Below, piece by piece: positions 1-64,000 of a stretch of DNA of 64,000 bases (position 1 is its first letter; each line of letters begins with the position of its first letter). The position numbers and the translations under genes were made by a program. The stretch lies in IMG/VR virus record IMGVR_UViG_3300026484_000007, positions 186,001 to 250,000 of that record, one strand, 5' to 3'. Under the pieces are notes generated by a model. That model was not told the DNA's origin and made no database searches. It worked only from the letters and a program-made list of their open reading frames with translations.

Positions 1-227
1 TTTATTTTTATATTTAAATAAGCTTTTTTTGCTTGTAATAAATATAAATCAAATTCGGTAATTCCTATTTCGATCTGATAAAGATTCATTCTGTCTTTAC
101 TAAAAAGATTTTTAGAAATTCTAAAAGAATGCACGAAATAAGAATTATTTGCATTAACCACGACATCCGGAGCTGGAACCATTTGCGCGGTAATGTTATA
201 ATTTTTATTTACTATTTTTTTTGACAT
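1..227 (-). CDS. hypothetical protein, partial (runs off left edge)
   Basis: ATG at 227 preceded by AAAGGAG RBS on minus strand; open frame MSKKIVNKNYNITAQMV... Confidence 0.7.
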   Translation of the reverse strand, partial: MSKKIVNKNYNITAQMVPAPDVVVNANNSYFVHSFRISKNLFSKDRMNLYQIEIGITEFDLYLLQAKKAYLNIKI

Positions 228-257
228 TTTATCTCCTTTTATTTTTTTAACCGCAAA

Positions 258-318
258 AAAACTTGATTTTCTATGTAGCATCTTTTTTAGATACTAAGGA
301 TATATACGAGTTCTAAAA
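258..318. repeat. half copy of ~130-bp intergenic repeat (arm A), candidate phage promoter
   Basis: AAAACTTGATTTTCTATGTAGCATC...GTTCTAAAA matches copies at 2234, 12225 and others. Confidence 0.85.
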
Positions 319-330
319 TTTTCTATAGAT

Positions 331-375
331 TTTTTCTGACGACAAAAAAATTGCTCGGTTAACGAGCAATTTTTA
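331..375 (-). terminator. intrinsic terminator with conserved TTTTTTGTCGTCAGAAAAAA tail
   Basis: ATTGCTCG/CGAGCAAT hairpin followed by T-tract on minus strand, just after stop of 387..1145. Confidence 0.8.
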
Positions 376-386
376 TTTTATCTTTT

Positions 387-1145
387 TTATCTTAATAAAT
401 TTATAAAATCTTTTTCGATATATAATTTTACTAAATTATTTAATTTTTCCGCTGATGTTCTATTAATTATATTCTTAAATATTTCTGTATAGTATTGTTG
501 CTTTCTTGTTTGATCTTCAAGAATATCTACAGAATATCCCAATTCACCTTTTTTCGTAATTTTTGAAAATGATTTTAATGATTTGATTAAATTATTTAAT
601 TTTTCTATTGAATAATCTAAAGATTCTATAATGCTTGTTCTTAAAAACGAATCGTGTGTTTCATAAAATTGAAATTCGTCTCTTGCTTGCGAAAGCGTTT
701 CTATTCCTGCTTTTTCAAGGACTTTGCTAATTGCAATATACGGTAAAAATAACATTACAAAATGTATTAATTTTTTTATAAGAAAACGTTTTTCTGAAGA
801 ATTAGATAATTGAAATTGAAAATCTTCAACTCCGATGCTTAAATAATTTTCATCAATTTTATGTAACCACGGTAAAAAGAATCTTTTCCAGAAAAATTCG
901 AATTCATTGTCATTTAACTTATCCAGATCATCTTCAAAAATATTAAAATTGAAATTTTGAATATCTAAATCTCTAAGATATTCTAAATCTTTATCTAAGA
1001 AATACATTATATCTTCTGATGGTTTTCGAGCCTCAAATGGAGTGATATCAAAATCTTCTCCATCGAAATTTATTTGATAAGAGATGAAAGGAGCCCCTAA
1101 ACTATCTTTAACTCCATTATTTTCTAATATTAAATCTTGAGTCAT
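387..1145 (-). CDS. hypothetical protein
   Basis: 252-aa ORF, no recognised motif. Confidence 0.7.
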   Translation of the reverse strand: MTQDLILENNGVKDSLGAPFISYQINFDGEDFDITPFEARKPSEDIMYFLDKDLEYLRDLDIQNFNFNIFEDDLDKLNDNEFEFFWKRFFLPWLHKIDENYLSIGVEDFQFQLSNSSEKRFLIKKLIHFVMLFLPYIAISKVLEKAGIETLSQARDEFQFYETHDSFLRTSIIESLDYSIEKLNNLIKSLKSFSKITKKGELGYSVDILEDQTRKQQYYTEIFKNIINRTSAEKLNNLVKLYIEKDFINLLR

Positions 1146-2160
1146 ACTTCGATCCTTTTTTAATTTTTATTATTTTTTTGATTTTTCTTGATTTTAAATC
1201 TTTTTTATGAAGTCTTGCCGCTAAATCTATATGAGCTAAATCAGAAGAGGATAAAACTAAACCATTCTCTTTACCGATTTTTACTGATTTAGCGGAAAGT
1301 AATTTATTCTGAATCTCTTTAGTGATCTTTTTTAGATCACTAAAATCAACTCCAGTTTTTTCTTTAATTATTTTCCATTCAGCAAATTTACGATAGTTTC
1401 GTAATCGTTTTAAAGCTTTAAGATGATCGTATTTATTTAATATAACCGCTTCATAAGCTAAAACCATAATACTATTATGATTTCCTATCATTGTATAATT
1501 TCCATCATTTTCTATATAAAAAACTCCATTTCTAAATTCTTTTTTAGCGTATTCATGAAATTCCATGATTTCATGATATTTAGAAATACTTCTATCTAAC
1601 TCAATCCATAAACGATGTTCGAACGGACCACCCATATGTTTATCTTGATATAAAAAGAAACGATCGAAAAAAGATACTTCAGGAATAACGATGAATAATA
1701 AATGGATTCGGTATTCTTTTTCTTTCGATGTTTTTGAATTTTCTCCGATATTTTCTTCAATAAGCGAAAATTCATAAAAATAAAAAGCTGGTGCTTTTAT
1801 AATTTCAGAAGCTAATTTTTTATAATCCGATGGTAAAACGCCTGGAAATTGTTTATTTATTTTTTCAAAATAATTTAATATATCTTTTTTAGATTCAAGA
1901 ATCGGTACGATCGGAATATTGTATTCTTTGAGCTTATCGAAAGAATCTTTATAATTTTTTTTATAAATTTCGATTCCTTCATTTAAAAGTTTTTTACTTT
2001 CTTTATCTATAAAATCTATGGCTTTTTTAATTTCTTCTCTAAGATTCTTCGTATAAATTAATGGATTAAAAATATTTTCAGTTAATAAAATTTTATTTTT
2101 GGATGCGTTATTTATATAATTTATATAATTCGTATAATTGACTAATGAAGATTTTCTCAT
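1117..2160 (-). CDS. hypothetical protein, possible virion protein
   Basis: 347-aa ORF with AAGGA RBS; N-terminal LLTE/LLNE candidate processing sites. Confidence 0.7.
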   Translation of the reverse strand: MRKSSLVNYTNYINYINNASKNKILLTENIFNPLIYTKNLREEIKKAIDFIDKESKKLLNEGIEIYKKNYKDSFDKLKEYNIPIVPILESKKDILNYFEKINKQFPGVLPSDYKKLASEIIKAPAFYFYEFSLIEENIGENSKTSKEKEYRIHLLFIVIPEVSFFDRFFLYQDKHMGGPFEHRLWIELDRSISKYHEIMEFHEYAKKEFRNGVFYIENDGNYTMIGNHNSIMVLAYEAVILNKYDHLKALKRLRNYRKFAEWKIIKEKTGVDFSDLKKITKEIQNKLLSAKSVKIGKENGLVLSSSDLAHIDLAARLHKKDLKSRKIKKIIKIKKGSKYDSRFNIRK

Positions 2161-2233
2161 TATTATTCCTTTTTTGGCTTAGTTTTTTAATTATGATTCG
2201 ACGAGTCAACGAAGTCTAAAGTTTTAAACGCAA

Positions 2234-2361
2234 AAAACTTTGATTTTCTACGTAGCATCTTTTTTAGATACAAGCGATATAAAAGCAGTTCTAAAATTTT
2301 TAGAACTCGTATATATCTTTAGATATCTATAGAAGCGCAACGTTTTGGAAACTCAAGTTTT
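2234..2361. repeat. ~130-bp intergenic repeat, full copy
   Basis: AAAACTTTGA...TCAAGTTTT ends, central GTTCTAAAA/TTTTAGAAC inverted repeat. Confidence 0.9.
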
Positions 2362-2378
2362 CAATAAAAATTATATCG

Positions 2379-2441
2379 AAAACTTTGATTTTCTACGTAG
2401 CATCTTTTTTAGATCTTCCGCGATATATACGAGTTCTAAAA
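2379..2441. repeat. half copy of ~130-bp repeat (arm A)
   Basis: near-identical to 2234-2296. Confidence 0.85.
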
Positions 2442-2495
2442 CAATTATGAAAAACTAAAAATTAAGAATTTTTTTAATAAAATAAGGAGATTAAA

Positions 2496-3107
2496 ATGCA
2501 GAAAATAAAAAATGATATTGATTTAATATCAGATGAAATAAAAAATGAACTGAAACTGATCGAATCAAATCTTTATGCTTTATTCGATTCAAATGATCAT
2601 TCTGACGAACTTTATCAAAAAATTTTAAACATGCAAGACGATATACTTAATAATCCATTTTTCATCGAGCATGGTTTAAGTCAAGAATTTAATAAATTAT
2701 TTAAAATTCTTATTTTTTTAAGTTCTAAAATTGACACAAATGATAAAGAATTCAAGAAAAAAATGTTTGATATCTTAAGCAAATTCAAAGAGAATAAAGA
2801 AAAAAGCGTTGAACTTTCTAAGTATTATATTGAATATTTAAATGAACTTTTAAAATTAATTGAAGATTTAAAAAAAGAAAAAGAAAAAGAAAAGGCAAAT
2901 AAAGATCCAATAAATTACAAAGGAATAAATAAATTTTTATTTATTGTAAAAAATTTATTAATTTATTTATTTAATTCTAAACCAGTACAAGTTCTTTTTA
3001 GTGTATCTTTGGTAGTAGCATTTTTGTATGGTTTAAAAACATTTGACGTAAATTTCTATCAAGAATTTATTGAGTTATTTAAAACTATTCATAAAATATT
3101 TTTATAA
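2496..3107 (+). CDS. hypothetical coiled-coil protein with C-terminal hydrophobic helix
   Basis: AAGGAG RBS; VLFSVSLVVAFLYGL segment. Confidence 0.7.
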   Translation: MQKIKNDIDLISDEIKNELKLIESNLYALFDSNDHSDELYQKILNMQDDILNNPFFIEHGLSQEFNKLFKILIFLSSKIDTNDKEFKKKMFDILSKFKENKEKSVELSKYYIEYLNELLKLIEDLKKEKEKEKANKDPINYKGINKFLFIVKNLLIYLFNSKPVQVLFSVSLVVAFLYGLKTFDVNFYQEFIELFKTIHKIFL

Positions 3108-3119
3108 AAAGGAGTTCTA

Positions 3120-3971
3120 ATGAAAATTATAAAAAATTTATTGAAAAAAATAGAAGACTTTATAAGTGATCTAAAAAAGATCATTTATTATCAGGAAGAA
3201 AAAATTGAGGGGGATAAAGAAGCTAATTCGGGGGGATCGATTAATTCTACAGAAAAAGCAAAAAATGGCGCGGAAGAAATAATTAATTTAGAAAAAGAAG
3301 CGATAGAAATCGATGAGGAAATTCTAAAAACATTCGAAGAACAAGAAAAAACAATCAATCAATTTCAAAAAAATTATTCGGAAATTGAACCTCTAGATTT
3401 AGATAATATAGACTTTTCAAAATTCACCATTATTATCTCCGATGATCATTTAGGTTCTTTGAAATCAATTATTACTGATATAAAAATGATTCTAAAAAAT
3501 GAAACTCAATTTAGTTCGATTAATTCAGAAACCTTAATCAGAATTAAAAAAATAAAAGAAAAATTTGAGAGTCTATATGGATCTTTTTATGATATAAATC
3601 TTATAACTTTTAATACAGATTATGCTCCATATATCATAGAAAAAACATTAGAAAAATATCCAGAGCTTAAACCTAATATAGCGATACTAGATATTATCTA
3701 TGGAGGATTCTTAATTAAAGATAAGAAAAATTATATTTTAGATGGGGTTGACATTGCGGAAAAGATCGTAGAAAGATCACCAAATTGTTTAATTGATTTT
3801 TATACTGGATGCGACCTAAATAAAAATAGTGCAGAAGCAAATAAAATAAATAATTTATCTAAAAAAACTCAAGTACATATTACGGATAAAGACATTGATG
3901 ATAACCATCGTCTAAAACCATTAATTCGGTTATTCGAATCTTTTTTAGATACAACCGAAAAGGAGGAATAA
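3120..3971 (+). CDS. response-regulator receiver-domain protein without obvious output domain
   Basis: IIISDD (beta1 acidic pair), IAILDII (phospho-acceptor Asp), LDGVDIAEKI, FYTG, TDK; adjacent to a histidine kinase. Confidence 0.7.
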   Translation: MKIIKNLLKKIEDFISDLKKIIYYQEEKIEGDKEANSGGSINSTEKAKNGAEEIINLEKEAIEIDEEILKTFEEQEKTINQFQKNYSEIEPLDLDNIDFSKFTIIISDDHLGSLKSIITDIKMILKNETQFSSINSETLIRIKKIKEKFESLYGSFYDINLITFNTDYAPYIIEKTLEKYPELKPNIAILDIIYGGFLIKDKKNYILDGVDIAEKIVERSPNCLIDFYTGCDLNKNSAEANKINNLSKKTQVHITDKDIDDNHRLKPLIRLFESFLDTTEKEE

Positions 3972-3972
3972 A

Positions 3973-5517
3973 ATGAGTTCTTTCAATTCTTCTAATAAAT
4001 CTTCTAATACAAATGAAACAACCGAAACAATCGAAACGATTGAAAATTTTTCAAAAATATCAAAAATACCAAATCTTTCTCAATTAGATGATGAATCCGA
4101 AGCTCAAATAACTTCAGATTCAATATTTTCTAAAAATGGAAAAATTATTTTATTCTCTGGAATCTTTATTATATTTTTAATTAATATATTATTATTTTTT
4201 TATTTTAAATACGAAATAAATAGAGATTTAAAATATTTAAATCTCTATTCTGATATAAAGATCCAAAAAAGATACGAAGGTGATTACTTTTTTAAATTAG
4301 ATGAAAATCGTTTTATTAAAAATGAAAATAATTCAATTAAATTAAATAAAATTATAGGAATAAATATTTTCAAAGATGGATCTTTTAAAGATCCTTTTTA
4401 TTGCATAAATAAAAAGATTTATGTTTCAAAAGAATTAAATTTTAAACATAATTCGATTAAAATTTTATATCCATTGAATGATAAAATTTATTTTTTATTA
4501 CTTAATAATTTATTATTATTTTTATTCGTAATAATTTTATTGAGATTAAATAAATACTATAAAATGATCCATGAAAAAGAAACTGCTATTATAAAAACTA
4601 TAAAATTCAAGCATCAAAGTAATAATCTCGAAGCAAAGATTATTCAAGATATTGCTGAAAATATTCATCATGAATTAAAAACTCCTATAATTTCTTTAAA
4701 AAATATAATTAGAGAATACCAATTTGCTTTAGATATAATTCAGCAACTTGCGCAAAAAAAAGGTAATCGTTTAATTGATAGAATTTTTTATTTGAATAAA
4801 AATCCTACTTCATGTTGGTCATGTCAATTTCATGACATTGAAAATCCAGCATGTAGGTATTATTCAAAAAACGAAATTAATTTATCTAAAAAAATTATAG
4901 AATTAAATGAATTAGCTGATGTTGCGTTAAAAAATATTTTTGGTACCATAAAAATTACTAAGAACTTAAAATCATTTAAAGAACAAGTTGGTGAAATCAA
5001 TGTTTATGACGTGATTTATCGTTCGATAAGTATCTATCATATGGTGCAAAAATATAAATTCAAATACCAAATCGATCCAAAATTAAAAGAATGTTATCTT
5101 AATGGATTAAATCCAGAAGTTCTTACTAATATTTTATTAAATCATATTAAAAATTCATTAGAAGCAAACGGAACGATAATAACTTTTAAATACATTGAAT
5201 ACATAGAAAACATAGAAAATGATCCTGAAAAGATCTCTTCCAATAAATCAACTAAGCCTTCTAAACCTTTAATTCATATTCAGATAATTGATAATGGAAA
5301 TGGAATTCCAAAAGATAAACAGCGAAAGATTTATCAACTTGAATTTAGTACCAAAAGTGTGACTAAATTAAGAGGCGTTGGTCTTTATATTTCGAGAGAA
5401 TTATTACGATATTATGGAGGAGATGAGAAGTTAAAATTTAGTAGCCATTTAGGTACTATTTTTGATTTATATATTCCTATTAAATATTGTGAAAAAAAAT
5501 CAAAGGAAAATCAATGA
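3973..5517 (+). CDS. membrane sensor histidine kinase
   Basis: two TM helices; H-box HHELKTP, N-box NILLNHIKNS, G1 DNGNGIP, F-box FSTK, G2 GVGLYISR. Confidence 0.92.
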   Translation: MSSFNSSNKSSNTNETTETIETIENFSKISKIPNLSQLDDESEAQITSDSIFSKNGKIILFSGIFIIFLINILLFFYFKYEINRDLKYLNLYSDIKIQKRYEGDYFFKLDENRFIKNENNSIKLNKIIGINIFKDGSFKDPFYCINKKIYVSKELNFKHNSIKILYPLNDKIYFLLLNNLLLFLFVIILLRLNKYYKMIHEKETAIIKTIKFKHQSNNLEAKIIQDIAENIHHELKTPIISLKNIIREYQFALDIIQQLAQKKGNRLIDRIFYLNKNPTSCWSCQFHDIENPACRYYSKNEINLSKKIIELNELADVALKNIFGTIKITKNLKSFKEQVGEINVYDVIYRSISIYHMVQKYKFKYQIDPKLKECYLNGLNPEVLTNILLNHIKNSLEANGTIITFKYIEYIENIENDPEKISSNKSTKPSKPLIHIQIIDNGNGIPKDKQRKIYQLEFSTKSVTKLRGVGLYISRELLRYYGGDEKLKFSSHLGTIFDLYIPIKYCEKKSKENQ

Positions 5518-5687
5518 ATGCAATAATGTCAGGAGCAGCTCCGGTTGCTCCGATGGCTTCATCGCGGACGATACAATCGATTAAACCGATGAAAGATCTT
5601 GGAAATAAATTAAATAAAGCTTACCAAGCTCATAAAGCGCACAAAGCCCACAAAGCTCGAAAAAACTATAAAAATAGAAAAAATTAA
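5514..5687 (+). CDS. small basic protein (57 aa, AHK repeats)
   Basis: ATGA overlap with kinase stop, AAGGA RBS; MNAIMSGAAPVAP...AHKAHKAHKARKNYKNRKN. Confidence 0.6.
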   Translation: MNAIMSGAAPVAPMASSRTIQSIKPMKDLGNKLNKAYQAHKAHKAHKARKNYKNRKN

Positions 5688-5724
5688 ATATAAAATTAAA
5701 TATAAAATTAAATAAGGATTTTTT

Positions 5725-6450
5725 ATGGCTGTACAAACTTGGCAAAACTGGAATAATCTTATTGATTGGATAAAGTTACAGATGGGTGCTCCAGTCTTAA
5801 AATTAGAATTGACGGACGATGACTTAATTGATCTTATAAAGAATCATACTCTTCCAGAATTCTCTAGATACTTACCTTTATATCGATATTATTTTATGAC
5901 TGAAGAAGAAAATTGTATTCAATTCGAGCCTACTAAACTTTATCAAATTAAGAATTTTCCTTTTAAAATTTTAAAAATAGATAGTATTATAGCTAAACCA
6001 AATATTTTAGATCTTAATCAGAACACGAGCGTTGCTTTATATTCCGGAGATATAACGAATCTTCTTGGAAGTAATTATATGAATCAAGCGAAAACAGTAG
6101 TTCTTGCCGATGATACTTGGACATTTATAGCTCCAGATAAAATTGAATTAATTAAATCAAATAACAGTGTTTGGATTTATGATGATTTCATTGCTAAACT
6201 AGCATGTATACATGAAGATCCATCAACGATCGATCCTGATCTTTATCCATTTTTAAGAGATTTAGCTTTAGCAGATACAATGATAATCATTGGTAGAATT
6301 AGGACTAAATTTAGACAATTTAATACTCCAGCTGGAGCAGTTGAAATGCCTTCTCAAGAATTGATTCAAGAAGGACAGCAATTAAAACAACAGACTCTTG
6401 AAAAATTAGATAGATTGCCTCCAGATCATTATTTATATTTTCTAGATTAA
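5725..6450 (+). CDS. neck protein, T4 gp13-like
   Basis: LIDWIKLQMGAPVLKLELTDDDL resembles gp13-family N-terminus; C-terminal GRIRTKF...ELIQEG. Confidence 0.75.
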   Translation: MAVQTWQNWNNLIDWIKLQMGAPVLKLELTDDDLIDLIKNHTLPEFSRYLPLYRYYFMTEEENCIQFEPTKLYQIKNFPFKILKIDSIIAKPNILDLNQNTSVALYSGDITNLLGSNYMNQAKTVVLADDTWTFIAPDKIELIKSNNSVWIYDDFIAKLACIHEDPSTIDPDLYPFLRDLALADTMIIIGRIRTKFRQFNTPAGAVEMPSQELIQEGQQLKQQTLEKLDRLPPDHYLYFLD

Positions 6451-6535
6451 AAATCTAACTCATGATCTTTTTAAGATCATTAATCATACACGAATAAACA
6501 AACGATTAAAATTAATTGTTTTTAAGGAGAACTTT

Positions 6536-7291
6536 ATGAAAGCTACATTTTCAGAATTAATTTATGAAAGTTATCAATATTTTACAGAATCCACAAAAGG
6601 ATCTAAAAAAGATCACAAGAAAAAAACTACGAAAAAAAGTGGATCTAAACAATCCAAGCAACCTAAATATAGCGAGGATGGGAAATCTGTAGAAGATCAT
6701 TACAGTAAACAGAATACCGTTTTAGGAAATGCCGCAGAATGGGCTGATCCTACTAAAGTTGTTGCTTCTGGTGTTAGAGGTTATGAACTTGGTAAAAAAG
6801 TTGGACATCCAGTAGCTGGGACACTTTTAGGACCAGAAGGAGCAATCGGAGCAGCAAGTAATACTTACGACGATGTTAATCTTGGATCTGTTTATAATTC
6901 TAATGAATTACCAAGAAAAATTCTCGGTTATGGATTAGGAGGTGCTGCAGTTGGTACTGGTTTAGCGTTAATGGGTCATCCTATTCAAGATTTAGATGAT
7001 GCAATTAATCAAGCGAATCCAGTAGATGATCAATCTATTTTTGAAAAAGGATATAATTCCGTTAAAGACTTTTTTGCGCAAGATGCATTACAGAATGATC
7101 CTAAAGATGCTGCAAATATAGTTGGTAAAAGTGCTTTACTTGGAGGTGCTTTAGGTGTAGGTGCTGGAGCAACAATCCCAGCAATGAGATACGCTGGAGG
7201 AAAATTATTCTCTGGAGATCCATATAAAGCAAGACAATTAGCAGGAAATGATGTAAATAATAGATTTTATCCATACGTTGAAAGAGTATAA
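6536..7291 (+). CDS. glycine-zipper protein with processing-type leader
   Basis: MKATFSELIYE|S; GYGLGGAAVGTG and GGALGVGAG zippers. Confidence 0.75.
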   Translation: MKATFSELIYESYQYFTESTKGSKKDHKKKTTKKSGSKQSKQPKYSEDGKSVEDHYSKQNTVLGNAAEWADPTKVVASGVRGYELGKKVGHPVAGTLLGPEGAIGAASNTYDDVNLGSVYNSNELPRKILGYGLGGAAVGTGLALMGHPIQDLDDAINQANPVDDQSIFEKGYNSVKDFFAQDALQNDPKDAANIVGKSALLGGALGVGAGATIPAMRYAGGKLFSGDPYKARQLAGNDVNNRFYPYVERV

Positions 7292-7329
7292 AAAATATAA
7301 AAAAATATAAAAAAAATATAAAAATTATA

Positions 7330-7373
7330 AAAGTGATCCTTCCTGGATCACTTTTTTTGTCGTTAGAAAAAAA
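7330..7373 (+). terminator. intrinsic terminator with conserved tail
   Basis: AAAGTGATCC-TTCCT-GGATCACTTT hairpin + TTTTGTCGTTAGAAAAAA. Confidence 0.85.
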
Positions 7374-7396
7374 CGAAGATCAAAAAGGAAAAAATT

Positions 7397-7705
7397 ATGA
7401 ATACTTTATCATTTCTCAATAAAAGATCTAAAAGAGATCTTTTAAAAATTGAAGAAAATTTTAATAAAGCTGCAGATTCAGAATTTAAATCTGGGATTAT
7501 TGGTGGGGTTCTTGGAGCTGGAGCAGGATATTTCGTTGGAGATCAATTATCGCCTTGGTATGATCATAGCGAGTACGGAGCTAGTAATAATATTATTACT
7601 AATAATTTACATAAAGTTAGTACATTTGGCGGAATGGGAGTAGGAGCCGCAGCAGGAATCGCTGGCGGGACAAAGTTATCAAATGTTTTAAATAAGAATA
7701 AATAA
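7397..7705 (+). CDS. small glycine-zipper protein
   Basis: leader ...LLKIEE|N; GIIGGVLGAGAG and GGMGVGAAAGIAGG. Confidence 0.75.
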   Translation: MNTLSFLNKRSKRDLLKIEENFNKAADSEFKSGIIGGVLGAGAGYFVGDQLSPWYDHSEYGASNNIITNNLHKVSTFGGMGVGAAAGIAGGTKLSNVLNKNK

Positions 7706-7739
7706 AAATAAATAAGAATTAATTTTAAAAGGAGACACT

Positions 7740-8021
7740 ATGAATTTTTTAAATCAGTATGGAATTAAAAATTTAGAATTAATGGAATCTGTTATCGTTT
7801 TATTTGAAAATGAAATTAAAAATCAAATTAAAATTTCTCATCCTGGAGCATTTACAGATTACTGCAAAAAACAAGGATTTTCTGGAGTAACTTGCGATTG
7901 CATATGTAAAGCTATGGCTAGTAATGATAAAACTTTACACAAACGAGCAAATTTTGCTTACAATTTTGGATTTAAGAAAAAAGGACAAACTTGTAGCTGT
8001 ATGGAAAAACAAGGGAAATAA
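7740..8021 (+). CDS. small Cys-rich protein, possible virion protein
   Basis: AAGGAG RBS; LME|S leader; HPGAF...KRANFA. Confidence 0.7.
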   Translation: MNFLNQYGIKNLELMESVIVLFENEIKNQIKISHPGAFTDYCKKQGFSGVTCDCICKAMASNDKTLHKRANFAYNFGFKKKGQTCSCMEKQGK

Positions 8022-8030
8022 GGATCAATT

Positions 8031-9152
8031 ATGCGACAAATAAAATATTTAGAGATCTTAAATGAAGCATCTCGAGTCGACAAAGAACTTAATAAATTAA
8101 GAAAAAGCAATCCAGAAAAAGCTAGAAATATGATGTCTAAGCTTACAGTGCATGCAAATAAATCTATTTTAAATAATAATATTTACACTAAAAAAGATGA
8201 AGGCAAAAAATTTATGGTTGACAAGCCTTTGAATTATAATAAAATACATTTTGCAGCTAACGATAAATTCAATGAAAGTTTTTTTAATGACTTTAAAAAA
8301 AGTTACCGAGAACGATTAAAAGCAATTCCAGAAAACCCTACAATTTCTTCTATTCCAAAAGAAGAATTTAATCAACGATTCGCTGATAGACGTTTTATAA
8401 TGAATAATAATAAAGTAAATAAATTATACGATATGGGATATCTTAATAAAGATGCTTATGATAAAGTCCTGAAAGTAAAAAATTCTGAAAATTTAAAAAA
8501 TCATGTTCCAGAAACATACGATAATCCTAATAAATTTTCTCAAAAAGAAGAATTGAATTATCCAGATAAAAATAATAAAGGGTATACGATCTCTTATCAA
8601 GGAAAAAATTCTTTTGATTTCTTTATGAATAAAAATAAAGAATTTTATAGCAATGTTCCTTTATTTAATAAAGGAGAGAGACAAGCCGTAATTCATCCTC
8701 CTGGGACTATTTATACAAGTGTATTTGATAATAAAGATTCGTATAAAGAGGAGTTAAGATCTTTAAAAGATTCTGATGGAGGAAGTTGGTATGCAATGCG
8801 AACTGGAGAATATGGCGATGAGCCTATTCAAATTAAAGGAAAAATAAAAGGCAAACATATCATTACGCCACCAAACGCAGAAGCTCCTACCGAAGGGTTA
8901 TTGGATAGAGATACAATTCAGAATTTAATCAATAAAAATAAAATAAAAGTAAAAGATTATAAAAATCCTAATGTTTATGATTATAATCAATATGATGATT
9001 CTTATCCTGAACACGTTAACCCTAAATATAATGTAATACGGGCTAAATTAGATCCTGATAGCTTTAATGATATTTCCAACGAAAATGGAACTTACAGATA
9101 CATTGTTTCGCCAAATTATACTTATACAAAACATTTCAAAGGAAAAGGATAA
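8031..9152 (+). CDS. hypothetical virion protein; weakly ADP-ribosyltransferase-like C-terminal half
   Basis: leader ILNE|A; spacing of YQG...IYTS...WYA...TEG is loosely ART-like. Confidence 0.55.
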   Translation: MRQIKYLEILNEASRVDKELNKLRKSNPEKARNMMSKLTVHANKSILNNNIYTKKDEGKKFMVDKPLNYNKIHFAANDKFNESFFNDFKKSYRERLKAIPENPTISSIPKEEFNQRFADRRFIMNNNKVNKLYDMGYLNKDAYDKVLKVKNSENLKNHVPETYDNPNKFSQKEELNYPDKNNKGYTISYQGKNSFDFFMNKNKEFYSNVPLFNKGERQAVIHPPGTIYTSVFDNKDSYKEELRSLKDSDGGSWYAMRTGEYGDEPIQIKGKIKGKHIITPPNAEAPTEGLLDRDTIQNLINKNKIKVKDYKNPNVYDYNQYDDSYPEHVNPKYNVIRAKLDPDSFNDISNENGTYRYIVSPNYTYTKHFKGKG

Positions 9153-9154
9153 TT

Positions 9155-9757
9155 ATGGAATTAGATCCAAAAAAGATACAAGAAAAAGAAGATTATTATT
9201 TATATTATATGTCGCAATCTGATATTAAAAAACTTAAAGAAAAACTTTATAAAGAATACGATGGAAAATGCCCGGTTCTTAAAAAAGAAATACCTTTTGA
9301 TAAAATGGTGCTTGATCATAAACATAAATTGAAATCAGAAGAACCTGATAAAGAAAAAGGTGCATGTAGAATTCATTTAGAATTTAGAGTAAATGCAATG
9401 AGTGGAAAGATAGAAAATATCTTTAAAAGATACGGTTTCCATAAAGAAGATCTTTCTCTTCCAGACATGCTTCGGAATATTGCAGATTATCTTGATAAAG
9501 GATCCTATCGGGATACATATCAAGGAAAACCACTTTATTATATTCATCCAAATGAAGTTCCAAGAAGAAAAAAAGTTTCTAAAAGAGATCTAAAAAAGAT
9601 CCATAAATGGTATTTCGTAATTAAACCACGCGCAAAAAAATTACCAAATTTTACTTATGAAAATGAGGAATTTTTAAGGCTTCTTGAAGAAGCATCTTTT
9701 TTAGATACGAAATATAAAAATGTTAAACGATACGAAAGATTAAATAAAAATAAATAA
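9155..9757 (+). CDS. recombination endonuclease VII family (T4 gp49-like)
   Basis: CPVL...VLDHKH...GACRIHL...NAMSGKIE His-Me finger pattern. Confidence 0.8.
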   Translation: MELDPKKIQEKEDYYLYYMSQSDIKKLKEKLYKEYDGKCPVLKKEIPFDKMVLDHKHKLKSEEPDKEKGACRIHLEFRVNAMSGKIENIFKRYGFHKEDLSLPDMLRNIADYLDKGSYRDTYQGKPLYYIHPNEVPRRKKVSKRDLKKIHKWYFVIKPRAKKLPNFTYENEEFLRLLEEASFLDTKYKNVKRYERLNKNK

Positions 9758-9791
9758 AAATAAATAAAAATAAATAAAAAAAGGATAAACA

Positions 9792-10553
9792 ATGGTAATA
9801 TTTTTAAATGAATCAAGTGTTAAAACTATAAAGAACATTGGAAATCATATTAAGCAAGCATCGAGTAAGATGATTAAGAATATAAAAAATATAAAAAATT
9901 TATTATCAAAACCAATTGATTCGGTTAAAATTAATAATTTCCTAAAAAAGAATAAAATCAAAAACGGATCTAAAAAAGATCTTAATGAATCAGAAGAGAT
10001 TCTTTTAGAATCAAAGATAGAAAAAGCCATAAAAAATAAACCAGGAAAACTGACTAACGCTGATACTAACGTTAATGATACTTGTCTTACTGCAGCATTA
10101 AAAATTCTTGGAAAAGAAAAATTAATAGATAAATGCCAAGGATCATTATTAATGTTTTTAAAATTATATAAAAAAGCTGGAGGAGAGTTTGAAAAACTCA
10201 CGAAGGATAATATTGATTCTCTTAAAAAAGGTCATATAATTCTTGCAAATTTTGATCCAAAAAAACTGAAAAGTCCAACGGCAAAAAAAGTTACAACTGG
10301 TTTCGATCCAAAATATGGAGTTATGTCTTCTAACGTTTGGCATGGACCAAGCGGTCATATTATGATAGTAATTAAACCGGATAACGAAAATACATTGTTT
10401 CTTCATAACACGATGAATTCTAATGTAAATGATGCAGTTATCGATCATGCTTTATCATTAGAAATATATAAAGGAACTACTTTTATAAAAAATATCAAAA
10501 ATGAAAAACAATCTGCGTACGTGCTCGATTCTAAAGTTATTGAAAAAATGTAA
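9792..10553 (+). CDS. NlpC/P60-like (papain-fold) amidase/peptidase with processing leader
   Basis: DTCLT (Cys), GHIIL, GHIMIV (His), FLHN; leader FLNE|S and LLE|S. Confidence 0.6.
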   Translation: MVIFLNESSVKTIKNIGNHIKQASSKMIKNIKNIKNLLSKPIDSVKINNFLKKNKIKNGSKKDLNESEEILLESKIEKAIKNKPGKLTNADTNVNDTCLTAALKILGKEKLIDKCQGSLLMFLKLYKKAGGEFEKLTKDNIDSLKKGHIILANFDPKKLKSPTAKKVTTGFDPKYGVMSSNVWHGPSGHIMIVIKPDNENTLFLHNTMNSNVNDAVIDHALSLEIYKGTTFIKNIKNEKQSAYVLDSKVIEKM

Positions 10554-10583
10554 ATAAAAATAAAAAAAATTAAAGGATAATCT

Positions 10584-11147
10584 ATGCTTCCGATGTTTCT
10601 TAATAAAAGATCTTTAAAAGATCTTTTATCGATCGAAGAAAGTTTTTTTAATTTTTTTAAATCTAAAAAATTAAAATACGAGTTTTTAAAAAAGGATCCT
10701 AAAAAGATCTCTCTTGATCATCTCGGTATTTATACGATAAAAGATAATTTAAAGGATAAAAAAATTGGAGAAGTTGAATTAATTATAAAAAATTATAGAA
10801 CTTTTTTAGCAGAATTAAATAAATCTAAAGATAAAGATCTTTCTAAACTTAGATTAACCGATGTAATTTTATTTTATCCAAATAAAAAAATTAATTATTT
10901 TTGTAATTTTCAAAAAGGATCTAAAATAGATGCTACTTCAAAATCTCAGTTTTTTATAGATTTTTTAATTAATTTTCATGAATATTATAAAACGCTTTCA
11001 GTATCAAATAAAGATCCAAAATATAAAAATTATAAAATTGGATTAATAATTACTGATAAAGACGTAAGTGATCTAAAAAAGATCACTTCTATAAAAAGAA
11101 CAATTTCTTTCAGAAAAATAGATAAAGATTTGAATCTAATTTTTTAA
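10584..11147 (+). CDS. hypothetical virion protein
   Basis: leader FLNKRSLKDLLSIEE|S nearly identical to that of 7397..7705. Confidence 0.7.
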   Translation: MLPMFLNKRSLKDLLSIEESFFNFFKSKKLKYEFLKKDPKKISLDHLGIYTIKDNLKDKKIGEVELIIKNYRTFLAELNKSKDKDLSKLRLTDVILFYPNKKINYFCNFQKGSKIDATSKSQFFIDFLINFHEYYKTLSVSNKDPKYKNYKIGLIITDKDVSDLKKITSIKRTISFRKIDKDLNLIF

Positions 11148-11212
11148 ACGAAGAAGTAAAATAAAAAAATAAAAAAAATAAAAATATATTTTATATATAA
11201 TAGGAGTTAAAT

Positions 11213-12169
11213 ATGCCTAAACAATATCAACCTTTTTTAAGCACGATTGATGCTGCTTACAAAGATCTTCGATTTAAAATCGAAGGACGAGAACCGAAAA
11301 AAGTTATCGAAGAAGGTTTATTTCCTGAACCACCAGCGCAACCAACTAGAAAAATGGATCCTATTTCCAATGATTCTGATTCATCTAATATAGCTGGAAA
11401 ACTTGGACTAACGTTAGGTGGTCTTGGTCTAACAGCTTATGGAGCAAATGAATATTTTGATTCAAATGATGCGACTGATACACTTACGCAAGCTAAAGCA
11501 GATGCAAATGAAGTAGTCGATAAAGAAGTTCAAGCGAAAACGCAAGCAAATGTAAAAGATATAAATAATTTCCTTGCTACAAATAATCTAAATAAAATTC
11601 CTGAATATCATTCTAATAATTCTACAGTTTTTGCGAATACAAAAGAATCCGATTTAGCTCATAAACTTTACGTGGGTGGAGAAGGAATTGATACTGATTT
11701 TGAAAAAGCTTTAAATAAGTACCATCACGGAAATAAAGCATTAGTTGACTGGTTAACGAACACTGACGGTGGTTTCGAATGGGATAAATTATGGAAAGGA
11801 TCTTATGATTCTACTAGAAATAATTTATTAGAACAGTTAAAAGAAGCTAAAGCATATGCTGCTGGAAAACCAGTACCACTTAAAATGGGTCATTTAATTG
11901 ATTGGGGATTACATAATCCAGACAATGGAGCAGACGCATCCTCTCAAGCATATTGGGAAAGAGTAGCGAATGAAATACAATCGAAAATTAATAAATTGGA
12001 CGCAGCGGAACAAGAAATGGTTCATAATCTTAAACAACAATACTACGACAAATACATGGATGAACAATTGAAAGATAAATTACTTGCTTTCGATAAAGCT
12101 CATGGAGGCACTGGTAAATTTGATACAGTCGAAGAATTACGAGAATATCTTAAAAAACATAAAGGGTGA
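11213..12169 (+). CDS. glycine-zipper protein
   Basis: VIEE|G; GLTLGGLGLTAYG followed by hydrophilic domain. Confidence 0.75.
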   Translation: MPKQYQPFLSTIDAAYKDLRFKIEGREPKKVIEEGLFPEPPAQPTRKMDPISNDSDSSNIAGKLGLTLGGLGLTAYGANEYFDSNDATDTLTQAKADANEVVDKEVQAKTQANVKDINNFLATNNLNKIPEYHSNNSTVFANTKESDLAHKLYVGGEGIDTDFEKALNKYHHGNKALVDWLTNTDGGFEWDKLWKGSYDSTRNNLLEQLKEAKAYAAGKPVPLKMGHLIDWGLHNPDNGADASSQAYWERVANEIQSKINKLDAAEQEMVHNLKQQYYDKYMDEQLKDKLLAFDKAHGGTGKFDTVEELREYLKKHKG

Positions 12170-12205
12170 TCCTCTTTGGATCACTTTTTTTGTCGTTAGA
12201 AAAAA
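12165..12205 (+). terminator. intrinsic terminator with conserved tail
   Basis: GTGATCC-TCTTT-GGATCAC + TTTTTTTGTCGTTAGAAAAAA. Confidence 0.85.
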
Positions 12206-12224
12206 TCCATAGAAAAACTTTTGA

Positions 12225-12351
12225 AAAACTTTGATTTCTACGTAGCATCTTTTTTCGATACAAGCGATATAAAAGCAGTTCTAAAATTTTTAGAACTGCT
12301 ATATATCTTTGTGTATCTATCGTTGATCAACGTTCTGGAAACACAGTTTTT
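12225..12351. repeat. ~130-bp intergenic repeat
   Basis: same orientation and near-identical to 2234-2361. Confidence 0.9.
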
Positions 12352-12424
12352 CAAAAGTTTTTTGCGTCCAGTTTTCTCCATCGTATCTCCTTAAACAATT
12401 TAAAAAATAAATTAAGGAGATCTA

Positions 12425-14290
12425 ATGGAGATCATTACTAATACGATAGACTATGCAAGGGAATATTTAAAATGTAAATTAAGTCCTTTGTATTTTATTG
12501 AAAATTATATTAAAATCCCAGTGCCTGGGGGTATAATTACTCAGCCGGAATCTGATATTTGGAATGCTACTCCCAAATATAGAGATCTTATAAAATTATA
12601 TATGGATGAGCAAATACAAAATATCGCTTTCCAAGCATCAAGACAGCACGCGAAAACAACAACCGTCGCTCAATTGGTGCTACATGCTTTAATTTTTTAT
12701 CCAAGAATGAAAATAGAAATGCTTACTCTTACTAAAAAGAATGCTGAAGATACAGTCGAAAGAATTCTTTTTATGCATAATCATTTACCAAAGTGGTTGC
12801 AAGTTGGATTTAAAGGAAAAGCAGATTATAAAACATATATCCTTTTCTCAAATGATTCAAGATTCAATACAAGATTTATTTCAGGGAATATTAGTCCTGA
12901 TACCGTTGCAAGGGGGATGTCTGTACCATTCTTATGGGTTGACGAAGCAGCTTTTATTCCTCATATGGAAGAAGCTTGGGCTGCTGCACAACCTGCGATC
13001 GCAACTGCTCGAAAATTCGCTCTTTTAAATAAGGTTCCTACAAAGATCATTATGACCAGTACACCAAACGGTGCAGGAGAAAATTTCTTTTATAAAACGT
13101 GGTCTCGTGCATGGGATTATACTGAAGTTATGGATCTCGAAAAAAGAAAAGTTGTTCCTAATGCTCAAGAAATATTGAATTCCAATCCAGATAAAAACAA
13201 CTTCGTTAAACTTAAAATTCATTGGAGTGAAACTGGTAAAACTGAAGAATGGTATCAAAGACAGATCAAAGAACTACAGTTCAATATGAGAAAAGTAAAC
13301 CAAGAGCTTAACTTAGTATTCTTAGGATCTGCTTTTACTATTTTCCCAGATGAAGTAATCGCTGAATTCAAACCCAAAAAAGAAATAAAAAAGATCGATA
13401 TAGGATACGGAAATTATTTTTCACTTTTTGAAGATATAGAAGAAATTCTTTCAGAAAATAAAGAAGAAGTATTTATTCTTGGAGTCGATACTGCAGTAAG
13501 TACCGCAGCAAAAGCCGATTATAGTGCGATAGTTTTAACGAAAGGATCTACTGGAGAACAGATCGGAGAATGGCACGGAAAAGTTTCAGTTCTTAAGAGA
13601 TACGGAATTATTCTTAAAAAATTAATTCTTAATTTACTTAAACATTTTGATTTAGATGAAGATAATTTTAAAGTAATTATAGAAAGAAATAGCATTGGTC
13701 TTAGTATCGTTGAAGATCTTCAATACGATGATGAATTTGATTTCGGAGCATTTTTATATCGAACGGAGATAAGAAAAGGAGAAAAAGCTCCTGGGATCGC
13801 TACAAAGAAAGATACTCGGGAAAAAATGTTTGATCTTTTATTATCAATCGTAAATGAAAATCCAGGAGTTGTTCAAGGACCATTAATTCAAGAAGAACTA
13901 AGAAATCTTGAACAGAAATCAAGTGGAAGAATTGAAGCTGGTAATGGGACTCATGATGATATTATTATGGCTTATAACTTTACTTTATTTGTCCGAGAAG
14001 AATTAATTAAAAATGGAATAATTGCTTCAAAACATTCTCCAAAACGTTTTGATAAAAATACTATTATTAATGACGTTGATGTAGCGCTTTCGTCGATCAA
14101 TAATTATCAGTCTTTTTTAGATACAAAATCAAAAAATGACGATTTTATTTTTACGACTGATTTTGAAAATGAAAAAGCAAAAAAAGACATAGAAAAATAT
14201 AAAAAGCAATTAATGAAAGAACTTACTCCGAAAGGTATGAATTATACGGAGGAAGAAGATATTATTGGATACGATATTATAGCTTTTTAA
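12425..14290 (+). CDS. terL: terminase large subunit (T4 gp17-like)
   Basis: Walker A SRQHAKTT, Walker B LWVDEAAF, motif III TSTPNG, nuclease LGVDTA...DYS, IERN, HDDIIMA. Confidence 0.95.
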   Translation: MEIITNTIDYAREYLKCKLSPLYFIENYIKIPVPGGIITQPESDIWNATPKYRDLIKLYMDEQIQNIAFQASRQHAKTTTVAQLVLHALIFYPRMKIEMLTLTKKNAEDTVERILFMHNHLPKWLQVGFKGKADYKTYILFSNDSRFNTRFISGNISPDTVARGMSVPFLWVDEAAFIPHMEEAWAAAQPAIATARKFALLNKVPTKIIMTSTPNGAGENFFYKTWSRAWDYTEVMDLEKRKVVPNAQEILNSNPDKNNFVKLKIHWSETGKTEEWYQRQIKELQFNMRKVNQELNLVFLGSAFTIFPDEVIAEFKPKKEIKKIDIGYGNYFSLFEDIEEILSENKEEVFILGVDTAVSTAAKADYSAIVLTKGSTGEQIGEWHGKVSVLKRYGIILKKLILNLLKHFDLDEDNFKVIIERNSIGLSIVEDLQYDDEFDFGAFLYRTEIRKGEKAPGIATKKDTREKMFDLLLSIVNENPGVVQGPLIQEELRNLEQKSSGRIEAGNGTHDDIIMAYNFTLFVREELIKNGIIASKHSPKRFDKNTIINDVDVALSSINNYQSFLDTKSKNDDFIFTTDFENEKAKKDIEKYKKQLMKELTPKGMNYTEEEDIIGYDIIAF

Positions 14291-14305
14291 AATAAAAGGA
14301 TTTTT

Positions 14306-15199
14306 ATGAAAAGAAAAAAACATTTAAAACATATAAAATACATAAATTATTTAAATGAAACTGCCACTATTGGAGCTCTAAATATAGGAAAAGCTGCAGC
14401 AATTGGAGCTGGGAAAGTAGGAGCCGCGACAGCCACCACTGGAGTTGCTTCTGGAGCTGGAACTGGAGCAACCGCAGGCGCAGGAATAGCTGGACTAAGC
14501 GCGTTAGGATTATCTGGTAAATTAATTAAGAAAACTTCAGAAGGATCTTTTAAAGATCACATTAGTAATTCAAACAATCAAAATATTTCTCAGAATATTC
14601 TAATGAAAGATAAAGAATTATATAATGAAATTTTCAATAAAACCAAACAGTTCGAAAATTCAAAAAATCTTTCAGGTGTTTATGATCACGGGACTACAGT
14701 AGGATATGGTAATGATGTTCGATTTTTAGAAGCTAGAGATTTTAAAGATTGGGCAAACGCAAAATCATTCGAAGGCACCCCATTTCAATCAAAATTTAAA
14801 CAATGGGCTTCTGATGGTAAATTTGATAAAAATGAACAACAAGAATTCGTCAATCTTGTAAATAAAAATCATTTAACTCCTGAGCAAATGAATACTATTT
14901 ACAAACATGAATTTGATGAAAGAATTTTACAATTGAAAAATACGTTAGCTAAAGAAGGTATCGATTTTAGCTCTTTACCTGCAAATGTAAAAAAAGTTTT
15001 AATTGATTTTAATTATAATGCCGGTACTGGAAATCTTTTAAAAACTTTAAAAGCAAAAGGATCTATTGAAGATCTAAAATCAGGCGATTATAATGATTTT
15101 GCTAACGATATTAAAACTAGTAATTGGTATAATAATTTTTTAAGTTCGAATATTGATAGACATCATTATATCGATGGAAATTTATCCGATTACGTTTAA
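14306..15199 (+). CDS. Gly/Ala-rich virion protein with C-terminal T4-lysozyme-like domain
   Basis: leader YLNE|T; TVGYG, FSSLPANVKKVLIDFNYNAG, SNWY. Confidence 0.75.
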   Translation: MKRKKHLKHIKYINYLNETATIGALNIGKAAAIGAGKVGAATATTGVASGAGTGATAGAGIAGLSALGLSGKLIKKTSEGSFKDHISNSNNQNISQNILMKDKELYNEIFNKTKQFENSKNLSGVYDHGTTVGYGNDVRFLEARDFKDWANAKSFEGTPFQSKFKQWASDGKFDKNEQQEFVNLVNKNHLTPEQMNTIYKHEFDERILQLKNTLAKEGIDFSSLPANVKKVLIDFNYNAGTGNLLKTLKAKGSIEDLKSGDYNDFANDIKTSNWYNNFLSSNIDRHHYIDGNLSDYV

Positions 15200-15237
15200 A
15201 CGAAAATGAAAAATTGAAAAAATTAAGGAGATATAAT

Positions 15238-16800
15238 ATGATATCTAATCCAAAAGATTTAAAAAAATTTTCTAAAGATTTTGATTATACTCATTATCTT
15301 AATTATGATAGTGTTCCAAAAATGATTCGAATAGAAGAAGGAGCGGCTAAAGTTCTTGGAGCTGGAGCATTAGGGGCAGGAGCTGGAGCAGGTCTTGGAT
15401 GGTATTTAGGAGATCATGATTTAATCCCAAAAGATCTTGGGGAATTTTTAGGAAATCATGATAGTAAAATGCTTGTTGATAAAGATCAAGCAATTGTAAA
15501 TGAAGAACTTAAGAAGCAATTATTAAATGATGCATTAAAAAGAAATCAAAATGTATTAAATACTTATAGCGAACTTAATAAATTCGCAAATCCATTCAAT
15601 GGTAATCATACTAATGAACCAGAATATTTTAGAAATCATATTTATGATAAAACTAATCATACTTGGGGAGAAGCTGGCACTGAAGTAGTTCGTAAAAAAT
15701 TAATGCACAACATTCAAAATGAATTAAGTGCCATCAGATTAGAAAAAATGGATTTAATTAAGAAATATACTGAGCAAGTTAAACATCTTTTAGCTTTAAA
15801 AAATCAATTAACTCCTACAGATCAACAACTTGTTTTAAAATTAAAAAATGAATTAATGCAAGCTCAAAACGATCCTTCAAATAATTCTCTTGATTTAGTA
15901 AATAATACATATCAAAACTTAATCAAGCAATTTACTATAGACAATGCTTCCGCATCTGGTAAAAATGCAGAGATTCAAAATGTAATTGATACATTTAAGC
16001 AAGATATTGATGCTACTACAGCAAAACTTAATCAAGTGATGGATGCTGAAAAACATTATGAAACTGCTAATAAATATATTAATCAAGGTCAAATAGATAA
16101 AGCGATGAAAGAAATCACTAATCCAGATAAACCTATCATTGATCCGAAAAAAGGTTATGAAGGACAATACGATAATCCTTATCTAAAAACAGCTTATGAA
16201 GATATGACTAAAGATAGACAAATGCAAGCGTATGTTAATGCTTGGAATCATGAACATCCAGATGAAAAAATTGAATACGATTCAATTGCTAATAGATTCA
16301 AAGGAGGATTTTTCAAAGATCATCCTGAATTACAAGATAGAGAAAATTTATTAAAATATTTTAATGATCCTAAACATAAAGAGTTATTTGCTAATAAAGA
16401 TCATTTAAAAGATTACACTGAGAAAAATTTAGACGCGTCTAAATTTACAGAACATAAAACAATTAAGACTGCAGTCGATAAACAACCATTATTGACAAAA
16501 GAACAAGCGATAGGAGCAGGAGCTGCTCTTGGAGGGTTAACGCTTGGAGCGATGGCAGTCGATGATAAAAAAGAAAAATCTGAAGATTTCAATGGATTTG
16601 GAGCTCCTCAATACCCAAACCCAGCATTCCAACCAGTTCATCAACCACTTCAGCAGCCAGCGCAATTACAATTTAATTCCCCAGCGTATGGACAACCTCC
16701 AGTATTTAATACAACTCCAGCTGGAGCATTACCTGCGCCTCAACAAACACCAACTCCAACAGCTCAATCGATATTAAATCAAAAACAACCGAATTCTTAA
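15238..16800 (+). CDS. glycine-zipper protein (N- and C-terminal zippers, Pro/Gln tail)
   Basis: AAGGAG RBS favours ATG 15238; RIEE|G then GAGALGAGAGAGLG; GAGAALGGLTLG. Confidence 0.8.
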   Translation: MISNPKDLKKFSKDFDYTHYLNYDSVPKMIRIEEGAAKVLGAGALGAGAGAGLGWYLGDHDLIPKDLGEFLGNHDSKMLVDKDQAIVNEELKKQLLNDALKRNQNVLNTYSELNKFANPFNGNHTNEPEYFRNHIYDKTNHTWGEAGTEVVRKKLMHNIQNELSAIRLEKMDLIKKYTEQVKHLLALKNQLTPTDQQLVLKLKNELMQAQNDPSNNSLDLVNNTYQNLIKQFTIDNASASGKNAEIQNVIDTFKQDIDATTAKLNQVMDAEKHYETANKYINQGQIDKAMKEITNPDKPIIDPKKGYEGQYDNPYLKTAYEDMTKDRQMQAYVNAWNHEHPDEKIEYDSIANRFKGGFFKDHPELQDRENLLKYFNDPKHKELFANKDHLKDYTEKNLDASKFTEHKTIKTAVDKQPLLTKEQAIGAGAALGGLTLGAMAVDDKKEKSEDFNGFGAPQYPNPAFQPVHQPLQQPAQLQFNSPAYGQPPVFNTTPAGALPAPQQTPTPTAQSILNQKQPNS

Positions 16801-16850
16801 AAGTGATCTAAAAAAGATCACTTTTGGAATTTTTTTGTCTTTTGAAAAAA
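16799..16850 (+). terminator. terminator hairpin with conserved tail
   Basis: AAAAGTGATCT-AAAAA-AGATCACTTTT; TTTTTTTGTCTTTTGAAAAAA. Confidence 0.75.
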
Positions 16851-16894
16851 TTTATATACAAAATGATCCTAAAGATATGTATAAGTGCATAAAA

Positions 16895-16920
16895 ATATAA
16901 TGCAATGTATTGCATTATAT
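16895..16920. promoter_or_regulatory. perfect 12-bp inverted repeat, candidate operator
   Basis: ATATAATGCAAT-GT-ATTGCATTATAT upstream of 16965. Confidence 0.45.
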
Positions 16921-16964
16921 TGCAATAAAAAAGTAAAATACTAAAAACAGAGAAAAGGAAAAAC

Positions 16965-18308
16965 ATGGAAAATTTAAAAATTTTAAGTGTATCAAATTTA
17001 GATTCGACTCAAGATGTTCTTTCACAATCAACGATTGACGTAGTAAAACATTCTCCAAAAAAATGCTATAGAATTTTAAGTAAAAATGATTTTGGTAAAA
17101 AAAGAAGAATCAATATTGGATTCTTTAATAAGAAGACGAATTTTATAGTAAGCAATGAAAACTCTTTAATGACGTTAAAATTAGATAATAATGAATTAAA
17201 AGTTCAAGCAACAACAATCGATTCAATTGAAAAAAATGAATTCCTAATCTATTATATTCCTATTTTAGAATTAAAAAGATTAAATAAAATTAATGAGCAT
17301 ATTTTGATTACTACGCATGATGAAGATGATCCTGAAAAGATCATTAAAACAGAAGTTCCTTTAACTTTCGATTTAGGTAGAGTAGTAGGTAAAATTTTAA
17401 AATATAGAAATCTTGATGAATACATAAATGAAAATCTTTATAAAGATCCTGAAAAGATCAAAGAGGATGAAGCTTTAGAAATTTTTCTAAAATTAATTAT
17501 TGAGAATAATTCGGCGGGAGCAGTATCGCTTCATAAAAAATTAATTTTAAGTAGTAATGAAGAATTTTTATTTGGAATAATTTTTGAATTCTTCGAAAAA
17601 CCAAAAACTTCAGAAGAGAAAAATAAAATATATATAAATGATATTAACGTGTATAGTTTAACTATGATATTAAATCTTTTAGGTGCGAGTTATTCAATTA
17701 GAAAAACTCCAGAAAGAGGTTTTCAATTAAGATTTAAATTACCTATTTATTTTGAATATTTATTAGAAAAATTATACGATTCTAATAAAGAATCTTTTAA
17801 AGATCTTTCTAAAGAAGAATTTTTATATAAATTAAAAATGTTTAGACAATATAGATTCTACGTGCTTAAAAATGAAAACTCTAATGAAAACTCTATCGAA
17901 ATCAAAGAACTTAGTGGATATAGTACTTATAAAAAAGTCGTAGAAGATTTCAAAAAATTAGACAATCAAGATGAAACTTTAATTAATTTAATTAATATTG
18001 GAGCGATTGAATTAATACCAGTTTATGATCTAGTATTTGAAAAAGTGGAATGTCCAGTAATGTTTGATTTTGTGACAGAAGGTAGAGAAAAAGGAACTAA
18101 CTATATCATTCCTGGATTACCATTATTAAAAAATAGTGATGGAGATATACTTGGTGTTATGGCAGTATGGACAAAAGATGCTGCGCAAGAAGCTGATAAA
18201 AAATTTGGAATTAAAACTAAATCTAATTTAGTAAGTCCATTGACTGGTGGTGTTTATCAATGGATAGGAATCGATGGAATTCTTGGATTATATAATTTTA
18301 CAAAATAG
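16965..18308 (+). CDS. split-intein C-fragment (390 aa, degenerate LAGLIDADG region) fused to 57-aa RNA polymerase beta' segment starting SDGD
   Basis: block F VMFDFVTE...NY, block G LLKN|S at 18134/18135; extein SDGDILGV...NLVSPLTG...DGILGLYNFT aligns to RpoC DGDQMAV...NILSPANG...DVVLGLYYMT. Confidence 0.88.
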   Translation: MENLKILSVSNLDSTQDVLSQSTIDVVKHSPKKCYRILSKNDFGKKRRINIGFFNKKTNFIVSNENSLMTLKLDNNELKVQATTIDSIEKNEFLIYYIPILELKRLNKINEHILITTHDEDDPEKIIKTEVPLTFDLGRVVGKILKYRNLDEYINENLYKDPEKIKEDEALEIFLKLIIENNSAGAVSLHKKLILSSNEEFLFGIIFEFFEKPKTSEEKNKIYINDINVYSLTMILNLLGASYSIRKTPERGFQLRFKLPIYFEYLLEKLYDSNKESFKDLSKEEFLYKLKMFRQYRFYVLKNENSNENSIEIKELSGYSTYKKVVEDFKKLDNQDETLINLINIGAIELIPVYDLVFEKVECPVMFDFVTEGREKGTNYIIPGLPLLKNSDGDILGVMAVWTKDAAQEADKKFGIKTKSNLVSPLTGGVYQWIGIDGILGLYNFTK

Positions 18309-18416
18309 ATTCAATTGATATACATTGATGGTAAAAATATTAAAAACTTTAAAAAAACTTTAAAAAAATAAAAAATAAAACCCTAAATAAAGGGAAAAGA
18401 ATTAAGGGAGAAATTC

Positions 18417-21400
18417 ATGGAAAATACTGGATTCAAAATAATCGAAAATCATAATTTTGATGAAATAAAAAGATATTGGTTAGATTTATATGGTGCAGAA
18501 GAATTAGCTTCTGATGAAACAATTAGAGTTGTTCCTCAAATCAAATTTGATAATGGAGAGCAAAAAGTTTTCACAATTAATAATCAAATAAACTCATTAT
18601 CTGGTTTTTTAGATTTCATAAAAAATATGGATAATCAATACGGAATAGGTAAAGTAGGATATAGTATTTCATCAGCAATATTCCATTATGATCCTGAAAA
18701 TAAAGATGATAAGGGTCAGGTTGTTAAGCCGAATGCTGGAACTTTCAAAAGAATAAAAAATGTAGTCGTGGATATTGATTTTCATATGGCGAAATCTAAA
18801 GATAGATTCGTGCTTGGATTTTTAGAAAATACTTATATTGATTTTGCTATTTTAAATATTTTCTTAAGCATTTCTGAAAAATTACAAGAAGCCGGAATTG
18901 ATGTTGTTAAACCTAAAATCGCTGGAATGACTGGTAGTGGTCTTCAAATTGTATTTGAAATGGATAGAGAATTATATAAAGATGATGCTCTAGTTTTTCT
19001 TACGTATCTAAAAAAGATCCTTGGTGGTTTAACTAAAGATTTAGCTTTAAAAGATCAATTTGGTAATATAGTATCTGCGACTGCTGAAGTTGATACAACG
19101 TTTGCGGATCTTGTTCACGTTCAAAGAGTTCTTGGAAGTATTAATCAAAAATACTTTACTTTATCAAAATATTCTAATGTATTTGAATTTAATTCTAAAG
19201 AAGAATATTTTAAAAATATTGATAGAATAAAAAACGAATATCTTAGTTTTATCAATGAAGCACAATTCCCAATTACCACTAAAGAAAAATATAATAAATA
19301 CATTACTCATATTATTGAAAGAATTAAAACTATTACTGCGAATGAAAGTGTGAATCAATTTTTCGTAGATAAATATTTACAATTAGCTAAAATGGAGCAA
19401 TACGCTGGAAAGACAGCAATTCGTCCTTCTGAAATGAAAAATATTGAATTAGATTTAATTTATAAATTAAAAGAAGAAGGAATAAAAACTATTGATTTAA
19501 TTAGAGATCTTGTAAAGATCGATCATGAGAGCTCTAGATTTATTGCTTTAAAATGTCCTTTTCATGAGGATACTAAATACAGTTTCGCAATTTATATTAA
19601 TGATGGAATTGATGTTCTTTACGATTTCCACGATGGTAAAAGTTATAATCTAGTTTCATTTTGGGAAAAAATTTACAATGTAAATAAAACGACAGCGATC
19701 AGTCAAATTTCTCAAAAAGCAGGAATTAAATTAGGCAAAGGGGAAAGAAAAGATTTCCAACAATTAGAAATCGAAGAAATCGTTGATCATCTTTTAGATA
19801 AAATTGATCTTGATAAATTTATTTATTATAGATTAGCTAATAAAAATAGAGTTTGTATTGTAAGACATAAAGATACTGGAGAAGCGTTCGTTTTCGATGG
19901 ACCAAAAATGATTGCTAGTCATGTTTTACAAAATCAATTAAAAGTTGAAGACGCTGATAAAAAATTACAAGAAGTGTTCTATAATAGATTCCAAGAAAGA
20001 ATTTTAATTGATGCTTTCGAAGAATTTCATCCAGGGAAACCTACGGTATTTCAAAGAGAATTCATTAAATTCGTGAATCTTTGGGTTCCAAGTAAAAATT
20101 ATTTAAACGCTCATGAAAGAGCTAAAGAATTAAAAGAAGAGCTTCAAATAGATAAAAAAATTCCTTTAGAAGATAGTATTCAAATTCTTAAAGAAAAAAC
20201 ACCTTGGACTTTCAAATACATTCAACAATTAACTCAAAAAGGAAATCTTTTATGGTTTATTAATTGGCTTGCAAATGGAGCTAAATATCAAGTTATGCCT
20301 ACTATTCCTGTAATTTTTGGTGTTCCAGGAGTTGGTAAGAATCTTTTTGTAACTACTATTCTTGAGTGGTATCATAATAATGAATATACTAAAGTAATGA
20401 CTTCTGATAGATTAATGTCTAATTTTAATAGTATTCTTGAAAATGCTAGTATGGTAGTTCTAGATGAAGGAGATGTATCTAATTCAAAAGAATTCGACTT
20501 CCTTAAATTCTTAAGTGGTAATAAGAATTTAATGATTGAAAAAAAAGGACAAGATGTAAAAATTTCTGAAAAATTCTTCAACATCATAATGTTCTCGAAT
20601 GGGGATATTCCAGTAAGACATTCTTTTGATGATAGAAGAATTCAATATTTTAAAACAGAGCAAACTTTATTACAAAGCTGCAAACAATGGGGTATCACAA
20701 TCGATGACTTCATTGAAAACGTAGAAAAAGAATTAGAAGATTTCTGGGGTATTCTTTTAAATATTAGCTTAGATAAAAAATGGAGCATTTCTAATGAAAA
20801 AGATAAATTATATATTATCCAAATTCTTAAACAGCATAGTTTTGGAGAATTAATTCTTAAATTATTAGAAGGTCAATGGAGAGATATTGCTTTACAATTA
20901 AATGAAAATATTTCAGATCCTGCTTTAATGAAAGCAAACCTTGAATTATTAAAAGAAATCAAAGAACATTTCGAAAACGAAAGCAAGCTTTCATTAACGT
21001 TAATTAATAGATATCTTAATGCTTTAAATTTTAAATATAAAACAAGTATTCAAAGATTCATTCAAAGAAACTCTTTACAAGACATTGGTATTGATATTGA
21101 GGTAACTTTAGAAGATGTATTAATTAAAATTGATAAAGAAAAACTTCAAAATTTAATAAATGTTCCTAATGTATTAACTATCAAAGAATATAAATCAATT
21201 GATAGATTTATTAGAATTCTTAAAAAAGCTATTGATAGTATAATTGATACGAAATCAAAATTTATTGAAGATGAAAAAATTATTGAATCTCAAGAGATTA
21301 AAGTAGAGACTGATATGGAAGCTTCGAATAAAAAAGAATTAGAATCTATAGGAATTTATGACAAAGATTCTCCCGAAATAGATCCAGATGGATTATTTAA

Positions 21401-21590
21401 AAATCCAGAAGTCAAAAAAGCGGAAAATGAAATAAATAAAATTTTTGATAAAGTGACCGATGAAGTGACCAATGAAGTATCTGAAGCATCTGATGAAAAT
21501 TCTGAAATTAATTTAGCGGTCGGCGTTAAACCAACGATCCCAGGCGCTCCAGTTCCTCCTCCACCAACACCTCCAAAAGGATCTTTTTAA
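18417..21590 (+). CDS. primase-helicase (AEP/PrimPol-like primase, Zn-finger, SF3-like helicase)
   Basis: VVDIDFH, TGSGLQ, QRVLGSIN; CPFHED; GVPGVGKN, VVLDE, MFSN. Confidence 0.85.
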   Translation: MENTGFKIIENHNFDEIKRYWLDLYGAEELASDETIRVVPQIKFDNGEQKVFTINNQINSLSGFLDFIKNMDNQYGIGKVGYSISSAIFHYDPENKDDKGQVVKPNAGTFKRIKNVVVDIDFHMAKSKDRFVLGFLENTYIDFAILNIFLSISEKLQEAGIDVVKPKIAGMTGSGLQIVFEMDRELYKDDALVFLTYLKKILGGLTKDLALKDQFGNIVSATAEVDTTFADLVHVQRVLGSINQKYFTLSKYSNVFEFNSKEEYFKNIDRIKNEYLSFINEAQFPITTKEKYNKYITHIIERIKTITANESVNQFFVDKYLQLAKMEQYAGKTAIRPSEMKNIELDLIYKLKEEGIKTIDLIRDLVKIDHESSRFIALKCPFHEDTKYSFAIYINDGIDVLYDFHDGKSYNLVSFWEKIYNVNKTTAISQISQKAGIKLGKGERKDFQQLEIEEIVDHLLDKIDLDKFIYYRLANKNRVCIVRHKDTGEAFVFDGPKMIASHVLQNQLKVEDADKKLQEVFYNRFQERILIDAFEEFHPGKPTVFQREFIKFVNLWVPSKNYLNAHERAKELKEELQIDKKIPLEDSIQILKEKTPWTFKYIQQLTQKGNLLWFINWLANGAKYQVMPTIPVIFGVPGVGKNLFVTTILEWYHNNEYTKVMTSDRLMSNFNSILENASMVVLDEGDVSNSKEFDFLKFLSGNKNLMIEKKGQDVKISEKFFNIIMFSNGDIPVRHSFDDRRIQYFKTEQTLLQSCKQWGITIDDFIENVEKELEDFWGILLNISLDKKWSISNEKDKLYIIQILKQHSFGELILKLLEGQWRDIALQLNENISDPALMKANLELLKEIKEHFENESKLSLTLINRYLNALNFKYKTSIQRFIQRNSLQDIGIDIEVTLEDVLIKIDKEKLQNLINVPNVLTIKEYKSIDRFIRILKKAIDSIIDTKSKFIEDEKIIESQEIKVETDMEASNKKELESIGIYDKDSPEIDPDGLFKNPEVKKAENEINKIFDKVTDEVTNEVSEASDENSEINLAVGVKPTIPGAPVPPPPTPPKGSF

Positions 21591-21616
21591 GATCCTTTTA
21601 TAAAAAGGAATTTTAT

Positions 21617-21889
21617 ATGAATGAAGTAATTAATGAAGCGGTTAATGTAATAGAATTTAAATCTTACTTATCTATAGATTTTTTAATTTATGTGGGCAGA
21701 TGGATTTTTAGTGCTTTTGTTATGATGATACCTTTATATTTTTTACAAAAATTTCAGATTTCTAAATATTTTAAAAAAATTAAAGGTTATAAAACCGAAT
21801 ACCAAGAATACATTGATTTAATTATTATTCAAATAATTGGAGCTTTTATTTTCTGGTATATTGATCAAATGATATTTAAAGGAGTTTAA
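21617..21889 (+). CDS. small two-TM membrane protein
   Basis: two hydrophobic segments; RBS. Confidence 0.7.
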   Translation: MNEVINEAVNVIEFKSYLSIDFLIYVGRWIFSAFVMMIPLYFLQKFQISKYFKKIKGYKTEYQEYIDLIIIQIIGAFIFWYIDQMIFKGV

Positions 21890-21890
21890 T

Positions 21891-22187
21891 ATGGATGAAA
21901 TTCAAATGATTAACACATATAATAAAATTGTTGGTACTGTTTATGGAGAAGTAGAAATTGACGCGAACTCGTCATCAACTGTCGATATCTCTTCTCCGAT
22001 TAATGGAATTACAGCTGTGGTGACTTTAAAATTAAAAGATGATTCTGATGCGGATAATGTTATTTATAAATCAGAGCATTCTTTTTCTTACGAGATTAAT
22101 GATGATGGAAATCAAATCACAATCTATAACAATTCAACTGCGAAAGCAACTTGTGTATATACTATTATAGATTTATATTTAAATTGA
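21891..22187 (+). CDS. hypothetical beta-rich protein
   Basis: AAGGAG RBS, 98 aa. Confidence 0.7.
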   Translation: MDEIQMINTYNKIVGTVYGEVEIDANSSSTVDISSPINGITAVVTLKLKDDSDADNVIYKSEHSFSYEINDDGNQITIYNNSTAKATCVYTIIDLYLN

Positions 22188-22213
22188 TCCTTTTGGATTA
22201 ATTTTTTATTACG

Positions 22214-22354
22214 AAAAACTCGTGATCCTAAAACGTTGAGCATCTATAGATACACAAAGATATATACGAGTTCTAAAACTATCTTTAAAATTTTAGAACT
22301 GCTATATATCGCGGAAGATCTAAAATAGATGCGACGAAGAAAATCAAAGTTTTT
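22214..22354. repeat. ~130-bp intergenic repeat, reverse orientation, longer central spacer
   Basis: GTTCTAAAA-ctatctttaaaa-TTTTAGAAC core; ends AAAATCAAAGTTTTT. Confidence 0.9.
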
Positions 22355-22406
22355 CAAGTTTAAAAATTAGAATTTAAATAATTTAAATATATTTAAAAGG
22401 AAAAAG

Positions 22407-23012
22407 ATGTTATATATAATTAATTTATTTGGAGGTCCTGGTTCAGGTAAAAGTACTACAGCAGCATCTTTATTTGGAGCAATGAAATCTTTAAAGAAAC
22501 AAAAAGAATCTTTTTTAGATCAATATCAAATTGAATTAGTAACTGAATTTGCTAAAGATAAAGTATACGATTTTCATCATATATGTTTAGAAAATCAATT
22601 TTTTACTAGTGGAAATCAATATCATAGAATGTGGAGAGTAATTAATTTTTGGAATTATCATAATTATAAAAATGGAATTATAATTACAGATTCGCCTATA
22701 ATAAATGGTATATTTTATGATACTCATCCAAAAAAGGAATTACTCAAAAAAGTTTTAATCGAATACTCTGAATTCGACGAATACAAAAACAATTTTGCTG
22801 GACTTGAACAATTTAATTATTTATTAATAAGAGATCATGATTTTGAACAATCTGGAAGACTTCAGACTTCAGAAGAATCTGATAAAATTACGAATGATAT
22901 TAAAAAATTTTTTAATAAAAATAATAAGGATCTTTTAGAGATTCAAACTTCAAAAGCTCAAGAATTTATTTTGAATGATATTTTAAAAAATATAAAAAAG
23001 GAAAAAACATGA
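22407..23012 (+). CDS. P-loop nucleoside/nucleotide kinase-like ATPase (NadR/AAA_28-like)
   Basis: INLFGGPGSGKST, ELVTEFAK, ITDSP, GRLQ. Confidence 0.8.
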   Translation: MLYIINLFGGPGSGKSTTAASLFGAMKSLKKQKESFLDQYQIELVTEFAKDKVYDFHHICLENQFFTSGNQYHRMWRVINFWNYHNYKNGIIITDSPIINGIFYDTHPKKELLKKVLIEYSEFDEYKNNFAGLEQFNYLLIRDHDFEQSGRLQTSEESDKITNDIKKFFNKNNKDLLEIQTSKAQEFILNDILKNIKKEKT

Positions 23013-23449
23013 AAGAATTAGAATTGAACGCTTCGAACAAGCCAAATTTTTTATCGGATGAAGAAATTAATTCTCTTTTGGATGTAGTTTTCGATAAAAA
23101 TTTTATTGAAAACACTCAAAGAAAATATTTTACTAGCGATAATAAAGATGATATAATTAAAGGCCATCAATTAATACTAGAACATATTAGTGTTAGAATT
23201 GATAAGCTTTTACTTGGATTTAAAAATATAAAAATAGAAGGATCTTTAGCAGATCCAATAATAAAAATTCTTGGAGAAAATCAATATGATGATCACGTGA
23301 ATTTATTTAAAATTATTCAATCGACAAAAAATCTAAATAACGATATTATCGAAGCTATTGCTCAAATGGATTATATTGAAAATAAAATAAGAAAAAAAGT
23401 GGAAGAAAAGGAACTCGAAGATGAAAATACAGAAGAATGTCATTTTTGA
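23009..23449 (+). CDS. hypothetical protein
   Basis: 146-aa ORF, ATGA-coupled. Confidence 0.7.
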   Translation: MKELELNASNKPNFLSDEEINSLLDVVFDKNFIENTQRKYFTSDNKDDIIKGHQLILEHISVRIDKLLLGFKNIKIEGSLADPIIKILGENQYDDHVNLFKIIQSTKNLNNDIIEAIAQMDYIENKIRKKVEEKELEDENTEECHF

Positions 23450-23909
23450 TAATAATACTAAATTACTAATTTATGCAGATGGTAGTTGTCTCGGAAATCC
23501 TGGAAAAGGAGGATGGGCAGCTCTTTTAATTTTTTTAAAAAATGGAGCGAAGAAAGCTGAAAAAATGATATCGGGTTGTTCTAAATCTAGCACTAATAAT
23601 AAAATGGAATTACAAGCAGTTATCGAAGCTTTAAAAACTATAAAATTAAATACTATTTCGTATCCAATAGAGATTCATGTTGATTCTCAATATGTTCAAA
23701 AAGGGCTAACTGACTGGAGAGAATCTTGGGAGTATCGAAATTTTAGAGGAGTAAAGAATCCTGAGCAATGGAAAGAATTGATTGATTTAATAAATAAAAT
23801 TGAACATAAAAAAATTAAAATATCTATCAATTATGTAAAAGCTCATAACGGGCATCCTGAAAACGAAAGAGTCGATGACGAAGCAAGAAAAAAAGCCGAG
23901 AGATGCTAA
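23421..23909 (+). CDS. rnhA: ribonuclease HI
   Basis: IYADGSCLGNPGKGGW, TNNKMEL, DSQYV, VKAHNGHPENERVD. Confidence 0.97.
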   Translation: MKIQKNVIFDNNTKLLIYADGSCLGNPGKGGWAALLIFLKNGAKKAEKMISGCSKSSTNNKMELQAVIEALKTIKLNTISYPIEIHVDSQYVQKGLTDWRESWEYRNFRGVKNPEQWKELIDLINKIEHKKIKISINYVKAHNGHPENERVDDEARKKAERC

Positions 23910-23943
23910 AGAAATGCTAAAGAATGGCTAAAAGGGGAAGCGT

Positions 23944-24432
23944 ATGAAAAACATGAAAAACATGAAAAACATTTTTACATCCATAAAAGATCTTTTTAAA
24001 AAAGATTACGAAAAAATTATTGAAGAATTAAAAGATGAGCATAAATATTTACTCATTCTTTATCACGAAATTATTCATATTTGTACGGTAGAAAAAGATA
24101 TTGAAAGATTAAATAATATGATCGATAATTTTTTAAATATCTTAAAAGAACATTTAGAAAAAGAAAATAAAGAGATCTATGAATTTTTTGACAATACAAT
24201 TACTGATGAATTGATAAAAGAACATATCGAAAAAATTAGAAAAGACATCAAAATTATTGATAAAAAATTGAAAATTATTTTAAAAAAGCATAGAAAAATC
24301 AAAGAGGAAACCCTTGATTCATTCCTAAGAGATTTTTCTTATTTAATACAAATGATAATCAAAAGAGTTGAGTTAGAAGAGAATATTATATATTCTTATT
24401 TTCTTCGTAAAAAATCTTCAAAAGCAATTTAA
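23944..24432 (+). CDS. hemerythrin-like (HHE) domain protein
   Basis: EH...HLEKEN..IY...EH...RVELEENIIY. Confidence 0.7.
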   Translation: MKNMKNMKNIFTSIKDLFKKDYEKIIEELKDEHKYLLILYHEIIHICTVEKDIERLNNMIDNFLNILKEHLEKENKEIYEFFDNTITDELIKEHIEKIRKDIKIIDKKLKIILKKHRKIKEETLDSFLRDFSYLIQMIIKRVELEENIIYSYFLRKKSSKAI

Positions 24433-24529
24433 AGAAATAAAAATTCATTATCAAATTATAAGCATATGATAATCATACGAAAATCATTCAAATGTGATAA
24501 AATTACAATAAAATCAAAGGAGACTAGAA

Positions 24530-25177
24530 ATGAAAAAAATTACATTAACTGAAGCATTATCTGAATTAAAATTATACGATAAAAAAATTACTAAAGAAAT
24601 ATCAGAATTAAGTAGATCTAAAAGCACAGTCGATTATGTTATAGGTAAAAATAAATTAACTGAAATCAATAAAATGACTGAAGAAGAGTTAAAAGAATAT
24701 GCTCAAAGCGCTGTAGATAAATTATTAAATTTAATTAAAAACAGAGGTATTCTTAAAGCAGCAATTGCTAAAGCAAACGCAATTACAACATTAAACGTTA
24801 ATGGAAAAGAATATACTATCGTAGAAGCTATTGAAAGAAAAAATAATATTTATAAAGAAAAAGAAATTTTAAATATTCTTGCAGAAAATTATAACAATGT
24901 TGCTTATAAAGTTTCAAGAATCAATGAAAATGCGAGAGATGAAGTAAATAGATTATTAGAAGCTAAATTATCTAGCGATAGTAAAAATCAATCGTCAGAT
25001 GAAATTGAAAAACTATCTCAAGTTCTTTTAGAAGCTAAAGAAGCTAAAATTCTCGATCCATATAAAATCGGAGATTTAATAGTAAAAATGCAAGAAGAAA
25101 TTGAAGAGTTCGAAACTAACATCGACGTAGCATTATCAATCGTAAATGCTAAAACAGAAATCGAAGTAGATCTTTAA
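24530..25177 (+). CDS. conserved coiled-coil protein (DIP1984/DUF6847-like)
   Basis: TLTEALSELK, IAKANAIT, TIVEAIERK, LDP, IDVALSIVNAKTEIEV. Confidence 0.6.
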   Translation: MKKITLTEALSELKLYDKKITKEISELSRSKSTVDYVIGKNKLTEINKMTEEELKEYAQSAVDKLLNLIKNRGILKAAIAKANAITTLNVNGKEYTIVEAIERKNNIYKEKEILNILAENYNNVAYKVSRINENARDEVNRLLEAKLSSDSKNQSSDEIEKLSQVLLEAKEAKILDPYKIGDLIVKMQEEIEEFETNIDVALSIVNAKTEIEVDL

Positions 25178-25224
25178 AAGATCTACTTTTTTTTGTCATT
25201 AGAAAAAATTGTAAAGGAGAATAA

Positions 25225-27525
25225 ATGAACGATATTTACGTAATTAAAAGAGATGGAAGAAAAGAAAAATTTCAATTAAGCAAAATAAGAAAACAGATTG
25301 AATTTGCATGCGCGCCTACTTCAGTAAGTCCTCTTGAAATCGAAAGTCTTTTAAAGATTGATCTTCATAAACCAGATTTAAAAACTTCAGACATTCAAGA
25401 AATCATTATTGGATCAATTGTAAAAAATATTAATATTGATAATAAAGAGTGGGATTTAATTGCTGGTAGAGCAGCGATGTTTGATCTTTATAGAAACGTT
25501 TATAAAGTTACAGGTTTTGATCCAAAAGATTGGAGAGAACATATTAAATGGCTTACTGAAAATAATAGATACAGAACTGATATTTTATCTAAATTAGAAA
25601 AAATGGAGAAAGAAAGAAAATTAGAATTCTTAGATGATCTTTTAGAGAACTTTGTAACTGGAAATTATGATTTTCAAATGGTGTACTCGCAAGTACAAGT
25701 TATTAAATCTAAGTATCTTTTAAAAAGCAAAAGAAAAATTATTGAATATCCAGTGTTGACTGATATAGTTAATAGTATTATTTTATGCGATGGAACTTAT
25801 GAAGATTTTAAAATTCTTTTTGAAATGATTCATAATCAATATATTTCATTAGCGACTCCATTTAAAGCTAATCTTAGAATTCCAAATGGAAGTGTTACAT
25901 CTTGTTTTATTGGAGAAAATATCGATAGTCTTGCGGGAATTGCTAAAGCTTGGAAAGATATGGCTAAGATATCTCAAGAAGGTGGAGGAATCGGTTGGGA
26001 CTTTTCAAAAATTAGACCAGGAGATTCTTATACTGATAACGTTCCTAAATCAAATACTATCAATAAATGGCTTAAGATAGTTAATGATATTATGGTTGCT
26101 GTTAATCAAAGAGGAATTAGACCAGGAGCTTTAACTCCAGCAATACCTTGGTGGCATTTAGATGTTTTTGATTTTATCGATATGAAATCAGAATTAAATG
26201 GAGATCTTAGAGAAAAATGTTTTGACCTTTTCCCTCAAGTAACTGTAGATAATTATTTTATTGATGCGGTACTTAACGACGAAGAAGTTTATTTATTCGA
26301 CCAAAAAGAATATAAAGATTTAACTTGCATCGATATTACTGAGTTAGTCGATGAAAAATTATATGAAACTCATAAACATGTTGAAAAATTAATCAATGAA
26401 AATAAACTTACTCATTATAAAAAGATTAAAGCTAGAGATCTTTGGAAAAAAATCTTATGGGTATGGGTTGAGATAGGTGATTTTTATATCGCTCATAAAG
26501 ACAATATTAATAAAGCAAATTACTTAAAAAATGATCCTCAAGGAGGGATTACAAAGAATGTTAATCTATGTTGTGAAAGTTATAGTCTTACAAAAGCACC
26601 TACTCAATGGGCTTCAAAATCAATTAATGATGGTGATAGAGAAATAACAATTGAAACGGATGGTAGATATCATGCTTGTAATCTTTGTAGTATCAATCTT
26701 ACAAATCTTGTAGATAAATCGGAAGAATTTATTAAATTAGTTTCTAAATACGCAGTAATTATTCTTGATAGAGGAATTGATTTAAGTACTTTCCCAGTTC
26801 TTGAAGCTGAATTAAATTCAAAAGAATTAAGAAACATAGGTATCGGATTTGTAGGTATGGCTGATTATATGGCTTATAATAATAAAATGTTTGACACTGA
26901 AGATGGTCAAAGATTTGCGGAAGCTTTAATCGAAAGATTCTCTTGGTACGTTCATAATACAAGCGTAGAATTAGCTAAAGAAAAAGGATCTTATCCATTA
27001 TTCAAACCAGAAAATTATTATAAAATTCTTGGGCATAAACCAGAAGAATTAGAAAATTTTAGTAAAGCAAATGGAAATAATTTCCCTTGGAGACAATTAC
27101 AACAAGATATTTTTGAACATGGAATTAGAAATTTTTATTTATTAAGTCCAGCACCAAACACATCAACTGCGATCTTAAATGGATCAACAGCGAGTTTCTT
27201 ACCAGTATATAATAAAGAAATGTATCAAACAATGAGCAATCAATCAGTTCCTATTATTCCTAAATTTATTAAAGAAAAATTCTGGTTGTATAAAACTAAA
27301 TTCGATTATATTCCAAAAGATATCATCAATTATACTAGAAGACTTCAAAGATGGATTGACGCAGGAATTTCATTAGAAATTAATATTAATCCAGCTCTTA
27401 CGAATATCAAAGAAATTTCAGATGCTATTCTAGATGGTTTTAAATCTGGAGAGCTTAAAGCAATATATTATTCATTGACAATTGATGGTAAAAAACAAGA
27501 AGGTTGTGTATCATGTGCGAATTAG
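25225..27525 (+). CDS. nrdA: class I ribonucleotide reductase alpha subunit with ATP cone
   Basis: VIKRDG, SCF, NLCCE, CNLCSINL, APNTST, YY, C-terminal CVSC. Confidence 0.96.
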   Translation: MNDIYVIKRDGRKEKFQLSKIRKQIEFACAPTSVSPLEIESLLKIDLHKPDLKTSDIQEIIIGSIVKNINIDNKEWDLIAGRAAMFDLYRNVYKVTGFDPKDWREHIKWLTENNRYRTDILSKLEKMEKERKLEFLDDLLENFVTGNYDFQMVYSQVQVIKSKYLLKSKRKIIEYPVLTDIVNSIILCDGTYEDFKILFEMIHNQYISLATPFKANLRIPNGSVTSCFIGENIDSLAGIAKAWKDMAKISQEGGGIGWDFSKIRPGDSYTDNVPKSNTINKWLKIVNDIMVAVNQRGIRPGALTPAIPWWHLDVFDFIDMKSELNGDLREKCFDLFPQVTVDNYFIDAVLNDEEVYLFDQKEYKDLTCIDITELVDEKLYETHKHVEKLINENKLTHYKKIKARDLWKKILWVWVEIGDFYIAHKDNINKANYLKNDPQGGITKNVNLCCESYSLTKAPTQWASKSINDGDREITIETDGRYHACNLCSINLTNLVDKSEEFIKLVSKYAVIILDRGIDLSTFPVLEAELNSKELRNIGIGFVGMADYMAYNNKMFDTEDGQRFAEALIERFSWYVHNTSVELAKEKGSYPLFKPENYYKILGHKPEELENFSKANGNNFPWRQLQQDIFEHGIRNFYLLSPAPNTSTAILNGSTASFLPVYNKEMYQTMSNQSVPIIPKFIKEKFWLYKTKFDYIPKDIINYTRRLQRWIDAGISLEININPALTNIKEISDAILDGFKSGELKAIYYSLTIDGKKQEGCVSCAN

Positions 27526-27818
27526 ACCAAAATGCTAAAAATGAAATCTTAAAAGAAATAAGACAATTAAGGCAAAAATTTGAAGAGGATCTTAGAAATA
27601 AAAGATTCTCTTCGGATATACCAGAGAGATCTTTTGCAGATCAGTTTGAGCAAATTGTCCCACCATTAACATTTTTAATAGTGGTTTTATCTATATTGAT
27701 TTTATTCATTGGTGATGTATACAATAAACATCAATTAAATAAATTAATTATCGAAAAAAATTGTAGTCAATTTTTAAATAAGATGCATGAAATAAGAGAA
27801 ATGAAGGAGAAAAAATGA
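27513..27818 (+). CDS. hypothetical single-TM protein
   Basis: hydrophobic LTFLIVVLSILILFI; start uncertain (27504 or 27513). Confidence 0.6.
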   Translation: MCELDQNAKNEILKEIRQLRQKFEEDLRNKRFSSDIPERSFADQFEQIVPPLTFLIVVLSILILFIGDVYNKHQLNKLIIEKNCSQFLNKMHEIREMKEKK

Positions 27819-28885
27819 GCCAAATATCAAATCAAGTAAATCATAATTGTAAAGTTAAAAAATTATTTAATCCAGATGTTCAGGATGAACACAAATTATA
27901 CGGAGGTTGTACGACAAATACATTAGATCTTGCTAACGTAAAATATCCAGTGTTCGTTGATTGGGTGGATAAACAATACGCAAATAACTGGTTACCTCAA
28001 AAAGTTGATATGACTGGGGATTATAGTCAATACTGGAATGATTTAACAGATGATGAAAGAGTTGCGTTTGATAATATTTTATCTTTCTTAATATTCTTAG
28101 ATAGTATTCAAACGAACAATCTTCCTAATATTGCAGATTATATTACATTACCTGAGGTTGTATATGCATTAGCAAGACAAACATATGACGAAGCAATACA
28201 TAGTCGTTCATATGGATTAATATTAAATTTTAATATTAAAGATAAAGCTAAAATAGAAGAAATTACTTATCTTTGGAGAAAAAATAAAATTCTTTTAGAA
28301 AGAAATAAAAAAATTGCAGAGATCTATCAAGACGCAAAAGATAATCATTCTGATCTTAATTTTATCAAAGGTCTTATAGGGAATTTTATGTTAGAAGGAA
28401 TTTATTTTTATAATGGATTTCAGTTCTTTCATAATCTTGCATCAAGAGGTCTTATGATTGGAACAGATACTCAAATCAGATATATCCAAAGAGATGAATT
28501 AGGACATTTAAAGCTTTTCGCTGATATTATTAAAATATCGCAAGAAGAAAATCCAGAAATTTGGACAGACGAAGTTAAAGAAATCGTTTACGATATGTTT
28601 AGAGATGCTGTAGATCTTGAAATTAAATTTAGTCAAGATGTTATTGGAGATAAAATTCTTGGAATGAGTTCACAAGCAATCGAAGATTACGCTTATTGGC
28701 TTGGGAATAAAAGACTTAAAGAAATTAAATTAAAACCAATTTTTCCAGAAAGAAAAAATCCTTATTCTCATTTAGAAAAAATTGCTTCTGTCGAAGATGA
28801 AAGTTCAAATAGAACTAATAACTTCGAAAGCACATCAATTACTTATAAATCTCCAGAAATTCTTGATGGATGGGATCAAATTTAA
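27815..28885 (+). CDS. nrdB: class I ribonucleotide reductase beta subunit
   Basis: WLPQ, FLDSIQ, EAIHSRSY, LEGIYFYNGF, RDELGH. Confidence 0.96.
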   Translation: MSQISNQVNHNCKVKKLFNPDVQDEHKLYGGCTTNTLDLANVKYPVFVDWVDKQYANNWLPQKVDMTGDYSQYWNDLTDDERVAFDNILSFLIFLDSIQTNNLPNIADYITLPEVVYALARQTYDEAIHSRSYGLILNFNIKDKAKIEEITYLWRKNKILLERNKKIAEIYQDAKDNHSDLNFIKGLIGNFMLEGIYFYNGFQFFHNLASRGLMIGTDTQIRYIQRDELGHLKLFADIIKISQEENPEIWTDEVKEIVYDMFRDAVDLEIKFSQDVIGDKILGMSSQAIEDYAYWLGNKRLKEIKLKPIFPERKNPYSHLEKIASVEDESSNRTNNFESTSITYKSPEILDGWDQI

Positions 28886-28907
28886 AACCGATTTAAAAAG
28901 GAATCAA

Positions 28908-29093
28908 ATGTTACTTAAAGAATGTAATGGTTGCAAATATCTAGCTCGATTGATCGGTATAGGTCAAGGAGTTAGATGTACAAATCCAGAAAATCAAATA
29001 ACTGGAATGGATGGATCAAAAGCGATAGTTATATCTCAGATAGAGAATTGTAATTATTATAAGCAACATAAAAAAGATAAGAAAGAATCTTAA
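28908..29093 (+). CDS. small Cys-rich protein
   Basis: AAGGA RBS before ATG 28908; CNGC...C...C. Confidence 0.65.
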   Translation: MLLKECNGCKYLARLIGIGQGVRCTNPENQITGMDGSKAIVISQIENCNYYKQHKKDKKES

Positions 29094-29114
29094 AAGGATC
29101 TTAAAAAGATCCAA

Positions 29115-29142
29115 TTGAAATATTTTTTTTGAAATTTAAGAT
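29115..29142 (+). promoter_or_regulatory. sigma70-like promoter for the ncRNA
   Basis: TTGAAA-N16-TAAGAT, ~9 nt upstream of the RNA closing stem. Confidence 0.45.
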
Positions 29143-29151
29143 TTTCTTTAA

Positions 29152-29535
29152 CTTTCTTTATCAGGCGATAAAAATCGAATAATCCCGCCTGACTGGAGCG
29201 AAATACCAGTCACAAAATTATTTTACATGGGTTAAAATAAGGAGATCGCACTGAAGATGCGCTTTTATAATTACACCAAAAACGAAGGTTCGATTCCTTC
29301 CTTTCCCAACATAATAGGGAAAGTAGCCAAGAGGTAAGGCATTGGTTCCAAAATATAAATATATAACAATCGAACGAAAAGTTCAAAGTAAAAAATTTAA
29401 AATTTAATGCTTAAATACTAACTACTAAAAATTAACCTTCAAAATTTAAAATAAAAAGCTTTTTAAAATCTTGGAGGAAGTTTTAAGTGGCGAGGATTAG
29501 CCCGATTTTTGATCCAAGCTGCTTGATAGAGAAAG
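29152..29535 (+). ncRNA. large structured ncRNA with permuted tRNA-like domain and 7-nt periodic tract
   Basis: closing stem 29152-29166/29521-29535 with two G-U pairs; AAAAATCG/CGATTTTT, TAATCC/GGATTA, CGCC/GGCG; possible pseudoknot CTTGGA/TCCAAG; no ORF; terminator follows. Confidence 0.8.
29275..29346 (+). ncRNA. circularly permuted tRNA-like domain (no anticodon loop)
   Basis: ACCAA-aaac-GAAGG TTCGATT CCTTC-CTTTCCC-A, linker ACATAATA, GGGAAAG-TA-GCC AAGAGGTAA GGC-A-TTGGT. Confidence 0.85.
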
Positions 29536-29540
29536 ACTTC

Positions 29541-29584
29541 AAAACCCTCGCATAGTGCGAGGGTTTTTTTGTCGTTAGAAAAAA
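29541..29584 (+). terminator. intrinsic terminator with conserved tail
   Basis: AAAACCCTCGCA-TAG-TGCGAGGGTTTT + TTTGTCGTTAGAAAAAA. Confidence 0.9.
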
Positions 29585-29626
29585 TTAGATAAAATTAGAA
29601 AAATAAAAAAATTTTGTAAATAAAAT

Positions 29627-29701
29627 CTATGGGGAGCAATGCTCCCCATAGGGGGACTTTGTCCCCCTTGGAGGAGTGGAGACTTTTCGTCTCCACTCCT
29701 C
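29627..29701. repeat. GC-rich triple-hairpin cassette, copy 1
   Basis: CTATGGGGAGC-AAT-GCTCCCCATAG, GGGGGAC-TTT-GTCCCCC, GAGGAGTGGAGAC-TTTTC-GTCTCCACTCCTC. Confidence 0.85.
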
Positions 29702-29708
29702 TCTTTCT

Positions 29709-29747
29709 GCTATTTATATATCAATTAAAACTAAAGCAGTTCTAAAA
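29709..29747 (-). promoter_or_regulatory. candidate phage promoter TTTTAGAAC-N16-GATAT-N5-TAGC
   Basis: same bipartite motif at 29927, 30559, 31287. Confidence 0.55.
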
Positions 29748-29777
29748 AATCTCCGTAAATAAAATTACAAATAAAAT

Positions 29778-29920
29778 CTATGGGGAGCATTGCTCCCCAT
29801 AGGGGGACTTTGTCCCCCACTCACTGGGGTGGTTGCCCACATTGGCAACGGGAGCAATCCCGCTCATTTGAGCGGGGCCCGACCACCCCGGAGGACTCAC
29901 CTCCTTTCTTGGAGTCCTCC
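29778..29920. repeat. GC-rich hairpin cassette, copy 2, with multibranch domain
   Basis: same first two hairpins, then GGGGTGGT/ACCACCCC enclosing small hairpins, then GGAGGACTC/GAGTCCTCC. Confidence 0.85.
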
Positions 29921-29926
29921 TTTTTT

Positions 29927-29965
29927 GCTAATTAAATATCTGATAAAACTAAAGCAGTTCTAAAA
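29927..29965 (-). promoter_or_regulatory. candidate phage promoter
   Basis: minus strand TTTTAGAACTGCTTTAGTTTTATCAGATATTTAATTAGC. Confidence 0.55.
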
Positions 29966-30044
29966 AATCTTTATAAATAAATTTAAAAAATCTTTTCTAA
30001 AACAATATATAAATTATCAATTAAAATATATAAGGAGATTAATT

Positions 30045-30329
30045 ATGGCAACTGCTTTTCATAAAGATTACAATGCAGAATACGTAATCGGTGATGACGT
30101 TGTAAATTCTGAAGAAGTAAAAAATACTCAGCCAACTGTATTATCTAAAATTATAGATGGAAAACCAGCTGATGTTAATACCGAAACTAAAGATATGCTA
30201 ACCGAAGAAACTGTATGGTTTAGAAATGACAGAATCAGACAAACTCTTCAAGATCAATACACTGAAGTTTCTAGACAAACTTTTGAAATTGATCAATTTG
30301 AAACTACTGATTTACCAGGAAATCCATAA
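30045..30329 (+). CDS. small acidic hypothetical protein
   Basis: TAAGGAG RBS, 94 aa, followed by terminator. Confidence 0.8.
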   Translation: MATAFHKDYNAEYVIGDDVVNSEEVKNTQPTVLSKIIDGKPADVNTETKDMLTEETVWFRNDRIRQTLQDQYTEVSRQTFEIDQFETTDLPGNP

Positions 30330-30380
30330 GCAAATATTGCGATGCATGGCGCTAATGGATAACTCGTATATATATCTCAT

Positions 30381-30434
30381 AAAACTCCGGAGTTCTAAAA
30401 TAGAGCTCTGGAGTTTTTTTGTCGTTAGAAAAAA
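30381..30434 (+). terminator. terminator with conserved tail, overlapping a GTTCTAAAA box
   Basis: AAAACTCCGGAGTTCT-AAAAT-AGAGCTCTGGAGTTTT + TTTGTCGTTAGAAAAAA. Confidence 0.8.
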
Positions 30435-30476
30435 TTAGAAAAAATTAGAAAAAATAAAAAAATTTGCAAATAAAAT

Positions 30477-30551
30477 CTATGGGGAGCAATGCTCCCCATA
30501 GGGGGACTTTGTCCCCCTTGGAGGAGTGGGGAATTTTCATCTCCACTCCTC
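30477..30551. repeat. GC-rich triple-hairpin cassette, copy 3 (part of ~185-bp direct repeat 29564-29748 / 30414-30598)
   Basis: near-identical to copy 1 including flanks. Confidence 0.85.
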
Positions 30552-30558
30552 TCTTTCT

Positions 30559-30597
30559 GCTATTTATATATCTAATAAAACTAAAGTAGTTCTAAAA
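30559..30597 (-). promoter_or_regulatory. candidate phage promoter
   Basis: minus strand TTTTAGAACTACTTTAGTTTTATTAGATATATAAATAGC. Confidence 0.55.
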
Positions 30598-30644
30598 ATA
30601 ATTAAAAATTAATGCGAAAAAAAGAGACAGAAGCGTCAGTAGGC

Positions 30645-31265
30645 TTAAGCCTCCGATTGATGCTTTTTAAGCAATTTATCGAAGGCTTTCAGATACCTAC
30701 TAATCTTGACAATATACACAATTGTCGCCCCTGAAATTATCCCGAATAGGAGTATAACTCCATTGTCGGGCAACTTCAGGTATGAATAGCCCATTAATAA
30801 TAGGGCCACAACCAATTGCACTCTCGAGCGCGCTTTATTCACGTCACTCGAAAACGTCTCCGCCTCTTCTGAATTCAGCAAGACGTTCGTCAAAACTGAA
30901 TTCATGTTCGCCTGAACGGCGAACAACAATACATACAGCGGAAAGATCAATACGACGATCTTTGCCGCTAATACTCTATCTATCTCCGGATGGAGATAGA
31001 ATAGGTACACTAGAATGCAGAAATACGCTACATCTAGTGTGCTTAATAACACGAAGCTCGCAAAGTAGCTAATTTTGTGTGTTAGCCACTTATTGAACTC
31101 CATCATTGTAGCGCTCATTAGACTAATGAACGCGATAAACCCAACCGAGAACTCACCATAAAGGTGAGACTCAAATGGTTGAATTATTTGGAAAGCTAAG
31201 CTTCCCAGAATAACTATCTTTATTCTTAATGTTAAGAATAAAGACTTCAATACTTCCATCTTCAT
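30645..31265 (-). CDS. multi-pass membrane protein, GC-richer than neighbours
   Basis: AAAGGAG RBS, 5-6 hydrophobic helices. Confidence 0.8.
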   Translation of the reverse strand: MKMEVLKSLFLTLRIKIVILGSLAFQIIQPFESHLYGEFSVGFIAFISLMSATMMEFNKWLTHKISYFASFVLLSTLDVAYFCILVYLFYLHPEIDRVLAAKIVVLIFPLYVLLFAVQANMNSVLTNVLLNSEEAETFSSDVNKARSRVQLVVALLLMGYSYLKLPDNGVILLFGIISGATIVYIVKISRYLKAFDKLLKKHQSEA

Positions 31266-31286
31266 CTTTTCTCCTTTGATTTTTTT

Positions 31287-31326
31287 GCTATTTTAGATAT
31301 CTCATAAGCCTTTACCAGTTCTAAAA
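31287..31326 (-). promoter_or_regulatory. candidate phage promoter directly upstream of RBS of 30645..31265
   Basis: minus strand TTTTAGAACTGGTAAAGGCTTATGAGATATCTAAAATAGC. Confidence 0.6.
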
Positions 31327-31426
31327 AAAACTTCGATTTTCTTAACAAAGATTTTCTTAACAAACGAAGAAAATTCATAAGAATAAAATACAAATAAATA
31401 CAAAAATATTTAATTAAGGAGTATTA

Positions 31427-32875
31427 ATGGGTTTTGATTTACTCGATATAAATAAATTTATTAAAGAAAAGGATGCTAAAGAAGTAACATCCGAAAAAAC
31501 ATTTTTATTTACAAAAGGCGATTTTATTCCAGATCCAAATGGTTTATATAGTCCACAGATCTTCGAAGGAACTGGTATTAAAGGACAACGGGATAAATAC
31601 GGATACATATCTTTAAAAAATACAATTATGCATCCATTAATTTATAAGAATCTAAAAAAGATTGCTACAATTTTTTATTATGTAGCAACTTCTGAAAAAC
31701 ACGTTGAAATTATTGATGGTGAACTTATAGAAACACCACCAGAAAACGGTGGTAAAACTGGATTAGACTTTCTAATAAATAATTGGAAAAAAATTAATTT
31801 AGATAAATACAAGAAAGAAACGAATGAATTCTTTATTGAGTTTCTAAAGAAAGTTCAAGAAAAATTAATTTTTATTAATAAACTTCCAGTTATTCCAGTA
31901 CTTTATCGACCTTATACTTTTGAACACGGACGAGTAATTGAAGATGAAATTACTGAAAAGTATAAAAAAATTTTATTAGAATACAAAAAAACTATGGGAG
32001 GTCTTTCCGGTCAGCCTTTGAATTCGTTGAATTCTAAAAATTTAACTGCGTCTGAAGATGCAGTTAGTTTAACTGGAAGAAGATCTACTATATCTAACAT
32101 TGATAACCCATTAGGTATTTCTGATGATAATGGATTAGAATTATTAAATTCATTTATTCAGAATAATGTAAATTCTTCAGAAAAAGTTCAAAAATACGTT
32201 CAGGATCTATATGATTATTTTATTTCTAAATTAGAGAAAAAAGAAGGTTTCTTTAGAAGTAATTTAGTAGGTAAAAGATTAGATAATGTATCAAGATTAG
32301 TTGCTAATGCTCGTCCAGATATACCAGTAGATTGCGTAGGTATTCCTTGGCATGTATTAATTAATATTTTTGATTATTACGTATTAGCTGAGTTAGAGCA
32401 TAATAAAGATGTCGCTGAAAAACTTGGTCTTGCTGACATTAGTACAGTAGACTTTGGAAAACACATCTATTATATCTATAAAAACTGTGATATTTATTGC
32501 AAGTCGTTTCCTGAAAGACAACAGATATGGATAGAATTACTTACAGAAATCTTTGATAAACATGATTATCTTAGAGTAGTATTTAAACGGGATCCAGGTT
32601 GGTCAGCGAATTCATTCTGGTCAGTAAAACCATTAATCTTAAAAGGATGTTCGTATTACATTGTTGTAAATTCATTTTATTACAAACCACTTGGTGGAGA
32701 TAGTTTTAATACTAATATTCTAATTAAAGAATCTACTCAAAAATCTATTACTAAAGATTTAATTTTATCAAAGGATCCAAAAAAGATCCAAAAAAGATAT
32801 ACGTTAGAATTTCCAGTAGCTAATGAAGCAAAAACATTAAAAAATTATTACGAAAAAAATAAAAAGGAGAAATAA
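31427..32875 (+). CDS. RNA polymerase beta' N-terminal fragment ending in GGD, fused to 57-aa split-intein N-fragment
   Basis: GLYSPQIF, LPVIPVLYRP, KEGFFRSNLVGKRLD, KRDP; KPLGGD|SFNTNILI at 32701/32702. Confidence 0.9.
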   Translation: MGFDLLDINKFIKEKDAKEVTSEKTFLFTKGDFIPDPNGLYSPQIFEGTGIKGQRDKYGYISLKNTIMHPLIYKNLKKIATIFYYVATSEKHVEIIDGELIETPPENGGKTGLDFLINNWKKINLDKYKKETNEFFIEFLKKVQEKLIFINKLPVIPVLYRPYTFEHGRVIEDEITEKYKKILLEYKKTMGGLSGQPLNSLNSKNLTASEDAVSLTGRRSTISNIDNPLGISDDNGLELLNSFIQNNVNSSEKVQKYVQDLYDYFISKLEKKEGFFRSNLVGKRLDNVSRLVANARPDIPVDCVGIPWHVLINIFDYYVLAELEHNKDVAEKLGLADISTVDFGKHIYYIYKNCDIYCKSFPERQQIWIELLTEIFDKHDYLRVVFKRDPGWSANSFWSVKPLILKGCSYYIVVNSFYYKPLGGDSFNTNILIKESTQKSITKDLILSKDPKKIQKRYTLEFPVANEAKTLKNYYEKNKKEK

Positions 32876-33576
32876 TGGCTAGAGCACCTAAAACAACAAG
32901 ACGAAAAAGAAAAAATCAAGAAGAATTACAAACAGCACAAAATACTCAAGATGTACAAACAACGTTAAACGAAGAAGGATCTTTAAAAGATCCAAACAAG
33001 TTAACTGATTTAACGGAACCGACAGATTTAAAAGATCAATCTAATTTAACTGATTTAACTGAGCCAACAGTTGAAATCGATAATGAATCTAAAAATGAAT
33101 CTTTAAAAGATCTAACTGAGCCTACTATATCTACTGGCGAAACAACTGAGCCAACAGTTGAAAATGTATCTCAAGAAGATCCAACTGCAGAAGAGCTTAA
33201 AGAAACTTCAGAAAAAGAAATTTTAGAAGAAGCTAAAGAAGAAGCTAAAGAAGATACCAAATCTGCAAAAAAACGTAATACTAAAAAGCGATCTAAAAAA
33301 GATTCTGAGGTTGAAGTCGCTCAATCCAATCAATCTAATCAGATCAATCAAGAATCTAAAAAAGATCGAAAAAAGATCTCTTTTTTAGATAAAGTAAAAA
33401 TGGCTGCAAGAAATGAATTATCGGAAACCGAAAAATTAAAACAAGAATTAATTAAAAAATCAGTTTCTGATGTTTTAACTCAAGAATATCAAAATACCGT
33501 TTATGTATCTAAAGCAGATCAAAATAAAATAAAAGATAAACATGTTACTTATAATATGTCAGATCTTGGATTTTAA
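32875..33576 (+). CDS. low-complexity acidic/basic hypothetical protein
   Basis: DLTEPT repeats; AAGGAG RBS. Confidence 0.75.
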   Translation: MARAPKTTRRKRKNQEELQTAQNTQDVQTTLNEEGSLKDPNKLTDLTEPTDLKDQSNLTDLTEPTVEIDNESKNESLKDLTEPTISTGETTEPTVENVSQEDPTAEELKETSEKEILEEAKEEAKEDTKSAKKRNTKKRSKKDSEVEVAQSNQSNQINQESKKDRKKISFLDKVKMAARNELSETEKLKQELIKKSVSDVLTQEYQNTVYVSKADQNKIKDKHVTYNMSDLGF

Positions 33577-33594
33577 TATTAAAAAGGAGAATGT

Positions 33595-34326
33595 ATGTAT
33601 TTAGCGTTAATGATCGAAGAATCATTTAATGAATTTCTTCAAAAAAATAATCTTCCTCAAACTACTTTAGAAGAAACCCACTATTTAAAAACCGGAAAAA
33701 ATCCTGGTTCTTTTAATTTAATTGAAGAAGGAGCTTTAGCTCGAGGAGCTGGGCTTGGGGCTCTTGTAGGTACTGCTGCGGTAGGAACTGCTCTTGGTAT
33801 GGATCATAGTCACATGCATGACATGCGCGACGCTTACGATTTCGCTCATAATGATGAAACTGGATTAGAAAATTCAAAAATAAATCAAGGGATTAAAGAT
33901 GCTTTAAAATCAGATAATGAAACTGAATTTAAAGACAATAATGGAGAAGCTCCAAAAGATAAACCAGATTTAATTGATTCTGCGGAAGAAAGAAAGAAAA
34001 TCGATGAATTCGTGAAAAACTGGAATGCGGAACATAAAGACCATCCATTGTCGACTAACGACATTATTAGTAAATACAATATGACTCAAAATAAAGAATT
34101 TACTCAACTTCAAAGCAGAATCGATAATGCAGATTTAAATAAATCTAAAGCATTCCAATCTAATTGGGATAGTCTAAAACAAGGCGTTGGTAATCTTTGG
34201 AGTGGTTCTAAAGAAGGGCTTAACGATAAAGCGCTTGGAGCATTAAAAGTTGGTGGAGCAGCAATTGGTGGTGGAGCAGCAATTGGTGCAACATTAGGTG
34301 GAATTCTTGGAAATAATAGAAGATAA
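33595..34326 (+). CDS. glycine-zipper protein (N- and C-terminal zippers)
   Basis: MIEE|S, LIEE|G then GAGLGALVG; GGAAIGGGAAIGATLGG. Confidence 0.8.
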   Translation: MYLALMIEESFNEFLQKNNLPQTTLEETHYLKTGKNPGSFNLIEEGALARGAGLGALVGTAAVGTALGMDHSHMHDMRDAYDFAHNDETGLENSKINQGIKDALKSDNETEFKDNNGEAPKDKPDLIDSAEERKKIDEFVKNWNAEHKDHPLSTNDIISKYNMTQNKEFTQLQSRIDNADLNKSKAFQSNWDSLKQGVGNLWSGSKEGLNDKALGALKVGGAAIGGGAAIGATLGGILGNNRR

Positions 34327-34375
34327 TAGAAGATAATATAAAATAAAAATAAAAATTTTATAAAAGGAAGCGAAT

Positions 34376-35728
34376 ATGGCTTATGTTTTTAAAAAAGACA
34401 AAAACGGTAAATTAAAATTGATTAAACCATCAACCTCGGCTACCTCAACGACCGACAAAAGTGATCTTTTAAAGATCACTAATTCTCATAATTCTCATAC
34501 TTCACTCAAAAGAACAATTGAGGAAAATTCATCTGCTATTTTAGAAGTTCCTATAGAAAAAGAAACCGAAAAATTTATCGAGACTCGAGACTGGGTAATT
34601 CCAAAAAAATTCATGATGCCAGATTGGGTAGAAAAAAATTTAAAAGACTTTAAAGATCAAGCAAGAGAAATTATCTCAAACGCAGACGAATCTTCTATAG
34701 ATTCAATTAATCCTAAAATTAAAAAATTAATTGAAGAATTAATTCTTGATAATAAAGTTAAACCTAAGTATCCTTTAAATAAAAAGACTCTTGGAAAATT
34801 ATCGAATGAAATGTGGAAAGTCTTCGGTGAAGATGAATTCATGTATCGATATTGGATACTACAAGAAGCTGGATTTTTTCTAAGTACTTTTAAACCATCT
34901 GGATTTGAACCTGAGGCTCTACAATTACCTGAAAAATTCGTTAAAAGAAAAGACGCATTATTAAAAGAATTTGAAAAACGAGTTAAAGAACACGGTAAAG
35001 ATAAAGCGGTAGCTTGGATTGATAAAGAATTTAATAATTTAACCAACGAGGTAATCGATTACTGGGAAGAAAAAGGTATTAACGTTGTAGATATGATTAG
35101 ATCAGGAGCAAGAGGTGGTCCAGCGGATATTAGAAAAATGCTTGTTGCTGTTGGGTTAAGTATTGATAGTTCAGGAAAACCAAACGACGTTATTATGACG
35201 TCACAAATCGAAGGTTTATCTCAAACTCAATTCTTTCATTATTCTTCACAAGCAATTATGGCATTATATGCAAAATCTTCAGAAACTGCTGTTCCAGGTT
35301 ATCTTGCAAGAAAATTAAGTACAGTTGCGGACGCGGTAAATCTTTCAGAAGTTGAAGATTGTAAAACGAAGAGATTTTTGGAAGTAACAGTTCTTGATTC
35401 AGATGTTCTTAATGCGTTAGATGGTAGAGTATTGCATACAGGTAAAGTTATTGATTCTGAAAAAGATACTAATTTAATTGGTAAAAAAATTAAAATTAGA
35501 TCGCCTTTATATTGTAAGGCAACTGATGGTATATGCGCTACATGTTATAATAAAAAAATTATTCAGAAAATGAATTGGCAGCCTGGAGAAAAAATTGGGT
35601 TGCATGCAGCTACAACTCTTGGAGATCAAGCATTAGTAAACTTAACACTTAAAAAATCTCATGTTGGTCTTTCATTAAATATGGAAACCGTAGATTTAGA
35701 AAAAGATATTTTTCAATTCGCAGAGTGA
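34376..35728 (+). CDS. RNA polymerase beta' middle fragment (funnel, bridge helix, trigger loop)
   Basis: MIRSGARG, TAVPGYLARKL, RSPLYC...GICATCY, GEKIGLHAATTLG...LTLKKSHVG. Confidence 0.92.
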   Translation: MAYVFKKDKNGKLKLIKPSTSATSTTDKSDLLKITNSHNSHTSLKRTIEENSSAILEVPIEKETEKFIETRDWVIPKKFMMPDWVEKNLKDFKDQAREIISNADESSIDSINPKIKKLIEELILDNKVKPKYPLNKKTLGKLSNEMWKVFGEDEFMYRYWILQEAGFFLSTFKPSGFEPEALQLPEKFVKRKDALLKEFEKRVKEHGKDKAVAWIDKEFNNLTNEVIDYWEEKGINVVDMIRSGARGGPADIRKMLVAVGLSIDSSGKPNDVIMTSQIEGLSQTQFFHYSSQAIMALYAKSSETAVPGYLARKLSTVADAVNLSEVEDCKTKRFLEVTVLDSDVLNALDGRVLHTGKVIDSEKDTNLIGKKIKIRSPLYCKATDGICATCYNKKIIQKMNWQPGEKIGLHAATTLGDQALVNLTLKKSHVGLSLNMETVDLEKDIFQFAE

Positions 35729-35779
35729 TCTTTTTTAGATCACTCTCTAGCTTTTTTTGTCATTAGATAATTTTTCCTG

Positions 35780-35918
35780 AAAACTCGTGATCTTAAAACG
35801 TTGAGCTTCATTAGATATCTAAAGATATATACGAGTTCTAAAATTTATAAAACCGTTTTAGAACTCGTATATATCCTTAGCATCGAAAAAAGATGCTACT
35901 TGAAAAATCAAAGTTTTT
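35780..35918. repeat. ~130-bp intergenic repeat, reverse orientation
   Basis: GTTCTAAAA...TTTTAGAAC core; follows terminator 35722-35770. Confidence 0.9.
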
Positions 35919-35974
35919 CTTTTTCATTTTTTAAAAAATTGAATTTTTTAAACGAAGCCAAAAAAGGATTTTTT

Positions 35975-37066
35975 ATGAGCGCGGCAAGCACAACGAGAGT
36001 GATAAATTTAAACAGATCAATCTTTTATCTTAATCAATCTTGTGTAAAAGAAATTCATGAATCTTCAATGTTAATTGAAGAAATTTCAAGTAAAGAAATA
36101 ATTTCAAAAATAAGATCATTTATGCCTAATTTAGATAATAAAATTGCTAAGCAATTTAATAATATATATAGAATTTTATCTAATGCGTTAGCATCTAAAA
36201 AAGATCTTGAAAGAATAAAAAAGATCAATGATGAGCAAATGAAAGCCATCGAAAAATATTTAAAAAAGAATGGTATAAATACTAAAAAATTAAAAGATAG
36301 ACTTAAAGAGAAAAAACAATTAACTCCAACCGATTTAGATTTAATCATCGAGATGGGATTAATTGAATTAAAACACACAACTGCGAAAGATTTTATTGAA
36401 GTCGTAGCTTTCGTTTTAGTAGCTTTTATTTTAAATACTTTTATTATTTATTCTATACTTGATCTTATATTTTTCATCAATCCATTGGCTAATTATAGTC
36501 AAGCTATGATGGTAGCTGTTTCAATTGGAGCAGTACTTTCAGCACCATTCGTTGAAGAAGCTGGTAAACGAGTAAGTATTGAAAGAAAAAAAGGTTTACT
36601 GTATATTATAGGTTTTAATATTGCTGAATATACTTCTTATGTTTCTGCAGCTGCAGGAGCAGGTCTTGGATACATGATAATTATGATGATTGTTCGATTG
36701 TTACCGGTTGCAATGCATTTCTCAAATTATAGTATTCATCAAAAAGGTGATATTGATCAAAAAATAGCAGATAAGTATAAAATTTCTACTGAAAGAGATT
36801 TCAGACAAGACGCTCAACGAATAGCAATGACAATACATAGATTTTGGAATATTGGATTAATATTTTTAGCTCCACTTGCAGGTTGGGCAAATTCTTATTT
36901 TAGCAATAAATTTCCTGTGAAAAAAATTGAAGAAAAAATTGAACCAAGATCATATTTAAACGAAATTCAAAAATTCTTTAAAGAAAAATCTAAAACTTTA
37001 AAATACATTAATGCTAAAAAAGTAATCGAAAAAAATATCAAAAAAAATATCAAAAAGGATAAATAA
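35975..37066 (+). CDS. PrsW-like intramembrane glutamic/metallo-protease
   Basis: APFVEEAGK, GFNIAE, AMH, IHRFWN in TM helices; RBS supports ATG 35975; IHE|S and LIEE candidate leader sites. Confidence 0.7.
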   Translation: MSAASTTRVINLNRSIFYLNQSCVKEIHESSMLIEEISSKEIISKIRSFMPNLDNKIAKQFNNIYRILSNALASKKDLERIKKINDEQMKAIEKYLKKNGINTKKLKDRLKEKKQLTPTDLDLIIEMGLIELKHTTAKDFIEVVAFVLVAFILNTFIIYSILDLIFFINPLANYSQAMMVAVSIGAVLSAPFVEEAGKRVSIERKKGLLYIIGFNIAEYTSYVSAAAGAGLGYMIIMMIVRLLPVAMHFSNYSIHQKGDIDQKIADKYKISTERDFRQDAQRIAMTIHRFWNIGLIFLAPLAGWANSYFSNKFPVKKIEEKIEPRSYLNEIQKFFKEKSKTLKYINAKKVIEKNIKKNIKKDK

Positions 37067-37338
37067 TGGCTTTAAAAACTTCATATATTGAATTAAATAA
37101 AGATTATCAAATAATTTTAGATAACTCTGGGCAAAATTCCTCAGCAGATAATTTTATTCAAGTTAATCATGGAACAGCAGAATTGTTCTTTGATACCGAT
37201 ACTCCAAGTTCATCTTCGATTGGATTAAGATGGTCCGCTGGAGCTCGAATTTTATTCGTGCCTCAAGGATCAAAATTATATGGAAGACTTTGGAAAAATT
37301 CCGATAGCTGTAGCGTAATCGTGAACAAAGACTCTTAA
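37066..37338 (+). CDS. hypothetical protein
   Basis: 90 aa, AAGGA RBS. Confidence 0.7.
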   Translation: MALKTSYIELNKDYQIILDNSGQNSSADNFIQVNHGTAELFFDTDTPSSSSIGLRWSAGARILFVPQGSKLYGRLWKNSDSCSVIVNKDS

Positions 37339-37348
37339 AGGATAAAAT

Positions 37349-37756
37349 ATGGCTAATAAAAATTATACAGTTGGCCTTGATAAAAAATATTTAGATCTAG
37401 TTGACGCAGATCTAACTCCAGAAAATCAAAGATTTTTAAATGATTACGTTGCTAAAAAATTAAGAATGATAGATAACACTATCATCGCAAATCATCTTAA
37501 AAAAATGGATCAAGAAGCTTCTCATTATAAAAATCTTGATAACTTTGAAAAACAAGAGATAATTAATTCCGAAAGATGGAAAAATCCATTGATCGGTGCA
37601 ACTATTGGAGGAGCTCTTGGTTTTGGACTTACTGATGTAATCAGTGGAAATCCTACGACCGATGGAATATTTGGCGCTCTTGGGTTAGGAGTTGGAGCTT
37701 ATCAAGGTAAGAAATATACTGATTTTAAATTAAAAAGGCAAGGATTGATAAAATGA
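37349..37756 (+). CDS. glycine-zipper protein
   Basis: GATIGGALGFG and GIFGALGLGVG. Confidence 0.75.
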   Translation: MANKNYTVGLDKKYLDLVDADLTPENQRFLNDYVAKKLRMIDNTIIANHLKKMDQEASHYKNLDNFEKQEIINSERWKNPLIGATIGGALGFGLTDVISGNPTTDGIFGALGLGVGAYQGKKYTDFKLKRQGLIK

Positions 37757-38496
37757 AACGAAGAAATTATTTTAATTATTTAAAAGGATCTGCAAAAGAT
37801 CTTTTAGAAGAAAATGATCGTTATCGAGCGTTCTATCCCACTTCCACTGCCGCTGCCGCTCCACAAAGATCAATTTGGTCGGATATGAAAAACGGCGCAA
37901 AAAATCTTGGGAATAGCATAGTAAATTCTGCTAGTAAATTTGGATCTAAAATAACTAATGACCCAAAAATTGCTGCAGCTACAGGAGCAGCGATAGGTGG
38001 AGCTCTTCATCTTTACGATGTTCATGATGCAAAATCTGATTTATCTGATCTTATGGGCAAAAATTTTGATGCAGAAAAAATTAATAAAGATACATTCAAT
38101 AGCAATTATGAGCAATACAAAGATCTTTATAATAAAGAAGGTATTAATAAATTTGATGCGAATAACGATGGATACTTAGATAAAAACGAACTTCATAAAC
38201 TTTATAATACATATAAAAATGATACAAGTTGGTTCCCGTGGTGGAATGATGCAGATGATAAAATCAGTGCGGCTAAAGAATATTATGATTATATTCAAAA
38301 AACTCCAGCAATGGATTTTAATAAAGATGGAATTGTAGATTCTAATGACACTAAAGCAATGAAAGATGTTGATCGTGTCGTTAATAGTAGTTTACCTGCG
38401 AACTTAATGGGTGGTGCTGCAATTGGAGGAGCTCTTGGATATGGAACTAATAAACTTAATTCAAAACTTAATTCAAAATTTGGAGGACATTCATGA
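37753..38496 (+). CDS. glycine-zipper protein with EF-hand loops
   Basis: LLEE|N; GAAIGGA; DANNDGYLDKNE, DFNKDGIVDSND; GGAAIGGALGYG. Confidence 0.8.
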   Translation: MKRRNYFNYLKGSAKDLLEENDRYRAFYPTSTAAAAPQRSIWSDMKNGAKNLGNSIVNSASKFGSKITNDPKIAAATGAAIGGALHLYDVHDAKSDLSDLMGKNFDAEKINKDTFNSNYEQYKDLYNKEGINKFDANNDGYLDKNELHKLYNTYKNDTSWFPWWNDADDKISAAKEYYDYIQKTPAMDFNKDGIVDSNDTKAMKDVDRVVNSSLPANLMGGAAIGGALGYGTNKLNSKLNSKFGGHS

Positions 38497-39260
38497 AAAA
38501 TATAAAAAAGACAAGAACGCTTAATTATTTAAATGAGGCATCTAATAGAGATCTTTCAATTGCTTTAACTGGATTAGGTTTTGGAATTGGTGGAGCCGCT
38601 CTTGGCGACTCAATATATGATGCTCACTTAGATCATTATAATTCCGAATTCCAAAAACAATTTTCCGATATTAATGCCACCAAAGATCAATTATTGAATG
38701 AAAAATTTGGTGATCCTGAAAATAATAAAGAAGCTCTTCAATCATATCAAGATCAATACAATAAAATAAAATTTGCTGATTTTAATAAAGATGGTTTCGT
38801 TGATGAACGAGAATACAACAAAGCACTTGAAAATTATAAAAATTATATTAACAGCGGAGGTAATAATCCATTCTCTGATAATTATAAAAATTTAGATTAT
38901 AAACCAGATACAGTAAAACAATTAAATACTTATAAAAATTTATTACATGATAAAGATTTTGTATCTAAATTCGATGTAAATCAAGATGGAACATTTAACG
39001 CAAGAGAATTACAGTTATTGAAAAAACTTCCAGAGTATCAAGACAGAATGAATTCTTTTGAATATCAACCATATTTATATGGAACTGCTGGAGCAATAGC
39101 GGGAATGAAATTAATGGATGCTGCGACTAGAGGCGAAAGTTCTGATAAAGATCGAATAAATTTTCCAAGTAATAGATTTGCTCCGTTTGGTGCTCCAAAA
39201 AGACCAAACGAATCTCAAGAAATCGTAGATAAAGTTCCACTACCACCGATAGTAAAATAA
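38493..39260 (+). CDS. glycine-zipper protein with EF-hand loops
   Basis: YLNE|A; GLGFGIGGAALG; DFNKDGFVDERE, DVNQDGTFNARE; GTAGAIAG. Confidence 0.8.
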   Translation: MKNIKKTRTLNYLNEASNRDLSIALTGLGFGIGGAALGDSIYDAHLDHYNSEFQKQFSDINATKDQLLNEKFGDPENNKEALQSYQDQYNKIKFADFNKDGFVDEREYNKALENYKNYINSGGNNPFSDNYKNLDYKPDTVKQLNTYKNLLHDKDFVSKFDVNQDGTFNARELQLLKKLPEYQDRMNSFEYQPYLYGTAGAIAGMKLMDAATRGESSDKDRINFPSNRFAPFGAPKRPNESQEIVDKVPLPPIVK

Positions 39261-39294
39261 AAAATTATATAAAATTTAAATCAAAGGAAAATCG

Positions 39295-40047
39295 ATGTTA
39301 TCGAAAGACAAATTTAATAAATATTTAAAAATTGAAAATAATACTGTAATTGCAAAAGCACCTATCCGAATCGATCTTGATCTTTCAGAATACAAAAATA
39401 TATCGGAAGAATTTGATACGGATAATGATTCTGGAATTGCAGAGACTGCTAATGGAGTTTATGAGATTCCAGGATTTTTTACTTTAGAAATTCTTGATAA
39501 TGATAAGAATATCGTTGATAGTATTCAATTCTTTTTCCCATACAACGTATACTTATTAGGATCAAATAATTCTGAAATTAGTAGTACAAGATTTTTAATG
39601 GAATACGAAGAAGGGGATTCAATATTCTTCGCGAAATTTAAAAAACAAGAAACTGATATTAGAATTCTTGACAAATTATTTGAAAACGGGATAAAATATC
39701 TTAGTACAAGAATGGATTTCTTAATTTATAATATTTGGAAACAAGTTGAACCAACGATTAACGTTCCTTGGCATCACTTTGAAGTAATTGTTTCTCAATT
39801 GTATGGTAAAAGAGTTGAAGGAGGACATTACGTTCCTTTACGATTAACTAACGAAGAGTATTCTAAAAAATATGCTTTAAATACTAAACAAGCAGCGCAC
39901 TATTTTGGAGAATCAAGTGGATTCTTATATGGATATAGTAATGATGCGTTATTGACTAGTGTTTCTAAAGATAAAACAGTTCCGAAAAAATATAGACCAG
40001 ATTATTATATGGAAAAATTAATTGCCGGAGAAGTTAATGAAGTTTAA
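39295..40047 (+). CDS. RNA polymerase beta' C-terminal fragment
   Basis: INVPWHHFEVIVSQL resembles RpoC INDKHIEVIVRQM; C-terminal EKLIAGE resembles ENVIVG. Confidence 0.7.
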   Translation: MLSKDKFNKYLKIENNTVIAKAPIRIDLDLSEYKNISEEFDTDNDSGIAETANGVYEIPGFFTLEILDNDKNIVDSIQFFFPYNVYLLGSNNSEISSTRFLMEYEEGDSIFFAKFKKQETDIRILDKLFENGIKYLSTRMDFLIYNIWKQVEPTINVPWHHFEVIVSQLYGKRVEGGHYVPLRLTNEEYSKKYALNTKQAAHYFGESSGFLYGYSNDALLTSVSKDKTVPKKYRPDYYMEKLIAGEVNEV

Positions 40048-40152
40048 AAACTTATAAAGTTTAAAAGTGATCTAAAAAAGATCACTTTTAATTTTTTTTG
40101 TCTTTAGCAAAATTTTAGCGAAGTTCTATCGAAGTCAATAAAAAAACTTTTG

Positions 40153-40281
40153 AAAACTTGAGTTTCCAGAACGTTGAGCTTCTATAGATATCTAAAGATA
40201 TATAGCAGTTCTAAAAATTTTAGAACTGCTTTTATATCGCTTGTATCTAAAAAAGATGCTACGTGGAAAATCAAAGTTTTT
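40153..40281. repeat. ~130-bp intergenic repeat, reverse orientation
   Basis: near reverse complement of 2234-2361; follows terminator 40061-40112. Confidence 0.9.
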
Positions 40282-40343
40282 CAAGTTTTAAATTTAAAAA
40301 AATACAAAGAAAGAAAAAGAAAGAAAATTAAAAGGATAGTTAA

Positions 40344-41999
40344 ATGAAATTAGATCAATTATTAATGAAACAAAAAACATCTTTGAAAGACTCAGCATTT
40401 CCAGCTTTATTCGCTGGCGACGAAATTACTATAAGTTATTTACCTGAGATCGGAGCATCCGGAATAAATTTTATTAATAAATTAAGAAAGAAAAATATTT
40501 TCAATGAAGTTCTTATTTATCCATATTATACCCTTGGAGCGAAAAAAATTATTTCTAAAGATTACATTGCAGATTTTAAAAAATTAAATCCAAATATAAA
40601 GACTGTTTATAAATTTAAAACTTTCATGAAAAACAGAGCAAACGTGATCGATCTAACTCCACTGATGGATCTTTTTTCGATCCTAATCAATCAGCAGCCA
40701 AAATTTAAAGTTTTAAATGAAACGATTGATGCTATAAATAATTATTTTACTGAGAATGTATCTTCCCAAGATCCTACTGGAGAAAAACATTTTATTTTCG
40801 TGGATTGTAATTCTAAAAGCAATTTTAATTTCTTAGATTCTATTTATAGATTATTTAGAAAAAAAGCTTTCAAACTCAATCATGATCTTTTAAAGATCAA
40901 AGGTTTATTTGTAATAGCTTTAAACGAATCTGAAGAATTTGATATTTATCCATTAATCCATAAAAAAGAAAAACATTTAATCTTTCGACCTGATATTTAT
41001 AGATTAATCAAAAAAGATCTTACTGGGATCGAAGAAGAAGAAATAAACGAATTCGTTGATTCATATGAAAAAATCAATGAAGCTAGAAATAATATTTTAA
41101 ACATTACTGATAAACTTTTAAATAAAATTGGGAAAGGATCTGCAAAAGATTCGAAAGAGACTGCAGACTTTCTAAATCAATTAGGAAATGCTAAAGAAAG
41201 ATTTGAAAACTACATCGATTTAATTTATCAAGAATTATCAAGTAATGATATTCCTGGAAATGATTATATAGAAAAACTTCATCGTTTATTTCCGAAAGAC
41301 ACGACGGATCCAAAAAAGATCCAAAAGATTGAAAAATTAATTTCTTACATAGATGATCTTAATAAGATCTATAATGGATCAATTAAAATAAAAAAAGATT
41401 TAATTAATAAATCTGCTGATATTTATTATGATCCAATGGAGATCGTTAAGTTAGATGAAATTTCTGTTTATAATAAGCAGAAAACAGAATTCGATGAAGT
41501 GCTAGATAAATCAATGTTTGATTTAATTAAAAGTATTGAGCGAGATAAAGATGCAGGAATTGAAGTTCTTGATATTAAAGTAGAAGTTCAAGACACTAAT
41601 AAAAGTAGATTTAAAAAATACAAAGTTAAATTAAAGAATACTAAGTTCGGTAAAAAAACTCCATACGAAATAGAATTTCTTACTCCGTATCCTATCAAAG
41701 GAAAATATTTAAAAATAGGTGGAGTAAGATACATAATGTTAAATCAATTTATGGCTAAACCTATTTTAAAAATTAAGCCTAACATTGTAAGATTATATAC
41801 TCACTTCAGTACTTTCTCAGTAACTTTAAAAACTCATAAATATAATAATACTCAAGATTTCCACGAGATCTTAATGAAAGTTACTTCTAGTATAAAAGGA
41901 TCTAAAATAGATTACGTCGAATCTACTAACAATGATCCGCGCGAAAAATATAAATTTTATATCGATAGAACTTTTATAGATAAAACTATAGAATTATAA
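40344..41999 (+). CDS. RNA polymerase beta N-terminal fragment with long N-terminal extension
   Basis: PYPIKGKYLKIGGVRYIMLNQF resembles RpoB [22 protein letters not shown]. Confidence 0.65.
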   Translation: MKLDQLLMKQKTSLKDSAFPALFAGDEITISYLPEIGASGINFINKLRKKNIFNEVLIYPYYTLGAKKIISKDYIADFKKLNPNIKTVYKFKTFMKNRANVIDLTPLMDLFSILINQQPKFKVLNETIDAINNYFTENVSSQDPTGEKHFIFVDCNSKSNFNFLDSIYRLFRKKAFKLNHDLLKIKGLFVIALNESEEFDIYPLIHKKEKHLIFRPDIYRLIKKDLTGIEEEEINEFVDSYEKINEARNNILNITDKLLNKIGKGSAKDSKETADFLNQLGNAKERFENYIDLIYQELSSNDIPGNDYIEKLHRLFPKDTTDPKKIQKIEKLISYIDDLNKIYNGSIKIKKDLINKSADIYYDPMEIVKLDEISVYNKQKTEFDEVLDKSMFDLIKSIERDKDAGIEVLDIKVEVQDTNKSRFKKYKVKLKNTKFGKKTPYEIEFLTPYPIKGKYLKIGGVRYIMLNQFMAKPILKIKPNIVRLYTHFSTFSVTLKTHKYNNTQDFHEILMKVTSSIKGSKIDYVESTNNDPREKYKFYIDRTFIDKTIEL

Positions 42000-42020
42000 A
42001 TTAATCATAAAGGACAAAAT

Positions 42021-45000
42021 ATGATCAAAAAAGATACGTCTGATGCTACATTAAAATTAAAATCTGCAAAATTTTATATAGATTTTCATAATGAAAAAAA
42101 TAATAAATTATTTTTTTATGAAGTTTATTCTAAGAAAAAAGGAACTGCTGGAGCAGAGCGTCTCGAATACGCTTATATGACTCCAGACGACGAAGTGATC
42201 TTTTACAAACCCATCGATGATATCGAAGAGCATGAAATACCAAAGAAAGATCTTCGAGAGTTTCTTCTTGGTAGAATTAATAGCATAGCGATGTTAAAAT
42301 TAGGAGCTAGAGTTGATATTAAATCAAAATCTTCTAAACCTACTTTTAAAATTAAAGCGTTGAGCAATGAACCCGAAGTAATTCTTTTTGCTAGTATTAT
42401 TTTAGGATTAAGACCTGCGCTAGATTTCATGGGAATAAAGTATAGTTTTAATAAGACTAAAGAAGGTTATAAATCTATAAAACTATCCACTCAAGATGGT
42501 AAAACTAAATATTTTAATATTTATGCTAACTCTTTATACGATGAATACGTTTTAAATGGAATGTCTTCTTTTATTAAGAAAATTGAATTCACTGAAGAAA
42601 ATTTATCTTCTAAAGATGTATTCATAACTTATTTCGATAATCGTTTTGGTAAAGGTTTATTTAATTCTTATAATCAAAAGTTAGTATCTTTTATAGATAC
42701 AACGACTGAGCAAATTTTAAGATCGTATGGTTATAGTACGGATCCATTAAAATTATTATGTATAACTATGCCTAAGAAAATACTAAACGAAGCAGTCGAT
42801 GATATCGATAATCTTGAAAATAAAAGAATTAGAATGGCTGAAAGTATTGCTCACTCAGCTTATAATGCAGTTTCGCAAGCTCTTGTAAAATTCAAGAAAG
42901 AATCTAAATTAGATAACGTTAAATTACATATTCAAAAAGATTATATTATTAATAATCTTATTAACACTGGTATGGTTCAATGGAGTAATCCAGTTAACCC
43001 ATTAGAAGAATTAACTACTTCTGCAAAAATTACTAAAACTGGGGTTGGGAATCCATTAAAAGAACAGATCACTATAGACAAAAGGGATCTTAATGAAAGT
43101 TATTTTGGAGTTGTATCTGCGACACATACTAATGAGTACGGTGGAATAGGTTTAAACCAAACTCTCGTAAATAAAATGATGATCAAAGATAGATTCGGAA
43201 GTATTTTAATTAAAAAATTCCAAGATACTAATCCTTTTGAAATACTAAGTCCAATTGAAAGTATTGCTCCATTTATGGATACAGATGATACTACTAGAAA
43301 AGTTATGGGGAATCAGCAAACCTCACAATTCATTCAAGTTAAAAATCCAGATGTTCCTCTTGTTCAAACTGGTTTTGAAGCTTATATACCTTATATAGTA
43401 TCTGATAGATTTGCAATGAAAGCTAAAAAACCTGGAACTGTTAAATTAGAAAAAGACTATATTATAATGAAATACAATGATGGTTCTGAAGAAATCTTTA
43501 GTACTAAACCCACTAAAGCGAGAACTAAAAGAGGTCTTTATATTCCAATTGAATATAACGTTCTTGTAAAAGATGGTCAAAAAGTAAAAGAAGGAGAAAT
43601 CCTTGCAGCAACTAATTCTTTAAAACACGGAAAATTAGGTATAGGAAAAAATTTAGTAGTCGCAGAAATGTCTTATCGAGGTATGAATTACGAAGATGGT
43701 TGGGTAATATGCGAAGACCTTAAAGAAAAATATCAAAGTTCTTTATATGAAAAAATTACTATAATTATTCCAGAAGGTGCTAAGATTCAAGATTTTAATA
43801 TTGAATTAAATAAAAACACTAAACCTGGAGAAAAATTAATTTCGTATGTTACAAACGCAACTGAGTCTTTAGAATTCGATGAAGAAAATAGTATTACTGA
43901 TGAAAATACTGATGATTTAAGTACAGGTAAAGAGATTAGAGGTAATACAGTAACTTACTATAGTATCGGTGGACAAATTGCAGATTTTGTAATAAAATTA
44001 AATTCTACTAAAATTGATAAAAAAATTATAGAAAAATTTAAATTTCAAAATTCAGAAATTGAAAAAAAATTAAAGATTTGCGAAAAACTCAAAAATGAAA
44101 TTAATAAATTAGATTGTAGAGATAACATTGAACATCTTGAAGCTCTTGAAGTTGGTGGACATAAAGCAAATAAAATGGAGCCAGAAGGAGCGATTATTGA
44201 AGTCTATATCGAAACAGAAAATCCAATCAGAAACGGATCAAAATTTACTTTAGCGAGTACTGGTGGTAAAGGTACTGTACAATACATTATTGATAAAGAT
44301 AAAAAACCTTATACAAAAGAAACTGGATTAGAAATTGATTTTATTGCGACTCCGTTGTCAATCATTTCAAGAAAAAACCCAAGTATTATTTTACAATTGT
44401 ATCTTGGAAAAGTAATTTATTTTCTAAATAAAAAAGTTGAAGAATTAGCTAAAGAAAATAAAATTTCTTCGGTTAGAACTTTAATTACTAAAGTATTTGA
44501 AAGAATTGATAAATCAGATGATAAAGTTTATCTAAATCAATTAAAAGGATTCTTAAAAAATAAAGATGATTTTCTTAAAAAATATATTTTAAAACATGAT
44601 CCTTTAAATAACCCAGCTTTCCCAGCAATTATGCCTCCATTCGGAAGTAAATTAAGTACGAAAGATATCGAAGATGCTGCAGATATTCTTGGAATTCCTT
44701 TACAAGAACATGTAATAATTCCAGAAGAAGATAATAAAGAGACTAAATATAAAGTTACTGTTGGAATTATGCCAGTATTTTATTTAGAACATTTTCCAAA
44801 AGCTATGTCAGGGGTAAGAGGAAGTATTAATGTTAAAAATCAATTAACGACTGGACAAGGTCGTGCCGGAACTAAAGAAGGAAACGGAGCAATTAAACTT
44901 GGTTTATATGATATGTTTTCCGTTACATCAAGACGAGCAAATAAGTTCATTAAAGAAATGTGGGCAGTAAAATCAGATGATTACGAAGCGAAAAAAGAAC

Positions 45001-45140
45001 TTCGAAAGAAAATCATTAAATCAGCCGAAACTGGCGAAGAAATAAATGTTTCTGATATTGAAGTAAAACCAGAAGATATTACTACCAAAAAATTGATTGA
45101 AGCATATTTTTATGGAGCATGTTTGCAGCCACGTTTCTAA
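42021..45140 (+). CDS. RNA polymerase beta main fragment
   Basis: HTNEYGGIGL, DDTTRKVMGNQQTSQ, GMNYEDG, GSKF...GGKGTV, SRKN, LEH, KSDD. Confidence 0.95.
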   Translation: MIKKDTSDATLKLKSAKFYIDFHNEKNNKLFFYEVYSKKKGTAGAERLEYAYMTPDDEVIFYKPIDDIEEHEIPKKDLREFLLGRINSIAMLKLGARVDIKSKSSKPTFKIKALSNEPEVILFASIILGLRPALDFMGIKYSFNKTKEGYKSIKLSTQDGKTKYFNIYANSLYDEYVLNGMSSFIKKIEFTEENLSSKDVFITYFDNRFGKGLFNSYNQKLVSFIDTTTEQILRSYGYSTDPLKLLCITMPKKILNEAVDDIDNLENKRIRMAESIAHSAYNAVSQALVKFKKESKLDNVKLHIQKDYIINNLINTGMVQWSNPVNPLEELTTSAKITKTGVGNPLKEQITIDKRDLNESYFGVVSATHTNEYGGIGLNQTLVNKMMIKDRFGSILIKKFQDTNPFEILSPIESIAPFMDTDDTTRKVMGNQQTSQFIQVKNPDVPLVQTGFEAYIPYIVSDRFAMKAKKPGTVKLEKDYIIMKYNDGSEEIFSTKPTKARTKRGLYIPIEYNVLVKDGQKVKEGEILAATNSLKHGKLGIGKNLVVAEMSYRGMNYEDGWVICEDLKEKYQSSLYEKITIIIPEGAKIQDFNIELNKNTKPGEKLISYVTNATESLEFDEENSITDENTDDLSTGKEIRGNTVTYYSIGGQIADFVIKLNSTKIDKKIIEKFKFQNSEIEKKLKICEKLKNEINKLDCRDNIEHLEALEVGGHKANKMEPEGAIIEVYIETENPIRNGSKFTLASTGGKGTVQYIIDKDKKPYTKETGLEIDFIATPLSIISRKNPSIILQLYLGKVIYFLNKKVEELAKENKISSVRTLITKVFERIDKSDDKVYLNQLKGFLKNKDDFLKKYILKHDPLNNPAFPAIMPPFGSKLSTKDIEDAADILGIPLQEHVIIPEEDNKETKYKVTVGIMPVFYLEHFPKAMSGVRGSINVKNQLTTGQGRAGTKEGNGAIKLGLYDMFSVTSRRANKFIKEMWAVKSDDYEAKKELRKKIIKSAETGEEINVSDIEVKPEDITTKKLIEAYFYGACLQPRF

Positions 45141-45176
45141 ATTATAAGTATTTAGAAGATTTAGAAGGAGTCGACA

Positions 45177-46178
45177 ATGAAAAAAATGACTAAATTTTTA
45201 TCAGTGATCTTTTTAGGATCACTTTTTTTAAATCCACTTTCAGCCAATGATTATAATGATTATAATGATTATAATGATTGTAATGATTGTTTTGAATTTA
45301 ACGATGGAATCGCTATTCCTACAAATCCTATATTAAAAAATAGACTATCGACAAAAATTAGCAATAAAGAATTTTATATCAATGTGCTAAACACTTGTCC
45401 AGGTTTAACATCAAATGAAAAAATTTATTTTGAATTAAACAGAACGAGAATTGATAGTAAAACTGGAAATTGTTATACGGAAAGTAAAATTGTATCTATC
45501 GAAGATCCAACGATTCGTCTTTTTTTGCCAGAGAATGTTTTAAAATTAAAAGTTAAAGATAGTTGGAATATCGCAAAAATTTCGATCGATTACAATTTAA
45601 GACAAATGATTTATCCATTCAAAATAGTATCTAAAAAAGATTCTTCTGATACTTTTGCGGTAAGACCTGATCATTTTCGAATAAAAGTTTTTAAATCTTC
45701 AGCGTCTGATCCAACCGTATCATCTACATCATCCACATCATCTATACCATCTATACCAGCGGGAAATTTTATTTCACTTAAAATAGAAGCATTAGATTAT
45801 CAAGGGAATGTTGTGACGTACGATAAATCTACAGATGATTATTTAACTATAGAACTTTCTCCTGGAAATAAAATACAATTTATTCCTTATAATATAAAAA
45901 ACGGGCAAGGTTTAATAAGAATGATGTTTTCTTTATCTGCAGAAGATCAAGAAATTAAATTAATAGATGAAACTTTTTCTAATATAGATATAAACGATTC
46001 TTTAGAAGATCAACGATATTTTGAAGGAAAAGTTAATTTACGAATCTCAGAAAGATTCAAATCTTGGTGTGGAACTGGAACTGGTGAGAAAGAAAACGAT
46101 CCAAATAAAAATACAGTTCAGCCTAATATAAGAAATAATGTAAATAAAAATTTACAATACCATAAAATGCAATGGTAA
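45177..46178 (+). CDS. secreted protein resembling C-terminal part of DUF6701/MshQ-like surface proteins
   Basis: signal peptide ending PLSA; DTFAVRPDHF, DETFSNIDINDS, WCGTGTG, terminal W. Confidence 0.5.
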   Translation: MKKMTKFLSVIFLGSLFLNPLSANDYNDYNDYNDCNDCFEFNDGIAIPTNPILKNRLSTKISNKEFYINVLNTCPGLTSNEKIYFELNRTRIDSKTGNCYTESKIVSIEDPTIRLFLPENVLKLKVKDSWNIAKISIDYNLRQMIYPFKIVSKKDSSDTFAVRPDHFRIKVFKSSASDPTVSSTSSTSSIPSIPAGNFISLKIEALDYQGNVVTYDKSTDDYLTIELSPGNKIQFIPYNIKNGQGLIRMMFSLSAEDQEIKLIDETFSNIDINDSLEDQRYFEGKVNLRISERFKSWCGTGTGEKENDPNKNTVQPNIRNNVNKNLQYHKMQW

Positions 46179-46226
46179 AAAATGGTAAAAACGATAAAAA
46201 TGGTATATTAAATTAAGGATTTAATA

Positions 46227-47420
46227 ATGATTATTACACACAATTATTATATTGATTTTTTTAAAGCCTTTAATCAGTTTCTTAAAAAGATTCTTGATCC
46301 TCGCGCTTTAAAAGACGGTAGAGGTATTCAAAAAATTGAATACTCTATCGCATCTAAAACACTTCTGAGTCATAAATTATATGGAAATGAATCTTTTGAA
46401 TATCCAAATTTAATTATTGATCTTCAAGATATCCATGCTGACGAAGGTGTAAGTACAATTAAAAATAATGCTTATGGTTTAATTGATAATATTAATACGG
46501 TTTATCTCGCGGATAATCTTGATAAGAATCAGTTTATTAAAGCAGAAATGAAAAAATATATTCTTAATTTTAATATTACTATTAATTTAGAAGAATCTGC
46601 TGATATGTTAAATTTTTATCATTTAATTACGAATCATGTTCCTGTTAATTTTACATTCGTGGATTTTTCATTCTTTTATGGAATAGACATTACTGAGTTT
46701 GTAAATGATGGGAATTGGGATTTTGATAATGATAATATTTTTAACGTATTTAAACAACCTGATCCAACAGAGAGAGATAAAGAGTATTATTATTCTTATT
46801 TAAAAACTCAACCAGAATTAGAATTAACTGGAATTTCTAAAAATGAAGATAAAGAAGGAATGAAGTACAGTATTCAAATGAATTTTCTTGCATCGTTCTT
46901 AATTCCTTCTTATATTTACGGAACGAATTTTATTAACATTGAAAGAATTGTTCTTCAAATAGATACTACTGATAAAGATGATTATCCTATCATCACTGAC
47001 ACAGAAAATATATTTAGTACAAATAAAATTAAAAAAGGATCTTTTTTAGATCCTAATAGTTTTATTTTAAATGAGGAAAACGAATCTTTTGATATAATTT
47101 TGAAAAATGAAGCTAGCGATGAAGAAACTTTAAATTCATTAAAACAATTTAATTATATTTTAAAACTCGAACCTGATCTTTTGGAGATCTTTTCTCAAAA
47201 AACTCCACATAAGACAGAGAAAAGATTAAATCTTTATTTAGAGAATTTTGAAATTGTATCTGAAGAAGATAAAACAATACTGAGAATCACTAAAGAATCT
47301 CAAAAGACGCATTTTTCTTTATTAGAAGATTTTTTTATAAATTATATAAACTATATAAAAAATGAGGAGAGCGAATCTTCTCAATTTTACAACTTTCAAT
47401 TATTTTATGCGGAGAAGTGA
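46227..47420 (+). CDS. hypothetical protein, possibly tail completion/structural
   Basis: 397 aa; YPNLIIDL and YILNFNITI pattern; weak. Confidence 0.55.
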   Translation: MIITHNYYIDFFKAFNQFLKKILDPRALKDGRGIQKIEYSIASKTLLSHKLYGNESFEYPNLIIDLQDIHADEGVSTIKNNAYGLIDNINTVYLADNLDKNQFIKAEMKKYILNFNITINLEESADMLNFYHLITNHVPVNFTFVDFSFFYGIDITEFVNDGNWDFDNDNIFNVFKQPDPTERDKEYYYSYLKTQPELELTGISKNEDKEGMKYSIQMNFLASFLIPSYIYGTNFINIERIVLQIDTTDKDDYPIITDTENIFSTNKIKKGSFLDPNSFILNEENESFDIILKNEASDEETLNSLKQFNYILKLEPDLLEIFSQKTPHKTEKRLNLYLENFEIVSEEDKTILRITKESQKTHFSLLEDFFINYINYIKNEESESSQFYNFQLFYAEK

Positions 47421-47482
47421 TCTTTTTTAGATCACTTTTTAACCAACTATAAAATTCTAGAAAATTAATTAAGGAGATTTAA

Positions 47483-48316
47483 ATGTCAAAATATTCTGAA
47501 ATCTTAGGGCAACTTATTAATGAAAATATAAGCAAAGCTCATGATTATATCACAAATCAATTAATTATGGAACATCTTTTAAAAACTGGTAAAGTTACAA
47601 TTGAAGAAGCTCAATTATTCAATCAAATGACGTATTCAGTGCTTTATGAAAGTTCTCATTTAATGGTACCAACAGTTGAAGAAATTCAAGAAGCGATGAT
47701 GCCACCTGCGCCAGCTCAAATGGGTGCGCCAGCTCCAGGAGCAGCAGGAGAGGAACCAGTTCCAGCAATGAACGAAGCGCCAGCTCCAGCTCCAGCAGAT
47801 GGAATTCCAAATGAGGGAGAACCAAGTCCTCAAGAAATTCAAGCTGCAATCGATGGTGGAGAAGCTCCAGCAGGTTTAAAAACATTAGTTGATCCAGAAA
47901 CAGGAGAAAAATTTCAATTTGATCCAACAAGCGGATCTGTAATGCCTGAAGCTAAAGACGACATGCCAGTACCAGGAGATACAATGGGAGATTCTGCAGA
48001 ACCAGTTCCAGCCCCAGAAGCAGAACCAGCAGCTCCAACAGATGAACCAGCAGCTCCAACTGATCAAGCAGGTTTACCTAAAAAAGACGTAAGTGCTAGC
48101 GAAGGAAATGTTGAAGAATCTACTGCTGCAGAAGCTACAGCAGCTACTGCGGAAGAATCTAAAAAAGATCAAAATATTGAAGAATCTGCGAATGTAGACG
48201 CTTCTGCAAAAGAAGAAGCAAAAGAAGAAGCAAAAGAAGAAGCAAAAGAAGAAGCAAAAGAAGAATTAAATGAAAATGAATTACTAGTTCAATCATTAAT
48301 GAATCTTATAAAATAA
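47483..48316 (+). CDS. acidic Pro/Ala/Glu-rich prohead core/scaffold-like protein
   Basis: many (L/I/V)xE sites; EEAK x5 encoded by 12-bp tandem repeat. Confidence 0.65.
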   Translation: MSKYSEILGQLINENISKAHDYITNQLIMEHLLKTGKVTIEEAQLFNQMTYSVLYESSHLMVPTVEEIQEAMMPPAPAQMGAPAPGAAGEEPVPAMNEAPAPAPADGIPNEGEPSPQEIQAAIDGGEAPAGLKTLVDPETGEKFQFDPTSGSVMPEAKDDMPVPGDTMGDSAEPVPAPEAEPAAPTDEPAAPTDQAGLPKKDVSASEGNVEESTAAEATAATAEESKKDQNIEESANVDASAKEEAKEEAKEEAKEEAKEELNENELLVQSLMNLIK

Positions 48317-48347
48317 GATAAAATAATATTTTTAAAAGGATTAAATT

Positions 48348-48710
48348 ATGGAAAACAATCCTACTATAGTAGATAAGGTACTTTCGAAGATTATCTTCGA
48401 AAACCTTATTAAAAACGGAAAAGTTACTTTAGAAGAAGCTCAAATCATCAATGAAGCAATTATCGAAATCGTTGATAGATATAATCATACTATTATTGAA
48501 GAAACTGCAAAAATCAATACTTTAATGAATGTTCAAAATTCTCAGCCTCAGCAACCTCAACAACCTCAAATTAATGAAGCTGAAATGAATAGAATACTTC
48601 AAAGTATTGAGGAAGCAGCAATCGAAGCTACACAAAACAATCAAAAAATTATTGAAGAATCTGAAGAAATGTCAATTGCAGAAAAACTTGCATCTAAAGT
48701 TTTAAAATAA
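48348..48710 (+). CDS. prohead core-like protein, paralog of 47483 N-terminus
   Basis: LIKNGKVTLEEAQ versus LLKTGKVTIEEAQ. Confidence 0.7.
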   Translation: MENNPTIVDKVLSKIIFENLIKNGKVTLEEAQIINEAIIEIVDRYNHTIIEETAKINTLMNVQNSQPQQPQQPQINEAEMNRILQSIEEAAIEATQNNQKIIEESEEMSIAEKLASKVLK

Positions 48711-48746
48711 TTTTTAAAAAAATAAAAATCAAATTAAGGAGTACTA

Positions 48747-49255
48747 ATGAATTACTTTGAAAGAGTAAAATTACATGAAATTTGCGAAAGTGTAAAAGAA
48801 ACTTATCTTTTAAATAGCATCGAAGAAAATGCTAATGAAATCGAAGTTCTAAGAACTAAAAAATTCTTAACTGAAACATTTAATACAATTGAAAAATTAT
48901 TAATTGAAGAAGCAATTGCTGATGGTGTAAAAAAAGCAGCAATTATTGGAGCAGCAGGGTTAGCTGGAACAGCTGCAGGTTATGAACTTGGTCATGCTGC
49001 TGATGCAGGGGAATTAGCAGCGGGAAAGTAATTGATCCAGCTGCCCCAGAAGAAGTTGTAGTTGATAAAAATTTAATTACTGCAGATGACGTTGAAAAGC
49101 GAGAGATGAATGCTTTTGCGTTATCTGACTTATACAAACTTGCTCAGCAAAATCCTAATGCTGTTTTATATGGAGGAGCGTTAGGAACAGCTGGGTTAGC
49201 TTCTGGTGCAGTCGCTGCTCAAGCAATGAATTCTCAGAATCCAAGAAGTAGATAA
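48747..49255 (+). CDS. glycine-zipper protein read through a -1 frameshift (94-aa short form ends 49031; ~169-aa long form)
   Basis: G GGA AAG TAA at 49022-49031; -1 frame open to TAA 49253-49255 and encodes second zipper YGGALGTAGLASG. Confidence 0.7.
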
Positions 49256-49352
49256 AAATTATAAAAATATGGAGTTGTGATCTTTTTTAGATCGCTCTCC
49301 AGTTTTTTTGTCGTTAGAAAAAATTCTGAAAAAATTCTGAAAAAAATTATAA

Positions 49353-49491
49353 AAAACTTGAGATTCGCGGACGTTGCGCTTCTGTAGATATCTAAAGATA
49401 TATAGCAGTTCTAAAATTATCAGAGTGGTTTTAGAACTCGTATATATCTTTGTGTATCCAAAATAGATGCTACATAGAAAATCAAGTTTTT
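49353..49491. repeat. ~130-bp intergenic repeat, reverse orientation
   Basis: GTTCTAAAA-ttatcagagtgg-TTTTAGAAC core; follows terminator 49270-49323. Confidence 0.9.
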
Positions 49492-49635
49492 CAATGTTTT
49501 CTTTTGATTGATTTTGATTAAGATTAATTTTAATTTTAATTTTAATTTTAATTAAATTTTATTTATAGCCAAAATCGATCTAACGAAGATAAAAATCTTT
49601 AATTTAAAAATAATATTATATACTAAGGAGAAATA

Positions 49636-50478
49636 ATGAGTCTTTATACTTTAATTGAAGAAGCTTATAATTCTAAAGAAAAAGCTCTCGCGACAATGGG
49701 ACTTGGTGCTCTTGGAGCAGGAGTAGCTGCATATCATGGTCATAGCGTTGATCAATTAGATAATTTGATAGATAAAGAAACTGGATTAACCGATTTAGAA
49801 GCGAATAACTTTAGAGCAGACGCTGCTTTATCAAAAGATGGAATACTAGGGAAAGTGAAAGGAGTTTTTGATTTATCTACTGGTAAATTAGATCCTCGAG
49901 AATTAGCTAAAGCTTATCAAACAGATCCAGATGTTAAAAATTTAATAGATGAAAAACTAGATCCTGAAAGCAAAAAATATATATTAAAAATTATGAATCT
50001 TCAAGATAAATTCAATGATCATCTTTTTCATATTGAGAATGATAAAAAAGAATTACCTGGGGTATTTAATGGTCATGCAAACGCAACTGCTTACGGAGCA
50101 GCAGGATTAATGGGTGGGGCAGCTCTTGGAGCAGCAGCGACATCAGATACGCTTAATCCTAAAAAAGAAACTAAGCAGTTAAAGAAAATTGAAAAAGATT
50201 ATGAAAAAATTTTAAAAGATAAGCAAAAGCTAGCAGAAGAGCTTGAAAAAGAAAAAGCTTTACAATCGACTGTAAAAGATTATCATTTAGAGTCGACTCC
50301 AGCGCCTCCAGCGCCTCAAGCGCCTCAAGCTCAACCAGCGCCAGTTCAGATACCATTTCATCCAAACGTTCAATATTATTATGATCCATTAAATCCATAT
50401 GGTTTACCAGCTCAATCTACACAACCTACCCAACCTATTCAACCTATTCAACCTATTCAACCTACTTTATTAAGATAA
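49636..50478 (+). CDS. glycine-zipper protein (N- and C-terminal zippers, Pro/Gln tail)
   Basis: MSLYTLIEE|A; GLGALGAGVAA; GAAGLMGGAALG. Confidence 0.8.
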   Translation: MSLYTLIEEAYNSKEKALATMGLGALGAGVAAYHGHSVDQLDNLIDKETGLTDLEANNFRADAALSKDGILGKVKGVFDLSTGKLDPRELAKAYQTDPDVKNLIDEKLDPESKKYILKIMNLQDKFNDHLFHIENDKKELPGVFNGHANATAYGAAGLMGGAALGAAATSDTLNPKKETKQLKKIEKDYEKILKDKQKLAEELEKEKALQSTVKDYHLESTPAPPAPQAPQAQPAPVQIPFHPNVQYYYDPLNPYGLPAQSTQPTQPIQPIQPIQPTLLR

Positions 50479-50496
50479 CTTTTAAAGGAATTAATT

Positions 50497-52284
50497 ATGA
50501 AAAACGAGAAAAAAGAAATGAATTTTAAACCAAAAAAATTTAGAGAAATCGAAGAAAGTTTTTTAAAAAATCTTGGATTATATGGTGGATTGGGAGCAGC
50601 AGGAGCTGCTGCTGCAATCTATGGAAACGATCATTGGGATCCGAATGCGACTCATACTGAAGTTGTTGAAAAAGTAAAACATGGAGTAGGCGCGACTGGG
50701 GATAAAGCTGCATGGGACGCGCATGTAAAAAAGGAAAATGAATTTATAAATAATGAAACAGCTTCCGATTTTAATAAATTAATGAAGGGTAATTTTAGTA
50801 ATTCTAAGAACGATTACCAGGAATACCTAAAACAAACAGAGACTATCGATGATTTTAGAAAACTGACACCAGAACAGCAAAAACATTATATTCTTAGCTT
50901 AGCGGGATATGATTTCGATCATCCTGAAGCTTCTAAAAATACTTTAGCATTAAAGTTTGCTCAAGATTTTTATGCTCAAGAATTAGCTAAACAGTATCCT
51001 GAGGCTAAAAACCCTGAAATTTTTCAAACTATGGCTAAGAATTTCTTTGATAATAATAATACTAATGATACTTGGATGTTTAATAAAGATAATAAATTCG
51101 TTCAAGCTCAAGCAGGAGCTGAAAATTCATTCAACGATGCTTTAAAATTAAACAGTCCTAAAATTGATTTTAAAAATGATTGGACTACTTTTACTCAAAA
51201 TAAAAATCAAGATTATATGAACATGGGAAGAATTTTATCAACAGTTGATGGAAATGGTAATGATAATGGCAACAATTTAGTAAATTTTGGAGATTTTATT
51301 AAAAAAGATGGAACGTTTGATTTCAATAAAGCTTCGCAATTTTATAATGGAGATGTTAATAAAGTTAAAGAATTATATAAAACATTTATCGATGCCGCTG
51401 ATACTGACGCAGGCGATACGTTTTCAGGAGACAATATTAAAAATAAAAATCCTTACCCAAATCCGAATGGATTTTTTGATCATATTTCAAATTATTTTTC
51501 AAAAGGTAATATGCCTTTTAATAAAATTAATTCCATTGATGATTTAAAAGCTTGGAATGAAAAACTTTTAGAGACACAACCAAATGCTGCAAAAATATCA
51601 AATTATGATGCTGTTTATAGTGGATTTTTTAATCCTGATACTATGCATCCAGCTGGAACATTAAACAGTTCTCAAGGGACTGATCTTGATTCTAATTTAG
51701 ATTTTTCAAAATTAACTTTAAAAAGCGATACTACGACACCGTCACCTGTAAAAACAGATTTTGATCAATTCAATAAAAAATATGAATCCTATAAACCATA
51801 CGGAGACCAGGCAAATATTTTTATAAAAAACTGGAGTAATTCTACTGTCTTTGATGGACAAGGTAATGTAAAAGATACAGATTCTGTAGTTAATCCAAAT
51901 GAAAAGTGGAGAGAATTTGATTATGATAAAAATGGTAAGATAGATGAAAAAGATTTTGAAGCTTTTAAAAAGTCGGACGAATATCATAAAAAATTAGAAG
52001 AATACAGAAACAAACATCATTCTGAATACGAAAAAAAATTTTTAGAAAATTATAAAGGCAAAATTCCCGAAAAATATAATCCGGGGCATGATGAAATAAT
52101 CAAAGAAAAGAAAGAAGTAAAAGGTATTACTACTAAACCGATGGCTGGTCTTGTAGGAGCTGGAGCTGGACTTGCTGCAGCAGGTATAAGTTCTGCAATC
52201 GCTAACGCAGCAAAAAAACCTAATCATTCGCAGTTCCCAGCTCATCCAACGTATTCGCCGTATCCAGCATATCCTCATAGATAA
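50497..52284 (+). CDS. large glycine-zipper protein with EF-hand loop
   Basis: EIEE|S; GLYGGLGAAG; DYDKNGKIDEKD; GLVGAGAGLAAAG. Confidence 0.8.
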   Translation: MKNEKKEMNFKPKKFREIEESFLKNLGLYGGLGAAGAAAAIYGNDHWDPNATHTEVVEKVKHGVGATGDKAAWDAHVKKENEFINNETASDFNKLMKGNFSNSKNDYQEYLKQTETIDDFRKLTPEQQKHYILSLAGYDFDHPEASKNTLALKFAQDFYAQELAKQYPEAKNPEIFQTMAKNFFDNNNTNDTWMFNKDNKFVQAQAGAENSFNDALKLNSPKIDFKNDWTTFTQNKNQDYMNMGRILSTVDGNGNDNGNNLVNFGDFIKKDGTFDFNKASQFYNGDVNKVKELYKTFIDAADTDAGDTFSGDNIKNKNPYPNPNGFFDHISNYFSKGNMPFNKINSIDDLKAWNEKLLETQPNAAKISNYDAVYSGFFNPDTMHPAGTLNSSQGTDLDSNLDFSKLTLKSDTTTPSPVKTDFDQFNKKYESYKPYGDQANIFIKNWSNSTVFDGQGNVKDTDSVVNPNEKWREFDYDKNGKIDEKDFEAFKKSDEYHKKLEEYRNKHHSEYEKKFLENYKGKIPEKYNPGHDEIIKEKKEVKGITTKPMAGLVGAGAGLAAAGISSAIANAAKKPNHSQFPAHPTYSPYPAYPHR

Positions 52285-52296
52285 AAGGAGGATTTA

Positions 52297-52845
52297 ATGT
52301 TAAATTATTTACAAGAGCAATCTATAGGGCTTCAAGTTCTAAAATCAAAATTGGTTCCAGAAGAATCAAAAGAAGAATCTAAAAAAGATTCGAAAGAATC
52401 TTCTGGTCTTTTTAAGAAAACAGGTATCTTTACTGGATTAAGAGCTAGCGATAATTTTAGTAAAAATAAAGTAAAAGATGCGATAGATAAAACTTCAGAA
52501 GCCGCTTTCGATTCAATTGGAATGACCGAAAATAAACCTAAAAAAGATAATGAAAAATCTTTTGGTTACATTGCTGACAGCGCGTATCAAAAACTTCAAA
52601 AGATCGATGAAGTAATTAATATTTTTGAAACAACATTTCGCAATAACGTATTGACCGTCAAAGGAACTCATAAAAGAGGTTTACCGTATGTTTCTCTCAC
52701 TAAAGAAAAAATGGCTAAAACTTACAAAAAACCTCGAGCGCATGCTACTGATCCTCTTGGGAAAGATCCAAAACAAGCTGCGATAGATTTAAGAAAAAAT
52801 ACAAGAGTTCTTCAAAAGATCAAACAAGGAACACAAAATGGCTAG
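52297..52845 (+). CDS. hypothetical basic virion protein
   Basis: MLNYLQE| leader; AGGAGG RBS. Confidence 0.7.
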   Translation: MLNYLQEQSIGLQVLKSKLVPEESKEESKKDSKESSGLFKKTGIFTGLRASDNFSKNKVKDAIDKTSEAAFDSIGMTENKPKKDNEKSFGYIADSAYQKLQKIDEVINIFETTFRNNVLTVKGTHKRGLPYVSLTKEKMAKTYKKPRAHATDPLGKDPKQAAIDLRKNTRVLQKIKQGTQNG

Positions 52846-53173
52846 TATTCTTGTTGGTGATATTGATACGACAATGATCAACGGAATTCCAAATGAATTA
52901 ATTTTTAAAAATATATTAAATAATAATATTCAATTTTTTCAAGAAAACGAATTGAAAGCGTTAGATACTTTTAAGATCGATGAATCTTATAAATACCGTC
53001 CAGATAAAGTAGCTTTCGAATACTACGGAGAAGACGGCTATTATCCTCTCGTGCTTTACGCAAATAATATTGGATCAATTTTACAATTTAATCCAGAGAT
53101 TATTGGAGATGAGATAAAATTATTAAAACCAGAATATGCATTAAAATTAATAATTGATTATAGGCATAAATAA
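52838..53173 (+). CDS. baseplate wedge protein, T4 gp53/LysM-like
   Basis: YRPDKVAFEYYG...VLYANNI. Confidence 0.8.
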   Translation: MASILVGDIDTTMINGIPNELIFKNILNNNIQFFQENELKALDTFKIDESYKYRPDKVAFEYYGEDGYYPLVLYANNIGSILQFNPEIIGDEIKLLKPEYALKLIIDYRHK

Positions 53174-53261
53174 TATAATAAATAATATAATAAATAATAT
53201 AATAAATAATATAATAAATAATATAATAAATAATATAATAAATAATATAATAAATAATATA
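53166..53261. repeat. pure-AT tandem repeat (ATAAATAATATA)x8
   Basis: eight perfect 12-mers; ACTGACCTT x~2.7 follows at 53293-53317. Confidence 0.95.
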
Positions 53262-53345
53262 ATACATATATGCGAACAGACGCAGTCAATTAACTGACCT
53301 TACTGACCTTACTGACTACGTCAAAACGATTAAAAGGAGATTTAA

Positions 53346-54374
53346 ATGTTATATCGAGAAATTAAAAGATTTCATCTCGAGAAAGTCCCGTTAAATCAAG
53401 AAACATTTGACGAATTAAAAAGAAGACTTTTTTTAGCTTTATCCAAATATAAAAGTTCTAAAAAAACAAGAATCGTTCATAAAATTATAGAAAATAATCT
53501 TTTTCAACTTTATTTTTTCAATAAAGATATTTCTGACGAAGTGATATTAATTTTTTCAGAGAATAATAAAATTACATTATTTCCTATAAATATTGATTTA
53601 ATTGCAGATTACTCGCCTGATGATATAGTTCATATCGCGGACCAAATTATTTTAACTCATAGAAAATTAAAAGAAGAAAAAGAAGTTTTAAGCGCGCACC
53701 AAATATACAATATTGAAAAATTAAATAAAAAATTAGAAGATTTATATGAAAGATATTTAGACGCTTTTGATTATTTTAAAATAATTGATATTCTTTATTA
53801 TGGATTTTTAAAATTCTTAGCGGGAAGAATATTCCTTACGAATCAAAAGTTATCGAAAGAAGTCCTTGAAGAACTATCAAGCATCATCTTTGAAATTATT
53901 TCAAAAATCTATACAAAAAGTGTTAAAAAATATTTAAATTCATATGAAGAAAAGATAGTTAAAGCTATCGCAGGTATCTATGTTTTAAGTGCTTTTAAAG
54001 AAGAAAATTCTTCAATGATTCTAAAAAAGATTCAAAAAATTTATGACGAAGAAGTTTTTTCAGCAATTAAAAAAATTAGAAAAGTAAGTATGAAATCTTT
54101 AGATGATCTTATTGAAGCTTTATTCGATACAGAAGTTTTTAAAGTTTCAAAAAATATTTTCAAAATCAATCTTAGACAAATCCTTGGTGACAAAGCAGAA
54201 TATTTTATACAAGGTCCAGCAAATGAATTCATTGCATTCTTGTGTTCTTTGAATCATAAAAATCAATTATTTAATGCTTTATCTCCGAATGAAAAGAAAA
54301 CTGTTAGATTAGAAGAACTTGTTTTTAATGAAAAAGGAAATGTGATCTTAAATAAATTAAGGCCAATGCTATGA
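53346..54374 (+). CDS. hypothetical protein
   Basis: 342 aa, AAGGAG RBS. Confidence 0.75.
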   Translation: MLYREIKRFHLEKVPLNQETFDELKRRLFLALSKYKSSKKTRIVHKIIENNLFQLYFFNKDISDEVILIFSENNKITLFPINIDLIADYSPDDIVHIADQIILTHRKLKEEKEVLSAHQIYNIEKLNKKLEDLYERYLDAFDYFKIIDILYYGFLKFLAGRIFLTNQKLSKEVLEELSSIIFEIISKIYTKSVKKYLNSYEEKIVKAIAGIYVLSAFKEENSSMILKKIQKIYDEEVFSAIKKIRKVSMKSLDDLIEALFDTEVFKVSKNIFKINLRQILGDKAEYFIQGPANEFIAFLCSLNHKNQLFNALSPNEKKTVRLEELVFNEKGNVILNKLRPML

Positions 54375-54682
54375 CGCCTACTATTATAAGAAAAGGATCT
54401 AAAAAAGATTCAGAAAAGAAAAAATTTTCTTTTCTATTTGAATATACGCCAGATGGCGAAATGTATCTTACAAAGATCACTCGACCTGTAAGCTATTTTA
54501 TTATGCTTTTTATTTTTATATTTTTATTAATTCTCAATAGTTTCAATGTAATTCATACTGACGAATTATATATTGAAACATTAAAACAAGTTCTGCTTTT
54601 AATGACAGGATTTTATTTTACTGCGCGCACGCTCGAAAAAATTCAAAAAGGATCTAAAAAAGATCCTTTGGATGAGAAATAA
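54371..54682 (+). CDS. holin-like membrane protein
   Basis: TRP + TM helix, second helix ending GFYFTARTLEK, typical of small phage holins. Confidence 0.6.
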   Translation: MTPTIIRKGSKKDSEKKKFSFLFEYTPDGEMYLTKITRPVSYFIMLFIFIFLLILNSFNVIHTDELYIETLKQVLLLMTGFYFTARTLEKIQKGSKKDPLDEK

Positions 54683-54803
54683 AAAATAATTTTTTAAATT
54701 AATTTTTTAAAACGATTTTCCCTAAAAGGATCCTAAAAGGATCCTTTTAGGATTTTTGTCGTTAAACGAAAACCAAATTAATTTAATATTTTAAGGAGAC
54801 CTA

Positions 54804-57800
54804 ATGGGTGCTTTAGGTAATGAATATTTATATAAAAAATTGGTCGAAGAACAACAAGCGCAAGAAATGCGTAATAAAATGGCTTCGAAAAATAGTTTTT
54901 TTAATAAAAATATAATCGGAGGAACTCAGCGTATGACTGGTAGTCCATTGATTGGAGCTCTTGCTCCTACAATGGCTGCTGGAATGGGTAAAACGATGGT
55001 GACTGCTCACACAACTGACGCAGCTCTTCAAATGGCAGGATCTATTCCTTATTTATTTTTAAAAGCTGGTCAAGGAGCAAATTATTTAAATAAATATAAA
55101 CAATTAGATCTTAAATTTCAAAGCGGTTTGATGGATAATTATAGTGGCTTTAGTCATACGATGCATAATGCTATGAAAGTTCAAACTGCTTCTGCGGGAG
55201 CTAGTGCGGCTGCCGCTGCGCTTGGTCATACTGGAGCAGCTCAATGGATAGCTGCTCATAACCCAATGCTTATGGCTTTTCATGGATTAGGACCAAGTAG
55301 TGGGCTGGGATCTTTAACAGGAGCAATTGGAAAAGGAACCGCAGGACTTTTAGGTTTAAAAGGTGGTGCTGCGACAGCTCTTGGAACTCTTGGATCTTTC
55401 GCTCCTATGGCGTTAGCCCTTGGTGGGTTAATGTATGGTGCTCATAAATTTAATAAAATGGGTGGAAGCGATACAACCATCCAAAATAAAAAAATTAGAA
55501 ACGAGACTCCAAAAGTCAATGGTATTCAAAAGTTGATCTCCGAAGGATCATATAAGACACATGCGAATACTATTCAAATGCTTCAGGCTCAAAATTTATT
55601 AGATCCTTTTCAGACTTTACAATTAACTATCTTAAATGATATTAATCTTAATACCACAGCTAATAAATTAAGTTATATTGAAAAACACACGAAATCAACA
55701 GATAATGCTAGAGTAAGTAATGAATTAGCTAATAGATTTTATCAAGATGAATTTCGATCGAGCTCGTTGAGTGGTTCAAAAAATTTAAATAAAAATATTT
55801 GGTATAATGTAAACCAAGGGATCTCTTTAGGATCATTTAGATTATTTGCAAACTTAATGGGTCCTTTATCTCGAGTTATGTTTGGTCAACATGTTGGAGA
55901 AATTAATTCTCAAATCGATAGCATGCTGACTTCAGACAGCAGAAATTCTTTTCATAATGCTTTAACGAAAAGCGCAAATAAATTAAACATTCCTCATAAT
56001 TTACTTTCATCAGTTCACGCGAGCGCAAATGATTTTCTTAAGTATGAATCTTTTGAAGATCAATTATTAGGTTTAACTGCAAACATTCATGAAATATCAA
56101 GAACAAGTGCGTTAGCCCTTTTAGATATACGAACTGGTATGGGTTATAATCAAAGCACTTCTCTTGGTGATGGAGCAAAAACATCTGCTTTTAGTATCAT
56201 CGGAGACACCAAAGATTATCTAAAAAGAACAGCAGGAGTAAAATCATTTGAAGATAAATCTTTTGCTCAAAAATATTTTGGAAGCTTTTGGGGAACCTTA
56301 CTTGAAGGTGGATTAAGTTTTGCTCACGGATTAAGCACAAATGTATTAAAAGAAACAGCAAAACTCGGTGGTAAGCAATTAGATAAAGGATTAGTAAAAT
56401 TATTTGGAGCAGGATTCTCTGACGATCTTAATTACAAAGAAGCGGTTAAACAGAAAAAGATAAATAACTTACTTAAGTTAGCTGCTAAAAAAGGCGACAT
56501 CAACGAAGCATTTAATTCAATGACTAATTCTGATTATGATTTAAGTCAGTCGCTTCATATAGCGACCATCTTACATAAAGAAAGAAAAAAAGAACATTTC
56601 ACTGGAAATTATTCTGACGACATTGAAAAAGCTTTAAATGGTTTAGATCTTGAAACAGAGATAAATGAAAGTAATATCACAAAAGAACACGTTAAAAACG
56701 CTGAAAAAGTTCTAGATAAAATTAATAATACAATCAGAAAACTTAACGATGAAAAGAAAAGAATTACTAATCCAGATAGATTAGAAGAAATTAATAAAAA
56801 GATTAAATCATTCAGAAGAATAAAAACAATTGTAGAATCTCGATATTCTAAATTGAATCTTTTATGGATCGCTAAAAAGAATGGTGGAATTGAAAAAGCA
56901 ATCCAATCTGGTAAATTAAATTCTGATAAAGATGCTTTTTTAGCTTATAAAGAATTTGATCCTACTCAATCCGGAGGAAGCAATAGTTACGTTCAGAATT
57001 TATTAAATCCATTTTTAGATCCATTCAGACAAATGCGATCTTCTTTTATAAATTATAAAGAAAATCTTGCTCGAAAATTAAGAAATTCATTCAATATTTA
57101 TTCTCAAAAAGATATTGAAAAATTATACGACGACGCTAAAAGTAAACTTAGAAAAGTCGATTATGAAAAATCTGGTAGGGAATTTCTTGGTAAAAAATTC
57201 CCAGATATGATGATCCAAATTCTAAACGAACTTAAAACACAGAGTTCGTATTTAAAAGATCTCTTACGTTGTAATGGTTGTAGCGTTAAGCAAGTAAAAG
57301 GATTAATTTCAGGAAAATGGCGAGGTCAGTTTGGTGATATAATGACTGACTCAGAATACGATAGAAGACTTTCAACAGAAGCTTTATCCCAAGTGGAAGG
57401 ACAATTAGAAACCGGTAAAAGCAAAAGATTAATTGGAGGTCTTACTAAACACATAGGAATTAATCTTTTAAAATTGATGACTCTTGGATCAATCAAAGCG
57501 GAAGAATTCAATACTGGATCATCCGTTATGAAAAAATTTAGAATGTATACAAGATTAAATGACGATCAGCTTCAAAGAATTCAGGAAAAAGAAAATAAAG
57601 AAAAAGAATTCGAAAAAGAATTAAAAGAAAAAGTAGAATCTGAGAAAAAAAGTTCTAAAACTTTAGAAGTAATTGAAACGACTGTTAAAAAATGGTTTTC
57701 TTTTGAAAAAGAATCTAAAAAAGATTCAGAGAAGAAAGAAGAATCAAAGAAAAAATGGTTGGAAAATTTATTAGTTGGAGGTTTAGGTTTATCTCTTGGA

Positions 57801-59315
57801 GGTTTATTATATAGTGGGTTCGGTTATCTTGCAGAACATTTAGATCATATGATAGATAGCGCATATGAATGGATGCAAGATAACTCTTCAACATTAAAAA
57901 GTGTAGCTGCTACACTTGGTGGAATAGGAGCTGCATACGGTATTAAAAAAGCGAAAGACGCCGTTTTCGGAAAGAAACAGAAACCTAAAACAGATACTTC
58001 TGAAAAACCTAAAAACGATAAATCCAAAAATAAAAAAACTAATAAAACTAATAAACCTAAAAACAATAAACCTAATAAAATTAAGAAAATCGTAAAAAAT
58101 ACGAAACGATCATTAAAAGGTTTCTGGGGAATTTTCCTTGAAAAGCTTAAGAATGTTTGGGATCGAGCGCTTGATTTATTCAAGAAAAAGAATCCAGGCA
58201 AAGTCGATAAAAAATCTTATAATTTTATCAAAACTATTAAAAATTTTATATCTAAGGCTCCAGAAGCTTTCGTAAAATTATTTAAGAGTTTTAGATCTGT
58301 AAGCGGATTTTTAAAAGCTACTAAAATAGTAAGAGCTTTCTTTTCAATGTTAGCAGTTGGTGGAGCTGTTGTTTTAGGTTCCGCTGGAATTGGATCAGCA
58401 ATGATCGCAATATTCACTTCATTTATTATTTTCTTAGTAACTGATTTCTTAATCGATATTGTAATTGATTTAATTAATTCTACAGGTGAAGCTGAAAACT
58501 ACGAAGCTCAAATTGTTTTAGAATCATTGAATAATATTAAAGATTTATCAAATGATGTAGAATACTATAAATTTTTATCTTCGCTTGATTCATTAGGTAA
58601 TATTGATGCGGCGAACACGTTAGTAAAACATTATACACGGACTGGAGATCTTAAACATAATTTATCAGCACTGATTGGAGGCGTTGAAGATAATTATTTT
58701 GAGAACGATGGAATAATATTTAACTTCAAAGAAAAAAATAAAAATGGCGCTAAAATAAGTAAAGATTTTATAAAAAATACATTATACAATCATCTTCGAT
58801 TTAATGATACTAGTAATGTTATTAGAGAGATGAATGCATTTGAATTATATGCAAAAGATAAAGATGATATAAAAAATATGCAAGCAATTGCTAACTTTAA
58901 AGTAATAGTAGAAATGCTTGATGAAAAGAAAAAACAAGAAATCTTTAGTTCTCCAGAAGTCTTTATGAGAAACTTCAATGACTTCCTTAAACAGCCAGAT
59001 AACTGGATCAACTCTCACGGTTTAACTGGTAGAGTAAAAAAGAAAAATATTGAATTCACTAATAAATTTGGAGAAGATTTTAATAAAGCTATTTATTATG
59101 AAAACGAAATTACTCCGAAATATAAAGCTGGTGCATCAGCAATATCGGAAGTTGATTTCAAAAAACCATTAGAAGAAGCAGTACAACAAATTACATTAAG
59201 TATATCAGAAGCAGCATCAATAATCACTTCAGCAATTAATAATCAGACGGTTAGTCTTTCAGGAACTTTAGCAGCAACAAAAGTTGAAAGTATTTCGTCT
59301 ATATCCGAAAAATAA
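54804..59315 (+). CDS. tape-measure-like large virion protein
   Basis: 1503 aa, helical, Gly/Ala-rich and TM segments, located among baseplate genes. Confidence 0.6.
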   Translation: MGALGNEYLYKKLVEEQQAQEMRNKMASKNSFFNKNIIGGTQRMTGSPLIGALAPTMAAGMGKTMVTAHTTDAALQMAGSIPYLFLKAGQGANYLNKYKQLDLKFQSGLMDNYSGFSHTMHNAMKVQTASAGASAAAAALGHTGAAQWIAAHNPMLMAFHGLGPSSGLGSLTGAIGKGTAGLLGLKGGAATALGTLGSFAPMALALGGLMYGAHKFNKMGGSDTTIQNKKIRNETPKVNGIQKLISEGSYKTHANTIQMLQAQNLLDPFQTLQLTILNDINLNTTANKLSYIEKHTKSTDNARVSNELANRFYQDEFRSSSLSGSKNLNKNIWYNVNQGISLGSFRLFANLMGPLSRVMFGQHVGEINSQIDSMLTSDSRNSFHNALTKSANKLNIPHNLLSSVHASANDFLKYESFEDQLLGLTANIHEISRTSALALLDIRTGMGYNQSTSLGDGAKTSAFSIIGDTKDYLKRTAGVKSFEDKSFAQKYFGSFWGTLLEGGLSFAHGLSTNVLKETAKLGGKQLDKGLVKLFGAGFSDDLNYKEAVKQKKINNLLKLAAKKGDINEAFNSMTNSDYDLSQSLHIATILHKERKKEHFTGNYSDDIEKALNGLDLETEINESNITKEHVKNAEKVLDKINNTIRKLNDEKKRITNPDRLEEINKKIKSFRRIKTIVESRYSKLNLLWIAKKNGGIEKAIQSGKLNSDKDAFLAYKEFDPTQSGGSNSYVQNLLNPFLDPFRQMRSSFINYKENLARKLRNSFNIYSQKDIEKLYDDAKSKLRKVDYEKSGREFLGKKFPDMMIQILNELKTQSSYLKDLLRCNGCSVKQVKGLISGKWRGQFGDIMTDSEYDRRLSTEALSQVEGQLETGKSKRLIGGLTKHIGINLLKLMTLGSIKAEEFNTGSSVMKKFRMYTRLNDDQLQRIQEKENKEKEFEKELKEKVESEKKSSKTLEVIETTVKKWFSFEKESKKDSEKKEESKKKWLENLLVGGLGLSLGGLLYSGFGYLAEHLDHMIDSAYEWMQDNSSTLKSVAATLGGIGAAYGIKKAKDAVFGKKQKPKTDTSEKPKNDKSKNKKTNKTNKPKNNKPNKIKKIVKNTKRSLKGFWGIFLEKLKNVWDRALDLFKKKNPGKVDKKSYNFIKTIKNFISKAPEAFVKLFKSFRSVSGFLKATKIVRAFFSMLAVGGAVVLGSAGIGSAMIAIFTSFIIFLVTDFLIDIVIDLINSTGEAENYEAQIVLESLNNIKDLSNDVEYYKFLSSLDSLGNIDAANTLVKHYTRTGDLKHNLSALIGGVEDNYFENDGIIFNFKEKNKNGAKISKDFIKNTLYNHLRFNDTSNVIREMNAFELYAKDKDDIKNMQAIANFKVIVEMLDEKKKQEIFSSPEVFMRNFNDFLKQPDNWINSHGLTGRVKKKNIEFTNKFGEDFNKAIYYENEITPKYKAGASAISEVDFKKPLEEAVQQITLSISEAASIITSAINNQTVSLSGTLAATKVESISSISEK

Positions 59316-59331
59316 TTTTTAAGGAGCTTTT

Positions 59332-60783
59332 ATGGGTAAAAATAACACCGGTAACTCTAGTCCACAAATTCCAGGAATGGAAATTGAAGAACTTGATATA
59401 AAAACTTTAGCAAATTCCGGATCAGGTATTAAAGCAAATAAAATTCATTTAGTTGTTTTGGGTCAATTACCTGGATTCAATTCCGAAATTGATCCAAATT
59501 TTGCTTTAGAAAAATTAAATTTAAGAAACATTCCATTGATTGATTTTATTCCAGTTTCTTATAGTATACCTTTAATTAATAAAATGATGTCAGGAGCTTC
59601 AGAAGGATTATCTAAATTTAGCGCGATGTTAGCTGAAGGTGAATTTGGAACTATGGGATTATATTTAAAAAATGGATTAAGTTCAAGTTATAACTCTTTT
59701 AAATCTCTTCTTTCATCGGCAGCAAATTCTGTCAATCAAAAAGGATTCGTAGGCGCTTCGACATCTGCTCTTGCTGATGGAGTTCAGAATTTGACAAAGT
59801 TAGCAGATTCTACTTCATTGTATAACTATGAAGCTTCTCCAGAAAACGAATGTAATTTTTTATTTAATTTACTTTTAATGAGATACGTGAATTTGAATTG
59901 GGGGGTAGACGCCAAATCGCATATTTCTTCTTACCTTAAAGAAGATAAAAAAAATAAACAAGATGAAGCTAAAATAAAACAAGGATCGGAAGAATACTTA
60001 GGAGTAAGATTAATTGCTGCAAATGATGCTATGTATAATGAATCAATTAGTAATTCATTTGGACAAAATGAAGCTTTAAATGTCTTATCAAATAACCCGT
60101 TAGTTAACGCATTTTCTGGAGCGGCGACGTCTCTTTTCAATAAAGGAGCAAACGCAATTACAAACGCTACAAAAATTAATGCTCTGAATACAGTACAGAA
60201 TCTCCCTAAACTAAGTTATGGAGATGCATTGAAAGTCTTTGAAGGATCTAGTACTGGTAATATAATTACTCAAATTGCTCAAAGTAAATTTCTTGGAATG
60301 AATATAGCTTTACCAAAAGCTTTTAATAGTTCAAATTTTTCGGATAATTTTAGTATAACAGTGAAGTTATCTTCTCCGAGTGGACATCCAATTGATATTC
60401 AAAATTATATTATAAATCCTTTAAAAATTTTCTTATCTATGGCAGCTCCAATTACGCAAAATCTTGAAACATATTATTTACCATTATTATGGAAAGTACA
60501 AGGTTATGGTATTCATAATGATTTAGTAGCTTATATAAATAATATAACTATAATGAAAGGCGGAATGGAAAATTCAGTCAATGATTATCTTCAACCAACA
60601 ATGATTGAAGTAAGATTAACTTTAAGTACGATTTCTGAAACAATGGCTGCTGTAGCTGCTCCAGATGTGCTTGTTTCAGATACAAACGAACGAAACGCGA
60701 TTGGTATGACTACTCCTTTAAGATCAGCTGAATCTATGGACCAATCCAAATATAAAAGAGAAAAATACACTGTGAAATTATAA
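59332..60783 (+). CDS. putative baseplate/tail-tube-initiator-type structural protein
   Basis: follows tape-measure-like gene; C-terminal YINNITIMKG...PTMIEVRLTL tube-like strands. Confidence 0.5.
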   Translation: MGKNNTGNSSPQIPGMEIEELDIKTLANSGSGIKANKIHLVVLGQLPGFNSEIDPNFALEKLNLRNIPLIDFIPVSYSIPLINKMMSGASEGLSKFSAMLAEGEFGTMGLYLKNGLSSSYNSFKSLLSSAANSVNQKGFVGASTSALADGVQNLTKLADSTSLYNYEASPENECNFLFNLLLMRYVNLNWGVDAKSHISSYLKEDKKNKQDEAKIKQGSEEYLGVRLIAANDAMYNESISNSFGQNEALNVLSNNPLVNAFSGAATSLFNKGANAITNATKINALNTVQNLPKLSYGDALKVFEGSSTGNIITQIAQSKFLGMNIALPKAFNSSNFSDNFSITVKLSSPSGHPIDIQNYIINPLKIFLSMAAPITQNLETYYLPLLWKVQGYGIHNDLVAYINNITIMKGGMENSVNDYLQPTMIEVRLTLSTISETMAAVAAPDVLVSDTNERNAIGMTTPLRSAESMDQSKYKREKYTVKL

Positions 60784-60825
60784 TAAAAATACAATAAATT
60801 ATAAAATTTTTTACAAAGGATTCAA

Positions 60826-60999
60826 ATGAAAAAAACAGAAAATGATAAAAATGATAAAAAAATTTTAGAAATAAAAGATCCTTTATCTAAAAAAGATTTA
60901 GAAATAGAAACAATCGTTTGCGATGAATTCTTAGAAGAAGGATCTTTTATAGAAATCGATTTAGACGTTATCGATTTCGTAGAAAAACTTAAAAAATAA
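60826..60999 (+). CDS. small acidic protein (57 aa)
   Basis: AAAGGA RBS; MKKTENDKNDKK...VEKLKK. Confidence 0.6.
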   Translation: MKKTENDKNDKKILEIKDPLSKKDLEIETIVCDEFLEEGSFIEIDLDVIDFVEKLKK

Positions 61000-61055
61000 A
61001 AAAGGATCTTTTTTAGATCCTTTTTAAAAATTAAAAATATAAAGGGAGATTAATA

Positions 61056-61634
61056 ATGTTAGATGATATTCAAAAACCACTTACAACGCTTATAAATATT
61101 TTTAATATTAATTTTATAGTAGGAATTATTTTATTTTCAATCGTTTTTACTATTGGAATGATTTTATTCAAAGATCAAATTAAATATTTATTTTATTCAT
61201 TTATGGATTTTATGAGATCTTTTATAGATCGCAAGTCTACTCAAAAATCTATAAAAGATCAACAGAAGCAATCTTCTTCGTCTTCTCCGCGCGCTCAGCT
61301 TTCTATACAAGAAGCGCAAGAAGTTAGACGATTATTAAACGATATCATTAAAGAAAAATTTAATTTTTATTTAATCAATGAATTATTACCTATGTACTAT
61401 GGTAATAAAAAACCAGATAAAAATGATATTAATGAATTGCAAGAAAGATTTTTCACTGATGTATCGTTATTGATCACAAAGGATCTAAAAAAGATCTTTT
61501 TAAAATATTATACTACAGAAGGTATAAAAATATACATTAATGAACAATTTTTGTATTACGTGAATAAAATTGATAAAGCTTTCTATACTGATCAGACTTC
61601 GATAGTTTCCGACGATTTATATAAATCGATATAA
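61056..61634 (+). CDS. membrane-anchored hypothetical protein
   Basis: N-terminal TM helix. Confidence 0.7.
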   Translation: MLDDIQKPLTTLINIFNINFIVGIILFSIVFTIGMILFKDQIKYLFYSFMDFMRSFIDRKSTQKSIKDQQKQSSSSSPRAQLSIQEAQEVRRLLNDIIKEKFNFYLINELLPMYYGNKKPDKNDINELQERFFTDVSLLITKDLKKIFLKYYTTEGIKIYINEQFLYYVNKIDKAFYTDQTSIVSDDLYKSI

Positions 61635-61696
61635 CAACGTAATAAACGTAAAACGTAATAAAACGTAACAACACGCAACAACGTAAAGGAGAATAA

Positions 61697-64000
61697 ATGC
61701 CTACAAACACAAACAATATAAATCATAAAAATTATAAATTAAAAATTCTTCAAGAGGCATCTTGGGAAGATGCTTTTGAAGATGAAGATCCAGTTGATGA
61801 TGTTGTGGATAGTGCGTCAGCGCTAAACTCTCACGAACAGTCGCTTAAAGCAATATCATCTTTAGAAGATCTCGAAAAGATCGATAAACAGTTTGATTCA
61901 TTATATAAAAATTTTCTTGATAAAAATGATGATATTAATCTTTTTTCAGCGAAAGTTCAACGAATTGAATTGAGTAAAACATCTCAATTATATAAAAGAG
62001 AAAAAGAAAAAGAAGAGCCTGATGATCCTTTCGATGATCATAAACAAGCTCAGGAAGAATTAAATAAACTTTTCAATAATGAATCTAATGATATTCTTAA
62101 GATTTTCCAATCTCAAACTATTCATAATAATAGAAAAGATCTTTATGAGATGTACGATGAAATCGCTGATATAAATTATATTGCGTATAAAATGCTAAGA
62201 GTGTATCTTGATAATATTTTAATTAAGAATGCTCAAACTAAAACATTCATTAATATCAAAGAAAATGAAGATAATAAAAATTTAGCTAAAATCGATGATA
62301 CTAAATTAGATTTTATTAAAAAGATGCTTGATATGTTTTTAGTATTTTTTGATATTCAAAATAAGTTAAAAAACCAAATTGTTCCAAAGACTTTAAAGTA
62401 CGGAGATTTTTATATTGAAGTTGTTGATCTTTCAAAGATCGATAATATTCTTTATAGACAACCTCAATTATTAACTGAAAATTTCGTAATTGAAAATAAT
62501 GGAAGGAAAAAAACTTATAAAAATGTTTCTTACGCTTATCTTGAATTACCGTATAAAGAAAATTTTATGGAGTCTATGGATGCTGAAAACATTAATGAAT
62601 CTAAATTCGGATCTAAAAAAGATTCGATTCATGATTTAAATAATTTAGCTCCAGCAGGCAATAATTTTGAAAATTTGGAAGAATCCTTTCAATACAAACT
62701 TGAAAAATTACGAGATAAATTATCGGCGAGAGTTCTTGAAGAAAGCGATATTCCTTTTTTAAAAAGAAATGATAATGAAGAATTTGATATTGAAAATTTA
62801 TTTAAAATGGATCTTGATAAGATCGAAAATATTTATTTAAGATTACAAGACCCAAGTAAAGTTCTTAAAGTAGAGCAAGATGGAGTACTTTATGGGTATT
62901 TAGTAATCGAAGATGTCGATAGAGAAAAAAATGGGGATGAAGAAGAGATAAACATATACAAACGATTTTTATCGGATAATGAAAGTGGATCAAATGATGA
63001 TGTAAATAAAAATGTTACAAAAAATATTGCTGGAGAAATTTCAGAGAAAATCTCAGAAAGACTTGCGGAATTTATTAATCAGAAAGGTGATTTTGAAGCT
63101 ATTCCAGATGAACTTAAAGCATCATTAAGAGTAATTATTTATCAAAAATTACTTAAGAAATCTAAGATAAAATTTAGATTTTTAGAAACTTCTGATATGG
63201 TAAATTTTCATACAGTGATTGATAAATTTGCTCCATATGGAACGTCAATTTTCGATCCAATTATTCAACCAGTAAAAATGTATACTATTGGATTAATGAC
63301 TTCGATAGTATCAAGACTTAGTAGAGCTGCAGTGATTCGAAAATGGAATATTGAAGTAGGTAATAAAAGAAACTATCAAGCTGTAATCGAGCAAGTTAAA
63401 AAAGATCTTCGTAATAAATCAGTAACATACGATAGTCTTACTAGTATTAAAAATATATCAAAAATGATTACCGATTTTAAAGATATTGCGACAGTTACTA
63501 GAGATGGTCAAAGATTTATCGATCTTGAAGTGATGCCAATGCATGATCGATCTTTACCTATTCAAGAATTACAAGATCTAAAAACAGAATTAATTGCTGC
63601 GACTGGAATTCCTGCGACTTATTTAAATATGCCAGATGCAGTTGATCTTAGAGAGACTCTTGTAAATATTAATATCAATTTTGCAAATACTATTATTAGT
63701 CAGCAAAGTTATATCGAAGATGGTCTGAATATTTTATTTAATATTATTATTAAAAAATTATTAAATTTAAATGGAATACCAGATAAAGGTTTCAATATAT
63801 CTAGTATTTTTAAATTAACTTTAAACACTCCATTAGTACTTCAATTACAACAGAGTGAAGCTCTTGTTGGAAGTATAATTAATATTATTGGAGCATTGAA
63901 TCAAGCTCAGCTTCAGATAGATCCATTAAAATTATTAGAAATGTATATACCTCAAATGAATTGGGAAGCATTGAAAAAATCTGGAGAAGAATTAACTCGA
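61697..64000 (+). CDS. portal protein, T4 gp20-like, partial (runs off right edge)
   Basis: AAGGAG RBS; LKYGDFYIE, PYGTSIFD, SRLSRAAVIRKWNIEVGN, ATGIPATYL. Confidence 0.85.
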   Translation, partial: MPTNTNNINHKNYKLKILQEASWEDAFEDEDPVDDVVDSASALNSHEQSLKAISSLEDLEKIDKQFDSLYKNFLDKNDDINLFSAKVQRIELSKTSQLYKREKEKEEPDDPFDDHKQAQEELNKLFNNESNDILKIFQSQTIHNNRKDLYEMYDEIADINYIAYKMLRVYLDNILIKNAQTKTFINIKENEDNKNLAKIDDTKLDFIKKMLDMFLVFFDIQNKLKNQIVPKTLKYGDFYIEVVDLSKIDNILYRQPQLLTENFVIENNGRKKTYKNVSYAYLELPYKENFMESMDAENINESKFGSKKDSIHDLNNLAPAGNNFENLEESFQYKLEKLRDKLSARVLEESDIPFLKRNDNEEFDIENLFKMDLDKIENIYLRLQDPSKVLKVEQDGVLYGYLVIEDVDREKNGDEEEINIYKRFLSDNESGSNDDVNKNVTKNIAGEISEKISERLAEFINQKGDFEAIPDELKASLRVIIYQKLLKKSKIKFRFLETSDMVNFHTVIDKFAPYGTSIFDPIIQPVKMYTIGLMTSIVSRLSRAAVIRKWNIEVGNKRNYQAVIEQVKKDLRNKSVTYDSLTSIKNISKMITDFKDIATVTRDGQRFIDLEVMPMHDRSLPIQELQDLKTELIAATGIPATYLNMPDAVDLRETLVNININFANTIISQQSYIEDGLNILFNIIIKKLLNLNGIPDKGFNISSIFKLTLNTPLVLQLQQSEALVGSIINIIGALNQAQLQIDPLKLLEMYIPQMNWEALKKSGEELTR

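What the first reader, a model, noticed from the sequence alone, without database searches (positions are those of the whole stretch)
258..49491. Family of ~130-bp intergenic elements with a central inverted GTTCTAAAA/TTTTAGAAC box
Seen: six full copies (2234, 12225, 22214, 35780, 40153, 49353) and two half copies (258, 2379), most directly after a terminator and before an operon. Each has two distinct conserved arms, short inverted ends AAAACT(T)TGA/TCAAGTTTT and a variable central spacer. Arm A points into the adjacent gene in 7 of 8 copies. Inference: back-to-back promoters for the phage RNAP (sense plus antisense), or a non-autonomous mobile or recombination element.
Basis: partly seen in the sequence, partly recalled or inferred. 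Interest (0 to 1): 0.62.

Follow-up and report, generated by a model that had tools for sequence, protein, structure and literature searches.

The report
Back-to-back phage promoter modules
An uncultivated 273-kb hydrothermal-vent jumbo phage that encodes its own RNA polymerases carries, at 22 operon boundaries, a conserved ~130-bp module that most likely is two promoters placed back to back, one reading into the next operon and one reading backwards towards the previous terminator.

Summary
Genome-wide (272,602 bp, 27% GC, two sets of multisubunit RNAP genes) there are 22 pairs and 9 unpaired arms, all intergenic.

Each arm starts at the central 9-bp box TTTTAGAAC and runs outward for about 65 bp. 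There are two arm types, A' and B', and every A'/B' pair has one of each.

About 20 simpler promoters in this genome use the same box. They read box, 16 nt, GATATATAAATAG, then either RBS-ATG at 61-64 nt or a small hairpin-rich RNA unit. Three related phages have the same two-part design. This fixes the reading direction as box to arm, so the pairs are divergent.

One arm always faces an RBS-ATG. In same-direction gene contexts the other arm faces the upstream terminator.

There are no target-site duplications, no copies in other genomes, no conserved RNA structure and no co-evolution between partner arms. No RNA data exist, so start sites and the polymerase involved are inferred.

Verdict: a lineage-specific bidirectional promoter cassette, a new variant of a known kind.

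The parts
256..318 (-). Unpaired A' arm. The box is at 310-318 and the arm is read leftwards. It is followed by an RBS and the ATG at 227 of a minus-strand gene.
   Evidence: On the minus strand the order is terminator (about 340-370), GTCGTCAG, box, A' arm, AAAGGAG, ATG. The box is 91 nt from the ATG.
2234..2364 (.). Pair 1, in a divergent intergenic region. A' (box 2288-2296, read leftwards) faces minus-strand gene 1117-2160. B' (box 2298-2306, read rightwards) faces gene 2496-3107. The spacer is 1 nt.
2379..2441 (-). Second, unpaired A' arm (box 2433-2441, read leftwards). It lies in tandem, 145 bp from the A' of pair 1.
12224..12354 (.). Pair 2. A' (box 12278-12286, leftwards) faces the upstream terminator. 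B' (box 12288-12296, rightwards) faces the large terminase gene at 12425. The spacer is 1 nt.
12166..12205 (+). Terminator hairpin, then T7, GTCGTTAG and an A-run, immediately upstream of pair 2. The backward-facing arm reads into it.
22215..22355 (.). Pair 3. B' (box 22270-22278, leftwards) faces backwards. A' (box 22291-22299, rightwards) faces the thymidylate kinase gene at 22407 and the RNR operon. The spacer is 12 nt.
35780..35920 (.). Pair 4. B' (box 35835-35843, leftwards) faces terminator 35722-35746. A' (box 35856-35864, rightwards) faces the gene at 35975. The spacer is 12 nt.
40153..40283 (.). Pair 5. B' (box 40208-40216, leftwards) faces terminator 40061-40091. A' (box 40218-40226, rightwards) faces gene 40344 and the RNAP beta gene 42021-45140. 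The spacer is 1 nt.
49353..49493 (.). Pair 6. B' (box 49408-49416, leftwards) faces the terminator and GTCGTTAG at 49310. A' (box 49429-49437, rightwards) faces the gene at 49636. The spacer is 12 nt.
29705..29747 (-). Simple (C-type) promoter: box, 16 nt, GATATATAAATAG. It lies upstream of a hairpin-rich unit of about 85 nt (about 29625-29705, minus strand) that ends in an intrinsic terminator.
29923..29965 (-). C-type promoter upstream of a hairpin-rich unit of about 150 nt (about 29770-29925, minus strand).
30555..30597 (-). C-type promoter upstream of a second copy (94% identical) of the ~85-nt hairpin-rich unit.
   Evidence: (family D3).
31284..31326 (-). C-type promoter, 61 nt from box to the ATG of minus-strand gene 30645-31265.

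Best explanation
Each ~130-bp element is a pair of divergent promoters for a phage-encoded transcription machinery. Each half begins with the 9-bp upstream box TTTTAGAAC. Next comes a 16-bp AT-rich segment containing T(A/T)T(A/T)TATC. Then comes a class-specific block: GTATCTAAAAAAGATGCTAC in A', and GTATC.A..GA.GC..AACGT in B'. The arm ends near ..CAA(A)GTTTT, about 65 bp from the box. Transcription would start either about 26 or about 41 nt from the start of the box and run outward, so the rest of the arm is a conserved untranslated leader. One arm feeds the downstream operon. In same-direction gene contexts the other arm fires back towards the upstream gene's terminator. That gives either a short RNA or antisense transcription. 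Shown here: the family, its positions, its orientation relative to genes, the fixed spacing, and the presence of the box in simpler promoters of this phage and three relatives. Inferred: promoter activity, start sites, which RNAP or factor reads the box, and what the backward arm is for. My guess for the backward arm is an insulator or supercoiling-coupled helper of the forward promoter, or a short regulatory RNA.
For: (1) Direction. About 20 simpler promoters read box, 16 nt, GATAT(A/T)TAA(A/T)TAG. They lie a constant 61-64 nt before the ATG of small clustered genes, or before hairpin-rich units that end in terminators. The same two-part design occurs in relatives: G001 has 13 copies before tRNAs and small RNAs, G005 has 6 copies, and L010 has 2. 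An AT-rich conserved motif near -10 is the known signature of jumbo-phage virion-RNAP early promoters (PMC7598289, PMC5312081). (2) A' and B' carry G(T/A)AT(C/A)TAA at the same 16-nt distance from the box. (3) Unpaired A' arms sit as terminator, box, arm, RBS, ATG. At genome 4700 the ATG is only 63 nt from the box; at window 318 it is 91 nt. (4) Every pair has one arm facing an RBS-ATG 75-332 nt away. At the 3 divergent junctions both arms do. (5) All 22 pairs are intergenic, although only 8.6% of the genome is. (6) The phage has two sets of RNAP beta and beta-prime genes, and sigma-70-like matches are not enriched: 74 found against 87 expected. (7) Backward-facing arms are as conserved as forward-facing ones: 0.885 against 0.883 for A', and 0.846 against 0.883 for B'. 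(8) Spacer length is constrained. It is 1 nt in 13 pairs and exactly 12 nt in 6 pairs with 6 different sequences. It is 20 nt in one pair. Box centres are therefore about 10, 21 and 29 bp apart, near whole helical turns.
Against: There is no transcript evidence at all: no RNA run holds this phage. Sixty-five bp of conservation is far more than any known phage promoter needs. The backward arm has no obvious product. A' and B' do not sort genes into clean functional or temporal classes. B' precedes terminase and the tail sheath operon, but also topoisomerase II, DNA ligase and NAD-salvage operons. A' precedes DNA polymerase, helicase, clamp loader, RNR and RNAP beta operons. The AT-rich palindromic sequence makes similarity arguments about direction weak on their own. 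The paired arrangement is absent from every relative examined, so comparison cannot confirm its function.
Confidence: 0.6

Rival explanations
1. Operator or insulator. The 19-bp perfect palindrome (GTTCTAAAA, 1 nt, TTTTAGAAC) is the binding site of a dimeric phage DNA-binding protein, either a global repressor, a roadblock or an activator. The arms are extended contact or architectural DNA. Transcription of the downstream operon starts elsewhere, for example at the GTCGTTAG motif after the terminator.
For: The central inverted repeat is perfect. Spacer lengths of 1, 12 and 20 nt keep both boxes on one face of the helix. The module sits between the terminator-linked GTCGTTAG motif and the RBS in about 17 of 19 same-direction contexts. 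Sixteen GTCGTTAG copies precede an RBS directly, with no module in between.
Against: Single boxes (half sites) are common. At a fixed 16 nt from an AT-rich -10-like block, they precede genes and small RNA units in this phage and in relatives. An operator does not explain 65 bp of conservation on each side, or two distinct arm types. This rival is partly compatible with the main explanation, since a dimeric activator could serve both promoters.
Confidence: 0.15
2. Primarily a mobile or recombination cassette. This could be a MITE-like element, or a PeSL-like composite terminator/promoter repeat whose main role is to mediate gene shuffling.
For: There are many copies with terminal inverted repeats. 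The cassette occurs in both orientations, and the 12-nt spacer inverts with it: genome 21840 against 250309. Tandem copies lie 145-156 bp apart. Variant sub-segments are mosaic among copies. Contigs of related strains break or mis-join at the elements. PeSLs are a precedent (PMC2839356, PMC4122927).
Against: There are no target-site duplications and no transposase link. The family is found in no other genome. Every copy is at an operon boundary with an arm correctly placed before an RBS. The joints have short sides and are typical of repeat-induced assembly artefacts. No clean empty site was seen.
Confidence: 0.1
3. RNA- or DNA-level hairpin. Read-through transcripts fold the two arms into a long imperfect hairpin that is an RNase III-type processing site or a terminator. 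Alternatively, the DNA extrudes a cruciform, as an origin or a hairpin promoter.
For: Single strands of all six window elements fold far better than shuffles, with z from -3.6 to -7.2. The 1-nt-spacer centre scores as a terminator-like hairpin on both strands.
Against: Partner arms pair no better than arms taken from different elements: mean -42.8 against -43.4 kcal/mol, permutation p = 0.73. Neither arm has a consensus RNA structure. Unpaired arms and pairs of A' with a simple promoter cannot form the hairpin, yet they are equally conserved. There is no Rfam match.
Confidence: 0.05
4. Convergent promoters. Each arm is read from its outer end (AAAACTTTGA..) towards the centre, so that starts lie near GTTCTAAAA.
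For: The block GATATATAGCAG just before the box resembles the -10-like block of the simple promoters when read inward. The half copy at 2379-2441 points at gene 2496 in this sense.
Against: The unpaired arms at window 256-318 and genome 4700 would then point away from their adjacent genes and into a terminator. The simple promoters and all three relatives read from box to AT-rich block to gene. No box lies at the required distance upstream of the inward block.
Confidence: 0.05

Closest known systems
[quoted passage not shown]
   Same: Both are highly conserved AT-rich motifs that can be found by sequence analysis alone, upstream of operons in a phage carrying two multisubunit RNAPs. The simple box-N16-GATATATAAATAG promoters here fit that description. 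They precede clusters of small genes, each with its own promoter.
   Different: The known motifs are about 10-20 bp, single and unidirectional. They have no described upstream box and no 65-bp conserved downstream part. The A'/B' modules are paired back to back and precede replication, packaging and structural operons alike. Which polymerase reads them is unknown.
PeSLs, the composite promoter-terminator cassettes of T4-like phages (PMC2839356, PMC4122927)
   Same: Both are short repeated regulatory cassettes that combine a terminator stem-loop and a promoter at gene-module boundaries. They are similar enough in sequence to recombine. Here the terminator, T7-GTCGTTAG and the module form a comparable composite.
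   Different: PeSLs use host sigma-70 early promoters, are unidirectional, and are defined by flanking indels between close relatives. No such indels could be shown here, and the host polymerase is probably not involved.
Intergenic repeats of halovirus HF2 that carry promoters (PMC8707807)
   Same: Both are families of conserved intergenic repeats (58 and 29 bp in HF2) with AT-rich promoter motifs at conserved positions. Counter-transcripts were observed in HF2, and that genus has one complex bidirectional promoter region.
   Different: HF2 is an archaeal virus that uses host transcription. Its repeats are not systematically arranged as inverted pairs.
Divergent (back-to-back) promoter pairs of bacteria and phages, which can be coupled through local negative supercoiling (stated from general knowledge, not tested here)
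   Same: In both, two promoters share an upstream region and fire in opposite directions. The spacing leaves room for two polymerases.
   Different: Here the pair is a repeated cassette of fixed sequence, present 22 times. In most copies one of the two directions has no gene.

Membership tests
Jumbo-phage virion-RNAP early promoter | A highly conserved AT-rich motif of about 10 nt centred near -10, repeated upstream of presumed early operons | tested here: met
   This is met for the simple (C-type) promoters. GATAT(A/T)TAA(A/T)TAG occurs about 20 times, 61-64 nt before the ATGs of small clustered genes. For A' and B' only an AT-rich block at the same distance from the box is seen.
Jumbo-phage virion-RNAP early promoter | A transcription start a few nt downstream of the motif, and transcription independent of new protein synthesis | not testable with these tools
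   No RNA run holds this phage, and the host is uncultivated.
Jumbo-phage virion-RNAP early promoter | The phage encodes two multisubunit RNAPs | tested here: met
   Beta homologues lie at genome 229539 and 117585-119240. Beta-prime homologues lie at 124566-125875, with a weak one at 218270.
PeSL-type composite promoter-terminator cassette | A terminator stem-loop joined to a promoter in one repeated unit | tested here: met
   A hairpin, T7, GTCGTTAG and then the module occur in about 17 of 19 same-direction contexts.
PeSL-type composite promoter-terminator cassette | Insertions, deletions or replacements between close relatives are bounded by the cassettes | tested here: inconclusive
   Contigs of related strains break at the elements. 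Some join one element to another, but with short sides typical of assembly artefacts.
PeSL-type composite promoter-terminator cassette | A host sigma-70 early promoter consensus | tested here: not met
   There is no sigma-70 consensus in the arms, and sigma-70-like matches are not enriched.
MITE or other non-autonomous transposon | Target-site duplications flanking terminal inverted repeats | tested here: not met
   The ends are inverted, but the flanks show no direct repeats.
MITE or other non-autonomous transposon | Copies in other genomes, or presence/absence polymorphism | tested here: not met
   IMG/VR gave 0 hits for the paired core and 10 chance hits inside genes for the box plus AT block. 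In 596 Gb of prokaryote genomes there were 4 isolated palindromes. Relatives showed none above control. No clean empty site was seen.
Structured RNA element (Rfam family, RNase III site) | A match to a curated model, or a conserved secondary structure with covariation | tested here: not met
   There is no Rfam match at gathering score. RNAalifold predicts no pairs in either arm. Partner arms do not co-vary.

The most novel reading that the evidence does not exclude
The two faces of the module are read by different forms of the phage transcription machinery: virion against non-virion RNAP, or one RNAP with different factors. A shared box-binding factor would sit on one face of the helix. Every operon boundary would then carry a switch that fires forward at one stage and backward at another. 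That would make a genome-wide temporal toggle or insulator built from one repeated cassette. It would also provide the first non-early promoters of an RNAP-encoding jumbo phage that can be read straight from the sequence.
Probability: 0.15. Interest if true: 0.75.

Novelty: new variant of a known kind. Interest (0 to 1): 0.5.

Why it matters
For phiKZ- and AR9-type phages, only the early promoters can be found by sequence analysis. Middle and late promoters are short or unrecognisable (PMC7598289). This phage offers long, sharply defined candidate promoters of three kinds that share one upstream box. It also has two RNAP gene sets that could be expressed and tested on them in vitro without culturing the host. 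If the backward-facing arms are active, the genome would be a natural example of systematic bidirectional promoter cassettes at operon boundaries. That bears on how giant phages insulate operons and use antisense transcription.

Tried and rejected
- RNA evidence: no RNA run holds the phage, so start sites could not be mapped.
- Reads of related strains (900 letters, within the operators' limit): only contigs were available. They break at the repeats, depth there is inflated, and the joints have short sides. This gave no verdict on presence or absence.
- Searches for the family elsewhere: IMG/VR gave 0 for the paired core. The box plus AT block gave 10 hits, all single and inside coding sequence. 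The metagenome scan returned the genome itself and distant relatives only. Prokaryote genomes gave 4 isolated palindromes.
- Phage GenBank by DNA: no match.
- Rfam: nothing at gathering score, and only weak chance hits at E up to 1.
- RNA structure in the arms: none.
- Co-evolution of partner arms: none.
- Target-site duplications: none.
- Assigning A' to middle genes and B' to late genes by function: rejected, because both precede mixed functions.
- A host sigma-70 reading: not supported.
No alternative genetic code was used.
Full report
CONTEXT. The window is bases 186001-250000 of a single 272,602-bp contig with 27% GC. The contig is Ga0256837_1000001, from a hydrothermal-vent metagenome. 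It is a jumbo phage. It has a T4-like portal, a large terminase, ribonucleotide reductase and a primase-helicase. It also has DNA polymerase, helicase, clamp loader, topoisomerase II, ligase and a tail sheath. It carries two sets of multisubunit RNAP genes. Beta homologues lie at window 42021-45140 and genome 117585-119240. Beta-prime homologues lie at genome 124566-125875, with a weak one at 218270. The nearest GenBank phages share only about 22-27% identity in RNAP beta: Staphylococcus S6, Yersinia phiR1-37, Fusobacterium JD-Fnp and PBS1. IMG/VR relatives reach 42-49%.

OBSERVATION. The central inverted box occurs six times in the window, against none in shuffles. The six elements align over about 130 bp. 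Each consists of two related but distinct arms of about 65 bp, which I call A' and B', joined head to head at the boxes. The two half copies are lone A' arms. Across the genome there are 22 A'/B' pairs and 9 arms without an A'/B' partner (8 A', 1 B'). Two of those lone A' arms are in fact paired with a simple promoter. Every pair contains exactly one A'. All pairs lie in the 8.6% of the genome that is intergenic. The box 9-mer occurs 75 times in the genome. My own estimate from base composition predicts about 9.

DIRECTION. Three lines of evidence show that an arm is read from the box outward.

First, about 20 simpler units read box, 16 nt, GATAT(A/T)TAA(A/T)TAG. All but one lie on the minus strand. 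They sit a constant 61-64 nt before the ATG of small genes clustered at 166.8-167.4 and 171.9-174.8 kb. Others sit before hairpin-rich units that end in an intrinsic terminator, including three in the window at about 29625-29705, 29770-29925 and 30470-30555.

Second, relatives have the same two-part design. G001 (281 kb) has 13 copies of cTTTAGAAT-N12-TATAAATATATTA before tRNAs and small RNAs. G005 has 6 copies of CTTTA(A/T)AAT, then about 16 nt, then GATATATTATAAT. L010 has two copies of TTTAGAAC-N16-GATATTA.., one of them followed by RBS-ATG. A conserved AT-rich block near -10 is the published signature of virion-RNAP early promoters in such phages (PMC7598289; AR9 consensus in PMC5312081).

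Third, lone A' arms sit in the order terminator, GTCGTTAG, box, arm, RBS, ATG. At genome 4700 the ATG of the DNA polymerase gene is 63 nt from the box. At window 318 the ATG at 227 is 91 nt away.

A' and B' carry G(T/A)AT(C/A)TAA at the same 16-nt distance from the box as the AT block of the simple promoters.

ANATOMY OF THE PAIRS. Each pair has one arm facing an RBS-ATG 75-332 nt from its box. At the three divergent junctions both arms do. In the 19 same-direction contexts the other arm faces the 3' end of the upstream gene. It first crosses TTTTTTCTAACGAC and an A-run, then the upstream terminator hairpin read backwards. In the 20 of 24 backward-facing arms where a hairpin was detected, the hairpin ends 100-169 nt from the box (median 126). 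Eleven of those 20 have at least 4 T in the next 9 nt, so about half could terminate there. Backward-facing arms are as well conserved as forward-facing ones, so they are maintained or homogenised.

The spacer between boxes is 1 nt in 13 pairs. It is exactly 12 nt in 6 pairs, and also in one pair of A' with a simple promoter. Those 12-nt spacers have different sequences. It is 20 nt in one pair. This places the boxes about 10, 21 and 29 bp apart, close to whole helical turns. That points to a constraint on length or helical phase, not on sequence.

In absolute orientation, 16 pairs have A' pointing right and 6 have it pointing left. Relative to genes, A' is the forward arm in 11 pairs, B' in 8, and both in 3.

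WHAT THE ARMS ARE NOT. RNAalifold finds no consensus structure in either arm. Single strands of whole elements fold well, with z from -3.6 to -7.2. That is only because the arms are related. Partner arms pair no better than arms from different elements (p = 0.73). There is no Rfam match. There are no target-site duplications. No copies exist in IMG/VR, in prokaryote genomes or in eight related contigs. Sigma-70-like matches are not enriched, while terminator-like sites are: 13 found against 4.7 expected.

LIMITS. No RNA run holds the phage. Promoter activity, the start site and the polymerase involved are therefore inferred. Two start positions are possible, about 26 or about 41 nt from the box. 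Contigs of related strains were uninformative, because assemblies break at the repeats. A' and B' do not divide genes into clean functional classes. I therefore cannot say whether they are temporal classes. The role of the backward arm is open. Options are an insulator against read-through, supercoiling-coupled help for the forward promoter, a short RNA, or a by-product of a cassette that works in either orientation. The first two options rest on general knowledge, not on tests here.

COMPARISON AND VERDICT. The simple promoters fit the jumbo-phage early-promoter pattern. The paired A'/B' modules resemble PeSL cassettes of T4-like phages, which are composite terminator/promoter repeats, and the promoter-bearing intergenic repeats of halovirus HF2. 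They differ from both in four ways: they are systematically bidirectional, each side is about 65 bp conserved, they share an upstream box with the simple promoters, and they are confined to this one genome. I file them as a new variant of a known kind. Confidence is 0.6 for the divergent-promoter reading, and higher (about 0.75) for the weaker claim that the arms contain promoters.

Noticed in passing
window 7359-7366, 12192-12199, 29571-29578, 30421-30428, 49310-49317 (+) and 336-343 (-); 36 copies genome-wide: The motif T7-GTCGTTAG-A6 always follows a terminator hairpin, in the sense orientation of the upstream gene. Sixteen copies have no module after them and sit 5-25 nt before an RBS. It could be part of the terminator, a processing site, or a compact promoter of another class.
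   Followed up: partly
window about 29625-29705, 29770-29925 and 30470-30555 (minus strand); also genome 53.44-53.54 kb, 128.6 kb, 161.0 kb and 174.9 kb: These are hairpin-rich units of 85-150 nt with a simple box promoter and an intrinsic terminator. Two window copies are 94% identical, and three share the same terminal two-hairpin module. They are candidate phage small RNAs. There is no Rfam match.
   Followed up: partly
whole genome; for example window 35725-35743, 40067-40085, 47036-47054: The 14-mer GATCT(T or A)6..AGATC, a hairpin core, occurs about 138 times in 273 kb. Most terminators share this same GATC-containing stem. The A' arm contains a degenerate copy (ATCTAAAAAAGAT).
   Followed up: no
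window 29282-29351 (+): A tRNA-like 3' part (GGTTCGATTCC T-arm) gives a weak hit to tmRNA models: 22.5 bits, far below gathering score. ARAGORN calls nothing in the window.
   Followed up: no
window 35945-35965; genome about 22095, 30935, 70565 and 193365: A conserved stretch AAACGAAG(C/A)C-A5-GGA lies just upstream of several start codons. It may be a shared translation-initiation or RNA-binding element.
   Followed up: no
G001 (IMGVR_UViG_3300028534_000514), about 45 sites, for example loci L029-L042: This relative has its own family of palindromic intergenic elements. The core is GAGCAATTGCTC, with two alternative arm types (GAAAATAATC and AAAAGGAGCAAA). The second type faces a gene start 14-80 nt away. 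The layout is analogous but the sequence is unrelated.
   Followed up: partly
window 40089-40163: In one related-strain contig (run X2), this stretch between the terminator and pair 5 is replaced by 32 nt that carry a GTCGTCAG motif. The strains therefore differ just upstream of the module.
   Followed up: no
genome 17865-18313 (locus L044): A cluster of five tRNA genes (Arg, Ser, Asn, Thr, Gln) is preceded by GATATATAAAT without a clear box.
   Followed up: no

Follow-up and report, generated by a model that had tools for sequence, protein, structure and literature searches.

A 273-kb jumbo phage from a hydrothermal vent carries 250–450 copies of a single 15–21-bp palindrome (GATCT, five A/T, AGATC), most of which are written into protein-coding sequence by point substitution. 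Related phages have similar palindromes in only a few dozen copies, mostly between genes in two of the three genomes scanned whole, and a regulatory binding site therefore seems to have spread over a whole genome. We interpret the motif, with moderate confidence and from sequence alone, as the binding site of a dimeric DNA-binding protein, ancestrally a promoter-proximal operator, that has been amplified about tenfold in this lineage alone.

Abundance, spacing and coding context

The window analysed here is a 64,000-nucleotide stretch (positions 186,001 to 250,000 of IMG/VR record IMGVR_UViG_3300026484_000007) of the 272,602-bp genome. An initial annotation of the window had listed 33 positions of an iterated GATC-N7-GATC motif, and this observation is confirmed and is stronger than first described. 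All 33 are exact GATC-N7-GATC matches, and the window contains 59 such matches against 0.87 expected from dinucleotide-preserving shuffles, in which the maximum was 4. Only 15 of the 59 carry the exact centres TAAAAAA or TTTTTTA, so the description of these as exact copies of a consensus was too generous, although the family is real. The histogram of GATC–GATC spacings has one peak, at 11, with 59 in the window and 0–9 at every other spacing up to 80; in the whole genome there are 248 at this spacing, with 0–25 at every other spacing up to 120, and about 9 are expected from GATC frequency. The strongly conserved core is ATCT-N5-AGAT, with 367 copies in the genome against 25 expected, and the outer G and C are optional and are the most variable positions. 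The locations of selected copies in the window are shown in Table 1.

Table 1. Positions of the palindrome and related features in the 64,000-nucleotide window. "Box" denotes TTGTCGTTAG.
Coordinates	Feature	Context
1..64000	Whole window	59 GATC-N7-GATC copies (45 in coding sequence, 14 outside it) and 88 copies of the core ATCT-N5-AGAT
1324..1338	Coding copy	Inside minus-strand gene 1117-2160, frame 0, peptide DLKKI
2256..2270	Core-only variant (CATCT, five T, AGATA)	At a fixed place in the ~130-150-bp inverted-repeat intergenic element; other copies start at 279, 2401, 22317 and 40244
3168..3182	Coding copy	Inside gene 3120-3971, frame 0, peptide DLKKI
6464..6478	Intergenic copy	13 nt after the stop of gene 5725-6450 and 57 nt before the next start
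7335..7349	Terminator-type copy	Stem extends 6 bp beyond the motif, with a T-run and then the box
9587..9601	Coding copy	Inside gene 9155-9757 (DLKKI); orthologues have EQNKI or DWNKI of the same length, so it arose by substitution
10609..10634	Two overlapping copies sharing a central GATC (three GATCs in 11-bp phase)	Inside gene 10584-11147, which holds 5 motif-family sites (4 strict copies plus 1 core-only site)
12168..12182	Terminator-type copy	With a T-run and the box, upstream of the large terminase gene
12419..12433	Copy at a gene start	Overlaps the ribosome-binding site and start codon of the large terminase gene (12425-14290)
16803..16823	Long 21-bp form (AGTGATCT, five A/T, AGATCACT)	Just after the stop of gene 15214-16800
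17328..17459	Two coding copies (17328 and 17445)	Inside gene 16965-18308, both encoding DPEKI; orthologues differ or have gaps there
19506..19520	Coding copy	Inside the primase-helicase gene 18417-21590 (DLVKI; orthologues have GEVKI or GDVNI)
21580..21594	Hairpin copy	Straddles the stop of the primase-helicase gene; stem extends 5 bp
25169..25183	Terminator-type copy	Followed by the box
34460..34480	Long 21-bp palindrome	Inside gene 34376-35728 (DLLKI)
35727..35741	Terminator-type copy	At the stop of gene 34376-35728, followed by the box
40066..40086	Long form	Stem extended 8 bp, a T-run and the box
40668..41444	Seven strict copies (ten counting core-only sites)	Inside gene 40344-41999; in orthologue alignments 9 of the 10 are substitutions or sit in variable stretches
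47419..47433	Terminator-type long form	At the stop of gene 46227-47420
49279..49293	Hairpin copy	Followed by the box
54729..54743	Intergenic hairpin copy of the GGATCC type	Stem extends 8 bp
61005..61019	Intergenic hairpin copy	5 nt after a stop and 36 nt before the next start
61482..61496	Coding copy	Inside gene 61056-61634, frame 0, peptide DLKKI

About three quarters of the copies lie inside genes. Genome-wide, 184 of the 248 are in coding sequence, with 87, 60 and 37 in frames 0, 1 and 2, and all three frames are also represented in the window, the initial annotation having noted different reading frames; its observations that some copies are terminator-like and that variants lie within the ~130-bp intergenic repeat are likewise confirmed. 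The peak at 11 survives the codon-usage control that had been specified in advance: shuffling synonymous codons within genes leaves 85 of 248 copies (46 of which are untouched intergenic copies), and shuffling codon order leaves 56. The motif uses rare codons, such that ATC constitutes 91% of Ile codons inside it and 17% outside, and AAG 46% of Lys codons inside it and 11% outside. Alignments with orthologues show same-length substitutions at most sites and not insertions, unlike what is expected of in-frame mobile palindromic elements (RPE or REP-like).

An alternative explanation is that the pattern is a by-product of protein sequence or codon usage, with repeated peptides such as DLKKI or GSFKD, or a mobile 15-bp in-frame insert, generating the DNA word. 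A few genes do carry runs of similar peptides, for example xSFLDL five times (eight motif-family sites in all) in the gene at genome coordinates 37329–38480. However, the same DNA word occurs in all three frames and on both strands, encoding unrelated peptides, and it is enriched outside genes; together with the shuffling controls and the orthologue alignments, we consider this explanation to be refuted.

Symmetry of the site and the hairpin copies

The motif forms a two-fold symmetric 21-bp logo, symmetric out to A at -3 and T at +17, in which each half-site is A-n-n-G-A-T-C-T-(T) and the half-sites are 11 bp apart, about one helical turn, across an A/T centre. The base identities are invariant rather than merely complementary, and the inner bases are almost never substituted. 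The centre is almost always a run of T followed by a run of A, which is the case for 97 of 108 all-A/T centres against 36% in the background. The palindrome shows no orientation bias, with 30 copies forward and 25 reverse.

Copies between genes either extend into longer hairpins with T-runs or lie in clusters in larger intergenic regions, including a perfect 4-copy array with a 28-bp period, and there are 18 triplets in 11-bp phase. The criteria for intrinsic terminators are satisfied only by the non-coding subset, comprising 28 long forms in the genome and most of the 14 non-coding copies in the window, 10 of which have a stem 4–8 bp longer and/or the box. This raises the possibility that the copies act as hairpins in RNA or single-stranded DNA, as terminators, processing or stability signals in transcripts, or as priming or loading signals on the lagging-strand template about once per Okazaki-fragment length. 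Non-coding copies do extend into 8–10-bp stems with T-runs (-9.5 to -10.5 kcal/mol) right after stop codons, the density of about one per 0.6–1.1 kb matches bacterial Okazaki fragment size, and a palindrome reads the same on both strands. The coding copies, however, have stems of only 4–5 bp (-1.9 to -3.2 kcal/mol), most of the 184 having a stem extension of 0–1 bp and folding at about -3 kcal/mol, and the short form folds at only -2.8 to -3.2 kcal/mol. Coding copies show at most a weak excess of complementary bases in the two flanking positions (73 observed against 52 expected at position 1, 71 against 59 at position 2, and none beyond) and none in the centre, whereas non-coding copies show a much stronger one (50 against 23, and 48 against 27), and wobble pairs are not favoured. 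The stem sequence is fixed rather than co-varying, other terminators in the same cassette use unrelated GC-rich stems, and the T-run-then-A-run centre has no rationale as a loop. We therefore regard a hairpin role for the copies in general as unlikely.

Palindromes in related phages and a search for cognate enzymes

Five related jumbo-phage records have 0–6 copies each per 130–281 kb, and there are none in 13 kb of relatives with 66–71% identical terminase. Each of the three relatives scanned whole (G001, G003 and G004) has its own low-copy palindrome: TTGCTC-N5-GAGCAA has 57 copies in G001, half of them intergenic; AACTAT-N2-ATAGTT has 37 copies in G003, 33 of them intergenic; and ATCTTTAAAGAT has 21 exact copies in G004, nearly all intergenic and including a 6-copy array. 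One uses the same half-site with a centre one base shorter. The nearest relative examined has two copies 37 bp apart, just after a hairpin, T-run and shared promoter-like box.

The initial annotation had suggested sites for a dimeric genome-organising, packaging or methylation-sensing protein, or a mutational drive resembling HIP1 or uptake sequences, and this interpretation is partly supported. A site for a dimeric protein acting on DNA fits well with the symmetric logo, the invariant bases and the clustered, operator-like palindromes of the same build in related phages, although a role in packaging or genome organisation would be conjecture on present evidence. Methylation sensing is not supported, and nor is a Dam/SeqA-type arrangement in which GATC is the functional unit, as 204 of the 367 core sites lack one or both GATCs. 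No Dam-type or other DNA methyltransferase domain was found in the phage, either by six-frame searches (PF02086, PF01555 and PF05869 gave no hit) or by Pfam scans of the 279 ORFs of 55 aa or more out of 285 called, a result that does not extend to host enzymes. Support for an uptake-sequence-like origin was not obtained: relatives lack the motif, and the 21-bp form gave only 10 scattered single hits across 185,579 species genomes, none repeated within a genome, although the host may not be represented in that collection.

A mutational or conversion drive, as proposed for HIP1, is not excluded, but nothing points to an enzyme for it. In this view an enzyme recognising near-cognate sites (a nickase, glycosylase or short-patch repair system) would convert them to the cognate palindrome, and copies would accumulate without any benefit from being bound. 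Consistent with this, density is highest where constraint is lowest (2.46 per kb outside genes against 0.75 per kb inside), about 130–150 one-off copies exist beyond the chance level, the spread is recent and confined to one lineage, and sites are clustered. Against it, no methyltransferase, Vsr-type or MutH/Sau3AI-type domain was found in the 279 scanned ORFs or the six-frame searches, a 21-bp bipartite target with a patterned centre is far more complex than any known short-patch repair target such as that of Vsr/Dcm, and relatives keep same-build palindromes as clustered intergenic sites that look functional. We consider such a drive the less likely explanation, although a repair or conversion bias driven by the binding protein itself would leave the same static pattern.

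We also considered whether the motif is an address for DNA modification, as the preferred target of the phage's 7-deazaguanine transglycosylase, perhaps guided by a lineage-specific double helix-turn-helix (HTH) protein encoded next to it, or of a host GATC methylase, with copies multiplied to raise the density of modified sites. The phage encodes GTP cyclohydrolase I, QueD, two QueC-like proteins, radical-SAM proteins and a DpdA-like protein with a DSGGFQ motif; each half-site core holds one G on each strand; and the gene next to the DpdA-like gene encodes a two-HTH protein that is absent from relatives. However, motif-less relatives have the same DpdA-like gene at 42–44% identity, published phage DpdA targets are two or three bases long (GA, GGC; PMC10484667, PMC7544227), the outer G is the least conserved position, and no adenine or cytosine methylase was found in the phage. 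Moreover, a modification protects only where it sits, so multiplying a 15-bp address gains little, and we view this possibility as doubtful.

A putative dimer-binding site and its closest parallels

The best interpretation is that the motif is the recognition site of a sequence-specific protein that binds double-stranded DNA as a symmetric dimer. In this clade such palindromes would normally be low-copy sites between genes, mostly clustered, with each lineage having its own sequence, and in this lineage alone the site would have multiplied and spread through coding sequence in all frames, at the cost of rare codons and changed amino acids; copies between genes would have been built into terminator hairpin stems, where a palindrome costs nothing. 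The statistics, the symmetry, the invariant bases, the origin by substitution, the absence from relatives and the analogous sites in relatives are established by the analysis, but that a protein binds, that selection and not a repair bias maintains the copies, and what binding achieves are all inferred. No binding protein has been identified; the only Pfam-detectable HTH proteins are weak hits, and two of them have no homologue in relatives, including the relative that shares the half-site. Purifying selection on the copies is not shown, as a strain comparison found 0 differences in motif copies where 1.8 were expected, which is not significant. The clustering of sites (coefficient of variation 1.27) argues against a need for regular coverage. 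We suggest that the purpose may be genome-wide occupancy by one phage protein, either blocking transcription as stoperators do, or marking or compacting the phage's own DNA.

Several iterated or operator-like sites offer comparisons. HIP1, the highly iterated palindrome GCGATCGC of cyanobacteria, is also a short palindrome with a GATC core, is present about once per kb and in genes in all frames far above expectation, and is of unresolved function; however, it is a contiguous 8-mer in cellular genomes and is tied to a cognate methyltransferase, with HIP1 having been linked to CGATCG methylation, whereas the motif here is a bipartite 15–21-bp phage site with a patterned A/T centre, for which no phage methyltransferase was found, and it is absent from relatives. 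The 17-bp dyad repeat of Cluster O mycobacteriophages (TGTTCGG-N3-CCGAACA) similarly has invariant arms, a variable centre that is mostly TTT or AAA, and more than 30 copies spread through the genome in no fixed orientation and with unknown function (PMC4351075), but in Corndog the 34 copies lie mostly between genes or at gene ends, whereas here there are 248–452 copies with 74–79% of them inside coding sequence. Stoperators of Cluster A mycobacteriophages are also many copies of one protein-binding site distributed across a phage genome, and they let a single repressor block transcription elongation everywhere, but they are asymmetric and are bound by a monomer (PMC9283540). Stoperators are about 13 bp long, oriented with transcription, and number roughly 20–36 per genome; the motif here has ten times more copies, lacks orientation bias and has no known repressor. 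Finally, classical HTH dimer operators (CRP-type TGTGA-N6-TCACA, and phage 434 and P22 operators) share the two-fold symmetry, half-site centres 11 bp apart and an A/T-rich centre that is not contacted, and the long form here (AGTGATCT ... AGATCACT) even resembles the CRP consensus half-site TGTGATCT. The GTGA blocks are, however, 11 bases apart and not 6, such operators occur in a few copies at promoters and not in hundreds inside genes, and no CRP-family protein was detected in the Pfam scans.

A more far-reaching possibility, which we consider unlikely but cannot exclude, is that one lineage of a (possibly plasmid-prophage) jumbo phage has rewritten several hundred positions of its own genes so that a single dimeric protein can occupy the genome every 0.6–1 kb. 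That would be a virus-encoded whole-genome address code, and it could serve global silencing of a genome transcribed by the phage's own RNA polymerases, self/non-self marking, or targeted base modification through the lineage-specific HTH protein encoded next to the DpdA-like gene.

Iterated palindromes such as HIP1 and the Cluster O repeat have gone unexplained for decades, in part because no contrast between relatives with and without the motif was available. Here the contrast exists, as relatives keep a same-build palindrome as a low-copy site, intergenic for the most part in two of the three scanned whole, and one lineage has pushed it into hundreds of coding positions, which makes it directly testable what binds the site and whether the spread is driven by selection or by a repair bias. 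It also shows how strongly a DNA-level signal can bend protein sequences in a virus, and peptides such as DLKKI or GSFKD in this phage should be annotated with the caution that they reflect a nucleotide signal and not a protein motif.

Frequency, structure and genomic distribution of the motif

The window is bases 186,001-250,000 of a 272,602-bp virus record that is rated 97% complete and was assembled from a hydrothermal-vent metagenome. The genome is about 27% G+C and encodes a T4-type large terminase, a portal protein, a family-B DNA polymerase, a primase-helicase, ribonucleotide reductase, type II topoisomerase subunits and split multisubunit RNA polymerase genes, and it is therefore a jumbo phage. 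Genes start after Shine-Dalgarno-like sequences. Counter-defence and RNA-repair genes are also present, including Tad2-like (anti-Thoeris), Cas_csx3, NADAR, the HAD domain of 'Swiss Army Knife' RNA repair proteins, T4-type RNA ligase, a kinase-phosphatase, and NAMPT/NAPRTase. Rfam and tRNA scans of the window found nothing.

The initial annotation described a highly iterated GATC-N7-GATC motif, and this observation holds; all 33 of the coordinates that it listed are matches. GATC-N7-GATC occurs 59 times in the window, against 0.87 expected, and 248 times in the genome, spread over nearly every 10-kb bin. The histogram of GATC-to-GATC distances has a single spike, at 11. Shuffling synonymous codons within each gene leaves 85 copies, 46 of which are untouched intergenic ones, and shuffling codon order leaves 56; the excess is therefore not explained by GATC frequency, codon usage or amino-acid composition. 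Across the whole window the four-base palindromes are strongly skewed, with GGCC at 0.2, CTAG at 0.39 and GTAC at 0.40 of expectation, whereas GATC and GCGC are both at 2.5. This suggests a host rich in restriction systems, with GATC not counter-selected.

To define the motif, we performed an unbiased scan of all words paired with their reverse complement, which puts ATCT-N5-AGAT first, with 367 copies against 25 expected. With one half held perfect, the inner A, T and C of the other half are almost never replaced, whereas the outer G or C is replaced in about a quarter of cases, with no preference for complementary or wobble partners. GATC as such is thus not the unit. The symmetrised logo extends to A at -3 and T at +17, giving a 21-bp dyad, and among all-A/T centres 97 of 108 are a run of T followed by a run of A, a pattern for which the genome background is 36%. 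Counting core-only sites gives 452 sites, and another 130-150 GATCs have a one-off partner at exactly 11 bp.

Genome-wide, 184 strict copies lie wholly inside ORFs (frames 87, 60 and 37), 46 lie between genes and 18 straddle gene ends; in the window, the split is 45 to 14. The density is 0.75 per kb inside genes and 2.46 per kb outside, although we note that genes were called simply as ORFs with ATG starts and 50 aa or more, so that a few coding and non-coding assignments will be wrong. Even spacing is rejected, as the sites are over-dispersed and clustered (coefficient of variation 1.27). Inside genes the word encodes DLKKI, DPKKI, GSFKDP, RSLKDL, EILKRS and many other peptides, which together with the shuffling controls excludes a protein repeat. 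It forces rare codons, with ATC being 91% of Ile codons inside the motif against 17% outside, and AAG 46% of Lys codons against 11%. Alignment with orthologues from related phages shows peptides of the same length with different residues, for example DLKKI opposite EQNKI or DWNKI, and NLKKI opposite NLSKV. The copies therefore arose by point substitution, mostly in the less conserved stretches, and the motif is not a mobile insert.

Non-coding copies and intergenic elements

Non-coding copies are of two kinds. In the first, the palindrome extends outward, as in AGTGATCT ... AGATCACT or AAAGGATCT ... AGATCCTTT; it sits within tens of bases after a stop codon and is followed by a T-run, and often a conserved box, TTGTCGTTAGAAAAAA, comes next. 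These copies fold at about -10 kcal/mol, whereas the bare 15-mer folds at about -3. Flank complementarity is strong in non-coding copies (50 observed against 23 expected), but in coding copies it is only weakly above expectation in the first two flank positions (73 against 52, and 71 against 59) and is at expectation beyond that. Other terminators in the same cassette use unrelated GC-rich stems, so the hairpin role does not require this sequence; the motif has been placed where a palindrome costs nothing. The cassette of terminator hairpin, T-run and box has 34 copies in the genome, lying 24-400 nt upstream of gene starts, and is possibly the promoter of one of the phage RNA polymerases.

The second kind is a core-only variant (CATCT, five T, AGATA) at a fixed place in an intergenic element of about 130-150 bp. 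This element has about 27 copies in the genome, occurs in either orientation, and is built as a long imperfect inverted repeat around a perfect central hairpin (AGCAGTTCTAAAA / TTTTAGAACTGCT), with no Rfam match. There are also motif clusters in large intergenic regions, and one perfect four-copy array. A separate gene-poor stretch of the window shows a rise in G+C and holds three copies of a 63-nt unit carrying two GC-rich hairpins (GGGGAGCA..TGCTCCCC and GGGGGAC..GTCCCCC), together with a 186-nt repeat at 94% identity; no tRNA or Rfam hit was found there.

We considered whether the motif might be linked to an actin-like (ALP_N / MreB-like_C) gene. The arrangement of this locus resembles a ParM-type segregation locus with its centromere and hints at a plasmid-prophage lifestyle, but the iterons that flank its operon differ from the motif, and we saw no motif cluster beside it in the site lists.

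Locations of features in the phage genome and in related phage G004. L171, L172, L175 and L176 are stretches of the phage record, with positions counted within each stretch.
Feature	Location	Strand
Genes of the 7-deazaguanine (preQ0-type) pathway, outside the window	L176:7713-8501; L176:10787-11380; L171:8904-10289; L172:16927-18162	minus
Cassette of terminator hairpin, T-run and TTGTCGTTAGAAAAAA	window 7357-7372, 12190-12205, 25193-25208, 35757-35772, 40098-40113, 49308-49323 and others	
Inverted-repeat intergenic element of about 130-150 bp	window 245-325, 2222-2364, 12212-12354, 22215-22313, 35780-35938, 40153-40301, 49353-49451	
Gene-poor stretch with repeated GC-rich hairpins	window 29563-30621	
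Actin-like gene, its operon flanked on both sides by 11-bp A/T-rich tandem repeats	L175:12974-13882 (gene); L175:11797-11837 and L175:15053-15087 (repeats)	minus (gene)
Four perfect tandem copies of a 28-bp unit, each holding one motif copy extended to a 9-bp stem, between two minus-strand genes of unknown function	L171:14539-14650 (genome 89057-89168)	
Homing endonuclease of 515 aa (PHROG 3339, E 9e-127) next to the DpdA-like gene, with 41-44% identical copies in G004	L172:18170-19714	minus
Protein of 124 aa with an N-terminal helix-turn-helix	genome 158938-159312	
Protein of 239 aa with two helix-turn-helix motifs	genome 110095-110814	
Six-copy array of the G004 dyad motif, 23-bp period	G004 49665-49791	

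Dyad motifs in related phages

Comparison with relatives is the most informative result. Eight loci from relatives with 42-49% identical RNA polymerase beta subunit have 0-1 copies per 23 kb, five whole records of related jumbo phages have 6, 1, 0, 0 and 0 copies in 130-281 kb, and contigs whose terminase is 66-71% identical have none in 13 kb; no relatives of intermediate distance were found in the collections. Scans of the viral collection with the 15-mer and with the 21-bp form found only single chance hits, the metagenome scan returned only this contig plus single hits, and the scan of species genomes returned 10 scattered hits. An uptake-sequence imprint from a known genome is therefore not supported.

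Yet each of the three related phages scanned whole (G001, G003 and G004) has its own iterated dyad motif of similar build. G001 has TTGCTC-N5-GAGCAA in 57 copies, about half of them between genes and often as head-to-tail pairs just upstream of start codons. G003 has AACTAT-N2-ATAGTT in 37 copies, 33 of them intergenic, in pairs and triplets. G004 has ATCTTTAAAGAT in 21 exact copies, nearly all intergenic, including the six-copy array and a cluster upstream of the terminase gene; the G004 half-site is the same as in the phage studied here, with a centre one base shorter. The nearest relative examined (20.2 kb) has only three core matches, of which two lie 37 bp apart, immediately after a hairpin, a T-run and a TTATCGTTAGAAAAAA box, a variant of the box seen here. 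An 80-aa protein encoded beside this putative operator pair has no homologue in the phage studied here. The site therefore predates this lineage as a putative promoter-proximal element, and what is new is its spread into coding sequence.

We also compared strains by placing contigs of four vent runs on window 6201-12200, which showed a strain about 1.2% different. There were 125 differences, and none of the 40 examined fell in a motif copy, where 1.8 were expected; this comparison has no power, and it does not separate selection from a mutational drive as the cause of the spread.

Candidate binding proteins and interpretation of the motif

The proteome has few detectable DNA-binding domains. 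The candidates are the 124-aa and 239-aa helix-turn-helix proteins and a third, weaker one at genome 107997-109211. The first two have no homologue in five relatives, which fits a lineage-specific trait, but fits poorly with a half-site shared with G004. No Dam-type or other DNA methylase domain was found in the profile searches and Pfam scans, and no MutH/Sau3AI, DpnII, BglII, SeqA or methylase family appeared among the families listed by the whole-proteome Pfam scans.

An unlikely alternative is that the motif is connected with modification of the phage DNA. The phage does carry a 7-deazaguanine pathway, with GTP cyclohydrolase I, QueD, two QueC-like proteins, a Q_salvage domain, five radical-SAM proteins and a DpdA-like protein (PHROG 887, DSGGFQ motif) that the Pfam TGT model missed, and its DNA probably carries a modified guanine. 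However, motif-less relatives share the DpdA-like gene, and published DpdA targets are two or three bases long. The modification may explain why a GATC-rich genome is tolerated, but it does not explain the spacing.

Two-fold symmetry, invariant rather than co-varying bases, 11-bp half-site spacing, an A/T centre without ApT steps, phased triplets (18 in the genome) and arrays are the standard signature of a site read by a symmetric protein dimer in two successive major grooves, and the clustered intergenic sites in relatives fit an operator. We therefore read the motif as an operator-type binding site that has been amplified genome-wide. The initial annotation had proposed a site for a dimeric genome-organising, packaging or methylation-sensing protein, or a mutational drive resembling HIP1 or uptake sequences, and this interpretation is partly supported: a dimeric site fits the motif, whereas the methylation-sensing and uptake-sequence readings are not supported. 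The excess, the spacing, the symmetry and the origin by substitution are established by the analysis, whereas binding by a protein is inferred from sequence alone, as is any purpose of the amplification.

The feature is real, very strong and lineage-specific. Iterated dyad motifs are known from phages, as in the Cluster O repeat (PMC4351075) and the stoperators, and from cyanobacteria (HIP1), and we regard the motif described here as an extreme form of these. What its amplification achieves is a matter of inference, but the readings that we find most plausible are that it may serve the global blocking of transcription, in the manner of stoperators (PMC9283540), or the marking or compaction of the phage's own DNA.

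What the first reader, a model, noticed from the sequence alone, without database searches (positions are those of the whole stretch)
6536..62000. Shared capsid-targeting / prohead-protease-type leaders on many unrelated proteins
Seen: MKATFSELIYE|S, MRQIKYLEILNE|A, MVIFLNE|S, MSLYTLIEE|A, MYLALMIEE|S, MLNYLQE|Q, LNYLNE|A, INYLNE|T, portal KILQE|A. The leader FLNKRSxxDLLxIEE is shared by two otherwise unrelated proteins (7397, 10584). Established: T4 gp21 cleaves after (L/I)xE and T4 internal proteins carry short N-terminal capsid-targeting sequences ending in E. Inference: a portable packaging tag marks a large injected proteome.
Basis: partly seen in the sequence, partly recalled or inferred. 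Interest (0 to 1): 0.6.

Follow-up and report, generated by a model that had tools for sequence, protein, structure and literature searches.

The report
Cleavable head-targeting leaders in jumbo phage
About twenty otherwise unrelated proteins of an uncultivated 273-kb phage start with a short shared peptide ending in Leu/Ile-x-Glu, most likely a T4-style address tag that brings them into the forming head and is then cut off by the head protease: a known mechanism, seen here in a new phage lineage and on an unusually large, fast-evolving cargo set.

Summary

- **Enrichment:** a strict form of the motif ([LI][NEQY]E followed by a small or polar residue, in the first 30 residues) occurs in 23 of 131 plus-strand (late) ORFs and 3 of 142 minus-strand ORFs. 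Decoy motifs show no such bias. The loose (L/I)xE alone is not enriched.
- **The phage:** the window is part of a 272.6-kb, 27% GC jumbo phage. Outside the window it encodes a T4 gp21 / phiKZ gp175-type prohead protease and a gp23-like capsid protein.
- **Motif positions:** the same L/I-x-E motif sits where such proteases are known to cut. These places are the capsid protein propeptide, both ends of the protease, two scaffold-like proteins and the portal.
- **Relatives:** related metagenomic phages carry homologous leaders in their own "dialects" on several non-homologous proteins each. The cargo bodies have diverged beyond BLAST detection.
- **Cargo feature:** 16 of 19 proteins with Gly/Ala-rich zipper segments carry the leader, often directly after the predicted cut.

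Best reading: T4-like cleavable capsid-targeting leaders. Cleavage, packaging and injection are inferred, not shown. This is a new member of a known kind, of moderate interest.

The parts
6536..6568 (+). Short leader of ORF 6536-7291 (251 aa); predicted cut after Glu11
   Evidence: P3 Ile, P1 Glu; SD upstream. Three Gly/Ala-rich segments downstream.
7397..7456 (+). Long leader (FLNKRS..DLL.IEE type) of ORF 7397-7705 (102 aa); predicted cut after Glu20
   Evidence: Gly-zipper Pfam hits (PF13441, 27.3 bits, just under the cut-off). Two Gly/Ala segments.
7740..7808 (+). Long leader of ORF 7740-8021 (93 aa); predicted cut after Glu23
   Evidence: The ortholog in L006 (68% identity) carries that phage's MYLT-type leader.
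8031..8066 (+). Short leader of ORF 8031-9152 (373 aa); predicted cut after Glu12
   Evidence: No family hit for the body.
9792..9812 (+). Short leader (FLNE) of ORF 9792-10553 (253 aa); predicted cut after Glu7, second motif at residue 66
10584..10640 (+). Long leader of ORF 10584-11147 (187 aa), near-identical to that of 7397; predicted cut after Glu19
11213..11314 (+). N-terminal 34 residues of ORF 11213-12169 ending in IEE; weaker candidate
14306..14359 (+). Short leader (NYLNE) of ORF 14306-15199 (297 aa); predicted cut after Glu18, directly followed by a 55-residue Gly/Ala stretch and a lysozyme-like C-terminal domain
15238..15339 (+). Extended leader of ORF 15238-16800 (520 aa; the ATG with an SD is preferred to the TTG at 15214); predicted cut after Glu34, Gly/Ala segment starts at residue 35
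33595..33729 (+). Leader region of ORF 33595-34326 (243 aa) with three motif sites (residues 9, 27, 45); Gly/Ala segment starts at residue 46
34376..34525 (+). About 50-residue N-terminal extension of an RNA polymerase subunit (ORF 34376-35728), ending in IEE
   Evidence: PHROG RNAP beta hits. The G1 ortholog aligns only from residue 74, so it lacks the extension..
35975..36082 (+). Long leader (FYLNQ...LIEE) of ORF 35975-37066 (363 aa); predicted cut after Glu36
   Evidence: The L006 homolog aligns its own N-terminal leader to this stretch..
37753..37812 (+). Long leader of ORF 37753-38496 (247 aa); predicted cut after Glu20
   Evidence: EF-hand hits (PF13202, 26.2 bits). Gly/Ala segments.
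38493..38537 (+). Short leader (NYLNE) of ORF 38493-39260 (255 aa); predicted cut after Glu15
   Evidence: Dockerin/EF-hand loops.
47483..48316 (+). Acidic Pro/Ala/Glu-rich scaffold-like protein with 6 motif sites
   Evidence: Motif density p = 1.4e-7 against the minus-strand rate. Paralog of 48348. The T(L/I)EE|A site is conserved in G1 and G4 homologs.
48348..48710 (+). Small core/scaffold-like protein, 6 motif sites in 120 aa
   Evidence: p = 1e-9.
48747..48827 (+). First of two conserved motif sites (residues 27 and 55) of ORF 48747-49031 (94 aa), followed by a Gly/Ala segment
   Evidence: Both sites are conserved in G1, G2 and G4 homologs..
49636..49662 (+). Short leader of ORF 49636-50478 (280 aa); predicted cut after Glu9
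50497..50556 (+). Leader of ORF 50497-52284 (595 aa); predicted cut after Glu20, Gly/Ala segment starts at residue 21, a second one near the C-terminus
52297..52317 (+). Short leader (NYLQE) of ORF 52297-52845 (182 aa); predicted cut after Glu7
61697..61756 (+). N-terminal 20 residues of the portal protein (ORF from 61697, 787 aa, runs past the window end), ending in LQE
   Evidence: PHROG portal hit. The G1 portal has LINE at the aligned place.
62732..62743 (+). Internal (V/I/L)LEE site of the portal (own residue 349), just before the conserved portal core
   Evidence: Conserved in own, G1 and G2 portals. The PHROG portal match starts at residue 340.

Best explanation
The window is the late region of an uncultivated 272.6-kb jumbo phage. 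The phage combines a T4-type head module (gp23-like capsid protein, gp21/gp175-type prohead protease, gp20-like portal, T4-type large terminase) with two sets of split multisubunit RNA polymerase genes.

About 19 proteins in the window, and roughly 27-30 in the genome, begin with a 7-45-residue amphipathic leader. The leader comes in two forms:
- a short form, aromatic-L/I-N-E;
- a long form, aromatic-L-N-K, about 8 residues, then L-L-x-x-E-E.

Both forms end in (L/I)-x-E followed by a small or polar residue.

Proposed mechanism, by analogy with the T4 capsid targeting sequence:
1. The leader docks the precursor onto the scaffolding core of the prohead. Candidate core proteins are 47483, 48348 and 48747.
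2. The prohead protease, encoded outside the window at genome 6204-7040, cuts after the Glu.
3. The leader peptide leaves the head and the mature protein stays inside with the DNA.

Many of the mature proteins would then begin at or near a Gly/Ala-rich zipper-type hydrophobic segment. One also carries a lysozyme-like domain. They are therefore most likely ejection proteins that act on the host envelope, alongside the virion RNA polymerase.

What is shown: the motif and its specificity, its enrichment, the protease gene, conservation of the sites, and homologous leaders on non-homologous proteins in relatives.

What is inferred: cleavage, the targeting role, presence in the virion, and injection.
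For: **Phage context**
- Searches identify terminase, portal, an adaptor and split RNA polymerase subunits with diverged minus-strand paralogs.
- The genome is one 272,602-bp contig at 27% GC.

**Protease and capsid protein**
- The protease hits PF20034 at 33.8 bits (cut-off 23.4).
- Its orthologs hit both PF03420 and PF20034.
- The GELDHP and GFSLRAFG blocks are conserved.
- The capsid protein is gp23-like.

**Motif statistics and decoys**

**Sites at canonical positions**
- The capsid protein has LILE at residue 10 and (L/I)(L/I)EE at residue 75. Both are conserved through about 30 homologs down to 40% identity.
- The protease has an N-terminal ILEE and C-terminal LEE sites, conserved in six phages.
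- The scaffold-like proteins have 6 sites each (p = 1e-9 and 1e-7).
- The portal and two further families have conserved sites.

**Portability**
- The 7397/10584 leader pair scores 65, with no shuffled pair reaching 50 and no similarity elsewhere.
- Phage G4/L011 has 6-7 proteins with an M-I-L-E-I-N-K-K..L.E-E leader. Their bodies share no BLAST similarity.
- Phage G1 has at least 7 proteins with an I-E-K-K-I-E.L-I-E-E leader.
- L006, L008 and L009 have further variants.

**Fast-evolving cargo**
- Core genes have orthologs in G1 and G2. The leader-bearing cargo has none, although positional counterparts with a leader plus Gly zipper exist.

**Independent second feature**
- 16 of 19 proteins with Gly/Ala-rich uncharged segments carry the N-terminal motif (odds ratio 66, p = 1e-13).

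**Literature**
- The T4 capsid targeting sequence is the first 10 residues of IPIII. It is portable, cut by gp21, and sits on poorly conserved internal proteins (PMC9026906).
- In SPN3US, propeptides are inferred to target proteins into the head, and the mature ejection protein gp47 begins with a transmembrane segment (PMC5694885).
Against: - There is no proteomic, structural or genetic evidence, because the phage is known only from metagenomes.
- The strict regex was shaped on the window itself. The held-out test outside the window is weak (p = 0.035).
- The loose (L/I)xE motif is too common to predict cleavage on its own.
- A six-frame search of the own genome with PF03420 found nothing. The protease assignment rests on PF20034 and on the orthologs.
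- The leader plus Gly-zipper module could be inherited by duplication rather than exchanged.
- ORF 14306 could instead be a signal-arrest-release type endolysin.
- Some leaders are weak candidates (11213, 34376, the N-terminus of 48747).
- Interaction modelling of the protease with a leader could not be run.
Confidence: 0.65

Rival explanations
1. Cleavage-only propeptides. The N-terminal peptides are substrates of the prohead protease but carry no targeting information. Incorporation into the head would depend on the protein bodies, for example on the Gly-zipper segments, and the peptide would only keep the proteins inactive until maturation.
For: The conserved element common to all carriers is the cut site itself. 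Very short leaders of 7-9 residues (9792, 49636, 52297) leave little room for a docking signal. In SPN3US the role of propeptides is still only inferred (PMC10052503).
Against: Residues upstream of the cut (aromatic-L-N, K-K, L-L) are shared within each phage. They change together between phages, giving 'dialects'. This is expected for a signal read by a co-evolving receptor and is not needed for a protease with a three-residue specificity. In T4 the targeting residues (4 and 7) are distinct from the processing residues (8 and 10) (PMC9026906).
Confidence: 0.15
2. Deep paralogy. The leader-bearing proteins are one old, fast-diverging family (leader plus Gly zipper plus variable body) expanded by tandem duplication. 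The shared N-termini would be inherited, not a portable tag on unrelated proteins.
For: The carriers lie in tandem clusters: 6536-11147, 14306-16800, 37753-39260 and 48747-52845. 16 of 19 Gly/Ala-segment proteins carry the motif. Several share EF-hand-like loops. phiKZ internal head proteins are a paralog family (bioRxiv 10.1101/2024.03.24.586471).
Against: The same type of leader or cut site also sits on clearly different folds: the gp23-like capsid protein, the protease, the portal, an RNA polymerase subunit, a lysozyme-like protein, and in relatives next to an Acb1 domain. There is no BLAST similarity among the bodies in this genome or in G4. 7397 and 10584 are 76% identical in leader DNA and unalignable afterwards.
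Confidence: 0.12
3. Host-membrane proteins. The Gly/Ala-rich proteins are late membrane proteins made for lysis, superinfection exclusion or anchoring of assembly (holin or SAR-endolysin-like). The N-terminal peptide would be a cytoplasmic amphipathic helix and would not be cut.
For: Gly/Ala/Ser-rich weakly hydrophobic N-terminal segments are typical of signal-arrest-release domains (own knowledge). 14306 joins such a segment to a lysozyme-like domain.
Against: There are seventeen such proteins, far more than a lysis cassette needs. They lie among head genes. The leader also occurs on soluble proteins and on shell and portal proteins. The Gly/Ala stretch of 14306 is about 55 residues long. Another endolysin candidate may exist at genome 75685-76089, but that rests on sequence appearance only and was not tested.
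Confidence: 0.05
4. Chance or composition. An AT-rich genome produces many N-termini rich in L, I, N, K and E, and the motifs would be noise.
For: The loose motif is equally common in late and early genes. L, I, K, N and E are each 8-11% of residues.
Against: Minus-strand genes of the same composition show 3 of 142. Decoy motifs are flat. The association with Gly/Ala segments has p = 1e-13. The sites are conserved in orthologs across phages of 26-36% GC.
Confidence: 0.02

Closest known systems
Phage T4 capsid targeting sequences (IPI, IPII, IPIII, Alt, gp24) cut by prohead protease gp21
   Same: Short N-terminal peptide ending in (L/I)-x-E. Shared by proteins with unrelated, poorly conserved bodies. 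A gp21-family protease with its own L-x-E site near its N-terminus and C-terminal processing. A gp23-like capsid protein with an N-terminal propeptide. Scaffold or core proteins cut many times (PMC9026906, PMC5694885).
   Different: The host phage is a 273-kb jumbo phage with two multisubunit RNA polymerase sets. There are many more carriers, about 27-30 against a handful. A second, longer two-part leader form exists. The cargo is dominated by Gly/Ala-zipper proteins rather than small basic internal proteins. The portal appears to carry sites, whereas T4 gp20 is not processed (PMC5694885).
Head-protein processing in phiKZ-like giant phages (phiKZ gp175, SPN3US gp245, 201phi2-1)
   Same: Protease of the S80 family. 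Many head and ejection proteins are processed, including the portal and sometimes a virion RNA polymerase subunit. Mature SPN3US gp47 begins with a transmembrane segment. A virion RNA polymerase is packaged (PMC5694885, PMC10052503).
   Different: In those phages the motif is (S/A/G)-x-E or A-x-E and most propeptides exceed 100 residues. Here P3 is L or I and most leaders are 7-36 residues. No phiKZ internal head protein domain (PF12699) is found in this genome or in two relatives. The capsid protein is T4-sized (520 aa).
Ejection proteins of short-tailed phages (T7 gp14-16, P22 gp7/16/20, N4)
   Same: Internal head proteins that leave with the DNA and act on the envelope, some with a cell-wall hydrolase domain (PMC8954989).
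   Different: Those proteins are not known to carry a common cleaved N-terminal tag. The phage here has a contractile-tail gene set (sheath-like and baseplate-like hits).
Encapsulin cargo-loading peptides
   Same: A short portable peptide directs diverse cargo into an HK97-fold shell (own knowledge).
   Different: The encapsulin peptide is usually C-terminal and is not cleaved. There is no DNA and no protease.

Membership tests
T4-type capsid targeting sequence / gp21-cleaved propeptide | Short N-terminal peptide ending in (L/I)-x-E | tested here: met
   19 window ORFs with P3 L/I and P1 E at residues 7-50. The enrichment is specific to L/I and E.
T4-type capsid targeting sequence / gp21-cleaved propeptide | The same leader on proteins whose bodies are not homologous | tested here: met
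   (BLAST level only; deep paralogy is not excluded).
T4-type capsid targeting sequence / gp21-cleaved propeptide | Genome encodes a gp21-family prohead protease | tested here: met
   PF20034 at 33.8 bits. Orthologs hit PF03420 and PF20034. The own-genome six-frame PF03420 search was negative.
T4-type capsid targeting sequence / gp21-cleaved propeptide | The peptide is actually removed during head maturation | not testable with these tools
   Needs virion mass spectrometry. The only evidence here is conservation of the sites.
T4-type capsid targeting sequence / gp21-cleaved propeptide | The peptide is sufficient to package a foreign protein | not testable with these tools
   Needs leader-reporter fusions in a cultivable relative.
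phiKZ-type giant-phage head propeptides | Cleavage motif (S/A/G)-x-E and mostly long (>100 aa) propeptides | tested here: not met
   P3 is L or I at all curated sites and leaders are mostly 7-36 aa. Motif and lengths of the reference phages are taken from PMC5694885.
phiKZ-type giant-phage head propeptides | Internal head proteins with the phiKZ_IP domain (PF12699) | tested here: not met
   No match in G000, G001 or G004 at E <= 1.
phiKZ-type giant-phage head propeptides | S80 protease plus a virion-type multisubunit RNA polymerase set among late genes | tested here: met
   Assigning the plus-strand set to the virion is an inference.
Sec or lipoprotein signal peptide | Positive n-region, uninterrupted hydrophobic core, small-x-small site | tested here: not met
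   The leaders are charged and amphipathic and end in Glu. A classical signal peptide occurs at 45177 and looks different.
Signal-arrest-release endolysin (for ORF 14306 only) | N-terminal weakly hydrophobic Gly/Ala-rich segment followed by a lysozyme domain | tested here: inconclusive
   The architecture fits. However, the Gly/Ala stretch is about 55 residues long and is preceded by the shared leader.

The most novel reading that the evidence does not exclude
Maturation cleavage does more than remove an address tag. In at least nine proteins the predicted cut lies within 10 residues of a Gly/Ala-zipper hydrophobic segment, and in four it lies directly in front of it. The protease would then unmask a fusion-peptide-like N-terminus, as in class I viral fusion proteins. 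After ejection, this large and fast-evolving set of primed membrane-active proteins would insert into or remodel the host membrane, forming a channel or an early-infection vesicle around the DNA and the virion RNA polymerase. The clade-wide leader would also give a purely computational way to read the injected proteome of uncultivated jumbo phages, including anti-defence enzymes such as the Acb1-like proteins of relatives.
Probability: 0.2. Interest if true: 0.75.

Novelty: new member of a known kind. Interest (0 to 1): 0.45.

Why it matters
How giant phages choose which proteins to load into the head and deliver with the DNA is poorly understood. In the studied phiKZ-like phages the propeptides are long and have no clear consensus.

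This lineage offers a short, recognisable, clade-wide leader with phage-specific variants. It allows the packaged proteome of uncultivated phages to be predicted from sequence. It also points to candidate receptor (scaffold) proteins, and it could be tested as a packaging tag in a cultivable relative.

The cargo set is an unexplored source of early-acting phage proteins: Gly-zipper proteins, a lysozyme-like protein, calcium-loop proteins, and Acb1-like enzymes in relatives.

Tried and rejected
**Searches that found nothing or too little**
- Megablast of 20 kb of the window against deposited phages: no match.
- tblastn of the terminase: the best hits are only 27% identical T4-like cyanophages.
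- A single-protein scan of viral contigs with the terminase found nothing. An alignment of capsid proteins was needed to find relatives.
- Six-frame PF03420 search of the own genome: negative.
- PDB sequence search with the protease: nothing useful.
- PHROGs and Pfam on the cargo: almost no hits.
- Exhaustive HMMER search with 14306: four weak relatives only, through the lysozyme-like domain.
- ESM Atlas for 8031 and 10584: no usable lead. An ADP-ribosyltransferase cluster scored 0.84, which is at chance level.
- Rfam on the window: no match.

**Steps that failed or could not run**
- Loci around relatives' terminases turned out not to be syntenic, though their ORFs still showed leaders.
- Records behind ENA and NCBI loci could not be searched whole.
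- AlphaFold2 of 9792 without an alignment: pLDDT 35, unusable, so no fold search was made.

**Ideas dropped**
- The aromatic-L/I-N tripeptide alone as a marker is not significant outside the window.
- The TTG starts at 15214 and 35801 were rejected in favour of ATGs that have a Shine-Dalgarno sequence.
- A nuclear-import-signal reading was considered and dropped, because the motif also sits on shell, portal and protease proteins. The presence of a phage-nucleus shell protein was not tested.

**Scope notes**
- Only genetic code 11 was used.

Full report
**What the window is.** The window is bases 186001-250000 of a single 272,602-bp contig with 27% GC, a virus record judged 97% complete. Genes fall into a plus-strand block and a minus-strand block.

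In the window, PHROGs identify the following:
- a large terminase (12425-14290);
- a head-tail adaptor-like protein (5725);
- endonuclease VII (9155);
- a primase-like protein (18417);
- a portal (61697 onward);
- three pieces of a split multisubunit RNA polymerase (31427, 34376, 42021).

The polymerase pieces have diverged paralogs on the minus strand. The phage therefore has two polymerase sets, as phiKZ-like phages do. That the plus-strand set is the virion enzyme is an inference.

No deposited phage is close. Metagenomes hold a clade of relatives with contigs of 270-290 kb.

A stricter form does discriminate. It requires L/I, then N/E/Q/Y, then E, then a small or polar residue.

| Set | ORFs with the motif in the first 30 residues |
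|---|---|
| All plus-strand ORFs | 23 of 131 |
| Plus-strand ORFs in the window | 16 of 55 |
| Plus-strand ORFs outside the window (held out) | 7 of 76 |
| Minus-strand ORFs | 3 of 142 |

- The window against the minus strand gives p = 1e-7. The held-out set gives p = 0.035.
- This regex was shaped on the window, so I ran decoys. P1 Asp gives 2 vs 2, P1 Lys 5 vs 5, P3 V/M/F 3 vs 3, and the reversed motif 6 vs 7. The bias is specific to L/I at P3 and Glu at P1.
- An assumption-free test compared all N-terminal 24-mers with each other. It ranks the 7397/10584 pair (score 65) as the best pair that is not a full-length paralog, and no shuffled pair reaches 50.
- The two leaders are 39/51 identical in DNA. 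The two proteins show no similarity afterwards.

There are two leader forms. The short one is aromatic-L/I-N-E. The long one is aromatic-L-N-K, about eight residues, then L-L-x-x-E-E.

**The protease and its expected substrates.** Both genes lie outside the window.
- Genome 6204-7040 encodes a 278-aa protein that passes the Pfam threshold for Peptidase_S80, the phiKZ gp175 family.
- Its orthologs in four relatives hit both Peptidase_S77 (T4 gp21) and S80.
- They share the GELDHP and GFSLRAFG blocks.
- Genome 12513-14075 is a gp23-like capsid protein of 520 aa.

The L/I-x-E motif sits where this kind of protease is known to act.
- **Capsid protein:** L-I-L-E at residue 10 and (L/I)(L/I)-E-E at residue 75. 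Both are conserved through about 30 sampled homologs down to 40% identity.
- **Protease:** an N-terminal I-L-E-E and several C-terminal L-E-E sites, conserved in six phages. This matches the LIE-9 site and the C-terminal autoprocessing described for T4 gp21 and SPN3US gp245 (PMC9026906, PMC5694885).
- **Scaffold-like proteins:** two paralogous acidic proteins, 47483 and 48348, carry six sites each. Against the minus-strand rate this gives p = 1.4e-7 and 1e-9. Sites in the 47483/48348 and 48747 families are conserved in relatives. They resemble T4 scaffold and core proteins, which are cut into small peptides.
- **Portal:** an N-terminal site, plus a conserved (V/I/L)-L-E-E just before its conserved core.

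**Portability and conservation across the clade.** I fetched three related IMG/VR records: G001 (281 kb, 56% capsid identity), G002 (227 kb, 47%) and G004 (167 kb, 62%). I also fetched loci from other relatives.

Each phage has its own variant of the leader on several proteins.
- **G4/L011:** M-I-L-E-I-N-K-K..L.E-E on six to seven proteins. Their bodies show no BLAST similarity to each other.
- **G1:** I-E-K-K-I-E.L-I-E-E on at least seven proteins.
- **L006:** an M-Y-L-T/S type, including orthologs of window ORFs 7740 and 35975 whose leaders align with ours.
- **L008 and L009:** further variants, some next to an Acb1 domain.

Core genes (capsid, protease, portal, terminase, polymerase subunits) have clear orthologs in G1 and G2. 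The leader-bearing cargo has none. Even so, leader plus Gly-zipper proteins occupy the corresponding positions. T4-like phages show the same pattern of a conserved tag on hypervariable bodies (PMC9026906).

Upstream leader residues change together within a genome. That pattern argues for a signal read by a co-evolving receptor, not just a three-residue protease site.

**What the cargo looks like.** Twenty proteins of the genome have uncharged Gly/Ala-rich segments. Seventeen are on the plus strand and thirteen are in the window. With the 60-aa length cut-off applied, 19 such proteins remain, and 16 of them carry the N-terminal motif (odds ratio 66, p = 1e-13).
- Many have one such segment right after the predicted cut and another near the C-terminus. 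In 14306, 15238, 33595 and 50497 the segment starts at the first residue after the Glu.
- ORF 7397 gives near-threshold Gly-zipper Pfam hits.
- ORFs 37753, 38493 and 50497 have EF-hand or dockerin-type calcium loops.
- ORF 14306 ends in a lysozyme-like domain.
- No phiKZ internal head protein domain is present.

A mature N-terminal transmembrane segment is also described for the SPN3US ejection protein gp47 (PMC5694885).

**Interpretation.** The best-supported reading is a T4-like system. Cleavable N-terminal leaders bring a large, fast-evolving set of proteins into the prohead, and a gp21/gp175-type protease removes them. Cleavage, the targeting role, presence in the virion and injection are all inferences.

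The rivals, scored in the rival section, are:
- propeptides that are cut but carry no targeting information;
- deep paralogy of a leader plus Gly-zipper module;
- late host-membrane proteins, including a SAR-endolysin reading of 14306;
- chance or composition, which contradict.

**Comparison and novelty.**
- *Function:* this works like the T4 capsid targeting sequence.
- *Membership:* it meets every sequence-level criterion I could test. It does not meet the phiKZ-type criteria, which are a (S/A/G)-x-E motif, long propeptides and the PF12699 domain.
- *What is new:* the lineage, a jumbo phage with a T4-type head plus two polymerase sets. Also new are the number of carriers, the long two-part leader with phage-specific variants, and the Gly-zipper cargo class.
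- *Verdict:* a new member of a known kind, of moderate interest.

The more novel possibility is that cleavage unmasks fusion-peptide-like N-termini of injected membrane-active proteins. The evidence does not exclude this, but it is unsupported beyond sequence geometry.

**Limits.**
- The single-sequence structure prediction failed.
- Blanks from length-restricted or word-based searches are not used as evidence of absence.
- Only genetic code 11 was used.

Noticed in passing
window 29563-29748 and 30413-30598; core copies at 29605, 29756, 30455: A 186-nt direct repeat (94% identical) and a 63-nt core present three times. The core consists of tandem GC-rich hairpins in a 27% GC genome, and the copies flank the small ORF 30045-30329. 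No Rfam family and no tRNA were found, although a T-loop-like GGTTCGATTCC string lies near 29290. These could be strong promoter or terminator cassettes, or small structured RNAs.
   Followed up: partly
window 3973-5517: A phage protein with an N-terminal hydrophobic region and a histidine-kinase-type ATPase domain (PF02518, 45.7 bits). A relative encodes a stand-alone response-regulator receiver near its capsid gene (L010 5462-5836). Together these hint at a phage-borne two-component-like pair.
   Followed up: no
L008 8704-9444, L009 6844-7428, G001 100464-101189 (locus L052): Relatives encode Acb1-like (anti-CBASS phosphodiesterase family, PF23474) proteins next to the terminase. In L009 the leader-like helix is at the N-terminus. 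In L008 and G001 it follows a small Cys-containing domain and a Lys-rich linker. This suggests an anti-defence enzyme that may be packaged. No Acb1 match was found in the window's own genome.
   Followed up: partly
window 37753-38496, 38493-39260, 50497-52284; genome 9848-12283: Several leader-bearing proteins have EF-hand or dockerin-type calcium-binding loops (PF13202 26.2 bits, PF00404 29.7 bits). The meaning for head-internal proteins is unknown.
   Followed up: no
genome 102687-103100, 103133-104029, 129928-131127 (minus strand, outside the window): Three early-strand paralogs share an N-terminus of the form M-K-I-R-L-G-F-V-S-N followed by a serine run. The family was not identified.
   Followed up: no
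G001 45134-81472 and 119542 (loci L027-L030): In a relative, nine or more tail-fibre-like proteins of very different lengths share a conserved N-terminal module of about 25 residues. This is a second example of a shared N-terminal adaptor, here probably for attachment to the baseplate.
   Followed up: no
window 34376-34525: This RNA polymerase subunit has an N-terminal extension of about 60 residues that is missing from the G1 ortholog. The extension ends in an I-E-E site, which recalls the processed virion polymerase subunit of phage 201phi2-1 (PMC5694885).
   Followed up: partly
window 8031-9152: The nearest named Atlas cluster for this leader-bearing protein is an ADP-ribosyltransferase family (score 0.84, at chance level). 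I mention it only because T4 Alt, a packaged ADP-ribosyltransferase, carries a capsid targeting sequence.
   Followed up: no
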